A stretch of DNA of 64,000 nt from Psilocybe cubensis (GCA_017499595.2 CM038999.1:3596001-3660000), one strand, 5' to 3'; counted from the stretch's first letter, positions 1 through 64,000 are shown. Made by a program: numbers and translations. Notes: generated by a model from the letters alone, not told the origin.

Positions 1-1034
1 GTCGCACTTCCTTGGGTTGCTCCACCTCCACCACCTGCTCCTCTTCTTCTCCTTCCTTGCCCGAATGTTGAACGCTCACTCTTCTTCAACCACCTCTCCG
101 GATCAGGGGGTGGGGTGACACCGGGGATCACACCAGCTGGGATACGCGACTTTCGTACTTTTTTGACCACAGGAATGGCACTCTGACGTTCATTGGATGA
201 ACCCGCCAGTGCAGAAGCCGAGGCAATCACAGCAGCAGTGGATTGCTGTTGAGAAGGAGGCGGGGCAGACTCCAAAGTTGATGTGATTGAATTCGGAAGA
301 GCGTCCAAGGCATGGAGAAAGCCAGTGTTAATGAAATCAAGATGTCTTTGCGAAGCTTGGAGATTGGTCAAGATATCGGAATGCTCTTCAGAGTCCTTTG
401 GGAGTGACGTTAATAGGCTACTTTCAAAGGCTTCAAAACGTACTCACAGCTTCAGCAGTATCGAGTAAATCGTTATAGAGATCGAATGCTTCTTGGTAAG
501 ACCCTTCCCTGTAGCACTAAACTAGTTGTCAAAAGTAGTCGGCCATCCACAGGAAAGAGTTACGTGCCAGCTGAGCTTCAAGGTGAACGATACCCCGATC
601 GTTCTCCCCGCGTTCTCCCTTAATCGATTCCAAAATATTTCTTGCCTCAGATTCACGCTGTAGGCGGTATAAAGAGTATGCTTTTTCGTACGCATGTGTA
701 TTATCGGTGGCAATGAGGTTCAGAGCAGCGTTGTACTGCTCAGTCTGCAATAGAAGGAACAATTTGGTCTGTCGTGCATCGGCATCTGTGGGATCCAAGC
801 GCAGTACTATATTCAATTGTTAGCCAGGGTTCTATACTGTAAAATTAATGACGCACTCTTATCGCATGTCTTTACCGCGTTGCTGAAGTGTCCACCATCG
901 ATTTGGGCACACAAGGACGTGAAGAAGCGCCTCAAGCGTTCGGCAGTAGATGGCTGTTGCTTAGGTTTTCCTTTATTATCTTTCCATGTTGGCTTATGCG
1001 TAGGAGGAGACGACTTGGACGGCTTTGGAGGCAT
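1..1034 (-). CDS. SRP72: Signal recognition particle subunit SRP72 (multi-exon; 3' end runs off the window)
   Basis: ATG at 1034 (MPPKPSKS...LCAQIDGGHFSNAVKTCDK). TPR-like exons follow (TKLFLLLQTEQYNAAL; YEKAYSLYRL; VHLEAQL). Bases ~1-170 on the minus strand read KKVRKSRIPAGVIPGVTPPPDPERWLKKSERSTF...GATQG, the SRP72 RNA-binding PDPERWL motif. Confidence 0.9.
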
Positions 1035-1150
1035 TGTGGAGGAATGTTGTCAAGAATAATGCTGGCGAGCAACCATATCACATTCGGCCGTCGTCTGACA
1101 ATTTCCCACGACTTCTGACGCATCTCTTCCCCGACCACCAACCTCAAATC

Positions 1151-2293
1151 ATGTCTTCGGAAGAGTATGTGTTCTCCTGTGCACTAGTTCACTTAATTCT
1201 AAGACCACCGAAACATTAGGAATCCCACTCCAGAGCCTCAAATGGACGCAGCAGACGCACCGCAATCGCCTAGGGAAGCTACTCAAACAACGGGGGATAC
1301 CAAGAAGCGTCCGCGGTTGGACCTTTCTGCTGCCTTGGGTGGGAGAGAACGTAAACGCGGTAAAAGCATGTTCGGAATTCTTGTCGGAACCCTGAATAAG
1401 GCCAAAAATGAAGATAAAGAGAGAAATGCAAGCGATGCTGTATGTCTATGGTTGGCTAATAAACAAGCGCGTTCCTGACCATTGCTTATAGGCAAAAAAG
1501 AGGCAGTTAATTGAACAGAGACTACAAGCTAAGCTGCGAAAAGAAACTGATTCTGTCAGGAGAGCCGAGGACGCGAAAAAGGACAAAACTACAGCGAATA
1601 GGAAAGAGGAGGACCTGCAGCTGAAGGATTCAATCGTATGTCTTTTAATTTCGACATGAGTTTTATTCTGATGTGTCTTAGTATAAACTTCGTCGCACAA
1701 GACTACCACTATTGGCCAATTTCTTAGTAACTTCGGATGTGATCCCCATAGACGAATCATCACCCCCTTCCACGAATCCATTGATGCCCGTTCCAAGATC
1801 CCACCCTCCGCCACTATACTACCTCCCAGCAATTCTCACACCTACGCAGAAGGCATTTTTAGCAAAACGCAAAGCAGAGGCAAGCATCATGGCAACTTTT
1901 CTCACATCAATCATTTAACTTTCCGTACAGGTGGATGAGGCTGCCGAAAAAGAATGGGAGCAATTCCGTGACGAAAGGTCCGCAGGCATTGAAGAAATCA
2001 AACAACTTCGTCAGCGTGTAGCAGAAGCAGAATCAAAACAAAAGGCCGATAAAAATATGGACAAAGACGACATGGAGACCGATATACCCTCACATAACGA
2101 TGGAGCACCTCCATCTGCAACCGTTGAAGACGCTGCTGATGCAGGTACGATCAAAGAAGCCCCGATGGATGTGGATGATACCCCGGTAATAGCTAAGGAG
2201 GCATCGAAAATTTCTGCTGCGGCCAGCGAACCAGAGAAAAAGGATAATTCTTCTGCTATGCAAGCAGACGACGATGACGCTGTAGAGTATTAG
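1151..2293 (+). CDS. Pinin/SDK/memA-domain protein (splicing/EJC-associated)
   Basis: Spliced ORFs give ERKRGKSMFGILVGTLNKAK...KKRQLIEQRLQAKLRKE...LANFL...PPPLYYLPAILTPTQ and an acidic tail ending DDDDAVEY* at 2293, matching the pinin_SDK_memA motif pattern. Confidence 0.8.
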
Positions 2294-3277
2294 TTTTTAG
2301 GTCAAGGTGCGTATTGTCATTTACTTCACATGTTGGAGGATGTTAAACTCAACAAATATGTCGCAGTATTGACGTTTTGCTGATTTTAGTGCGTTATTTC
2401 TTTTCCTTTCTTCGTTCTCACCTTTTTCCTGTGTGTACGAAAGTATATCGTCATGTATATATATCAGTGATCCATAGTAATCCTTTTTTCATCTCATTTG
2501 ATTCAGCTCCTTCAATTTCCCGGATATATGCAATTATCCAAGTTTGATCTCTAACACAACAAGCAGCTTCAATTTTGGTCCATGGCTGGGACGACACGGC
2601 TTGTAAACCCCTTCATCTGTATAACAAGCGCCTTTTGCAGTAAAATCGGATAAATAAAGACGGTAGACGGAATCACTGCATGTCACCTGAGTGAGAGGTC
2701 GAAAATCTTGGCAATCTACTATGGGTGATCATTTGTGCGGATTGGACATTCATTCGGATTGATGGGTTGGTCAACAGCAAAATTTATAACTCCGAGTCGT
2801 GCCGACCATACGATCGCTCATAGAAACGCGATGCCGCTTGTTAACTCAGATTGATGGCAATGATGGGAGGTGAGGGGAAGTCGGTTTGGACATTCATTTG
2901 TTCTACCCATTTCCTATTCATTTTCTGTCAATTTTTTTATATTTTCATGCAGATAGTATACATTAGAATGTATGTACCGATTTTTATGAGGAACGGAGCA
3001 CAGGATCTTGAGATCCGAATCAGTGTCCAATCCGAACAACTGATCACTCATAGTACTGTGTCAACTTCGACTCTAATGTTCAGGATACGTTATCGAATCT
3101 GTTCACAGAACCTTCGGCAAATCCTCATCATAGCACCACCACATGGTATCGCTTGGGGGATTTCTCTGTTTCAATGACACTAATTCTCCGATATCTCCAT
3201 CTTAAGGATACAGCGTGAAGAACAAGACTTATATAAACAGTCCCCGTTGTAACAAGGAAGGATTTCTAGGCTCCAGT

Positions 3278-3863
3278 ATGATATCTTGCTCCTTCAACAG
3301 AGTTCTGTGCTTAATTATTCTTGCTCCAACGATATCGGTGAGTTTTTCCAACTTCCAGTCCAGCGTGGAACGTATCACTTACCAGTTCCGGCTTTGAAAT
3401 TTAGCTAGGCTCGGTGCTTACGGGCACCGATGGCCCGACTGTGACACCTACCCCCCCTCCAACAACCACAACTGCATCGACGAGCTATCCTGCACCGAGT
3501 TGCTGGACAACCACCCTGGTCACACTTCTACCCTGGCAGACCGGCGTTCCCTTGGTAAGTCATTGTACCATATCATCGTCATAAATTTTTCTCCAATATA
3601 CGGTATATGACCTGCTTAGTGGTGGCAATGCGGAGGTTCGTGTATTATGGGTGGTTGGTCTCAACTTCTGTCTTACTTAACGCGACAACAGGACTGGGAT
3701 ACAGTGGCCCGAATGTCTGCGGTAGTGGGGCTACATGCGTCTGGATTAACCAGGTAGGTCTCTCGTAATTATGTTGCAATACGTCTTCTACCCTGCTAAC
3801 CATCTACATTGAAAGTATTATTCCCAGTGCCAACCAGTTCCAGGTCCGTGGCCATTCCTCTGA
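3278..3863 (+). CDS. Small secreted protein: signal peptide, Thr/Pro linker and a single CBM1 cellulose-binding module
   Basis: Manually spliced exons 3278-3337, 3405-3554, 3620-3635, 3692-3753 and 3816-3863, all with GT..AG introns. They encode MISCSFNRVLCLIILAPTIS-LGSVLTGTDGPTVTPTPPPTTTT...[45 protein letters not shown], a canonical CBM1 (QCGG..Y.G...C..G.TC...N.YYSQC). Confidence 0.85.
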
Positions 3864-6032
3864 TATTCTGGCCGAAGGAACACCTTGAACTGATCTATTT
3901 GCGTTGCTGACCATTCTAGTGACTCAAACACTGACAGTATGTTCATGAAGGATTTTGGCAAGATTGCAAACGTGATCAGCATTTTGGTGTACTGAATGCA
4001 GCCTCAAATCGTGAATAAATCCATAATTTTTTAAAGAAAAAGAGAACAATACTCGAAGCTCCTCTTCAATATATTTAAACAAATTCCAAAGATAAACAAA
4101 ATACCCTGAAGATAAACTAATTTCCGCTTATTTTCCTAAATTTTTGAAGGATAATTCGGAAGTACTTGTTCAGAACGCATCGAGATACCTACATAAGCCA
4201 CCTAAGAAAATTGCGACACAATCCAATCAACACAACACTATGAAGCTGATATTTTGATATGCTTGGTTCTTGTGGTGCAGTATTTGATTCCATTGCATAG
4301 TTTATGGCCATTGTGATGGCAGTTGATATGATCATGATCCACATCATCTAACTGCCGGTGCATATTCACCAACGATGCCTTGAGAAAATGACGCCTGGTA
4401 CAGCGCCTGTCTTGTGTATTTTCCAACTTGTAGAGCAAAGAAGGAAATCGGATGCAATACCATATGATTGGAAGAGTCTTCTATTCATTTCTCATTGTGA
4501 CTTTTCGACGTACATCCTGAAGGTCTCGTCTTAAACGTGCGTGTATGCACGATCAATGCGTCTTCAGCCATCAAATATGGAAGGCGCTTATGCAAACTGG
4601 TAATTTAAAACGAAACAATGCTTCTTGAATAAAAACTGCAAAGGTATTATAAACTATTATGGACGATTGATTTGTTACCCATGCCTGGAATTTAGATGTT
4701 CGAGGTAACCACCTTCCATTGAAAAATGAATCGATACAAAGATACAACCGTCATTTCTGTAAAGTAACACCATTATTATAAAACAAGAATAGCGTAACGA
4801 AAGGTAAACGTGCGGCCATGGAGAATGTTCCAAACCCCTTGTTCGCGTCCATATATTTGTTTAAGCGAATATTGTCATCGTTATATATAGGCATCTATTA
4901 ATGTTATTATTCGATCCCTATTCTTCCCAGGCGCTAATTTCAGACTAGTGGATTTGGTGGATCCTGCAGGATATCAATTACATCAGAGTAGCACACACAT
5001 CATTCTCCTAACATAGGTATGTGTTATAGTTTTGTCGGTGACGACACAGTCAAAGTAGTAACTCGAATGGATTAAAACACATTGCACATTGGGAAAATGA
5101 CCTGTTCGCAAGTCACTCTCTATTAATATATCGGATGCATGTGGGACTCATAGACTAACAACAGTACCGGGCATGGAGAGAAATTTATGCAATGTTATGC
5201 GTTTATGTGCACAACTCGATTAAAGAATGCAATAGATTTTTGTGGTTCCATAATATCTACTGCATTTTTTACTGGTCGTTGATGTCAATCCCAGTTGTAC
5301 GAAGCATATTGTCGAATATTCTGACATCGCTCATACAATCTCATTAAATAAAAGGGGAATAACACGACTCCATACTAAAGTTGGGACGTTCAGTAGACGA
5401 TTGAGGTACTTCGGAACCTGCGGGCGCTATGATTCTGAATAAGTGTCTGATTGAAACACGTTTACTTCATTACAACTTCAACATAAAGAGTGTCAATTTA
5501 GTGCTCCCAGAGCAATGGGCGCAGGGCAAAAATGGAATGGACGCAACTTCTCTCAGGTATATTTAAAGGTTCATAGTCTCACGCATTGGGACTTCCAGGA
5601 ACTTGGGAAGAGGCTGCTTACTATGCAGTACCAAAGAAAGATTTGGAAGTAATGTTCATATAGGAGTTATTGGAGCCGATTTCTCCTATCTCGAGGAAGA
5701 GTGTAATCTCCGAGCCAGGTTCCAGTCAAGTCCGGTCAACTTCACTATTATCTAGGGAGTCATTCCTAAACTTATACAATTAAATTGAGTCCTTGACAAG
5801 GGCGTCACGTCGACCTACTTGGAAAATCTTATGAGCCTATGTTATTTTTTGTCCCAGTCCAATATTTAGAACCAAGTCAACAAGTCATGAGAATCAGGTT
5901 ACGTCTACAATTGGTTCAAGATTCAACTTCAAATACCCAACAACATTCATCGAAACTTGAAGATTCGAAACTGAGTTCGACATAATTTCTATTTATGCAG
6001 TGTTCAGGTAAGCGAACAACACATTTCAGAAA

Positions 6033-6237
6033 TTCAATATATATGGTACTACAGGGAAAGAATACAAAGGGATAAAAAGATTAAATTGAAATAATGTATC
6101 AATGAGGAGGCGCGAAGCGCCGACGGGGTCCAGGGGCGCAGCCCCCGCGAGCTGTTGGCCCGTCAGCGGAAGCAAGTGGGTGAGCGAAGCGAACCCCACG
6201 GCGCGTAGCGACGGGTCAAAAAGCTCGTTCAATATAT
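6033..6237 (+). mobile_element. Short non-autonomous element with a hairpin-rich, Helitron-like 3' terminus
   Basis: GC-rich island at 6109-6227 in AT-rich DNA, with several GNA-triloop hairpins and an imperfect inverted repeat (6148-6164 / 6210-6227). It ends GCGACGGGTCAAAAAGCTCG|T, resembling Helitron hairpin + CTRR|T ends. TTCAATATAT occurs at both 6033-6042 and 6228-6237. Confidence 0.5.
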
Positions 6238-8980
6238 TATACATTGGATCTGACAAATGAATTTTCAAAACTTCATCATATTCGAGTCATATCGTTCGAC
6301 GAAAAGCAAAAGAAGTCCAATTTCAGCCAAATTTCAGCCACGCAATAAGTTTGGCTTTGTATGGGCTTGTGTGGCCATCACCGACATCGAAGACAGAAAC
6401 GAACAAGAATGAACACAGCCACTTCCACTTGATACCCCCCTTCTCCTGTCACTCACGTCGACCACAAATTTTTTTCTCTGATATTGAACATGAACACCTC
6501 CCATATCCTTGACTCAGTGGGCACAGTCAACGTGTAATTCCGTGATGATCGATATTCCTAGAAGATTGTTACGAAAAATGCCTGCGCTCTGAATCAACGC
6601 ATCCAACATCGGTTGAGGGCTTGTTTTCCAAGGGGCTTCGCGGTTAGGTTAGGTTTTCGATTTGACTGCCCAAATCTTCATGAACTTCTTATCTTGAAAA
6701 GATCTCTCACGACACCACTACACGTCCTATACAATGGAAACCGCGCATTGGGCCTAAAATGGCTTAACTTCTAACAGGCGTTCATTAATGTGAGTTCGAT
6801 TTCGGATCCGGATCGTCGACAGCTACGTTTACGTTGGACCTTTTCAAACATAAATATATGTGCAAATTGCATCACCGTGGAACCAGTTCTACATCGCAAA
6901 GGCCAAATCACGTTTCAAATATGAAAGCGTTTGAATGTTGCATTGGTGCGCAACATTCTGGCATTTTTGGAGGAGACTGACTGTAGTTCCAAATTGATCT
7001 GGAAGGAAAGATTTGCATTATCACATGTTGAGTATCTGGACTTGCTCTGCCGGTGCCGCAAGGGCCATATTTTCATTGCAACTGACTGGTCACCTTCATC
7101 CATCAAATCCAAAATCATCACACCTACCGAAAGCCACCACACGAGTTTTCCCACTGGCAATCATTCACGGAGTTTAATTTCCAGCTAAAGATGTGTCATA
7201 CATTCTTCAATTTCTCCTAACATCCTGTGGTGGGGTATCTGCTTCACATCAAGAAAGATGTCAAATCTTCCAGCATTCTCAATTCATACGGAACCATAGT
7301 CATTCCCAACGAAATGCGATAAACAAGTGGAACGTTTCAGCCATAACATATTATGTCTCCTCACTTCGATTTATTGGCATCTGCTGGCCTGTGGAGAGAT
7401 CGTCGACACTATCTATTCCATTCAGCCTGATAGGTCATTTCCACATCTGCCATGCATGGTGCGCGATAACGTCAAGATAGACTGCATGGATTATATTCGA
7501 GATCCATCTCAACAGGTTTCTCTAATCATTTTGCGTGTCCTTCGTCAGATTCATCGAATGGTAGGTCTTTCTTTCTCGGCACAGCTCAATTGTACAGTTT
7601 GTACTGGCTCGACGTTCCGCAATTTCTCCAACTTTGGCTTACCTCGGGACTGGTTCCTAATCTGTTTGTTGTTTCTTCTATTGTGGGGGCCTCGATGTCT
7701 TTTGTGGGCAACAAAAGTATACCCGCTGTGATGTCAACACGTTCCCAGAGAAGGAACGTTGTGTTTCTTTTTCCAACCTGTTCTGTTCAACAAACAAACT
7801 GTCTTCTGCGATCTTTGCCTGTGTGTTGTTATTTGGGTCGGAGCTCAACAATTATACACTATTTCCCTTCCCTGCCGATCGCTTTCATTGGGCTGGCTTT
7901 AGTTTCCAAGTTGAGACCGTGGTCATGATTTCTCTGGACTAATGCAGCCCATGTACACTCTCTGCAGTCTCCTCTAGTCGCTATGTTGAAGTTAACTGTG
8001 TTCCTGTTAATCGGGCGGCGTTCCGCCACTAATTATATCTCCTTTGGCTCTCGTTTGGGCGCAAGCTTGGCGAAATGCAAGTGCAACCAGGATTGTCGAT
8101 GCTTGTCATTATAAGTAGAAAGGTGCACCATAACGTTTTCTGCCTTTTATGGATGGCATGGGACCTGTGCTCGGAATGACCACTGTTGAGCACGGGTTCA
8201 GCTCTTCTTTACTCGATGTTTGTATGCTTTTTCGAGGTGTGCACGAGGCCAACTTATAGTCGTCAGAAGGCTGCCTTGTCCAATTTCCACCTGATGTGAA
8301 GGAGGCAGCCGTGATACGATAATGGTATACCCTTTCATGAATAGCCTCAGTGTAGCACATTTTCAACGAGTATGAAGCACCGCAAATGCTAACTACAAGT
8401 GGCTCAAAAGTTTCCCCGTGTTCAATGGCAAGTGGTCGCCGCTCGCCGTCTGCTGCGTTCATATATCAATCTACTATGCACGTCTATTTATAGACGAAGC
8501 ATTACGCAGAGTGGAGTCGGAAGTATCTGAGTACAATAAAAGATGGATGATAATAAGGTTCTTTCCATCGTCTTAAATCGCAAATACTGCTCGAGTACTG
8601 TTTACGCTGAGGAGAAGTGGCCCTTAGAATTGGTGGATTGTTGGTATGTCTTGTTCAAAAGACGGCGTTAATTCTGAAAGTTCTGTGGATCTACGGGGCA
8701 ATCAACGTTTTACGAAACCATCATGTGTCGGATGCGGCAAGTCACTGGCCGCTAGCTACTCTGGCCGTGCGGCCGTCCCTCTGGCCTATGGCAGGGCTAT
8801 GCCGAGTTCGACATAATGGTCATTTTATTGATGTTGGTCACTACATACGTAGCTAGGTAGTTCTTATTATATCCTTTAACTCACAGGGTCATGTTGTGGC
8901 TTTAATTCGGCTGTTCGACATCCCTTTCTTGCTCTCCACCACCCATCACACGCTTTGCCCATTCCCTCTGCTGGCGTACA

Positions 8981-11770
8981 ATGGCTGACCGCCCCTACTC
9001 CCAGGCGTCCCAGCCAGACTCTATGCACAGGACTAACTACACTCCTTTACCTCTTAATGACGCCTCTTCTTTTGCTCGTCCGCAGCCACATTACACAGGT
9101 TATCCTGAGGGCATGGATTCCCCACGCGATTCCTACGTTCAGTCGGTTGCTGACTCCCATACTTACCTTCCAACAAGAACCGAAGGCTACTACAATGGTG
9201 ACAATGGTGGATATGGAGAGAAGGCGGCGCCTCTCGTCACTCCGCGCACCAAACCGAGACGCACCGGGCGGTTCATCATTATCGGTGTAATTCTTTTGGT
9301 TGTTGTTGCCGCGGCGGTTGTCATTCCCCTTTACTTCGCCGTCATCAAGCCACATAATGAAAAATCTACGGGCAACTCTAGCGGTTCTAGTGGAGCTACA
9401 GGTACTACCACTGGTGCCAATGGAAAACCTACTCCCGTTTCCGCCATCGTCAGTGGAGGAGATGGCACAACGGTCACGACTAACAATGGATCAACTTTCA
9501 CTTACAATAATCCTTTCGGTGGAATCTGTAAGTCTCCAATCCCAGCCACGATTTCTTAGAAGCATTATACACCCAACGGCGATTTCCTTGATGCCTACGT
9601 TCTCTAGAGCGCATCTGCTTGTCTATTTCCAGACAGCGGGCGGTTGCATGAGCTTCTGCCCATCAATCTATTTTTTCATACATCGCTGACCACAGTTATC
9701 ACCTAGGGTATTCCGATCCTGATGACCCCTACAATAACAATGCTTATCCCAACTCATGGACGCCCCCTCTGAATCAGAGCTGGGACTTTGGTAGCATGCG
9801 AATTCATGGGTACGAGCCCACCTTATCCCCGCAATGTTAGCAGTCCCAGTTTAACGCATAACGTTGACGTTCACTAGTGTAAATCTTGGCGGTTGGTTTG
9901 TGCTAGAGCCATTTATCACCCCCGCTCTGTACCAGAAGTACCCTGGCGCTGTCGACGAATGGACGCTCAGTACTCTCATGGCAGCCGATACAGCCAGCGG
10001 GGGCCTGAACCAGCTAGAGGACCATTATAAGACGTTCATTGTGCGTAATGCCTCGTGTCATGTCGACCACATATTGATTAACGTTTCAATATAGACTGAA
10101 GAGGATATTGCCCAAATAGCAGCGGCCGGTTTAAGCTGGGTCAGAATACCGATCCCATACTGGGCCATCGAAGTATGGGACGGCGAACCTTTCCTTGCCA
10201 AAACCAGTTGGAAGTAAGTCGTAGCCGATAGTCATTCTCCGAGGATGCGGCAATAATACTGACACCTTTCAAAGGTATATTGTACAGGCACTTCAGTGGT
10301 GCAGAAAGTATGGGCTCCGTGTGAAACTAGATTTACACACAATTCCAGGATCTCAGAACGGTTGGTTCTTCTACTTTCTCACATGTCGGTTGTCTTAACT
10401 GTATGTAGGCTTCAACCACTCTGGAAAGGATGGCCAGATCAACTTCCTCCAGGGCATAATGGGCATTGCTAATGCGCAGCGGGCACTGAACTATATTCGA
10501 ATCATTACTGAGTTCATTTCGCAGCCCGAATGGCAGAATGTAGTGCAAATATTTGGGATCATGAACGAAGTTCAAGTCAAAGTCATTGGCATGACTGAAG
10601 TTCGCGGCTTGTGAGAGACATTTATTAACCTTCCTGTGTCTCATTCTAACGGTCATTAGCTATGTGGAAGCTTACGAGATGATCAGAGGCATTACTGGTA
10701 TCGGTAAAGGGCCTTACATCAGTATTCACGACGCTTTCCTTGGGCTCCAAATCTGGGAGGGATTCTTGGAGGGAGCTGATAGGGTTATGCTCGATACTCA
10801 TCCCTACTTTGCATTTGATGGTGGAGCTGCAACTGATCCCATTGACACTGGAGTTGGCCCAGGAGCGGGAGGAACTTGGCCACAAGCTGCATGCAACCGA
10901 TGGGAGAAAATCATGAACACTAGGTAAGGATGGCAGGTTGTGTTTGAGTAACCTCTTGCTCACGTTGCATCCTAGCCGTACCAACTTCGGTGTTACCTTT
11001 GCTGGAGAGTTCAGCAACGGTTTCAACGACTGTGGATTATTTTTGACCGGCGTTGGCGGCTCTACCACGTATGGCGGCAACTGTCAGGATTGGCAAGACT
11101 CCTCACAATGGACTCCTGGAACTGTAGCTGGTCTTTTGGCCTTTTCTTCCGCCAGCATGGACGCCTTACGAGATTGGTTCTTCTGGACGTGGAAAGTATG
11201 GGAATTCCTTTTATTAGTTCATTATTTGCGATGTTGACGCATCATCGTCACCAGATTGCTCCCTCGAACAGGGGGATTGTTGAGTCTCCACTTTGGTCAT
11301 ATTCGCTCGGTCTTGCAGGTGGCTGGATTGCCAAAGACCCAAGAACGGTTGTTGGGTCGTGTGGTCCTTCTATAGGCCCCGTTTTCGACGGCACATTCGA
11401 GCCTTGGATGACTGGCGGCGCTGGTGCCGGCACTCTTGACCCCACTGAGACTGTTCAGTACCCATGGCCACCTGCGTCTTTAGTTGATGGCAATATTCCT
11501 AGCCAAATGCCAGTCTACACCTCCACCGGATCAGTTGTCACTCTCCCAATGCCCACATTTACCGATAGGAAAGGGAAACCTATTGATGCTACTGCCAATG
11601 GGTGGTTTAACATCAACGACAACGCTCTGGCTCCAACAACCATTCCGGGATGTCCATATCCAGATCCTTGGAATGCACTCAACGACACACTCCCAGCTGG
11701 TTGCCCGACAGGCGTCGCAATGGCTATTCCTGCAGTGATTACACCACCTCCGACTCGACGCGGGTTATGA
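8981..11770 (+). CDS. Membrane-anchored glycoside hydrolase family 5 exo-1,3-beta-glucanase (ExgD-like)
   Basis: N-terminal cytosolic region, then a TM helix (FIIIGVILLVVVAAAVVIPLYFAVI) and a Gly/Thr linker. GH5 motifs follow: GVNLGGWFVLEPFITP, DEWTLS, WVRIPIPYWA, DLHTIPGSQNGFNHSG, acid/base IMNE, DTHPY, nucleophile AGEFS and WFFWTWK. Confidence 0.9.
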
Positions 11771-14700
11771 ACTTCATTATGATTGCGCGTAGTCGCCATC
11801 ATCGTCATTAACACAGCGACAAATTGCATGGGAACAATTTGTCGTTTCCAACAAAAACCTTTCTTTATTTTTGAAGGGTTGTATACGAGGGTTATATTGG
11901 ATATTGTTTTACAGGGCCTCCTATACCCATGCCGCTCATTCCGATTTTCCGTGATAATGTGGACATATATAACAGAACATACCAGGACTTTTTTGTTGTG
12001 CTTGTCGCAATGTTTTTAGCAGATTATACATTATTAGCCATCTAGTAGACTCGTGCTTTACACATGCCTATACCGTGATGGCCAACTGGTTGGAATTCAT
12101 GGCGCTCAGCCAATTCCGCTCAGGAACTGTACTCACGTCAGGAACTTTCTCAGGTAAGGACGACACAGAATAAAGACCCCTATTTGATGAGCCTTGTATT
12201 CTGGTCATTCACAAATGTCAAAGATCCAGGTGGGCGACCGCAAGCACCCCAAAACAGAACACCGTGCTTGATGGATCTATCTATCATTTCTACACGAACA
12301 CGCCTCTCTCACCTTCCACTTCGTCCGCGTTCCTTGAAATAACGTGTTGTAGGAATGTGTTTTCCTGTGGTGCATATTAATAGCAAAGCAAGAATGTGGA
12401 GCTCTACAGATATGTAGATATGAGTAGCACAGGGAGGTGTAAACCGGCCCATACATGCGAAGCGACAACTTGGGAACTCGAAGGAACTCTCCCCAGAGTC
12501 AACGGAGAATTTCAATACCGACATGGTGGCACCAAACTAATTCATTTGTTTATCCAGGCCGCCATGATCTATTGATAGACCAAAGAAAATTGGTCTAGAG
12601 ACGATTACTGTAGAGCAGAGACGTAGGCGCTCGTACAACCGCTTATAGGGTCTATTGAGGATATGCCAATCCATATCATTCACTTTTGATTCTTCCAGCA
12701 TAGATCGGACTCATTAGGTCAGTCTTGGTGAGTTCATCCTTTCAAAAGAGGCTATAAACAAGTCATGATGGGTATGCAGGTGATATAGATAGGGCATTCG
12801 TCACTCAACTCTGATAAATATGGGAGGATCAGTGTAGGAATCCATATCACGGCATCGCGTAGAAAATCAAGCTAGTGTTGGCTATGCTCATCTGCCACCT
12901 CGTTGTTCCTGGCAGTGAGGTCTTGATCGTGATCGACAATTCGATGATGTTCACATCCAATCACTTGCACGGTCTATATTAGGTTTACTGCCACATGGAG
13001 TCGAGGAGAATTCTGATGCTGTATTTTCAGTAGGATAATACATACATTTTGTGGGACCATATAAAAGACAACCAGTCCCATCATAGCTCCTATGATCTCG
13101 AAATTAAGAAGTTTCACCAACCACTAGGCGTACATCGAGTGAAAAACTGAATGGATCAAGGTTTACGTTTGGATTTATCAATTCTTTTCGACAGAATTTT
13201 CATTACAAAGATACCGGAAAGATGAATAGATGAAATGACGTTCTGCTCCAGGGAACTTTCCTGTTAAATGAAATTTTAGAGTATTTCGCCGTTCTTATGC
13301 TCGGTTCGCAGGATAAACATGAGCGACTCTTAGTCGGCCAAGAGACCGACCAGGATCCGACTCGAGTACAGAGAGGAAAAACTTCGCCAGTCACCCGAAG
13401 ATTTTCTGGTAGTACGAAGCCAACTGGATGTCCGTACATTACATATGAAAGTAAATTTGCCCATATTACTGCAAACCCTTCCAGTTCTGCTCCGATGCCA
13501 ACCATAATCTAGGCGTGGGACTCCGTTTGTCAATCCGACTGGTTGGCATTGTGCGACCATTGAGCAAACGAGGTGATGGGAAGCGTGTGTGGGAACTGAG
13601 AGAGAATCGTCGTAGGTAACAAGAGTACCTCTGAGCGTCAAGAACGGACGGTATCAAGTGAATCTGCTTGACTTGAGATATCAAGCAAGGCAAGCCAGGG
13701 ATCGATATACCATATCTACCATCAGTAACCCATCGATTCTAGCCCACGCTAGCCTAGGACTGGCCATGCGTCCAGGAACACCATTCAAAGGGATTCAGGG
13801 AAGGAGGATGCCCAGATATGAGGGTTCCCCGAAGCCGCCTCGAGGATGCCTCCCTCGAATCAATCGACCTAAACAAGGAAGGAGAACTTGACGCAATTGA
13901 GTTTGAGTGGGCGTAATCATTGTTTGTCTGTCAGGTGTTCCCACAATATTGATGGAAAATTGACAATAAGTAGCTTTGATCGGTTCCTTTTTTAGAAAAA
14001 ACAAGCGCCATTAGGTCCGAGGCGCGGCGGATTGCTGTGCCACTGGCGCAGAGCGCGGCACGCCTTTTTTAAAAAAAAACATGAGGGCGCAGCGCCTCAG
14101 ACTCAAAATCCTGAAATGACGTCGATGAGGCCAACGGATCGCGGAAATTATGACCCCGATAATGAAAGCGATGATCGCTATAACGGAACGCGATTACCTT
14201 GCTGTGAGGTTTGTGGGCCCCTTCCGCGTCTAAAACATAGCTCTTAGAAAGCGAAAGGCCTGAAAATAGTTGGACCGCTAAGCGTAATGATATAAAAAAT
14301 GGTATAGCTCTGGGAGCGTTAGCGATGAACACGGCGGTAATTTAATTTCTTTCACTTTGCTGTGGAAATATCTCAAAATAAATTTGGACCCTCGTGGCTC
14401 GGACAACATAGTACACATCCTTGTACAGTTAGACACTTTGATACTTTGATACATGTCTTTGGAAAGCTGTTGTTATCTTTGATTTCCCCTGGTGTTTGTA
14501 TTATGTCTTCTCACCCGGACATCGATCTGAAAGACAAACAAGACCTCTTCATCATTACGCGAAGTCAGATACAAGAATTCAATTAGTGTTCAGTGGGAGG
14601 CGATGATGCTCTTGGGGTCTTTCAGGCTCCTCTCAAAGTGACTTTCGAATTTTGATAATTCATTCTGAGGGTACCTACCTCAACCGTCCCCAGAGCACCC

Positions 14701-16348
14701 AACGAAGAAGGCTTGTGCCGATCTGTCAGTTTCGTTAGCTCATGTCTATCCTGGATACAGTTTCTACATTCTGTTTTCAGTAGTATCCCATAGAGCCTTT
14801 CTTCTGGAAAATCACCATCATTTGTGGGAGCCATCACGTTGAAGTAGCGAACTGGTTGATTTATGGTTCAAGAGAAGCGACCGTTGAAAAGTAGCGCCAG
14901 TTAAGCCCGAGTCCACTTTTGACCAGTATCCAAGCAGTTTCCGTCTTTGCAGAACTACGAATCCGAGGCGGGTCTACTTTTACACGCTTCCAAGCCCACT
15001 GTCTTGCAGTCGATAACCAGTGTTCATGGATCGCTCTGGCAAAAGGTTCCATCAACGTCGCCTTTCCGACTTATGCTCCCTCTACACATCATCAATAGAC
15101 CGACGGGCATAATGATGAATAATGTGAGACGAAGATCCTCAGACAAGGCGCCTCTATGCGATGAGGCAGAAAATGCTTATGGGTGAGTGTGTTTCCAGGT
15201 CTATCATTCAGTGGTGGAGACATGAAGCAAATGATAGTAATGCACATTTTAGGTGCATCAGTGGGCCATAATACAATCGATGCCCTAGTTTTATGTACGT
15301 GGTCTCTGCGTTACGGTGAGTTATTATATATCCTCCAAGTAATAATTCACAGAGAAGCTGGGCGTCAGACAGCGAATACATGGCGCGTCGGACATACACT
15401 ATGAGTGCCGCAATACCGTGTCTGATTGTAAATATTGAACGGTGCTTTCTGGGTAACAAACCGACTTTGCATGTTCATTTAGCGATAATTCCGTGAACAT
15501 TATACGAACTCAACAGTCGCATGAATCGGTCCTGAGCCCATCCAGTAGGCTGCCGCAACTTTTTATTGTGTTCCTTGGATTCTTTTAACTCGGAGCTTTA
15601 ACAGGTGAAAATATGGATTGCTCGGAGCGTACTAACTGACCCAGATTTATGGCAAAACCGTAATAGTTCGGCAACTTTCGTGTTTAAATTTATATAAACA
15701 TTGGAAAAAATGTCCATTTTAATCGAAGTACAAGTTGTATTTGTTTGTTTACGGGGTGCTCTAGCTCCGGTGATGTGGCTGTAAAAATTTGGATCTCAGA
15801 TTGTATTATGGAAGATCGACGGTTCGCACGAGCTCAAGGATCTCGCAAAACTGACACTGTCTAGATAGATTCCACCAAAAGGTAAACGCCGCATCTCAAA
15901 ACCTTCTCTTGTCCCCAGTCTCCAGGATGACCAACACTGACATTATTCAAGCTGTTTTTCTTTGACTTGGAAGTGAAACAAGCTGGTCATCCGTAGGCAG
16001 CCATTTTGCAGAAGACCTGTCAGGAACCTTGGGACCACTTCGTCGAACCCTATGCCGGAGGCGCTACCACGGACAATCTCTTGATCAAGCCGAGTGACCC
16101 ACCATCTCGGCGTGTGTTATTTTCTAGCTAGATCTCTCTGTACAGCTTTACTCCTGTTGGTTAAGACCTGACAAAGAACCAGATCTCCTTTCCTATGACC
16201 CTGATCGGGAACGGCTACCGAACAATTCGATTCATTAAACTCCTTCGGAAAGGTGTCATGTCCGTCTTTATACACAAGCCAGGTTCGATATATAAACAAC
16301 GGCTCCGTTGACCTATTACTTGTGTGTTTTCTTCACGGTATAGTTCCA

Positions 16349-17923
16349 ATGGCATCATCGAGCCCAGAATCTTCGCCAGCATCGACGCGCCATTCTTCTC
16401 TCGACCCTCTTAAATGTACTCCTCTTCACAACCCTCGCACCCAGGACGTCTTTCAGTCCATTGTCAAAGGCCGAAAAAGCTGGAAAACACTTCGAGATGG
16501 TCAAGTCGTTTGGCCCCCTGAGCTTGAGGCTGCTCTCATCGAAGGTTGGTTGTCGTCTTCGTTCTCTTTCCATGTTCTCACATTTTCTTGTCCAGGGCTT
16601 GAGAACTATCAACCGGATGATTCAAGAGAGACGCGTCTTCTAGGACGTTTTCCTATGCGTAACAGATTTATTTCGGACTGGATATTCGAAAAAACTGGCA
16701 AGCGACGAACAGCCAAGCAGGTCGGTAGTCGATTGCAGCAGCTCAGAGATACATGTGGCGGAAAACGACGTGAGTCCCTGTTCATATAATAAGCTCTAGA
16801 CTAGCCTAAATTAACGACGCTGTCCATCGCCGACACCAGTACTTAACCTTCTTTCGCCCAATCGACGACCATGCCGTACCCCTTCGCTTTCGCCCGAGTT
16901 CCAACACAAAGATGGACATCTAGTCTACGGACCTCCCTCTCTGAGATACGAATCTGAGTCTTGCAGTGACTCGACAGCAAGCTCGCCTACGACTCCCACA
17001 GAAGCCCATGCAACATTGCAGAGTCTTCTATACAGAGGTGTTGAACCTCGTATTGAAGAAACTCCAGATACCATCGTCTACATTGATCTTCTTCCCTTCG
17101 ATGCTCCTATTGACGCTAACGGAAGTGATATCGACCCACTTAAATCCTCTTGGACGTCCTCTCCGAGCCAGGTAGCCGAAGAACGCTCCTGGATCGAACG
17201 AGGATACAAGGTTGTCCGGGCTTCTCAACAGCCCCGCCATATTCGCGATATTGATCCCACAATCACACTTCTTTCCCAATCAACCACGTCAGCTCATTCA
17301 TACTTCACCGTATACACCGATGAGGGCATCGCATTTTCTGAGATGAGTGTGCTGCAGCCGGTGGAACCCAGGTCAACGGCGGAAACTTCTCACCTATATA
17401 GCACCTCCCTGGTGCCTGGTTTCTGGAGTACAATTGCTCAAAGCTCTGGTGCGTCGCGTCTTTCAACCGATTATAATGTTGCAACCTTCCTTACCCATCA
17501 ATTTATTTAGACGCCTCTCAATATGTAATCATTCAGCGAGTAGTTCAAGACCCCGCTTCTTCTTCAGCGTCGTCGTCTACGATATTTTCAGCCATGTACA
17601 AGTTCAACATCACTCAGCCTTCGCACACACAAGACTCCTACTCCGCACACAACATGATGCAAATAGAGACCCAGACACAAAAACAGGACTTTGCATTTGA
17701 CAATCTTCTGACCATGGACTCGGAAGGCCTCTCCGATTTGATGGCCTACCAAAAGGGTCCAAATTACTTCGACGTACACTCCTATATGAGGTCCGACTGG
17801 AGTGCCCCGTCTTCAACCGCCTCTGTGTACTCAAGTCCCATGGACTGTAATAGACAAATATCAGGTATTATGCACAACGACCAGCTTATGTCTCCGACAT
17901 CATCATTTTCTTCACATTATTAG
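16349..17923 (+). CDS. TEA/ATTS-domain transcription factor
   Basis: VVWPPELEAALIEG|LENYQPDDSRETRLLGRFPMRNRFISDWIFEKTGKRRTAKQVGSRLQQLRDTC matches the fungal TEA domain, followed by a Ser/Pro-rich C-terminal region across several introns. Confidence 0.88.
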
Positions 17924-18415
17924 TATGTGAGTATCTTTCTTATCTTGATACTCCACGTTCTAACGTACATTATTTTTGTAGGCATCAGAGATTTCCTCCA
18001 TGCCGCATGCGGGTGGCTTATTCTTTTCTTGTACATCATATTTCCATTGCTTTATCTCTACCACTACTCGCTCCCCCTCATTAGTTCAATCTACCAAGTT
18101 GTGTACGTTCACTTATGAGATCATACGTATATGTTCCACAAACTCAACGCTATTCCTTTACAGATAATTGTACCACTGACATCATTGTTGCTTCGTTCTT
18201 CGCACTCTTATTGCTCTCATTCTGCTTTGCAGTCATTTAGTAGTATTCATTCATCTATACCCCCATTTATTTCTCTCATTTATTGACTGGGAGCGGCTGG
18301 GCCGTCCGGCCTTCCTATGAAAATGTGATAGCATCTCCGTAGTAGCTACTAAAACATGTATATGTAACGCTTGCCCATCCATATAGAAAAAAGCATTGAA
18401 CTACTTGAACACCCC

Positions 18416-19110
18416 TTAAATGAACTTCGAACTCCACATAGCTTCGCTTTGCCTGGCTTCATCGGTTCCGGCACCATATATTCTCGAGCTAACTGAAAGA
18501 GGTGATGGCAATGTCAGTTCATGAGCGACAGAGTCATTTTGTTAAGTAGTATGTATGTATGGTCTACAGATCCCAAAAATGGACGCTCTTCTGAGCACTC
18601 ACCAGTCTTCAGACAGGATATAATTTGGATTCGAGTAGTGAAGTCCTTTGTCAGAAGTGTCACGTCGGTGTACTGGTTAAGCCCTCGGGTGACGCCTTTG
18701 GCGATTAAGTCGATCCTGGTCTGGCTAGAAGCCTTGTTACGGGCTTCGACAAGCGAGTCGACCCATGTGCGCATGGCCATCCCTGCCGACAAACCTTCCC
18801 ACTTGCTCAATTCCAAAATCATGTTGGTAATGCCCCCCACAATAACCGCGATTTCGCCCTCTGCCTGCCCGAAGGACTCTAGTCCGGGTTTCTTCGTATT
18901 AGGCAAATGCTTCTGGATGACCGCTAAAAGGGGACTATAGGATACGCCATCCCCTGCCTGACCTCCTCCACCATTTCCGCCTATCATCCATTGCTTTGCC
19001 TTGTCTATCAAGTTATATATGTCTGGACGAAGTGACGGCGACATTTCCTTCTTGGTGTCTGCGTTTGCTCCGGATGCACCTGCCAGTTGACTGCTAAGAT
19101 TACGAAACAT
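18416..19110 (-). CDS. Hypothetical protein (two exons)
   Basis: Long clean ORF from ATG 19110 (MFRNLSSQLAGASG...RIQIISCLKT), an intron (~18494-18603), and a last exon VSSRIYGAGTDEARQSEAMWSSKFI* ending at 18416. No motif recognised. Confidence 0.7.
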
Positions 19111-19427
19111 GGCTTATTTTGAGGCGGGATGTAGAAAGAGAAGGATGTGGTTCGAGAGGAAGAACGACTCTCACTGGCACTGGGATACTCGTATACGAGT
19201 CGTACCGAGTCATCACACATCAGCACATGGCGGCCTCGAGGCAATTTGTTCCAACTCCGTCAATTATACGCACGGCCTCAACGAGGCTTTACAATTGGCT
19301 ACATAATAATACTCGAATAATCCGGGGTACACAAGGCTACCATTTGGAGACATGTTGCAATCACGATGATAGTACAGTTAATGCAGACTTGACGTTCATA
19401 AGTAACACCGAAATGAATAAAGTTCAG

Positions 19428-22400
19428 TTACGCTACTGTGAACGAAGATGATGTTCCAGTAAAGGAAGATATTGAACCAATAAGTGGTTTAGAGTCCCCA
19501 TAATAGCTTAGACGATAGGTTCCCGCTGTAATCATTGAAGTGAGTAAGACACATGATGCATGTCTGTGGTGAGAGAGTGGAGAGACTTGGGACATACCCG
19601 GAGAACCACTTTCAATTGTCCTAGAATAGCACCCCAGGCGTCAAACTTGTGCGCTAAGTATATCAAAGGGAATTTCTTACCAAGAAATGTTTACATTGCT
19701 AGTCCCCAGAATCTATTCGAAGGGAATCAGCATCATCAATGAAATGGTGCCCTAATAATGTGATTCTAAGGACAGAACGCATTACGTACGGTGCTAACTC
19801 TTGTCCAGCTATAGATCGTTGATGGATGTGAGTCGGTCCGCACAGTCTTCCACTGACCCGAAACTAGCTGGTCGACGGTTAGGAACGTTCCTTCCAGACG
19901 AAGATTGTTCTATATGAACAGGTATACATCAGCAAATTGACCAACTCAGGACCCTTTCAGAAAATTCTCAAGCTAAGCAAACGCACCCGTGGATTGGCGC
20001 CAACAAACTGTGCGAATACAGTGTCTCCGGCATGATATGGAGCGTTGGTGTTTACGTCGGTTAGGACAGCACCAAATTTCTTTCCTATCGGCGAAGCATC
20101 GAAAACGACCCCAGTCTACAAAAATCACCAAAATTGACGGAAACTTCATAAAGGGGATAATGCAGGGTCTACCTGTAGTGAGATGGCCTTTGATGTTTGC
20201 TCCGGTGGTGGAGGGTCAGACGCAGGAGTGCCCGTGGAATTGTCGGCTAGGAAGGGCACGAGACTGGAGTACTTGTCGATATACGCTTCCAGAGTGACTA
20301 TATCCCATAAGTTGATATGAATCAGATTATTGAACAGAATAAAAGGGCAGACATTTGCAACGGCGCAGGCAAGGCGGCAAATATTGGCCAAGGGCAGGCA
20401 TATGTCAGAACCGCGGCCTCATTGGACACTTCCGTGCAGTCACGCGTGTTCATTAAAAGAGACACGGATTGAATGCGCGTAGATTTAAAATGTCCGGATA
20501 AAGGAATGCCCATAAATATCCAAGAGGCCTTCACCTCCCACGAGACCATGTTTGTTGGAGTGGATTCTCAAAGAAGAACGACTTACATTGGCCAAAAATA
20601 GTGCTCGCGCCTTCGTATCGCTGAACTCCATACTCTTCACGCGTAGTGACGTAGTGTGCGTATACATTAGCAGGTCCCGCTACTACCACATACGCATCCG
20701 CGCCGAGAACGCCAGTGGAAATGAGCTTAGCCCGAATTGCCTCGCTGTTCGAGAGGAAATTTCGAAATTGGCACCGACATTCCGTGTGAATCACCACGTT
20801 AAAGATAACGGAAGCCGAATTAGAGTTTGGGTTTTCCAGGTATATGGTGAGGTGGGACCGATAGAGATAGAACACATTTTGTTTTAATTGAGAACATGTT
20901 GACACGAAGTAAAGAAGCGATATCAAAGTCAGTCAAGAGGGATAAATGCGAATAACATTTGGGGTCCTCACCGAATTCGCCTCCCAGCCATCGTGGTAAG
21001 TTCACCTATCAGATAATCACTCAGCGGAAAACTCAAGGTGGGAATAGGATTAAAAGGTCTTACCCGGCATTATCAACATTACTGAACGGGGGCATCAGAT
21101 AAGCATTTATGTTAGAACAACGATCGATGAGGCCCGTATCCAAACTAATCCAACAAAAAGTTGGGGTGCAAAGCATTATCCACTCCGAGGTGGAGAAGGA
21201 GATAGAGAATAAAACACGACAAGACATGACAATTGACGCACCGAAATTCCCAACGCGCAGCATTTGAATATCGACGCTATTTGGTGCCCATTCGTAGGGC
21301 GTATGCGCGAATCCCTGATAGAAAGAAAAGAAGTCGGCAAGTGTCAAAAAATCAACGAAATGAACGGCACAGGGGACACCACAGCATTGGATTAGAATCA
21401 CGTACCGTATTCAGTAGGATGGGTTTAGGATCTTGGCAGGCTATTTGTGCCGGACTGGGGAAAGGGGTTACAGCGCCTGGTTCATTTCGGCGCACGGAAG
21501 AGAAAGGATCGGAGAGAAGTTGATTGAAGAGACGTCAAAAGTGATGTCAGACTTTCTGTGGGATCAAAATCCATCCACCGACGTCCATACCTTTCACTAT
21601 CTCCCAGAATGGATTTCTACAACAAGAAAAGAGGTTCATTACTGTGAAGCGCTTCCCAAGGCTGTGTGAACTTACTGAGGAGTTGAAGAGTTGTCGCCTT
21701 GGACAAAGTCAAATGCTCCGGGGCCATCACTGTAACAATCGTCGAGTTACAGAGAAGCTGATATTCAGTGGCATGACTAATATGTCAATTTGAAAGGCAT
21801 ACGTTGTTCCACCAGCAAATGCAAAGCCTGTTGAATAGAAGTTTATTCACCAGTAAAAGATGTATTAGGTGTCAAGAAAGGAGACTAAAAGCACAACAAT
21901 TGACTGACCCATGGCAGCAGGACATGTCGATACAGTGGTTCCGTTAGGGAGAGTGAAAGAGTGATTGGCCCTACATACATAGACAAGGACATGAACTTCG
22001 ACATCGGTAAGCAGTTCGCTTTGCAGGGAAGAAAAGACGCACATTGCCATATAGACATGGACACTCTTGACAGTGCCATGGACAGGACTCAGAGGCCCGT
22101 TCATGACTGTCTGCGCTCCAAGAAATTGAGCCTGGCCAATCAATCTATTTGATTCGAAGTCTGAAGTACGGAAGCCGGGTCCCCTAATGGAAATTGACAT
22201 GATCATGAGATGAGTTCGTTGCCATAATGCCGTGCCATGGCAAACGCACCGTCCATGACAGTCTTGTACAGTGCCTCCACAAGTTGAATGGTTGGCTTCA
22301 CAGGGTTGTCCGTCAAAGGGCTGTCCGGGACTTTCGCAGAAGGCACCCAGCCTAAACAAAAAAGGTCAACATCGAAAGACTCTGCGCACGAAGTCAAAAA

Positions 22401-23741
22401 CAAAAATAGAGCTTGCTCACGTGTTTGGACTTGTATCACCAACATTGGCTGAGGATTTTCGAAGTTGAAAGATAAATGAGGATGGTTCGAAATATGTCAA
22501 ACACTTTCTTACATTGTGTGAATCCAGCTACAAATGTTGTATTTCCAGGAGCCGTGTTTGGTTCTACGGAAGCTGACAAAAAATAATTAGAAAAAAATTG
22601 GGGGTCTCTGAACCAATTAATAGGTGTCTGATATTTACACTCATATAGAAATGCTGCCATTCCTTTATTGTCCGCGCTGACCAAAGTGTTGTTCTAACGC
22701 AATCCCATTCTCAGTTAAGCCCAACATTCTTCCAAGTTTTTAACGACCACTTACCTCGTACAGACTTGTTCCGTGCACAGCAAAGAAGCTCAACAATCCT
22801 CTTGCATTGCCATTATCATCATCAAATCGTAGAACCGTCATATCCTTGTCCTGGTCGAATTGATATCTTGCCCTCTCTTCAGGTGGGTTCGCGAGATAAG
22901 CAGTCGGTGATCTATTGATGTTCGCGTTCAAGATCGTTGTGTTCCCAAGACTGAGCTTCCCTGGTGCAAGATTTGCATGGGCGCGTTGGACAGCTAACAC
23001 AGATCCAGCCACAATCGCATCGGCTGTCTGCTTGACATACCCCAATGAGGTGATCTGGGGCAGCAGGTTCTCTAAGTACCCACCAACACCTGAGTGCTGG
23101 TGAGTTCCAACAAAGGCAATATTATCGTCCGTGTACAGTCCCGGAAACTGTGATGACAATTGGGCGACAATTGAGCGGCGCACGCCTGAGTCGCCCATTG
23201 CGATATCTTTGCAAGAGCAAAACGGTCGTTGCATCAATGATGTCATGATTTCCTTTCGGGTGTAACAGCGCTGACGTACCGGCATTAATAAACACAATCC
23301 TGTTGCTTGGCGCAGCAGCGTCGGCCACGATAAACGCACGACTTCGTTCGCGCATGTGCAATCCCGTATCGGTCTGCGCCAACGATGCATAGCCCTGGTT
23401 GGAAGATAAGCTATCTGAATCTCTATAGCACCCTCCTTCTCCGGAAACCAAACGCACCATCATGTTCGTTTCGACAACTGGCCTGCGCGACGGATTCAAC
23501 AGAAATGTGATTCTAACTCAGTACTTCAAGGTATCTTGGAGATTCCGAGACCGTACCCGGTGATATCACCAATACCTAATAAGTAGAGATGAGGAACCTT
23601 CATACGCTGAGGAAAGATACATAACGTACCAAGTCCTAATAAATACTGAGCTGACACTGTCTGCACTCCCCCGCTCCCATTCTGCTTCATAACAGCCCCC
23701 GAAGCCAAAAAAGCAGTCAAATACCACCAAAATCCCGCCAT
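19428..23741 (-). CDS. Secreted neutral/alkaline non-lysosomal ceramidase (many short exons)
   Basis: Signal peptide, then QYLLGLGIGDITGPVVETNMMGYASLAQTDTGLHMRERSRAFIV, GTHQHSGVGG, NRSPTAY, FFAVHGTSL, VSADNKG, GFAFAGGTTDGPG, GPANVYAHYVTTREEYGVQRYEGASTIFG, NNLRLEGTFLTV and GTYRLSYYGDSK...SSSFTVA* (stop at 19428). Confidence 0.92.
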
Positions 23742-25971
23742 CGCGTCAGACAAAGCGACGAGTAGATCCCAAAAATCGAAGGGTAGCGCACTGTGAGAGG
23801 CAAGTAGCAGCGGCATTGTCGCGCGTGGTGTGTCGTCTTTATATGTTTCTGTTCTACTGGTTCCACGCTCAGGGACACAGATCCGTCATACAGTGTCTGC
23901 ACGTATGGCAACTGGTTACAGCGCGAACTTCGAAGCGTTAGAATCCAACCCCGAGAAAACCATGAATGATCAGCTATATGGCCACATGGCAGGTTGCATT
24001 TGATTTTGAATGCGGTGTGTAGAAGCTGATCACGGGGTAACCTCTCGCTCTGATGATCACGCAGGATCCCAGCTGAGAGACTCCTCTGTAGGCCTTTTCA
24101 GAGCCAGTGCATAGAACCTGAGAAGAAATGAACAGAAAATAAGAAGAAGTAGGCGAACCGTGATGTTTGTGATTGTACAAGATGGGCAAGAGAAGTGACA
24201 CAAATTCGTTGAGTCGTGCTTCAAGCTTCAGGGGCGGCACTTTCGCCGCCAATTACCCCAACCATATCGAAATTTAATTTATTGGAGTGAGAAGGTGGTT
24301 CAACATCTCTACAAGTCCTCCACAAGGTGTAATAAAATCAAAAAGGCTAATAGAGTTAACATTTGCGAGCTCCTTCATTTGCGACAGCCTGGGATGAGAT
24401 GGGGCCAATATGCTAGCAGCGTTAAGTCACTCAAGTCGAAACAAGCTGCATCAGTGGGAATTTTGAAAGCCTAAGTATACATTCGAAAAGCAGAAGCACT
24501 AGGTGTGATCTAAGCCATATGATCACTGAACATGGCTCTGGCCTAGCTGAGGAAGACGAATGTGGAAAACCTGCGTAAACCGCTGCACAATTTCAGAAAT
24601 CAAGGAAGCAAGAACAAAGCGCGCATCCTCCATGCTGAACTATAGATCATGGGGCCATTTGGGCACTGGGAAGCCGTGAGTAGACGGCTTCCGAAATGAT
24701 ATGATTTCGGCACCTTTAAAAGTTTAAATAAAACGCATTGAAAACTTAGACAGGGTACAGTATATGGCATTCGCAGAGTAAAGTGAGCATTGGGCGAGTC
24801 GGAGATGATCACTAGGGTCGGTTTTCAGTTTTGTTTAGAACTGAATAGAAAATTTTGCTAATGTACTGATATTTTGTCGCACAGTCCCCTCAACGTGGTT
24901 GGGACATTCCAACGACCAAGAAATAAACAGTGCTTACGAATATGAGGCGCATATACTTAGCTGTAGTTTCAATCACGCTGTACGTCTCACCTGTTTCTAT
25001 AATGGTGTGAGCAAAAAGTCGTGGCGGACTTTCAACTGTGGTCGGTCCGACGAGAAGTGTATCGGCATCCGAAATGGTCACCAATATCTGAGGAATTTAA
25101 TGAAAACTAATTCAACGTGTAAAGTAAATCGCTGCGCGAGTATCCTTATTGTAAAACTTACCGACATTTCAACTGTTGAATATTGAATCTTGACTGCTCA
25201 AACCAACTTTTCGGCCCGATCGTTCAATCGAAATTTGAATGTCCGCCGTGAATGCAAATAGATTCAAGTCCTGCCCAGGGCCCACCTTGCGAGCCAAAGC
25301 ACAAGTCTGGATTGCTTGGGCAATATGCCTGTATGAATGGCCCATATCCCGGATCTTACATATACTATCATTATCATCGACTTCAAGTTCAATGTGAACA
25401 CTCAGGGGCATCTCGAGTGTGCACTGCCCTTTTACAAGTTACAAGTTTACTAAGGCGCCTCGGACGCCTTCCCAACTATTACTTCTTTTCGTTCGAGAAC
25501 CTCATGGCACGTAAAAATAGATATGACATGCAGTCAAATACGAGAGGATGAGCCAAGGAGATCTGACAACATCTATAAGTCTAAAACTGAAGACCCTTGG
25601 GAACACAGGTAAAATTGGGTTGAGAAACCAATTCCAAATTGTTGAGTGCTATAAGCGCGTGGATCTATTCAATTCCGGAGGCTTAGAGCGCCTAGATAAC
25701 AGATAATATAGGAAGCAATTGGTGAGAAAAGCAATCAGATTCCCATATAACTTTTAATAAGTAATAAGCCGGAGAGGGGCGAATAATTCAAGTTGTCGGA
25801 CTGACAGAAAAGTTCATCGAAATCGAGGGTTTGATTTGAGTTTGAATGGTCAATTTGACCATATAAGAAAATTGACGATTAGACAGACAGAAAGGAGATG
25901 GTGTAACTGTAGATCTAACGATTAAACAAACACAGGCAAGTTGTGTTATATCTTATTTTATCAGATGTATC

Positions 25972-28942
25972 CTAAGATTGGATTCTCTTGTGTCTGAACA
26001 TCTTCATCTCTATCCCTTTGATCCCCAGAGTCTTTCATCGACAGCAAAACTACCCCCTGATATGACTGTACCATACCCCAAATGATACTTAGAGCTCCGG
26101 TCATCACAATCAAACTGTAAGCAATATAAATGATTTAGTCCAAAACCAGCAAAGTTAAATAAAGGAGCAATTCAGCCAAGCGCCGACCGAGAGAAGGCTG
26201 AAAGCAAAAGAAAGCAAGATATGGAACAGAAAATACTCAAACTCACGATACCCCCCAAAAAACGGGAGAGGCAAAATGAAGCAAGACAACAGGGAAAAAA
26301 AGACTCGGTCACACTCACAATATACCAAACACCCCCTTGGCTCCACCAAATGGCAAGCCCCGTGTGCGGGCAGCCAACGTCGCGAAGAGGGACGGCAATA
26401 CTCCAACACCAGCGGCGCCGCATGATGAGACGTACCCAATCGCCCCTGTCACGAGCTCTGAATCTGGTCTTTGCTCACCACCCCCGCTGACGCCAACGTC
26501 CCCGCCTTCTGTTGCGCCGCCGACGGTCTGCGCCGCGTATCTCAGGGCGATGGCGCTCATGGGCCCGAAGAAAAATCCGATGAGAAAGACGACGAGTGCG
26601 TGGAGGCTGAGTATCAAGCCATGATTGAGATTGACATGAGGAATCGACGGTATAGAGATAGGAAATGATGGTATTGAGATGGGCCAGGATGGTATAGAGA
26701 TAGGGAAGGAAAGAGTGTCATTGGAGGGGAGCAAGGAGAGTACGAGGGGAACGAGGAATGCTGTTTCCAGGCTATGTCAGAACACTCAAATTTCAGTTCA
26801 GGTCTGCATTTTTTAGAAAGAGACACCGACATGATACAAAGTGACAAGTAGAAGTGCACCGCGCGGCTTTCTCCGATCTATGTGCGCACGTCAGCGAATC
26901 AAGCGCTCGCATTCGCTAACATACCAAGGATCAAATTTCCTATTGATAGACTGACCTTCTGCGTCACCGGTACTAGTGCCACCCGTCCGAGCGTTAAACC
27001 TAGTAGAACAGGTACACGTTGTAAGAGAAAAGCTGACATTCAAACAGAACGGTATCAGCAACGTACCTGAGAAGAAGCTGGACGCGACGTAAGCCGCCCC
27101 TGCTCCCCCTTGTTCCATCTCTGCGCCTGTTCCGCTGCCTATGTGTGCCTCCATTAAATACACGACAATCCACCCTAGAAAAACATGAAACGCAAGCGTC
27201 AGCCAAACGCGAAGAAATTTCAAAATTAGATAGGTTCGGAGTGAAACACCACAGAAAAGTCCCGATATTTGTAAACCGACCTCCAATCGTAGTCTCAATC
27301 CCAACATACACCACATTAAACAGTGCAAGGAAATGAACTGAGGGTGTGCATAGAAGGCGGGTATATTTTGTTATCAGTGCGTTTACTCGGCTTCGTAACG
27401 TGTTGGCAAAATCGGTGGCGACCGATGTGGCGATAGCAGTTGCGTTAGATGCAATAGCGGTAGTCGTAGCGGTGATAGCTGCAGTGGTTGTGGTGATAGA
27501 TGTTGTGGCGGCGGCAATGGACTCGATATTGACGGAGAAATGGACATTGACATCGGTGCTGGTGCTGGTGCTGGTGCCGCCGCCATTGTTAATCCCCGAT
27601 GCTCCCGTCACCAGAGACGCACCGTCGGAGTCTGTGATCTCCCCGCACTGTCTCAGGCACTCTGAGCATCCACCACAAATGAAAAATAAACAAGTCAACA
27701 TTCTTATCCGAACATCGTGATGAAAGAGAAAATAAATAACGTAAAAGAGCATACCACTCACCTTCTTGTGTCGCATCCCCAAATACAGCCTTTAGGACAG
27801 TACAGTTGATGGCAGCCAATGCAAAGGAGATCAGAAAGTGAAGATGCCACAATCTATCTTTCCACGATTCTTCTCCCTGCCTGAAATGGGCGGGAGGTTT
27901 CGCGATGGGAGTCTTGGTATGGTTTGCAAACTGCATCGAACAGAGAGGCGCAAGCAGTGATCCAAAGCCTGCAGAAGAAGAAACATATACAACACGTTGC
28001 CATTGTTTAAATTTCAATCTGTGTTGGTTTTTGACAGAGAAAAAGGGCGGTGTGAAACAATCCCGAACATACCGTACGCAGACTGAAGAAGGCCCATTTT
28101 GAGTTCCCCGCCACGGCGGAGGATAGCAACGTACCCGTTGGCTTGCGCACTCTGCGTTACATTTAATTGAGGCTCATTCAGCCCAAGTGCGAGCAGACTT
28201 ACCTCAATTGCAATCCCGATTCCCCCGATGAAGGACGACCCTGCAAATACAGGAAAGCAGGCAGGGAGGGCCTGAATAAAAAAGCATATGGCTTGCAGTG
28301 CTGACCCCAAGTATGTTACCTGTAAAACGAGGGCGTGTATTAGTATGAGCTAGCAAACACGGTATTGAGTGGTGCAATGTGACGTAAAAGTACCTTCCCG
28401 AACCCAAAGCGGTCATTTAGCGGGATGGTGAACATGACACCGAGGAAGACTCCCTTGAGTAATAGTAAGTATGGAGCATTGCGACGACATAGGTGGGTTA
28501 CTCACGGCGCAGGTAAACGCGTATGTCCAGGAGACCGTGTCGTAGTCGATCTATGTAACGAATACACAAAGATAGTCAGTAGGGAGCTAAAGAAACTAAT
28601 CCTCCTCGATCCATGTTTGCTAAGTTATATCAATGCATTGTCTAGGAGTTAAATGTGGAGGAAGAAAAAAAACAACGCGGAATAAACACGAACATGATAA
28701 GTCCGGAGGATGTCAGGTAGCAAAGGTCCAGACGAGGCGTCGCCCCAGCCGAGCACAAACAACGAGACGCACAGTGCAGCGATTTGCAGATATCCGGCGC
28801 GAGTATGCCTGTAGTCATATTTCCAGTAATACAGCTCTCCAAAGACGGACTCGGAAAGGGGGTCGCGCAGGAGTGGTATGCGTTCAGCAGCGGCGGGGAA
28901 TATGGATTCGATTTCCAAGCCCCTGTGGTCTGCCAACGCCAT
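25972..28942 (-). CDS. MFS transporter, paralog 1 (fucose-permease/Bsc6-like), with low-complexity loop insertions
   Basis: LQIAALCVSLFVLGWGDASSGPLLPDI; AQANGYVA; VHFLALFNVVYVGIETTIGGWIVVYLM; LIGFFFGPMSAIA; LVTGAIGYVSSCGAAGVGVLP; last exon LIVMTGALSIIWGMV...ENQS* (stop at 25972). The start codon is uncertain. Confidence 0.8.
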
Positions 28943-30708
28943 GTATGTAGTCCTAGAGGTAGCCCTAAATCCAATTCAGGTTGTGGTGTGTATGCTGGGT
29001 GATTCCTGAACAGAAGACCAGAGGTGAGGAGAGGGAACACGAACGCCCGTGGGCCGACAGAAGGCAAAAGCGAGGAGCTGCCGTAATTCTCGGTGAGCAT
29101 GGCAGAGAGCAATAGGAGAATATGGTTAGTCAGGTCAATTGTGTACGCCAGAAGAGAATAGAAGCACGGAAAGAATCAGAAGTGTGAGAATTAAGAATGG
29201 AGTGATTGACAGGACCCGCTGAGATGGCGTATGGCATATGGGCGTCTTCGGATTCGGGAGAGTAGATCAGATTCATACAGACGTCTTCAGCTATGGGAAG
29301 CTTGGCTACCGAGTTCGTACTCCCGTTCCTCCGTTCTCACTTGCAAATCATGATACATTGATGTCGTCCAGAGTAGTAGTTCAAAACATCTATACAGCGT
29401 CTTTAGGGCAGGCCAACACGCGTCTGCCCATTGCCCAAGTTGGCAATCCGGCCCACCCGGCGTCTTTTGCGCTTCTTTGAGGCGTTCCCTCAACCTTCTC
29501 CTCATGAAAAGGGATAGTATTCTGATGCGCACTGTACGCTATCAGTGATTCTTCTGCATCGTTGATAATCGGAATCAATCTCAGCTTCGAAATAAGTAAC
29601 AGTCGCAATTCGCGCGATATCAACGCCTATACTGCAAAGTCAAGCATTGATTGATAAGCTAGTAGTGGCCAGATTACCTCCGTTCTCTTCTTCACTGCAA
29701 CTCCACTGGCAAGCCATTTTCCCATAAAATTCATTACCTACACTGTACCTGTCTCGAGTAGACTACTGATTTAAAAAAACTGCGATCTACACGGCAATCC
29801 GTATTTTAATTGTACAGGTTCGATTGAAAGTCAAGCTTCTATAAAACTCCTCCAAATCTTCTCTTCAAAAAATTTCTCGAATCAAAATGGTTTACATTTC
29901 GTCTTTGCATCGCGCGCTACAGCCACCCACCAAGTCTTCTTATTATTTATATACCTGCAGTTTCCGACGTTTCTTCCAAAAGCCATTTGTTAGCACGTCA
30001 AATAACGTCTATAATTGTGAATACATAGACATAAATGCATTGGTTGAATAAATATCTGTTGGGGGCTTATGATGTTTTCCTGGTCATAAGGATGGGAAAC
30101 CCGTGGATATATGCATATAATTACTGGGTTAAATACACTTGTGTTTTTGGTTTGGTTTGAGAAGTACATTGCTAAAAAATCTTTTAGAATTTCTACTTTT
30201 ATTTGACTCAAACGCAAGTAGTTGCACAATCTTAGACAATGGACCCAGTCCTGTCCGGTACCACGGCAATATTAACCGGTGTGATTGCCGGTGTATCTCC
30301 GCTTCAAATTGAAATGACGGAGGGAACTTGTTTTTTTTTTCAAGCTCTTGAGCAGGCTCAGCCCAACCATTTTGCACCGCCAGTGGGGTATACCTCAAAC
30401 ATACCGTTTTTCCCTGTCAATTACCTGTCCGCTTCTACTCCAATGCATCCAACTTCTAGAAGCGGCTCATACCCGTTATCGGCGACGAAGGTCGAAGATT
30501 CTAAGTACTCTCGTGATAGCCGGAAAATCCTCGGATCGCCTAGGGTATAGGCAGTCGAATATCCAATTACCTCAAGTTATTTGTACCACTCAATAACCGT
30601 GACTCGTGAGTAGGTTGACTTTTACTCTACTCACTGCTAGGGAGCACTTTCCTCCTTTTCCCTCACTGACCTCACACTGAAAGGACTGCTACAATCAAAA
30701 ATAGCGAC

Positions 30709-32877
30709 ATGACCCATAACGACAGTCTGACTTTGCAATCGAACAAAACCTTCAATCCAGAGATGATATCACAGGTAGACATACCGACCGAGCGCGATCC
30801 ATTACTCGTGAAGAAAGCATCCTTATCATTATCCTCAACGCCAACACTGTCAAAAGCGCAAAAACGAGCGGGCATCGTCCAGTTCCTTGCGCTATGCTGG
30901 TCGCTGTTTATGATAGGCTGGAATGACGGTTCGATTGGGCCATTGCTGCCCAGAATAATGCAGGTCTTCGATGTGCGTGTGCGTCTCTGGTTGAGCATAC
31001 GCCTCTCATTCGTTATAGGTCAACTATGGAACGGTGTCCTGGATCTTTGTGCTGACATGCACGGTAAGTCCATATTGATGTGTTCTAGTAGGAAAAAGAG
31101 CTTCCATGCTTTTTATGCTTTTTACGTAGTGTTTGAAAAATTTGACTCATTACCCAATCTCCAACAGGGTGTAGTATTTGGCGCGCTCGCAAATATGCCA
31201 TTGAATGACAAATATGGGTATGGGAAGGTAAGGAGCAATAAAATTTATTTCGTCTTTCTAGCATCGATATGTTGTGTAGATCCTTGTCCTGGGCGCCATT
31301 CTTCAAATGTTCGCGTTTATTACGCAGTCATCTGCGCGTACGCTTCCATTTTCAGCTTTTGCAGCTTCTTTCTTTCTAGGTGGGATTGGAATGGCGATAC
31401 AGGTGAGCCCAATTAACTGATTTTCTGATTCGCAGCATTGTTATTTTTAAAATGCTCATGTATCATGATTATCATCCCGTTATTGGAACGATATCTCACC
31501 TGATTGAATGATACGCAGGATGCACAATGCAATGGATATATAGCGCTCGTCAAACACGAAGGGGAGTTGAAGATGGGATTCTTGCAGGCCTCATACGGTA
31601 TCCTACAGCTTATCTTTAAAATAGAAACACACCAACGCTGACATGTGTTCTGGTATTAATGTGCATAGGTCTAGGTGCCTTAATTGCCCCCTTATCGTCC
31701 ACGCAATTCGCTCAGGCTCCGACCCGGTGGTCGGGCCATTACCTCATCTCATTCGTGCTATCCGTGTTGAATGTAATACTGCTCAGTGCCGTGTTCAAGT
31801 TTAGAGCACAGGATGGTAAGCCCATTTCACAATTTCTCGATCTTATTTGACTGTTACAAAATATTTGACTATCGTATTCCTTTCAGAATGTCTACGCGAG
31901 TCCGGAGAGATTATTCCCGAGTCTGCTATCAGAAACGCGGTCAGCGGGTCTGGAAGTGAAGGAGATGGAAAATACATGCAAATGTTGCGTATGAAGGCGG
32001 TGCATCTGCTTGCTCTATTTTTGATCTTGTACATCGGGGTTGAGGTCACCATCGGAGGTATGTGCACTCTCAGTTGTTTGTGAGAGAGGTTGACATGAAT
32101 ACTTTTTACATAGGATGGATTGTGACGTTTATGATGGTTGTGCGTGGAGGAGGACCTGAGTCCGGATATGTTGCCGCCGGATTCTTTGGAGGTAAAAAGT
32201 TTTGTCGTTTTCACGACCAGCGTTGTTTCTGAAGTTGGTGGGGATATATAGGTCTTACGCTGGGTCGGATTGCGTTAATATGGGTCAATCAAAAGGTATG
32301 CTCGAAAAGTTGGAATCCATATTCAAAGATCTGCGCTGGCAACATCTAATGACATGCCTAAATTGCAGCTTGGAGAGGTTAGAGCAGTGTATCTCTACAC
32401 CGCACTGGTTATCTTGTGAGTTTACCTTCCGCGAAATTTCAAATGCAAGACCTAACAAGCCAGCGCTAACTTTAATCCTACGACACAGTGCCCAGCTCCT
32501 CGTTTGGATTGTTCCCTCTCGCCTCATCAACGCCCTTCTCGTCTGTACCATCGGCTTACTCCTCGGGCCCATGTATCCAATTGCGATCAGACACGCAGCG
32601 CGAGTTATTCCACGCTCGCTGGTTACGGGCGCAATAGGCTGGATAGCCGCCTGCGGGGCAGCTGGAAGCGCATTGCTTCCGTTTGTGACTGGCCGTATAG
32701 CAGAGGAGAAAGGGATTGGAAGTTTGATGCCATTGTAAGTAATCAACATACCATGCTTTATGTCTTAGCTTTTCCGAAGCTAATGCTTCTATTGGTTTTC
32801 CTAGCTTGTTGGTAATGATGGCTGTCATGGGCGTGGTTTGGTTTATGGTACCAACTAAGCCAGTCGAGGAGGAATAA
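30709..32877 (+). CDS. MFS transporter, paralog 2 (fucose-permease/Bsc6-like)
   Basis: QFLALCWSLFMIGWNDGSIGPLLPRI; DAQCNGYIA; VHLLALFLILYIGVEVTIGGWIVTFM; GYVAAGFFGGLTLGR; GLLLGPMYPI; GAIGWIAACGAAGSALLPFVTG; ends KPVEEE* at 32877. The start could extend upstream to ~30239. Confidence 0.88.
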
Positions 32878-33121
32878 TGGTACATCATACCTTTCAAATG
32901 CAATTCTGGGGTTAGACATAGAAGGGTATGTCAAAGGAAGTGCATTGCCTCGCGAAAGAAAAATATATATGCAGTCATTATACTTGCCTCTGCAATAGAA
33001 ACACAAACACAAACACGTCGCGGTCAAGATTGACGTCATATCTATTATGATACAGTTTAGGGCAGGTCAAAACGTGGTGTTTGGGACGGCAATGGTTTTA
33101 GAAAATCAACAAACAAGAAAA

Positions 33122-36056
33122 TTAAACACCAAGAGAGAGCAATTCCCCACTAGCAACTTCAAGTCTTTCCAGCTTCTTTTGAAGGTCTGCACGTCTGTCA
33201 GCAACCTGAGGACTCTCCTGAGCCATCTCCATGCAGATGCGATGTCCATCTACACCGTTGATCCCAAGATTAGAGTATAAGACGCTGAGGATGTTTCGCT
33301 CAGCGCCACGAACAAGGTCAAGGTCGATCGCAAGCGGAACGTTGTCAGTGAAGCGTTTGTAGGCAACTAGAAGGACATGTTGTCAGTGATGAAGTTATAT
33401 TAATAGCGATGGTAGAGAACCTTGGAAGTATGCCCTGACATCTGCCATAATGTTCAAAGCGGGTTCCATTGGGTCAGGCGGGAGCAACTTGGCGAGGTCA
33501 TGGGCGGCGACCCCGGACAAACCTGCTTCGGCCAATCCAGCTAGAGCTTTTGCAATTCCTGTGGGTTCTGTGGCATGTCTGGAGGAGCTAGACACTGGAA
33601 CTGGGTTTACTTTATATCGAGTAATGGAGTCAATGACATCCGGCTGTTCGTACTTCTCGCGCGCGCTCTTATAGTGAGCAAGAAACTTCGCACGATAATC
33701 TGCGAGGTAGTGCGTGTTCAAAGAAAATGGTAGCTCTTCGAGTTTGATGAGCCAGATAATGCGCTCTTCGGTACGCTCGAGGCATTGCTTCAGATGTTGC
33801 TGGACGATGGTTCTGAAAGAAAGTCAGAGTACGAATCTGTTGATAAAAGGAAAACGCTTACCTGACACGCTGCTCCAAATGTCCCTGTCCAAATTCACCA
33901 AAATGCTCTTTGATGAGATCTTTGATATTGTCCGAGACAATATTATGAACAATTTTGCAAAGGATTTGAGCCGGTGCCTGCCACTCTTTGACAATGCTGT
34001 CAATAAACATCCTCTGAACAACAAAAGGGTAATGTCCAGGCAATTCTCGAGTGCGTGCCCTGAGCAAGTACGATGTTCATATTAATAAAAGATACAAATC
34101 GAGGTAGAAACATACCGTTGAGCTCTGTCCAATACGTCATCGACATAGATTATGTCGTCCGCCGGAGTCTTGCGCTTGCACAGGGACGCCCATGAAACCT
34201 CATTACTACTATCCCCACTACCACTGTCGTCGCTTGTGTTCCCTTCCTCGTTTCGAAGGAATGCAGGAGCAGGAAGGTGTTTTGTAGCCGCATCAATCCG
34301 TTTGAATGGCCTAAAATTAGGAGAGGTTCGACGAATCTCCCTCCTGAATCGTTCTTGGGCAGGATGAATAGCCTGCATAAGGCCTATGCCAGTGCCGGAC
34401 GTGGATGGGTCATCGGAGACTCCTTCGACATGGCGTAAAAAATCGCTGGTAAATTTATGTAAGAGGGCCAAAATCTCGCTGCGTGGATTGGAGGATGGGG
34501 CCGGGGGAAGTTTGGAAAGCAGACCACGAGTCAATATGATCGACTTCTCGAGCTCATCTTGGATTTGCGGCAGCCTAAAGATGGCAATCCGATTAGAAAA
34601 AAAAGAGCGGATGACAAATTTTGACATACCTTTTTGAAATCAAATCGGATAGGACGTTGCTCAGCCGTTCAACAAGGTTGCTTGTGCGAAGGTACTTCTG
34701 ATAAAGTCCTTCGAGCTCGCACCAGGGTGCTTTGGATGAAAAGAAATCATTTTCCATTTGACGGGCTTCAGACCACGTGATGTTGCGTTTCAAGTCATTT
34801 GACGAGGGCTGTTTGACACAAAACCAGTTGTTTTCCAATGTCTCCTTCTCATTTCTGATGAATGGAAGCCAGTTGGACTCTTCTCCGAGTGGAATACGAT
34901 CCGGCTTCGTCAAGACACCTTGAAATGAATGAAATTTGAGTAAGGTGGTAATAGGTAATTCTCAAGAGCAACTAACCTATAGTACGTTTTCCATCTGGAT
35001 CATAGTGTTTGGCTAGACGGTGCGCGCCTTGGTTTTCAAAGTCGGCTATGAACAGGAGTGTGAGAGGTTGCAAAGTAACAAAATAGGTTATGGGCTTACT
35101 TTCGCAGGCAACTGTCAGGAGAATAATGCAGCTTGGCTTCTTGATGTAAGTCGTTACAAGGCTTTCGACCAGGGCAATGTCATTACCACTTCCACGGCTG
35201 CTGCTGCTGACACTGGCAATGAGGCCTGTCGAGAAGAAAGAAACAATCAACGACTACAACCATAATAAACAATGCCACTACATACCTGGGAGATCGCAGA
35301 AAGAAAGATCGGCAACATCTGGGCCGCTGATCTGCAGGGTCACAGCATTCAGCGAAAAGCTCAGCTGAGAATCCAGAAGTTCCTCCTCTTGATCATCATC
35401 CAGGAAAAACTTCGCCGGCTTTGTTGGGTTGAGAATGGCACGTTGTGCTCTGCGGATTCGATCTTCGACTTCGGACTTGTCGTAGATGATGGCACCGAAG
35501 GGCTCGTTACGGGCTTGGCCTAGGGGTTGACCATTAGCGTCGGTGGTAAACCTTAGGGAGACAACGCATTTCCATGCAGAGTCGCTACGCGACAATCTGC
35601 ATTCTGTCGGACAACTAAACCACTGGGGCATGAGCGAACATGATATACAAACCACAAAATATGACACGTACCGAGTGCAGGTACCAGCAGCACGAGGGAG
35701 GGTAATTCCAGAGATAGACTCTATGAGTGACGACTTTCCAGCGCTCTGTGAACCGATGACAGCAATTTGAGGGAGGTCTATGTCGACTTGCACGCTTTTG
35801 GGTTATATTCATCATACATGCGAAACAGGAATGCAAGAAAAAGTGCTTACCCAGTGCTGTGGAGTTTGTTAACAAGATCCAGCATTTTCCTTCTCCCACC
35901 GCTAAGCTGGGGGTTGGCAAGACCAACTCCATTGCTGTGCGATGGTAAGACCGTGTCCACGGAAGACAGGTCATTCGGAGAACTGATATGCGGTGGAGAG
36001 CTGGAGCCTCTGTCCGTCGAAATGCTCATACTTGAGGTGGATAGGGAATCAGACAT
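33122..36056 (-). CDS. Mx-like dynamin-family GTPase, copy A
   Basis: G1 LPQIAVIGSQSAGKSSLIESISG, G2 TCTRCPTE, G3 DLPG and G4 GVLTKPD. Stalk motif RTRELPG. GED region AYFQVAYKRFTDNVPLAID...RRADLQKKLERLEVA...LGV* (stop at 33122). Nine GT-AG introns identified. Confidence 0.93.
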
Positions 36057-37817
36057 GTGAGATGGTGAGATGGGGATGAAAAAATATCGCGATGATTTAT
36101 AGGGGAAAGGATTGCGATCTAGCTCATAATTTTGAGGATACATGGAGACGGATAATAAATTTCGGGTTTATTTACCTTCTATTGCGGTTCATACTTTAAA
36201 GGCGGGTATCCTATACCTTTGATGTTGGTTAAATGGCAGTCGCAAAAAAGTCTAATTTCCTTAGCCTGTTGGTTCACAGACCAAAAACATTTTATTACTC
36301 ACCACGCTTTGACAAACAGGTTGCTGCCATAGAGATATCCCACAGTGCTCTAGTAGTTGTATATGAACAGGCCCGTTACGATTGCACTTGAAGGCGTTCA
36401 TGGTAAAAGCTTTCAAGGGTAAGATGGATGGTGAAGAAGCGGGAGAATTCTGGAACACGGCAATGTAATCACACCTTCCCACGCTCGATACCCTTCAACA
36501 TCGGCCTAATGGGGGTCGGCTTGCCATAAGATCTGAGCGCTAATTGGTTCCAGAACAAACTAAGCGCCAATATTTCATGTTCCACCGCAACTCGGCCGGT
36601 CAACAGGCTCATTGGAACAACCCGTAATAACGGTAGAGATAAGCATATGGCTGCCAAAACGACCGGCCGGATGTAGATTTTCATTCCAATGAATGGTCTT
36701 ATTTAGTGTTACTGAGCAATGAGCCTCTTGGTCTGATCGCAATGCGGAGATGTTTGGACGCAGTAATGTACGTCCCGTCGCATTTTGTGGAGGTCAGTAA
36801 TCCTCGCAAGATTGAATGTTTTCAAAAGCGGTATTAACCAGAGATATATCTCGCCGTCACATTTCAACCTACTTCATAATCAGTCTGCTTAAAGAACTAC
36901 TCAAATAAATGGACAAGCTAACTAGTATGTCGCAAAGATGTTCACGTCCAGAAATTACATAGCACGAGAGCCGGATCCCTGTACAGGAAGGAAAATGTGA
37001 GGACGGCCAGTAAGGATTATTTGACAAAGATACGTGCAAAATTTGCGCAGCGCACAATCATAATACTCCGTCAACTCCTAACCCTATCCTTTGTGAGGCT
37101 TTCAACACGACTTCAGCATAAGCTTAGTGCGCGCTACCCCACCCCTCGCGCTGTCCACTTCTGTCAGGCTTGTGCATCCCCAGTTTCATCCCTTCCAGGG
37201 GTCCGTAGGTCGGTAGAACGCTGCAATTTTCGTCATGGTATTCGATAGGCAGATGAATAACTAGACACGACCGATACGGTCACAGCGACACCGTGTTCTC
37301 TGATAGTGGAAGAGCAAGTGGCTTTGTAGAGAATGCATAGTTTTGAGAAGGGCCGGGATGGTAAATCAATATTGTCGGAACTATGCATAAGTGCGATAGG
37401 AGCCTTTTTCCTCCAGCTTACATGGCTAGTCATACACAGTAGGCGTGTCTCAGCAATGTAGCATATAGTAGCAAGTTGTGGCGAGAAAGGTTCCATGGAA
37501 GCCCACTCGTACCCAGCGTTTCTGACTAATCACCTTTTCAATGTCCGAGTAGACGCGTCAAGCCTCAAGTGACTTTACATCTCGGACGCCAACAAATCTA
37601 ACCAACCTTACGTATCCTGAATCTCCTCTAATGCCCATACAATGTGTGGCGTGGGCTCACATCTATGCTGTGTTGTTGGCTGTGTAAAGTTTTGTGCATT
37701 TTCGGCACATGCTCATGCACCTTACACCTTTATAAACTCTTCAACATCTTCCAAACTTTGCCACAAAATGAATTTTCACAGGTGAAAATCTTTGAGATTT
37801 TAATAGACTAACAACTG

Positions 37818-40800
37818 CTACTTTCCCATATAGATAAACGGGACCCATCGACGGAACGAGACTTTATTGCTCCGCAATTCCTGGACTGCAGTATGGAGTG
37901 CATACGCAGACTTTGTCACGTCCGGGACAGTTGCCCTTTGTCCATCATTAGTACCAAGAAGCTCGCGGTAGAAGACATTTGCAATAGTTGGCCCATCGTC
38001 GTCTCGCATTGCCCTAAAACACAGATTATGACCACGTTAAAACGGTACTAGCCAAAGCTTTGTTTTCCATCGAACTTACCACATGGTAGCAACGACCCTT
38101 TCAAAACCAGAGAAGAGCAAACTCGCACCGATATTCATCGCCTCGTCTGGAAGCTTCTCATCACCCATGGCAGTTTCGCAAGCACAAAGGAAGGCAAGCG
38201 ATCCGTTGCGCATATTTTCTTTCATGATTCGGGATATCCGAAGTATCCCGTCATCGAGCTTCAATCCACTGTCGAGCGGTTTAAATGGATCTTGCATCCC
38301 ATGACAGGCGAAGTGGACGACAGAAATATCAGCAAGGCGGGAAGCAACATCTTCGACTCCTGCAGGCGATCCAGCAACACCTAATTCAATGAGAAAATTG
38401 GGAGATACGTGCTGTCGAATATTCATTAATTCGATTTCGGTGGAAGGGAGCTCATGAGATTGTATCACGGTCATCATCCGGAAGTTGTCAGGAGCAGGCG
38501 CATATGGCCGTGAAAGTAGAGCACCGATGGTGGGAGTGTACGTTGAAATAAAGTAATCGAGTGCGCATTCAGTAGCTGGATAGCCCCCATAGCGCCCAGC
38601 CGCATGTAGCGGGAGAAAGGTGAAATAGCCTGTGGGACACCACTGTAAGATAGGCTTCGGTGTTGATGTCTAGAGCAGAACATCAGTAAGCGGTACGCAT
38701 AACAGTCGGGAGTACTGACCTTGATATTGAGGTAATCAATTACTGGTTTCACTAATTCATCCCATAACATGCCCAAAACAAATCTGAAAGCCTCGTCGGA
38801 GTCTTCGCTGTCATTTTGATAACTTATTCCCCTTTCCTCGCCTAAAAGTCTGGCTATTGTTTCTTGGGTTTCGTCGATCAATGACCGCGGAATCGTAGTC
38901 TGAGAGACAGCCGTTCGAACGTTATCAACAAGGACTTTCAGAACAGGGGTGCGCAAATTTGGGAGGGGTATGTGATGAATGTTTGACGCTGTCATGATGA
39001 GGCAGTGACTCTTGTCATCATTGGAGACGAGCAAGATAATCGGATGTTGAACTGCAGCATGTTTGAGGGATGAAAAACGGGGCGGGGTTAGAAAATCTTC
39101 AAACCCCTCTATTTTTCTGACTGCGATGACAGTCTCTTCCCATTCTTCACTAAGCGCCGTCATTCGTGACGTTTCTTGTTCGATGGAAATTTTCCTCTCG
39201 TTATCGAACAGTTCAGTAGAGGCAATACGATGAGATCCTGCCTCTAGAGCAGCAGCAACATTTCGTAATTTATTGGCAAGTTCAGGCCCATTGGGTTCGA
39301 TGCTGAGCAATCGGTCAACGGGTGACCTGAGAGACAAGACTTGGGACCAGAATACACTACGCCCTCCTTCCAGCAACTCTATAGCCAGCTCAAAGTTTCC
39401 CGCATCAATCGCGCAGCTAGATGCATCACGCGCTAGTCCGTCACTTCCCGCAGCTAAAGCCTTGTGTCGCGATTCTACACTGAGACTCAGAGCCGCTACC
39501 TGAGGTAATGCTCGCAGTGCAGCTTGATATGCAGTGATGGCAGAGCCATGTTGGTTTCGTTTGGCTTCCGCTATCCATCGTTTTGCAACGCGGAGTCGGT
39601 AGGATGAAGATTGGTATAGATATTGTGTAGCATCAAGGAACAAAGACATTGCTTCTTCTAAGTCTTTGCCTTGACCCCTATTTTGGTATCGGATTGACAA
39701 TTCATAGGCAAGATTGTGAAGAGACGCAGATCGATCAGGATGCGGAGAAGGTCGCAAACCCAATGCTTCTCTATGCAAATGGATGGACTCGTCGTGATCC
39801 TCGTATTTGCCTGTTTCTTTACATTGGGTCGCCAGCGCTCTGGCAAGGTTGTTAAGTGTAATGGGACGAAGAGGATGGGACAATGGTTGGTATTCAAGTG
39901 CTTGTCTAAGGAGGGTAATAGACTCATCCAGGTCGTCGCGTTGGCCTCGAGCAAGAAATCGGGTTGACAAAAGGTTTCCTAAATTCGTTAACACAATAAA
40001 TCTATAGGGATGGGATGGAGAAAAGAGTAGCAGCGCTTCTCTATTAAGGGATATAGCTTCATCAAGGTTTCCGGGTTCATGTGTTTGTTCGTATCGGGTA
40101 CCTAATGCACTCGCGAGATTTGTCAAAAATGAGGGTCGAGCAGAGTGAGACGGCGACTGTCGTTCAAGGGCTTGCCGATGGAGTGAAATGGATTCTTCTA
40201 GGTCTTGTTGCTCTCTACTTCGCAGAAAGCGATCCAATAAAGAATTGGCTAGTCGCGAAAGGGTTTCGGCTCGTTGTGCATGCGATAAAGGTACGAGTTC
40301 AACAGCCTGCCTAAAAAGAGAGACCGATTCATCAAGGTCGCGGCGTTGGCCTCTGTAGTCAAACCGCATTGATAGCCCATAACCAAGTTGTTTCAGAGCA
40401 CCGACCTTACCAAGGTGTGAGGAAGGAAGAATTTCCAAAGCCATTACGCTCAACGAAATAGATTCGTCGAGGTCATCTTGCCGGCCTTGTTGCTGGAATC
40501 GAGTCAGCAACGCGCTTGCAAGATTTATGAGCGAGCCAGGCCGGTCTGAGTGCGGCGCCTGGCGGAGCTCGAGGGCTCGCCTACCAACAGAAATGGCATA
40601 GTCAAGATCACGCTGTTCGCCTTCTCGTCTAAATCTGGCCAGAAGCGAAGATGCGAACTGATTGAGTAGTGTAGATAATAGTGGATGTGATGCAGAGAAA
40701 AGGTTGCTCTTTGATGCTTGTTCCAAGGCTGAGGATGGATTATTAATGGATTGGGATGGAAGAAATGGGTCAAGAGCTTCTTGATGAAGTGATATTGCCT

Positions 40801-43800
40801 CGTCCAAGTCACTTATGTCGTTCTTCTGTTCGAAGCGTGTGAATAGGGCGCCTGCCAGATTGATCAACGAACCGAGCCGATCAGGATGTGGAGGAGGCTC
40901 AAGCGCTAAGACTTGTTTATGATAAGAAATGACTCTGTCGAGGTCACTTTGTTGGCTGTCTTGTTCGAACCGGACCATAAGCGAAACTACCAGAGCACGA
41001 AGCAAGATTGGTCGATGGAGATGAGATGAGAGTTGAGGCTCCCGTACACTCTCTAGAATGGATATAGATTCATTGAGATCATTCCGCTGGCCTCTATGAT
41101 GAAACCGGGTACACAGACAAGTTCCAAGATTGATCATGACGACAGAACGATTGGGATGGGTTTCAGGGAAGAGTTCCAATGCCTCTCTATTCAGGCTAAT
41201 GGCTTCATCAAGGTCAGCATTTTTGCTGGCTTGTGAAAACCTGCATAACAACGCATCTGCGAGATTGGTTAATGAGGAAGCGCGGTCGGGATGAGGTGGA
41301 GGCCGGAGTGGAAGGGATTGTCGATAAAGAGAAATTGCGCCGTCCAAATCGTTTTTCTGGCCATCTTGTTTAAATCGGGTCAATAGAGAACCAGCAAGGC
41401 AGCCAAGTGACATTGATCGATATGGGTCAGACGGTGATTGAAGTTCGAGGGCTTTTCCCAGAATTGAGATAGATTCATCCAAGTCGCTCCGTTCGCCTTT
41501 ATGACTGAACCGGATCCATAATGCTTGCCCATAATTGATAAGAATCCTGGACCGGCTAAGATGGGACGATAAATTGAGTTCAAGAGCTTCTTTGTTCAGT
41601 CGAATAGCTTCGTCAAGGTCGAATTGTTGACCACGCTTCTGAAATCGAGTAAACAATGAAATTGCAAGATTTGCTAAGGAGCCAGGGCGATCTGGGTGGT
41701 TTAACGGTCGCAATTCGAGGACTTGTTCAAAGAGAGTGACAGATTCGTCTAGGTCGTGCTGTTTTCCTCCTATAGCAAACCGAGTTAGAAAAGAATTCGC
41801 AAGGTTCGTGAGACATGTACATCTATGTGGATGAGAAGACTTTTGTAACTTGAGAGCTTCTTGAAGGAGAGAGATGGATTCATCGAGATCACCCTGGTGC
41901 CCTGTGTGACGGAATCTAGTTGACAGAGCTCGACCAAGGTTGATCAGAGGGTTTATTCGAGTGGAAAGTGACGGGAGGATCAAAGAGAGAGCCTCCCTGT
42001 CAAGCTTTATCGCTTCGTCAAGATCACTTATTTGATTACCTTGTTCAAATCTGGTGAACAACGCATTTGCAAGGTTGGTCAAAGAGCCGGACCGGTCAGG
42101 ATGAGGTGATCGTCGGAGTTCAAGGGCTTGCTGTTGCAGTGAAATGGCTTTGTCAAGGTCAAGTTGATTACCTTGGCTATGATATTGGTATATCAGCGAA
42201 TTTGCAAGGCTGCTAAGTGATATAGGGCGCAGGGGATGGGGTGGAGACTGAAGTACAAGTGCTTGCTCGAGTAGAGACATAGATTCAACAAGGTCATCTT
42301 GGAGGCCGCGATGGCGAAATCGGGTTGAGAGTACTTGCCCAAGATTCATCAACACTTTGGATCGGCTGGGATGTGGTGGACGCAGTATCTCGAGGGCTTC
42401 CCTGTTTAAAGATACTGACTCGTCAAGGTCATCGAGTTGACCGGCTTGTTCGAAACGTGTCAATAAGGAATTGGCCAGGTTGATGAGGCAACTAGCTTTT
42501 TCAGGATCCGAAGGATTGTGCAATTTCAATGCTTGTCGATGCATAGAAATGGAATCGTTGAGATCTTGTAGGTCGCCTTTTTGATTGAACCGAGTCAATA
42601 AAGAGTTTGCAAAATTGGTAAGAGTTGATGATTGTTCCGATCCCAAAGACTGTTGAATTTTCATAGATTGTCTGAGAAGAGAAATAGATTCATCGAGATC
42701 GTCGGGTTGACCTTCGTGGCGAAATCGAGCAGAGAGTACAACACCAAGATTCTCCATAAAGCCATGTCGATTAGGATGTGATAGAGGGGCAAGATCTAGA
42801 GATCTCCTGCTAAGAGCAATGGCTTCGTCAAGGTCATCTAGTTCACCCTCTTGCTTGAATTTGGTTGACAACGCTTGTGCGAGGTTGGACAAATGAAGAG
42901 GTAGATCGAAATGAGGGGGATGTTGTAACTCAATAATTTGCCTAAACAAAGAAATGGCTTGTTCCAGATCACCCTCTTCACCTTTAACTCTGAATCGGTC
43001 CAATAAGACTGCCGCTAAAAGATCGATGACAAGTAAACGATCGCCACACCACCGAGGTAAAGTTTGAACCCCTTCTCGACAGATTTTCTCTGCATTATTA
43101 AGGGCCTGTAGGTCTCCCGACTTCATAAATTTCTTGTAAAGCTCTCTGGCAGACTGAAATCGTTCCAGGACATCGACGACGACCTCAAGTGGCCATTCAT
43201 CCATCCAAATCGATGATGTTCTTTGAACGTAGGATATATCGCCTGATGTATCAAGCCGGGAAGCTAGCATTCCGTGGATGCAGAATCGTAACATGGATAG
43301 TCTATCGTCTCCTTGGGGAATATACGTGAGGGCGTCCTGCAGGCTAGATATGGCCAAATTGAAATCATCTTCGGCTGTATCGGAGCAGATGAGGAAACGG
43401 GTGAATACTGCCTTGGCCAGTGTCGTCAAAGCCACAACTTTGGTATCAACATTGGACGAAAGATATAAAAGCGATTGCTGCACCATATCAATGACAGTGT
43501 TCAGAACATGAAGAGGAATGGATCTGTGAAAGTCGACTAAGTGAGCCTTTCCCAATCTCATCTCTGCGTTGCTTTCATCCAGAGGTGTCTATGTGTCCAT
43601 CTAATAAGCATGTATATTGGTTTTATATGAGAAAAACGCTTACATTATCAGTAGTATCGAATTCGTAGATTTCGGCAGTCTTGAGGGGAAGACGTGATGC
43701 TTCCAAAAAGTCGCCTATCTGATAGGTGTACATGAACCTAACACTTAACGAAGATATGAGATTGAACGTGGCTTCGGCGTAGAGTGGATGGGGCGCTGTA

Positions 43801-44288
43801 TAACGATTGGAAACTTGACGGAACAGCAAGACGGCTGCGTCAAGTTTTGAGAACGACAACCCTCCTAGACATTCTTCCAACATAGAGGTAGCACAACGCA
43901 CAGCCTCTAATGCATCTTCCTCGTCGCGAATCAAGGTCTATCCAATGGCTAAGATTAGCCACGCTGCGACGAAAGATGTGTCGATACTCGGAATGACATA
44001 CAACGTTTGCTGAGGAAGACTTTGGCTGCGTGTTGTAATTTGACCTCAATCATTCAATTATGAAGAGTGAACATGAACGTACTGAGTCTTGTAAACTTAA
44101 TTTCGTGTTTGATTCCTCATCGTTGCTGATCGTTGTTGTCTGTTGATATCACGATTAGGAGACGCATAAGACCAGTCTGGCGCTGTAGCACGAACCAGAA
44201 CTCTTTGATGAGAGGCAAAACAAGATTCAGTTGAAAGCGTAGAACACGGCTGAAGTCGCTGTTCTTGGATTTGTTTAGGATCTATCAT
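37818..44288 (-). CDS. TPR-repeat/CHAT (caspase-HetF associated with TPRs) protease
   Basis: Four short 5' exons starting at ATG 44288 splice in frame into the ~4.9-kb repeat exon. About 25 repeats of 45 aa are followed by AIELLEGGRSVFWSQ, LWDELVKPV, WCPTGYFTFLPLHAAG, catalytic His VVHFACHG, catalytic Cys AFLCACETA, GFERVVATMW and WVPFIYMGK*. Confidence 0.93.
39665..43100 (-). repeat. Coding tandem array of ~25 TPR-like 45-aa (135-bp) units in the CHAT protein
   Basis: Consensus DLDE(S/A)ISLxRxALEL..PxHPxR...LxNL(A/G)xxLxTRF..xG.. read directly from the 1695-aa ORF. Confidence 0.95.
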
Positions 44289-44648
44289 ATCACGATAGGT
44301 TAGGACTAAGTACTACTATGAAGCAAAAACATACTTTGTCAAGATTACTTGCACCAGCAAATACTGTACGTAAACAAGCCCGGCCTCGCTTACTTCGTAT
44401 TAGTGCAGTCCAGGGCTCGTGACCACAACACTGCTGGAACCCACAGAAATGCAGTAGAACTCCATTTAAGTTGGATTTGAGAGGAATGCGACTCAAAGTT
44501 TTGTGGAAGAGATTTAAGTTTAAATATCTCATTAAATAATGGAAAGGTTTGAAAATGTGGGTACGTATCTACCTGTTTCGAGATACAGAATTTATGTTTG
44601 AACTATTTGAAGTAAATCCATTGCTAGTGCTACTGAATAAGCAAAATT

Positions 44649-47019
44649 TCATCCGCGTTGAACCAACGGCACCGTAAGTACATCCCAGGTATCATCAGAC
44701 CCATTTAGAGCTCGCTTGAGCGGCCTACCATCATAGGGCCTGCTTTGACGAGCAATTCCCCGCCACACTCCGTTAGTGTCCCGAACCAAAGGAGGAGGTT
44801 GCACGATACTTGACAGTCCACCGCCTAGATACTTTTTCGAGATAAAAATCTTCAAAAATCCGATGTCAAGGGACTGCCCTTCATAAAGCTGCAAGCGAAG
44901 GAGTTTCCCGCCTCCGTTTCTGAAATTGAGAGCGACCGGCGTTGGGCCTGTGCCCTCCACGCAGGCTGGTAACGTTGGATCGACCACGGCGGAACCTTTT
45001 GAAACAGGTGGATCATAAAAAGATCCTGAGAGAGTACAACATCTAAGAAAGATAGTAGGATAAAAAGTTAGCACTCACCGATTTCCAGGGTGCTGCAATC
45101 AAAGAAAAAAACCCATGCAAATAACGGAAATTTAGTCTTATTGACAATTTCAATGCCATATGCCGGAATACTATTGCTTTGAGATCCAGCCATCGCAGCT
45201 TCAACTTCGTATGCTCCATGTGCGGCAGTTGGAAGACGACGCTTGAATTTCATTTCTCGCCGAATTTTCCCGTTGACTATCTCATATGAGCTGCTGTCTT
45301 CCAGCTCGCAGAGAAACACTTCTACTCCATCCTTAAGATTTCCACTTTGCGATTCGCGGTTTAGATGGTCGAAGAAATGAGCCGCGGAGCGAAGCACCCG
45401 TCGTACTCGAGGAGAATCTAGAGATAGTGTGAATTGCAAACCATCTAATCCAAATTTTCCCACTTTGGATTTCTTTGGGTAAAGGAAAGCAATCTCGCCA
45501 TCCCTGATGTCCAAGGTAAGATCCCAATCCAGGTTATCAACTGGGCTTGTAACATCAAAGCAAAGCTGGGGTCGTCCAAATTGATCTTCAGGGTTCTCCC
45601 GCTGTATGGCGTCTTTGACACAGGAGACTATCGAATCATCTCCAACGTGAACAAAAAACTTGCTTGGTGAAGCAACCCTGGGGGAGGCAACAGCTGACTC
45701 GTACTCTATCAGCTTGAGTTCTTCTTCACTGCATATCAGAGAAGAAGTGGTAGCACCAACGGCCCCTACTACGAAATTTCCAATAAGAGTGCTGTTAATG
45801 CTAAACACCTTCGAAGTATAGACCCCGTATTCAGTTCCAGTATGCACGCCAACCATACCACCAGCGCACAAGATAAGTTTACCATTATCCTTAATGACGT
45901 CAAACGTAGGGCGTCCAACGTTGATCTCCTTCAAATCGAAAAGCATGCTGTGTTTACTATTTCCTTCGCACAATGGATGCTGCCTATCTCTCTCTGATCA
46001 ATAACACAACAGTATAGAGACGTTAAAAGTACTCACTGACTAGATTTCAAAACGACACCTCGAATGAGTCCAACATACGAAAGGGCGCTCAGGTTGATAG
46101 TATCCTTTTTTAAATAATTTAAAAGACCTTGAGTGAAGGAATAGCCATCGGATGCCCTTTCTTCAGAACCACAGGCAGCGAGTAGGACATGTGATTCGAG
46201 GCCAGCGTGGCGATACTTATAATCAATCACGGCTCCTCTGTTGAAGTCGATGAATTTCTCCCAGATTGACATTTGATAATCACCTGGAACAGTGATAGGT
46301 TTTCCTTCTGGGCTACTGAATTCGATTCCACGAAAGAGCTCCGAAGCATCACGAGTGCCAGATCCGGAGTGGCAACAATCAAGAATTATTGTCTGAATTG
46401 CGACTTGAGCATAAATAGAGGGGGATCATAAAAGCGACACACGCACGATATTGCTCCCTTTCTTGTCAGCCAAGTTGTGGAGGAGAGCAGCAAGAGTGCG
46501 GTCGAGCACAACGCCGCTGGCGAAGTGCCGATGATTCTCTTTCGAAACTTGTGCATCAGCCGCGACGATACATTGAATCTTGGTCTTCTCCGGCCATCCT
46601 CCTTCAGGTTCCTTCCGACTGTATCCAGGCCAACCTTCGGGGGGAGGTATTGACGCGCCATGGCCAGAGTAATAGATCAGTATCGCGTCGTTCTTCTTAA
46701 CCAATGGGTCGATTTCCAGTTTTCTTATGGCATCTATAATTTTTGAATGAGTGGCAGCCTCGTTTGTCAATTCTCGTATATCGAGCTGGGAGCCTTCTGG
46801 AACATCGAAAGAAGAAAGCAGAAAGTCCTTCATATACACCATATCGCGAACGGCCCCGTTCAAAGAGGATATTCTAGCCGAATATTTATCAATTCCAATG
46901 AGGAGAGCGTGAAAGCTAGTACGCCACTTAGTTAACAGAGAATTGTCAAGAGACCGATATTTCTCTTACTTTTCCCAGTTCAAATGACCCAGACGCCGGG
47001 GAGTCCGAATACTGTCCAT
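44649..47019 (-). CDS. Caspase-like protease (Peptidase C14 fold) with a long C-terminal extension
   Basis: FHALLIGIDKY...LNGAVRD...LTNEAATHSKII; catalytic His ILIYYSGHG; catalytic Cys IILDCCHSGSGTR (~46350-46390); p10-like SHVLLAAC...FTQGLL...QHPLCEG. About 430 further residues follow, including YGIEIVNKTKFPLFAWVFFFD and DIGFLKIFIS. Confidence 0.9.
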
Positions 47020-47765
47020 TTCTCTCGACGAATATGCAGCTGTAACGAGCGGTGGTGCGTCACTCGAGCAGCAAAAAAATATTTCTCCAAAAACCCAGGA
47101 ACTCTCGGAGATAGGGTGAATTTGATGACGATAATGACAATGTAAGAGAACTCCGAAGTTTGAATGTTTCCCTCTTATGTGTGTTGTAAATCTTTCCGAG
47201 GACGCGCCAATGTGTACATGAGGCACCCGCGTGGTCTAGGATGCAGTGCGATCAGGTTTAAGTTTTTTTGGAAACAAATGATATGAAGATATTGGTTGTT
47301 ATAGGTCGTTGCACAACTTCAATGCTACGAAAGGGAAACAAAAACTCACCACTGTTCGTCCATCACCTCTGACAGCACTGCTTTGTCGACACTGCGCGGC
47401 CAAACCAAGGTGTGAAAGTCACAAAGCGGTGTAAAACTCTTGCAGGTGCGTATGTCTTGACTCTTGAGGTAGTCGATATATGGAGGTATTCTAATGAAAG
47501 AACGATGCTATGAGTGGCTATGCGTGCACCCTGCGTGCGCCTATGCCTTAAGTTAGTACGGTCAACTTTTGGCATATTGCCTCTTCTGCCAATTTCAACA
47601 GCGTCGTCGCAAAATAAATGTAGTATTGAAAATAGTAAGAGGTGTATTAATAATTCCAAGAGGATGTACAAAGTGAGGAGGAGAGACGTGGGAGTCCTTG
47701 TTGCCGGAACGGGAATGCGCTCTCAACTTCAATAAGGTCACGTGCACTATAACCCGTTAGCGAGC

Positions 47766-50590
47766 CTAGGCACCAAGGCGACCAGAAAGTTGTTTTTGTG
47801 CACTTTCCAGCCTCTCCAGCTTTTTCTCCAGGTCTGCACGTCGGTCCGCAACCTGTGGACTCTCCAACGCAAACTCTTTGCTGATCTCATAACCCCTAGC
47901 TGTGTTTGTTCCTAGATCATCAGAAATCTTCTTCAGCAAGTCCCTCGTCAATCCTTTCACAAGCTCGCGGTCGATGGAAAGGGGGACGTTGTCCGCGAAT
48001 CGTTTATAAGCCACTGCACGAGAACACATTTTAAGAAAGGCGACAAAATAGGGGGTTCAAAAGCGGAACTGACCTTGGAAATATGCCCGAACGTCGGACA
48101 TGATGTTCAACGCTGGTTCCATCTCGTCAGAGGGCAACAACTTCTGCAGATCGATGATGTTGAGTCCTTGTAAGCCCAGAGCAGCCAGCGCCGCCAGCGC
48201 TTGAGGAATTTGTGGATTATTTTCTTCACTCAAAGTCGACATCAACCCTGAGCCAGTGTAACGTTGCCGCTCTCCCTTATAATATGCCAGGAACTTTTCT
48301 TTGTAATCAGCGAAGTAATGCGTATTCAACGAGAACGGATCTTCTTCTAACTCGAGAAGCCATGAGATTTTGTTTTCAGCGTTCGACCTGCATTGTTCGA
48401 TGTGCTGGCGCATTATCGACCTGACAACATGGAATCAGTGAATGTTATTCAAAAATTCTGGTTGAATATGATTCATATCGACGGAAACTTACCTGATGCT
48501 ATGCTCGAGATGACCTTGCCCAAAATCCTTGAAGTGTTTTTCTACAAGATTCTGAACATGTACTAGCATGCTTCCGTAAACAGTCTTGCAGAGCTCCAGA
48601 GCAGGCGCCCTCCATTCTTTGATCACAGATTCAATGAATGTCTTCTGAACAACGTATGGGAAATGGCCAGGCAACTCTCTTGTTCGAGCACTACCATGGA
48701 TAAACATACAGTTTAGCTTCCTGCTACAGGATAAAAAAGTTCACACATACCGATTTGCCCTTTCCATAACATCATCAATATAGATCTTATTGTTAGGAAG
48801 AGCCTTCCTCTTCGACGACCTTGAGCTGGAGACATCGCTGAGGCTGTCACTCGGCGTCAACTCCTGCTCTCTTGGTTCACGATCTTCATCCTCGCTCTCC
48901 TCATTGTCCCACACCTGACCTTCTTCTTCGACAAGAAACTCCGCCCTCGAAATATGCCTTTGTTCTTCGTACTTCCTCTCAAACGGCCGGAATTGGGGCG
49001 CAGTCGCGCGTATGGCTCTCCGGAACCGTTCCTGAGCGGGTCGGATGACCTGCAACAATCCATTTTCGTCCGGCACACCCTCTACATGCCTACCCAAGTC
49101 GGTGACAAAGTTATATACCAAGGACGCGATCTCGCTTTGCGGATTGGCAGGGGGCGGAGGGGGCAGTCGCTGGAGCTCCTTTCTGCATGTGTTGATGCTC
49201 GCGTCGAGCTCGTTGAAGATTTCAGGCAACCTGTTAAAAGCGAACTATATCAAGGGAGAAAACATTGTTATCAACAAAAAGATTGCTCACCGCTTGGCAA
49301 TCAAGTCAGACAACACTGAGCTTAACCTGTTCACTAAGTTGACAGTTCGCAAGTGCTTTTGGTACAGGGCATCGAGTTCGTTCCAGGGCGCAGCTGCCGA
49401 AAAGAATTCATTTTCTTTCTGTCTTACATCCGCCCAGGTCGTGATTTGCTTCAACTCGTGGGAGCTCGGTTGTTTAACGCAGAACCAGCCATTCTCAAGC
49501 GGTTCCTTCTCATTGCGAATGAAGGGGATCCAGTTGGATTCTTCGCCAGTTGGAATGCGATCGGGTTTGGTCAGGACACCGATCGTTCTCTTGCCTTCCG
49601 GGTCGTACTGTTTTGTGAGACGATGCGCGCCTTGGTTTTCGAAATCGGCTAATAGGAGGTTTTAGAAAGAAAAAATATATGTGTTATCGAAAGCGTACTT
49701 TCGCAAGCGACTGTCAATAGAATGATGCAGTTGGGCTTTTTAATGTATGTAGTGACCAGATTCTGAACAAGAGCGATGTCATTCCCATCTCCAGAACCAC
49801 TTGCTTGACTCGCAATCAATCCTAGAAAACATATAGCAGTCAGTGCTAGAACATTTCAAGTGCCAAGGGAACCTACCTGGTAGATCAACGAAAGAAAGAT
49901 CGGCCACATCAGGGCCACTAATCTGCAAGCTTACAGCATTGATGGAAAAGCTCAATTGCGGTTTCAAATCTTCGAAGTCTGTTTCCTCTAAAAAGTACTT
50001 GAGGGGTTTGTTTGGATTCAAGATTGCGAGTTGAGCCCTCCTGATACGATCTTCGACTTGGCTTTTATCGTAGATGACACTCCCAAATACTGGGTTTTGA
50101 GCTTGACCCAATACTTGGCCTGAAGCGTCCGTGATATAACGCAGTGAAACAATACATTGCCATGGGGCGTTGCTCTTTGATAACTTGCATTCGGTGGGGC
50201 ATCTAGATGGTGAATACAAAGGGTCGGTAAACGAAGAAAGTGTGACTAAAAAACGAAAGACGTACCGAGTACAAGTACCAGCGGCGCGCGGCAAAGTAAT
50301 CCCAGATATGCTCTCTATCAGAGACGACTTGCCGGCACTTTGAGAGCCAATGACAGCAATTTGGGGAAGATCGATGTCGACTTGAACACTACAAATGTCA
50401 TTGAGTTTGTTAGATTAAAGAATACAGACATTGGACGGGCGTACCCAGTAGAGTGGAGGCGGTTGACTAGATCAAGCATATGCCTCCTGCCTTGAGAAAT
50501 GGCGGGATTGGAAAGTCCGACTCCAGAGTTACTGCCGCCATGGTCGTCTGATACCTTCATCGGCATGGGAGTAGAAACAGATTCAAGCAT
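47766..50590 (-). CDS. Mx-like dynamin-family GTPase, copy B
   Basis: Same G1-G4 motifs as copy A (IDLPQIAVIGSQSAGKSSLIE; TCTRCPTE; DLPG; VLTKPD), plus RTRELPG and GED AYKRFADNVPLSID...RRADLEKKLERLESA; stop at 47766. Confidence 0.93.
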
Positions 50591-51203
50591 TGGGGGATAA
50601 AGATGAAAAAAAAAGTGGGGACGAATAAAAAGAAAACGACGCGTCTTTGTTTATGAACCCCTTTCTTCCGGCGACCTTGCTTCTAATCAATGATTCGTTG
50701 CACTCTGTAAAAGAAAAAGCGCGATCCCGCGACCACGTTTTCGAGTCGAGCTCGGATCCCACCAAGATTTCGGTCGTTTTGGGAGCCTGTTTGGCCTAGG
50801 AAGCACGCGAAGCATGTTTCTGAAGAGTCGGACGGGCGCTTGATTGAACAGGAATCGCATTTTGGGAGTATGAACAACTAATCTTAGGTAAAAATACAGT
50901 ACTGAGAGTAATAAGCATTGGACGGCGTCAGTGGAAGTAGATAAGCTCGAGGTTGGACAACAAGTTTGGGCAAGCAATTGAACACTGAGCGATGGCTGAT
51001 GCTGTGTGGTTTGCATGGTGGAACCAAACAACACTGGCGGGCCGTCGCCGTCCAGCATTCACTTGGCTTCTACTTTTCGACTGGAACACCTCTTCTGTTC
51101 TGTTTGCCGTCGCTCAAGGCTTCACCTATCCGGTCTTTAGTTCAAGATATACATAGTCTTTTAATTACTCATACTTTGTCTGGTTTCGAAACCTCAAGCC
51201 AGC

Positions 51204-52230
51204 ATGGATCCTTTTGAAGTAAGGATGCAGTTTATACAATTTCTTCGTCGACTAAATGCGTCAGTATCTCTTCTAGTTTTGCCTGTACGGTTGCTAAACC
51301 TCAAGTTTTCCCACCAAGGACAGCTCACAGCAGTCGATACAAAAGGTCGTCAGCTATGCGATCAAAAACTTCGAGTGCAAAGACGACATCTGGGACTGCA
51401 TTATTGAAGAAACCCAAAAGGTGAGAGCCCCCACCGCCACCTCTTCAACCGCTCTGAAACTGATATGGCGTCGAAAAAAGGGGTCTATCAACTCCCGAAT
51501 AAACATCCTCTATTTCCTCGACTCGCTCTGCGAGACATGCCTTATGGTCAAGTCCCATTCGAAATCCGAAAGCTCGCGAGCCGCAAGCGCGAACGGCCTA
51601 TACGTCGAATTGGTGACCCGGGATCTCAACCGAATCATTGATTCCATCGTCCCAGAGGGAAGACAAGGCCTCCCAAACCTCGTCAGCACAAAACAGGTAC
51701 GCTGAGACCTGCTTAGGTTTTTTCAACCCTACCATTCCTTGCTCCCCCTCATATTTTTTTCGCATTCGAAGATCCTCGAAAACTGGCGCAGCAAACGCTA
51801 CATCGATCCCCAAAAGATCGATGACGTTTTTTCGTCGCTGGATTCCCGCCCAAAAATCGCCTCGTCAAGCACAGCCGAATCGTTAAAACGTCCATTGTCC
51901 CCTCAGCAAACCCTGTCCCGGAATGAAGTCAACAAGCGCATTGAGCAGGACCGCGAACGCCATAAACGACTGCGGGAGCGACGATGGGTCCAGCCAATAT
52001 CACGAAACCCCTCTTTTCAGCCTCCACAGCTGGCCTCGTTCTATCCCCTCACGGATGGGCCAGAGGAGGTTCCGATTGATATTGAGTTTGAAAACGAGTG
52101 GGAGACGACAAGTGACTGGAACGAAGATGACGAGGATGCCATTGCAGAGGAGGATCAACTCGCATTCGGGTCAAGTAGTAAAGAAGACAATAAAATCAGT
52201 TTTCTTAGTCGTCGAGGGGTGAAAGTCTAA
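51204..52230 (+). CDS. CTK3: CTD kinase I subunit gamma
   Basis: MDPFEVRMQFIQFLRRLNAS|QQSIQKVVSYA...DIWDCIIEE...GSINSRINILYFLDSL, and C-terminal KRIEQDRERHKRLRERRW...EFENEWE; both are characteristic CTK3 and CTK3_C motifs. Confidence 0.9.
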
Positions 52231-52893
52231 CCCCCTTTGTCATACATACCCAGTGTACGGTTCTCCTTTACCCATTGTACTATTATTTCATTACAGAAAA
52301 GATAATGTTACAAGCACCGCATAAAAACTAGAGAGTGAAGGTTGCATTTCTCCCTACAGAGGCCACAGCTTGGGCATGGGATTGTTTCTATCATTTCTTC
52401 AATCTTTTGTCCCTCGACCTCGGGCTTCAATGCTCAACTCCTGGTTCTGAGCCCTCGAAAATGTAAGTTCACTGGGAACGCATTTTTGGCCAGTTGCCTT
52501 TTTGCGCTCAGGGTTAGTCTTTGAACAAGCAGAACGCATGTATGGTCAAAATCACATTAACAATTCAACAACATAATTGACAACTATTTAAATCACAAAG
52601 TCTGCATATAAAATACAATGGATGGTAAAGGAGATCAACTATAGCACAACATACAAGCAAAGCGGAGCGAATAACCTGAGGACGAAGCAGAGATGAACAT
52701 GAACATAACAACATAGCACTACAGAAAGCAGAACGAGAAGAAAAACGCCAGGTAAAGCTAACGAGAGCTCTGAAAATATCATAAAGGTGCATAGTGCTGA
52801 CGGGAAGTCACAAACAGATACTGAAAGAACAAGTTGCAATTAGAGCAGGAAAACAGAGTAGACGGACTGCGAGAGCTCCGTACCTGGATATCA

Positions 52894-55800
52894 TTAACGG
52901 TAAGAATCCCGAAGCGTTTGAGCTTCCTCGCGAAGAGCCTTTGCCTCGTCAAGATCGCTTTGTTGGCCGTCTTTTTTGTACCTGGCTTCAAATGCTTTGG
53001 CCAATTCGTCGAGAATCCCAGGTCGACGACGATGAGGTGCAGGTTTAGATTCTAAGGCTTCTTTGAAGAGACGGATAGATTTGTCAATGTCACTAGGCTC
53101 GCCTCCATGCTCAAATCGAATACGTAGCGCATTTGCAAAACTTTGGTTTCTTGAGGATTTATTGGGAGATTTAAGCTCAACAGCTTGCTCGTGAAGGATG
53201 ATTGATTGGTCAATATCGGCTTGCTCGCCACCTACGCGTTCAAAACGACATTGCAGAGCATGCGCCAGACAAGTAAGTATCCCCGCCCAGGCAGAATGGT
53301 TGGGGATTTGAAGATCTAACGCTTCAGTAAGTAGAAGGACAGACTCCTGGATATCATTCTGGTCATTATATTGTTCGAATCGGTGAATGAGAAAATATGC
53401 CAAAGCGTCGACTGTGTAGTGTCGATTCGGATGGCTTGAAGATTGAAGCTCCAGTACGTTTCGGCTGATAGAAATTGATTCGTCGATGTCAGATTTTTGT
53501 CCTCCATTTTCGAAGCGAGTGAACAATGCATAAGCCAGGTCATTCAGCGACGAAGGCCGGTCCAGATGAAGGGGAGGTTGTAGCTCCAGGGCTTGCCTGT
53601 GCAAAGCAATGGATTCTTGAATATCAGATTCATCGCCTCCATTTTCAAAGCGTGCGGCGAGTGTATTGGCCAGTCTGCTTAGTAACGGAGGCCGGTTTGG
53701 ATGAGACAGAGGTTGAAGCTCCAGTGCTTGCCTTACCAAAGCAATGGATTCTTCAATGTCAGATTCATCGCCTCCATTGTCAAAACGAACAGAGAGTGAG
53801 TTGGCCAGGCTGCTTAGCAACAAAGACCGGTTTGGACGAGACAGGGGTTGAAGCTCCAGTGCTTGCCTGAGCAAAGCAATGGATTCTTCAATGTCAGATT
53901 CATCGCCTCCATTTTCAAAACGAACAGAGAGTGAGTCGGCCAAGTTGCTTACTAACAACGGCCGGTCTGTGTGATGCGGAGGTTGAAGCTCCAGTGCTTG
54001 CCTGAGCAAAGCAATGGATTCCTGGAGGTCAGATTGTTTGTCTCCATGTTCAAAGCGAACGGATAGTGCATTAGCAAGGTTGCATAGCGACACAGGTCGG
54101 TCTGGATGAAATCGAGGTTGGAGCGCCAGAGCTTGCCTGAGTGACGCTATGGATTCTTCAATGTCGGATTGCTGGCCTCCATTTCTGAAACGAGCGGAAA
54201 ACGCGTTAGCCAGGTTGTTTAACAACCATGGCCGGTCTGGATGGGACATTGGTCCAACCTCCAGAGCTTGCTTGCTCAGAATAATGGATTCCTCGATATC
54301 AGACCATTTTCCTTCCTCTTCAAAACGAGCCAAAAGTGCATTTGTTAAGTGAGTTAGAGTCGAAGACCTGTCTGGATGAGGGGAAGGTCGAAGCTCCAGT
54401 GTTTGTCTGTGTAACGCAATGCATTCATCAAGGTCGGATTGGTTGCCTCCGTAATCGAAGCGAGTCATGAGTGAAATGGCCAGGTTGCTTAGCAAAAAAG
54501 GGTGAATGGGATGAGGCGGAGGACGAAGCTCCAGAGCTCGCCTGTGCAAAGCAATGGATTCCTCGATGTCGGATTGTTTGCCTGCATTTTGAAAGCGAGC
54601 TGAGAGTGCACAGGCAAAGTTATGTAAAACGAAATCCTCCGGGTGTCGTTCAAGGTAGTCGTAGTGCTTGTAGAATGAGATGGCTTGGTTTAGATCGTCC
54701 ATATTTCCCCCTCTGTTGGAAAACCTTGTTTGCAGCTCATATGCATGATCATACAGTAATTCCAGGTAACGAGGGGCGTCTTCTGGTATGTTCATTGAGG
54801 GCCCATCATCAATTGGATATGTATATCGGTCGATTTCTTTCAACAGTGCAAGCCGTATTTCTAGGTGTCCTCGTTGTTTGTCTCGCATACCTGCAACGAA
54901 AAGGCTTAGGAGTTCAAGAAGAACATTGACCCTGTGCTCATTAGATAATTCATGAAATGAAATCAATTTGATGTAGGTCCCATCCATCCATCCAGGGTAT
55001 GAGTACGACGTTCCATCGTCCGATGGTGTTGCCATCAACAAGTTGAGGAACGCTAGTGCTAGCGCCTTGATGGAATGGATACGGCCACTCGAAAAGCTTG
55101 ACTCAGCAGATCTCTGCAAAGCCTCCATGTGCCTCTTGATCTCGGCGTTTGCGATATTTTGACGTCTTTCCGAGTTAGCTATAATAGAGTTAATGATCAA
55201 TGTATCCGCATGAAATATAGCATGGTAATGTTATCTTACCAAAGTGGTATAAAAATTTGAGACATGCATCAGGATTGTTTTCGAACAACTTCTCAAAGAC
55301 TGCTTGAGCGTCGGCAGCTACTTCTATTGGCTTTCTTGGGAATAAACTAAAGCATCTGTCCAAGGTTTTTGCGATGGTTGAAATATGTTTAGGGATTCGT
55401 TCAGATGTTCTGTCAAAGGTCCCGATCTCGTGAACCAAGGCTGAGGCTAGAATGGTTTCCGCATCTTGTCGTTCACGAATGACGCGTAGTCCAATGTCTA
55501 GAATGCAAGTATCATCAAAAACATGCCATTTGTGATATTGAGGGAACACAATATTTTACCTTGCAATGATGCGGTATACAGAACATCGTAATCCGCCTCT
55601 AGTCCGAGTTGCTCCCTTGTGTCAGACGTTATTTGATGCCCAGCAGTTGTCTTTTGAATTCGATCAAGAACAGTGCTGGGTTGGATGTATGGATCATTCT
55701 CAATGATATTGTGTAAACCGTCCCAGTGGTCCCAGCTTCGACCAGACCCATTTCGAAAACATGCCAAGGGTTTGTTCATTGAACCGGTATATGAATCGCG

Positions 55801-57578
55801 TACTGATTCGTGAATCAACTGGCCAGGCATGATGCGCCGCGGCGCTTGTTTGTGAAGACTGTAGAACATATCAGTTTGTCTGTAAAAAACAGGTATTAGG
55901 GTTTAATAACCTTCTTGTCACATCATTCGGACCAGTATACGAAAGGCGCTTAAATGGAATATACTCGGCAATTTTCCACAACCCAGTCATGGAGGACTGA
56001 GGATACAGTGGTTGCCACGATTGATCAAATGGTGTCGTGCGAAGACCCCAGGTAATACTTTCATAGGTCATCCATCGAAGAGCAGGGCCAAATTTGTTGG
56101 CGTCTAAATTTTCAATGTTCCCACCTCCACTGCAAAAATATTGTGAGAAGGAGATTTGACTGAACAATCGAGAAAACATTATTTACACGTCAGAATGACA
56201 TCCTGCGAACCACACTTCCTTTACATTTCCCCTCGTTGTTTTGGGTTTGTGCTCAGGTTCGGCAGCGACATCGGGTTTGGTCCCATTTTCATGCTTCGAA
56301 ATAGGCGCTTCCACTGATGTATGTCCGTGCTGAGGACCCTCGCCGCCGTTAACGTACTCGGGTAGAAATTTGACTCTCAACTCGTCAAGAGCCAAAGCAT
56401 GCCGAAATACGCAGACATGCGCCATTCCGGTCGTTGTTTCCGGTAAACTTTCCCTGCGTACGACACCAACCGAAGACACTGTGTCCCTTGGTTAACAAAC
56501 CAAGTTGAGCGTGACACTTTGCATGACATGTTTGAAACGCTTACCAGCAGCCAACAAAATGAACTTTGACCCCGGTATGCGATAACGTCCTTTTAAAGGA
56601 CCGGCATACAGTCTCTGAGTCCTCGATGGCACGTAATGTTTTGGTGGGTTTATGTCTAGTTGCTGTAGCTACCGCCCGAGGAACAGAGTTAGAAAGTGAA
56701 GTGGCCATCCGATGAAAGACTTGGTTTGTGCCGGATCCTTCGGTCCCTGTTGTAGCAGCAGGCTCTTGTCGTTTTTGATTTGCTTTGAGTTTGATGTAAA
56801 GATCGTAAGCACTGGATAGTTCCCATCCCGTGGCTCAGATTCAAATTAACGAAACGGAGACAAACCGTCTACTCACAAAGGGATTTGTTGTTTGTTGCCT
56901 TTGTGGAGAAGCCCGACCTACGATGTTGTTTAATTCTGAATATCACACTATTTTGAATTGATAGTCGTACCTTTTCAATCATTCCTGCAATGATTCGAAC
57001 TTGGTAAGCGCCGCGAGAAAATCCTATAAAGGGGTGACAGCAATGTTAGCTGTGTCTGGCACATATTGGCAAAAAGCTGCCCACCGAATAGATAGATCCT
57101 ATCTCCTGCTTTATAATTCTCTGAAAGCCATTCATATGCGTCGAGCACATTGTTCTCGATATTCCTAGGTTTGTGATAGTTGTAGATGAGATATCGTACT
57201 GGTAGTGATGTTGTTTATTGCATTACCTTCCAATAGCCATTTCGAAAGCTTGTGTTAGGAACGAGGGCTTTGCTTTGCCAGCGTGGGTCCCTATCCCACT
57301 GTTGTAGTAGGTGAGTTGGGTGTCATCTTTCACAAGCCGGCTGTAAAGTTCCACCACATTTGTATTCTGTTAGGTCCTGGTCAGTGTGTCAACAGGGGGC
57401 GGAAGTCGATTAATCGTACCTGCATGCCAAATTTATTGGCCGTTCCATCGACACATACGACCAGATTTCTACCAAATTCTCCATTTTCAAGGCGTTTACA
57501 AGAACAAGATGAGGTCTGTAAGCTTCTGGGCGAAATCAAAGTCGGGCCTTCAGCTTTTTGCAGTTTGCTCTTTTCCAT
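52894..57578 (-). CDS. DUF2235 (T6SS Tle1-like alpha/beta-hydrolase, putative phospholipase) fused to a C-terminal TPR array
   Basis: RNLVVCVDGTANKFG; NTNVVELY; YYNSGIGT; AYEWLSENYKAGDRIYLFGFSRGAYQVR (nucleophile Ser); VHFVGCWDTVSSVG; FRHALALDE; VKEVWFAGCHSDVGGG. Canonical introns link this region to the 52894-55200 TPR exon. Confidence 0.9.
52950..54700 (-). repeat. Coding tandem array of ~13 TPR-like 45-aa units in the DUF2235 protein
   Basis: GCAATGGATTC recurs at 53606, 53741, 53876 and 54011, an exact 135-bp period. Protein unit: DIEESIALLRQALELQP..HP.R..LL..LA.SL..RFENGGDES. Confidence 0.95.
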
Positions 57579-58551
57579 CCTGTCGGAGGGCCGCAGAAAG
57601 AAAGTCGCGAATATGGAGTTCCTTTTTCACCAACTAAGTAGTGGAAAAAGATGATAAGTGTTCGAAATATACCATGAAGTGTTGTACAGTCACTTCACCA
57701 CGCGCCATAACGTTTAGACATGAGGCGAATGGTATCTAACTCGATAGAGGATGGTATGTTGGTACGAGAATAGAACACATAGGTAAAACGTTGCAAACAC
57801 ACCTCTTTGATAATTTGAGTATATCGACATACGACGGATCCGGAGCTTATTAGTTACTGCCCACATCTAAATCTTAACTGTATGAATAAGTTTCTTAGAT
57901 GACGGAGCAGCGCCTAAAACTGAAAATATGCACTAACCACAACACTTGCGTGGAGCAGCTACTGTCCGATATCCTCACTTTTCAAGTGCGGCATGTTGGG
58001 CGATAAAATCCATGGCTGCATTTAATTTATGGTGATCAGGCAAAAGAAGCATATTACAAACACAACGAAAACAACAAGTTACTTGGGCCCTGTGGTTACT
58101 AACGTAATGCAAGAATGGCGACACCAAAATCGGCAAGGTAGTTAAACCCTTGTTAAACGTGGTCTATCCCAGTTCTCTCGTTCGAGTGCAGACGTAATTG
58201 TGTATGGACAAGAAGACCGGGCTGTGACTGAAATCAAAATGGCAAACATGGACAAATTCAACCGAGGCCCACAGCGGTGGCTTGGCGGTGGCCGTCTACA
58301 CGGCGGGACCTTCGCCACTGTTTTTTTGGCGTCGATCGGAGTTACAAATAAATACGTTTAGATTTACAAAATAAAACCAAATTTAATACTGAAAATTAGC
58401 ATCCGTCGGCGATGTGTTTAGCCGCGTTAAAAATCACAAAATAACCAGTGCGTCAATGAGTCTCTGTTTTATAGCTTCAAATCCACTTCCTTACCACAGT
58501 CGTGTTCTGATTCTTTTTTTTTGTGGCAGCTAATTTGACGGCAGCCTAATA

Positions 58552-61500
58552 ATGGTCTTCGGCATTGACCCTGCTGGTTAGTGACATCACTCTCGGTCCA
58601 CCTTACTACTCGGCTGAATTAAGAATAGTCGTTCAACGACAAGTTGTACACGGTCAAACACTCTATTATTGCCGGGTCTGTCAAGATACAAAAGGTCGCC
58701 AAAAACACCACCTCAATGAGCACTTCAACACCACAAAACACCAAACAGCTCTGCAGGCATTTCATACCAAAGAGAAATCCTCTGCTTCTTCACAAACCTC
58801 GTTGCCACCGGTTAACAAGTCCCTTTTGTTAGAGGACGCCTTACGTGCAATTCTTGTGTCTGCATCTCGTCAACCACACCAGCCTTTGTATCCTGCCAAT
58901 GACCCTCGCCTTTCTAGGGTCTCGGCTGCACCTTCTTCAACCACTTTGTCGACGGTCTCTCCACTCACCAGGATTGACTGGAATCTATTCAACGATGATG
59001 AAATTATGTCGGATCCATCTCCCATCGACTTTGCGTCTGCCCAAATATGTCAAGCTACTCTGGATTTTCTAAATTCTAATAACGAGAGTGATGGATCTGA
59101 TGATGGTGGTGGCAGTCCTCCGCTTTCTGAGAGTAGCAATGAGCAAGCCAATTCAGGTGTGTAACGTCTAAATAGCGCATATTGTTTGAGTCCTTAACTT
59201 TTAATCAGACACTGAACAAGTTGATAATGAATCTTTGCCCCGAAAACGTATGCGCGGTATTCACACCGACCCGGCTGAAGCTCGAAAATGGTATCTGTGG
59301 ATTGATAAAATTGTGAGTCTTTGCCTGCCATCGGTTAGATTTTCTGCTCAATCAATAAATCAGACTTGTTCTCTTGATGTTTTGATGCACCTTCCACGAT
59401 CACTATTTTCACGTCGTCAGCTGGATTTATTTCTCTGGCTACTGCGTATCAATGGCGTCAACGATGTGCCTAGCGTTAAGGCTATGCAAGGCATTAACAA
59501 GGCATTGCAGAATTTGTGTGGAATTGAGACGAAGGAGTACAAGGGCAAGCTGGGCAATGTATACTTTGTAAATTCTCTGTCTCAAATTCTTGCCCAGGTA
59601 TGAATCTATATGTTACAAATGAATACTTTTGATTTCTAACCAATCTGAATAGGAAATGTCTAATCCTCAAGTCCGACCGTTCCTTTACTTCTATCCTGAA
59701 GATACGGGCAAATCGATTAGCGAAACCTATCAAGCTTCGGGTTGGCTGCGTGAAATCAATCCTGAGGATGGTACTCCAATGATACGGCTCAATAATAATG
59801 ATTTTTTCATCTTTGAACCAACTATGCTGATTGATGGACGTTGCTGCATTCCTATTCAATGGTTTCTCCGAGAAGGTGTATTTTATGCCAAAGCCTGGCT
59901 TATGGAAGATACTCCTAGTGGTTGGGTTGTGTCCGAAGATCGCGAAATCAAAATCACGCAAAGCCAATTGCTAAAGAATTTTATTCAGTTGTCAAAGGAT
60001 CACTTGTTGTATAACTTGTCACACCCTTCACGAATATTTGGTATGGACTATATTTTATATATTTTATTCAATTTCTTATAAGTAAACAGGTGTGCGATCC
60101 ATTCGGGGCCTGGGCTGTCGAAATGGACACGTACAGATCCTACTATTGGCAATCGTTGGCGTGTATTAGCAAAGGGATACCGAGTCTATTCTCTGCCGCT
60201 ATGGATGTACTGTGACGATACGTCGGGAAACCAGTCCAAGAAGTGGAATAAGCACAACAGCTACCTATTTATTCTAGCTGGTCTTCCTCGCAAAAAGAGT
60301 TCACAAGAATACAATATCCATTTTCTATGCACTTCAGATATTGCGCCACCTCTAGAAATGCTTGATGGTGTGGTTGATCAACTTCAGTAAGTTGTCACTA
60401 TCTTATATTTGCTGCACATATTCTAATCATTTTAACTTTAGATTGGCTCAAAAACATGGTATTTGGGTATGGGACTGTATACACAAAGAGGCCGTTATGA
60501 TTTTTCCACCTGTATTTGCACTTCTGGGTGACAACCCTATGCATAGCGAGTTTGCTTGTCATATTGGAATGCAAGGGAAATATTTTTGCCAGATTTGCTG
60601 GGCCAAAGGAGTTGACAGTCAAGAATGCCCACACAAAAATCTTCCACATGACAGTTGTGCTCGACCCAACTTTCCTACCCTTTCAATCCATAGTGATGTT
60701 GATTCTGAAGATACCTTCACACGGCCTTCTCACAAACGGCGGAGGTACAAGGAGTCTATGGAGTCAATGCTTCGAAGGGTTAGTGATTTTATAAAGGTGC
60801 GTAAAAGTTGTTTTATAACAATTTATATTTTAATCACCTTTGATTCTAAGATTGGCAAACCGCGTCGCAAGAAAGAGACTATGGCTACTCTTGACTCTTT
60901 TTTGGAGCAAGCTAAGATGATTGGCACAAAATCAAAACTTAGAGCTGCAAAAACGGAAACTGGCATCAAGGATGTTTTCCAGGACTTCTTTATTGAAAAG
61001 CTTTTCAAATCTTATAAGGGAAAAGTTTCTACTCAGGCAAAGGAAAAAGCTCTTAAAGCGGCTGTCGATAAGCTTCCTGGAGACATCAAAAGTCCCGTAT
61101 GGAAACTTGGTGCGATTGAAATATTTTGCTTTAATTTACTAGCTAAATCTATATTCCAGGCTTGGATCCTCATCAGGACACTCCCGTCAAAATTCTGCAT
61201 GTTGTATTGCTGGGTTTCGTTAAATATTTTTGGAGAGACCTAGTTCAAAATCAGGTTACTCCTGCTAAAAAGCAAACTTTGATTATTCGTTTAAACAGCC
61301 TCAGTGTGGCAGGTCTAGGTATACCCACATTAAATGGCTCCACACTAGTGAACTATGCCGGGTCACTAACTGGTCGCGATTTCCGAATTATTGCTCAAGT
61401 AGCGCCATTTGTCATCTACAACATGGTTTCTCAGGAGGTTTATGATGCATGGGTGTCCCTATCTACGTTAGTTCCAGTTATTTGGCAGCCAGCAATCTCT

Positions 61501-62966
61501 AACATTGATGAGTACCTGGTGCGTCTTCATTGTGTCTTTCTTTAAATTGTTTTATTAAATTAAATCATGTTTTAGCCCAGATTAGAGGCCGACATCAAAT
61601 ACTTTTTGTTGAAAACGGCAACATGGACCTGCGCGTGGTTTAACAAAACCAAATTTCACATTATTCTTCATCTTCCAGAACATGTCCGTCGGTTTGGGCC
61701 AGCAATATTGTTTGCCACGGAATCGTTTGAGTCATTCAATGCTATTATCCGTGCAAAAAGCATTCACAGTAATCACCAAGCACCTTCACATGATATTGCC
61801 CGTGGCTTTGCGCAAGGCAATCGGATTCGCCATCTTCTTAGTGGTGGTTTTTTTCTTCCACAAGAGCTTTATCAGTCTTGGAAAAAGGATCCAACAAATG
61901 TGGCTAATTCAGAGTGGCGCACTGCTGGACCTGGAGGTCTTCACCTTATTGATGCTCCAGACTCAACACCAGCTAGCTATTTGGGACTGCAGAAACCTGC
62001 TGCCAGTAAGGCTGGTAAGTTATATTTACAAATCTATACTACTAGTGAGCGGTCTAATGCAATGGCCTAGGTTCATGCAAATCTAATGGCACAGATCCTC
62101 AACCATTTCATCGCACATTATGTGGCCAAAAGCTTCCCAACATTGTGCTCAATACTGCAGCCAGCCAACAACTGTATGTAACCAATTCCCAGGTCTATCT
62201 GAGAAACGAGGATCTATGCACCATAGGACAGTTTGTCATTGCCCAAATTCATCCATCCCAGCCGCCTCTGATAGGGTGTGTTCGAGAGATCTTGCAGCAG
62301 GTTGGCTCTCCAAACCATCTTCAAAACCGGCCCGATGGTATTCTTATTCAAACAGCTTTACACCAACCGCCGTCGCACATATTGCCTGCTGGACAACTGC
62401 AGCCAGTTTTTATGCTCCGTCTGATTCTTCAGCAGGAATGGTCCTTCATTCCGTGGAGTTGCCTTCTTTGCACCGTAAATACTCAACATGACTGTCAACG
62501 TCATGGATGCCAGGCAAATGGGCTACAATACATCTATCAAGAGCAAATACAAACTGATCAGACTAAGGCAACAATACTGCATCAAAACTCATTGGATGAT
62601 ATGCTCCTCCTCAATATGTGTCAAATGCGCGATGCTGCTCATCTCCAAAGTTTTCACCTCCACTCTGCCCCGTTAAACGAAGATGCTATAATTCAAAGAA
62701 GTGTGGCTCAAGCCATTGTTCAACGGAAGGTAGGAGAAGCCTCCCAATCAAGTACTTCCAAACCAACCAAAACACCAACAGCCGCCTTGAGACAACATGC
62801 CCAGAGCCCCTTGGGCACCCCTACTCTAGCAGCCACACCTTCTGGGGGTGTCAGTTTGCCTCAACATGCTTCAGCAGGAACATCTTCTGGAGGTGTTAGT
62901 TCACCTCGACGTAGCAGGCAAGCATCTGTGGTATATCCAGGTCAAATAACATTGGACTTTCGATAG
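58552..62966 (+). CDS. Fungal CACTA/CMC-related (Plavaka-like) transposase
   Basis: N-terminal C2H2 finger (CRVC...H.....H), then WMYCDDTSGNQSKKWNKHNS, LLGDNPMHSEFACHIG...CQIC, DTPVKILHVVLLG, KFHIILHLPEHVRRFGPAILFATESFESFNAIIR (CACTA DUF4218-like pattern), a BAH-like segment and NTQHDC...C. The start codon is approximate. Confidence 0.8.
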
Positions 62967-63019
62967 AAGTAAAACCATACTGTATTTATTTACTAGAATT
63001 CTACAAGAAGAATAGCAGA

Positions 63020-64000: not shown

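Follow-up and report, generated by a model that had tools for sequence, protein, structure and literature searches.

Does a dense group of immune-associated genes in the mushroom Psilocybe cubensis constitute a defence machine, or is it a local neighbourhood of genes that act separately? The question is raised by a 24.5-kb block (33122–57578) of the 64,000-nt stretch of DNA analyzed here (the window), whose minus strand holds five genes from four immune-associated families: two Mx-like dynamin-family GTPases (MxA and MxB), a TPR-CHAT gene, a caspase-like (Peptidase_C14) gene, and a DUF2235/Tle1-like-TPR gene. A sequence-only reading had described these five genes with CTK3 as their sole interruption and with intact catalytic motifs, and had proposed that they operate as a defence-island-like module. 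Every element was found where it had been placed, CTK3 was confirmed on the plus strand among the others, and the Mx, CHAT, C14, and DUF2235 motifs were all present. The five genes are co-oriented, with spacers of 746, 360, and ~1700 nt within the block. Transcription of TPR-CHAT, MxB, and CTK3 was seen as spliced RNA contigs, which come from two runs of one study and whose depth cannot rank the genes. With slightly better than even confidence, we regard the block as a neighbourhood specific to this lineage, made up of genes that act separately and belong to fast-evolving immune- or cell-death-associated families, rather than a conserved multi-gene module; it is described as a local neighbourhood, and not as a proven defence machine, because no such grouping appeared around the related genes examined in other fungi.

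MxB (47766–50590, minus strand; seven introns backed by RNA joints) is 100% identical to P0006, a public 782-aa protein with PF00350 (Dynamin_N), PF01031 (Dynamin_M), and PF02212 (GED) that one source labels 'Interferon-induced GTP-binding protein Mx2'; its Dynamin_N match in Pfam reaches 4.8e-14. MxA (33122–36143, minus strand; ~8–9 short introns and an alternative ATG at 36056) reads as a continuous spliced ORF ending at 33122 with a Dynamin_N match of 1.1e-12, and RNA contigs of X1 span every bin of it. The complete Dynamin_N, Dynamin_M, and GED architecture was found for MxB; MxA, scanned for Dynamin_N alone, aligns to MxB end to end. Both proteins contain GSQSAGKS, TCTRCP (encoded across an intron), DLPG, and TKPD, which we take to be the P-loop, switch threonine, DxxG, and TKxD motifs, respectively. 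When MxB was searched against the PDB with phmmer, its best solved relatives were Mx1 (156.1 bits) and Mx2 (154.3 bits), followed by dynamin-1 (113.7 bits), Vps1 (105.9 bits), and Drp1 (78.9 bits), a ranking by score and not a phylogeny. Judged by their family, the Mx proteins would be self-assembling GTPases.

MxA and MxB share 54–71% identity in the GTPase part, 40–57% in the stalk, and ~67% at the nucleotide level, and a Galerina Mx protein is 69% identical to MxB. From sequence, the pair appears to consist of old copies of the MxF type. Fungal Mx-like dynamins, MxF1 and MxF2, were described only recently (PMC11789081), and the accessible part of that paper gives neither a function nor a gene neighbourhood for the fungal copies. 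As described there, MxF1/MxF2 resemble MxA/MxB in their Dynamin_N, Dynamin_M, and GED domains, in having human Mx1/Mx2 as closest solved relatives, and in varying copy number and tandem duplication. Tandem Mx copies were also seen in four of the loci discussed below (L009, L026, L059, and L056) and are commonplace.

The TPR-CHAT gene (37818–44288, minus strand) encodes ~24 TPR units of 45 aa followed by a C-terminal CHAT domain. Its 1704-aa exon matches TPR_12 (1e-47), TPR_10 (6e-37), and TPR-S (3.6e-14), the following exon matches CHAT (9e-17), and the family is large (55 matches). RNA joints at 38013–38078, 38669–38719, 43938–44001, and 44026–44082 document its splicing, and its leader of short exons includes a 24-nt micro-exon at 44002–44025; the start ATG at 44288 is a prediction only. 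Candidate catalytic motifs of the CHAT domain in P0021 are FACHG (residue 2557) and LCACETA (residue 2598), whose His and Cys, respectively, are presumably the catalytic residues. The two TPR genes of the block had been said to lack a NACHT or NB-ARC domain, and this was borne out: neither TPR gene of the window has a NACHT or NB-ARC Pfam match or a Walker A motif (GxxxxGK[ST]).

The further idea that a NOD-less TPR-CHAT protein could serve as a sensor-protease has, by analogy, a tested precedent, since in Podospora the NOD-less TPR-CHAT protein Q2L-6 cuts a gasdermin whose gene is its neighbour (PMC8851545). To judge from the accessible part of that source, Podospora Q2L-6/Q1-6 (HET-Q2-like) and the present gene are alike in an N-terminal TPR region, a C-terminal CHAT domain, the lack of a NOD, and an adjoining candidate partner gene. 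The partners differ, however: the Podospora neighbour encodes a gasdermin (PMC8851545), whereas TPR-CHAT is preceded by a C14 protease gene and followed by an Mx-like gene, with no gasdermin-like gene detected alongside. The gasdermin (HET-Q1-like) family was absent from the Pfam matches of ORFs at 33–58 kb, a search that small exons could escape, and the 36.2–37.8 kb spacer holds no long ORF. If the arrays behave as their family suggests, they would recognize a ligand or keep guard over a target, releasing the attached CHAT protease or Tle1-like hydrolase.

The caspase-like gene (44649–47019, minus strand) matches Peptidase_C14 (PF00656) on an exon at 1.5e-8 and the PADLOC 'caspase' model at 2.7e-25, and displays a His motif (YYSGHG) at residue 98 and a Cys motif (DCCHSG) at residue 178. 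Its C-terminal region of ~430 aa, which has no Pfam family, resembles bacterial C14-bearing clusters (TM 0.66 by query, feature score 0.94). The likeness to bacterial C14 proteins with a C-terminal DUF4384-type region, or to the PADLOC 'caspase', covers both the protease domain and the C-terminal region, but the present gene is eukaryotic and intron-bearing, and PADLOC supplies no system context where fungi are concerned; because DUF4384 occurs on just 17–23% of the members of those bacterial clusters, the DUF4384 likeness is a lead only. The C14 family comprises 245 representatives at E ≤ 1e-30. Seven long forms were scanned, drawn from nine forms of at least 1000 aa among the 150 C14-family matches listed, and two of the seven are fused to an NLR-type Goodbye domain and a ubiquitin-like domain, fusions that place the family in immune-like architectures. 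Judged by its family, the product would be a cysteine protease whose C-terminal region is regulatory. Downstream of the MxB stop and ahead of the caspase ATG, the untranslated sequence contains a spliced intron (47236–47349, minus strand), the joint of which (47235/47350, CT..AC ends) occurs in X1 and X2, with the contig running on into MxB exons; an RNA contig connects the 3′ end of MxB with the 5′ region of the caspase-like gene.

In the public annotation, the caspase-like and TPR-CHAT genes are merged into one 2698-aa model (JR316_0002689), which would describe a single dual-protease sensor with a caspase-like N-terminus, a TPR array, and a CHAT C-terminus. That model is on record with both PF00656 and PF12770, and the RNA joints examined number 15 of 33, so a rare fused isoform may occur. 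The single polypeptide is nevertheless very improbable. The caspase-like gene has its own stop codon at 44649–44651, 360 nt from TPR-CHAT on the same strand, and its frame ends after ...DVLTVPLVQRG, exactly as do the orthologues P0001 and P0003. RNA contigs from two runs pair acceptor 43937 with donor 44002 and contain the 24-nt exon and an exon from 44083, leaving the annotated ~710-nt jump unused. Moreover, 5 of 10 homologous TPR-CHAT proteins begin their co-linear alignment at model residues 721–736, the junction, each with a short leader of its own. The in-frame stop, the RNA splice joints, and the stand-alone homologues therefore argue for two separate genes; the public fusion is unsupported, and a model joining two protease genes is thereby corrected.

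The remaining minus-strand gene (52894–57578) combines a DUF2235/Tle1-like alpha/beta-hydrolase with a TPR array and is likewise NOD-less. It matches T6SS_Tle1-like_cat (PF09994) at 8.6e-15 and 1.7e-6, and its Ser, Asp, and His motifs GFSRG, WDTV, and HSDVGGG (split by an intron between HSDV and GGG) are all present. The TPR exon matches TPR_10 (5.9e-24), a tandem repeat of 7.9 units of 135 nt (71% matches) was detected, and the ATG at 57578 coincides with the end of the block as originally drawn. Compared with the T6SS effector Tle1 (PF09994), the gene is alike in its catalytic-domain match and these three motifs but differs in its long fused TPR array, its introns, and its fungal cytosolic-type product; no secretion-system gene occurs in the window to supply a type VI context, and the lipase is putative. 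Both TPR genes resemble NB-ARC-TPR fungal NLRs, as the accessible part of PMC12881547 presents them, in joining an effector-like enzyme domain to a TPR_10/TPR_12/TPR-S array, the same repeat class being linked to differing enzyme domains, but they have no NACHT/NB-ARC Pfam match and no Walker A. In BLASTP with one of the two arrays, that of its neighbour ranks 10th (41% identity), below arrays of other species at up to 49%; on this comparison, the two arrays appear to be neither local duplicates nor specially related.

CTK3 (CTD kinase subunit gamma; 51204–52230, plus strand) is a housekeeping gene with Pfam matches to CTK3 (1e-21) and CTK3_C (5e-18) and two GT..AG RNA joints. Its transcription diverges from that of MxB, with 613 nt between the start codons. 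Between TPR-CHAT and MxA, a transcribed segment at 36919–37393, to which no strand is assigned, is covered by a 589-nt X1 contig; six-frame reading found no long ORF in it, its two ORFs have no Pfam match, and it may represent a 3′ UTR or an independent transcript. At 37393–37432 there is an isolate-specific replacement, X3/X4 carrying 159 nt in place of 38 nt. The left flank of the block holds ordinary genes (SRP72, TEA/ATTS, ceramidase, and MFS). The right flank (58553–63730) consists of long plus-strand ORFs followed by a weak Tet_JBP-like ORF on the minus strand (4.8e-5, below Pfam's cut-off). The ORFs at 59205–62963 have no Pfam families; language-model leads connect them to clusters in which 12–13% of members carry Plavaka or Transposase_21, and the flank is, as a lead only, a putative transposon-like region.

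Linkage of these families was examined in other fungi. A metagenome scan kept 80 Mx-like loci from 191 confirmed relatives, with a flank total of 306,030 nt and flanks of at least 3 kb on at least one side in 28 of the 80 loci and at least 5 kb in 16. None of the 80 loci matched 5 C14 or 11 TPR-CHAT queries (tblastn, E ≤ 1e-5), the C14 or CHAT HMMs (E ≤ 0.01), or the DUF2235 exons of the window; as a control, the same queries and HMMs match the window strongly. Among 20 flank ORFs searched against Pfam, 14 had families, none of them CHAT, C14, TPR, or DUF2235. Identity to MxB among the sampled loci is just 30–69%, and many of the flanks are short, so that close relatives of the exact locus are barely represented. 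In both named genomes, the best Mx, C14, and TPR-CHAT homologues lie on separate contigs. Those of P. cyanescens are found on contigs of 52,240 and 6,514 nt (C14), 7,917 nt (Mx), and 156,359, 56,611, and 26,882 nt (TPR-CHAT), and Galerina marginata has its Mx match on a 572,400-nt contig and four TPR-CHAT matches on contigs of four other lengths. Fusions of the two protease families were also absent: Peptidase_C14 is carried by none of 54 other TPR-CHAT matches, and CHAT or TPR by none of 4 Pfam-annotated caspase homologues and none of the 7 long C14-family forms scanned. With no such locus among the 80, none in the two named genomes, and no fusion, the linkage expected of a defence module did not recur around the Mx genes examined. 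In one relative (L015), 3 kb separate a CTK3 orthologue (69–80% identity) from an MxA-like gene; a kinase-like ORF lies in this interval, and there is no protease or DUF2235 gene. In another lineage, three HET-domain genes are interleaved with at least three Mx copies (L056) and an Mx gene is accompanied by HET (L040); given this adjacency, a non-random association of Mx with cell-death-type genes is possible.

An integrated module, in which NOD-less TPR sensors would trigger CHAT/caspase proteolysis and Mx and/or the Tle1-like lipase would replace gasdermin at the membrane, is consistent with the intact, co-oriented, and tightly spaced components, the transcription of TPR-CHAT and MxB in the same two runs of one study, the HET-domain cell-death genes adjoining Mx in another lineage, and the lack of a detected gasdermin to act as the usual substrate. 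We consider it improbable, since Mx does not recur with CHAT, C14, or DUF2235 in the 80 loci or the two genomes, CTK3 breaks the block and stays beside Mx in a relative devoid of the other genes, and the two TPR arrays show no special kinship. The sequence-only reading had itself named a lack of recurrent linkage as evidence against the module; because this is what was found where linkage was tested around Mx genes, the module is disfavoured, and the role of dynamins or lipase as its membrane effectors is not supported. Similarly little credence is given to a wider proposal, in which Mx dynamins sit in cell-death/immune neighbourhoods with lineage-dependent partners (HET in L056/L040; C14 and TPR-CHAT here) and the P. 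cubensis block is a gasdermin-free pathway: a NOD-less TPR sensor would start a CHAT-to-C14 cascade that has the Mx GTPases and the TPR-tethered Tle1-like lipase as its targets or its companions, with membrane remodelling or lysis as the outcome. A genuine link of Mx to proteases or cell-death genes would, if true, provide the first handle on fungal Mx function and add an effector other than gasdermin to the fungal two-gene cell-death clusters. A dynamin-CHAT-caspase cluster had been thought undescribed, and our literature search likewise found no account of one; two papers name both dynamin and a CHAT domain, and the accessible part of neither presents such a cluster.

If any two genes of the block work jointly, the caspase-like and TPR-CHAT genes are the sole credible candidates, whether as a cascade or as sensor and executioner, with Mx and DUF2235 as bystanders. 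Such a two-gene unit is unlikely but deserves more weight than the larger schemes: the genes are 360 nt apart on one strand, an arrangement likened to the two-gene cell-death clusters of fungi; spliced contigs of TPR-CHAT are accompanied by contigs covering the caspase-like gene; an annotation pipeline merged the two; the Podospora TPR-CHAT protease cleaves the product of its neighbour gene, as reported in the accessible part of PMC8851545; and C14 relatives occur in Goodbye and ubiquitin-like fusions (two of the seven long forms scanned). On the other hand, the closest P. cyanescens homologues are on separate contigs, no fusions were found among the 54 TPR-CHAT proteins, 4 caspase homologues, and 7 long C14 forms, and no gasdermin-like partner was seen alongside.

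The favoured reading, a lineage-specific co-location of separately acting genes from expanded families, sees an old MxF-type gene pair near the housekeeping CTK3; in the P. cubensis lineage, the caspase-like, NOD-less TPR-CHAT, and DUF2235-TPR lipase-like genes lie between and beside the Mx pair, and the whole group borders a putative transposon-like region. A gene group that catches the eye, when chosen from a very large scan, is not necessarily a conserved system. Five genes of four immune-associated families on one strand within 24.5 kb are striking all the same, and this counts against a local neighbourhood, as do Mx beside HET in L056/L040 and the RNA contig bridging MxB and the caspase-like gene. 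The block offers a precise, expressed candidate gene set in a cultivable mushroom, and other fungi add leads of their own, with Mx interleaved with HET genes and Mx adjoining DUF2828/DUF7788 genes.

The window consists of fungal DNA rich in short introns, in which domains were called by Pfam scans of stop-to-stop ORFs and gene spans were taken from our own splice models. These models place on the minus strand the Mx-like GTPase gene MxA (33122–36143), a TPR-CHAT protease gene (37818–44288, the start codon at 44288 being predicted only), a caspase-like gene (44649–47019), a second Mx-like gene, MxB (47766–50590), and a DUF2235-TPR gene (52894–57578), with CTK3, identified by CTK3 and CTK3_C matches, on the plus strand (51204–52230). 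Dynamin_N was matched in MxA (1.1e-12) and MxB (4.8e-14). In the TPR-CHAT gene, a 1704-aa exon packed with TPR_12, TPR_10, and TPR-S repeats precedes an exon matching CHAT (9e-17); the caspase-like gene contains a Peptidase_C14 exon (1.5e-8), and the DUF2235-TPR gene displays Tle1-like DUF2235 catalytic-domain exons (8.6e-15) with another TPR exon downstream. Every domain named in a sequence-only reading of this DNA was thus recovered, and the limits it had assigned to the block fall exactly on the stop codon of MxA and the ATG of DUF2235-TPR. Catalytic motifs it had described as intact are so in both Mx proteins and in the C14, CHAT, and DUF2235 parts: the P-loop, TCTRCP, DLPG, and TKPD occur in MxA and in MxB, YYSGHG and DCCHSG in the C14 domain, FACHG and LCACETA in the CHAT domain, and GFSRG, WDTV, and HSDV/GGG in the DUF2235 part, where introns split the first and last of these. 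Searches with Pfam for NACHT and NB-ARC and for a Walker A motif were negative in both TPR genes, in agreement with the same reading.

MxB is 100% identical to the 782-aa public protein [quoted passage not shown], and the same full identity holds between the TPR region and JR316_0002689, a public model from Psilocybe cubensis. Compared with solved structures, MxB scores highest against Mx1 (156 bits) and Mx2 (154), followed by dynamin-1 (114), Vps1 (106), and Drp1 (79), a ranking consistent with the group of fungal MxF proteins that PMC11789081 defines. The article text of that paper, the only one found on fungal Mx, gives a variable copy number, with three copies in Agaricus bisporus, and reports no function for fungal MxF. 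A PADLOC match of MxB to LeoA is confined to 28 P-loop residues (19.8 bits), and PADLOC returned no match for the CHAT, TPR, or DUF2235 parts.

Each of these families, as well as the TPR-CHAT architecture, is already described. No description of a dynamin–CHAT–caspase neighborhood was found in the article text of the literature searched, nor is such a cluster described in the article text of the papers found to mention both "dynamin" and "CHAT domain"; the supplements of PMC8851545 and PMC11789081 might contain TPR-CHAT clusters of basidiomycetes or Mx loci of fungi. Among the matches listed for the fungal NLR literature, DUF2235 is not mentioned, and the eLife 2020 conflict-systems paper mentions neither dynamin nor CHAT.

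Four public sequencing runs cover the stretch, X1 and X2 from one study and X3 and X4 from a second. Contigs from X1 and X2 skip 50–114-nt segments with GT..AG ends on the gene's own strand, and the DNA-like contigs from X3 and X4 read straight through these segments. X1 and X2 were taken as RNA from their spliced joints, the RNA label itself being a guess; uncovered stretches (e.g., ~44280–44440 in X1) and contig depths were left out of the evidence. Fifteen of 33 joints were examined, with 13 being skips in minus-strand genes or UTRs (seven in MxB, four in TPR-CHAT, the intron 47236–47349, and an atypical TC..AC joint at 38669–38719) and two lying in CTK3. The segments skipped in X1 and X2 and read through in X3 and X4 demonstrate that TPR-CHAT, MxB, and CTK3 are transcribed and spliced. 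Within its 5′ portion, the TPR-CHAT transcript includes a 24-nt micro-exon (44002–44025), each side of which is defined by a joint seen in X1 as well as in X2. Another RNA contig, 47099–48013, carries MxB exons, continues past the MxB stop with 47236–47349 spliced out, and ends ~80 nt before the caspase ATG; either the MxB and caspase transcripts abut or overlap, or read-through occurs. A further transcribed segment, without ORF or Pfam match, lies between TPR-CHAT and MxA (36919–37432).

The sequence-only reading had named a lack of recurrent linkage of these families among the outcomes that would refute its proposal, and no such linkage was detected in 80 Mx loci or in two named genomes. The metagenome scan, centered on Mx loci, employed an alignment of nine Mx-like proteins; the 80 loci kept from 191 confirmed relatives form a partly redundant set (L072–L074; L054/L055) with just 30–69% identity to MxB. 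Contigs were read to 10 kb of flank, giving 306 kb in total, with at least 3 kb on at least one side at 28 of the 80 loci and at least 5 kb at 16. In tblastn searches at E ≤ 1e-5, none of the five C14 and eleven TPR-CHAT proteins used as queries matched any locus, nor did HMMs built for C14 and CHAT or the exons of DUF2235; as a positive control, every one of them was matched strongly in the window. Among 20 long flank ORFs, Pfam recognized ordinary or unrelated genes of the UTP20, photolyase, PrpF, NUDIX, kinase, glycosyltransferase, GDA1/CD39, and RNase H families, as well as HET-domain genes (two), DUF2828/DUF7788 genes (two), and CTK3 (one); CHAT, C14, TPR, and DUF2235 were absent from these 20. 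For both P. cyanescens and Galerina marginata, the best homologues of Mx, C14, and TPR-CHAT were found on contigs that differ in length.

We lean toward reading the block as a lineage-specific co-location of genes from large, fast-evolving families linked to immunity or to regulated cell death, not a fixed module, and, with the same modest confidence, as adjoining a plastic, transposon-like region. The mechanisms proposed for the single genes derive from their families. The full integrated module of the sequence-only reading, in which TPR sensors would trigger CHAT and caspase proteolysis with dynamins or the lipase as membrane effectors, has the intact domains and motifs in its favor; with no recurrent linkage at the loci surveyed, we regard it as improbable. 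Given the very large size of the scan from which this cluster was chosen, a striking juxtaposition should occasionally turn up. Within the block, the caspase-like and TPR-CHAT genes, just 360 nt apart, may constitute the one credible functional unit, a reading we hold to be unlikely but worth naming by analogy with a Podospora TPR-CHAT protein that, according to the article text of PMC8851545, cleaves the gasdermin encoded beside it. This is the strongest precedent, and the analogy extends to fungal cell-death pathways, which are often two- or three-gene clusters in the account given in the text of a review (PMC12881547).

The 2698-aa model JR316_0002689 merges the caspase-like gene with TPR-CHAT. 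Two genes are indicated instead by a stop within the caspase frame, by the RNA joints, and by where the N-termini of homologues fall. The caspase frame terminates directly after ...DVLTVPLVQRG, the point at which its P. cyanescens and Mycena sanguinolenta orthologues end as well. RNA contigs join acceptor 43937 to donor 44002, adding the 24-nt exon and then another one starting at 44083; none of these features is part of JR316_0002689, which jumps about 710 nt instead. For five of ten homologous TPR-CHAT proteins, co-linear alignment begins at model residues 721–736, right at the junction, and each of the five possesses its own short leader. Since these three lines of evidence oppose it, a single polypeptide fusing caspase-like, TPR, and CHAT parts is very improbable; with 15 of the 33 joints examined, it would at most be a rare isoform. 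Peptidase_C14 was found in none of 54 other TPR-CHAT matches, and neither TPR nor CHAT in any of seven long C14-family forms scanned, these coming from nine proteins of at least 1000 aa among the best 150 C14-family representatives. Of these seven relatives of the caspase-like family, four (proteins P0140, P0150, P0134, and P0080) instead display Goodbye plus ubiquitin-like domains (two), vWA (one), or a jacalin lectin (one). An AlphaFold2 model of the caspase-like family, built from five sequences, was too poor for use (mean pLDDT 33.9, pTM 0.28). Scanning bacterial and archaeal genomes with the caspase alignment, whose patterns were over-specific to the fungal family, yielded one locus from 98 pattern matches, a C14 protein without CHAT in its flanks.

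MxA and MxB are old duplicates that share ~67% nucleotide identity and 40–71% protein identity by segment, and the Galerina Mx is closer to MxB (69%) than MxA is. Tandem Mx pairs with spacers of ~0.8–1 kb are observed at the metagenomic loci L009, L026, and L059, with a larger array in L056. At another such locus, L015:207–6845, a CTK3 orthologue (69–80% identity to that of the window) and an MxA-like gene are separated by 3 kb containing a kinase-like ORF, and their relative orientation is unlike that in the window. As this locus retains Mx and CTK3 with no protease or lipase gene at 207–6845, the placement of Mx near CTK3 appears older than the remaining block members. The array carried by the DUF2235-TPR gene is not a copy of the one in the neighboring TPR-CHAT gene, which appears as the 10th BLASTP hit (41% identity), below arrays of other species at up to 49%; one TPR repeat class is combined with different enzyme domains. 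In X3 and X4, one 23.7-kb contig each spans 33100–53099 with gene order unchanged. Relative to the window, these contigs carry 97 substitutions over the 4.3 kb of MxA and its upstream spacer (33100–37393) and 101 over 37432–53099, a divergence at MxA ~3.5-fold above that of the next 15.7 kb. At 37393–37432, the isolate represented by X3 and X4 carries 159 nt where the window has 38.

The left flank (1–32800) holds ordinary genes, including SRP72 (3–443), a TEA/ATTS factor (16205–16786), a neutral ceramidase (21868–23459), and, by a weak match, an MFS-like transporter (~32200–32700). The right flank (58553–63998) is a run of long plus-strand ORFs; the transposon-like ORFs at 59–63 kb match no Pfam family, and the sole leads, from a language model, are Plavaka and Transposase_21 clusters. 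Beyond them lies a sub-threshold Tet_JBP oxygenase match on the minus strand. Transposon-plus-TET pairing is known from mushrooms.

Other gene associations were observed around metagenomic Mx genes. At L056:1–20700, at least three Mx-like copies and Mx fragments are interspersed with three HET-domain genes within 21 kb, and at L040:3278–9818 an Mx gene adjoins a HET gene with ~71% identity to those of L056; given their similar sample numbers, the two loci may represent one lineage. A gene combining DUF2828 and DUF7788 is located just downstream of an Mx-like gene at L032:13538–15352 and at L055:9471–11435, the two DUF2828 proteins being 76% identical to each other.
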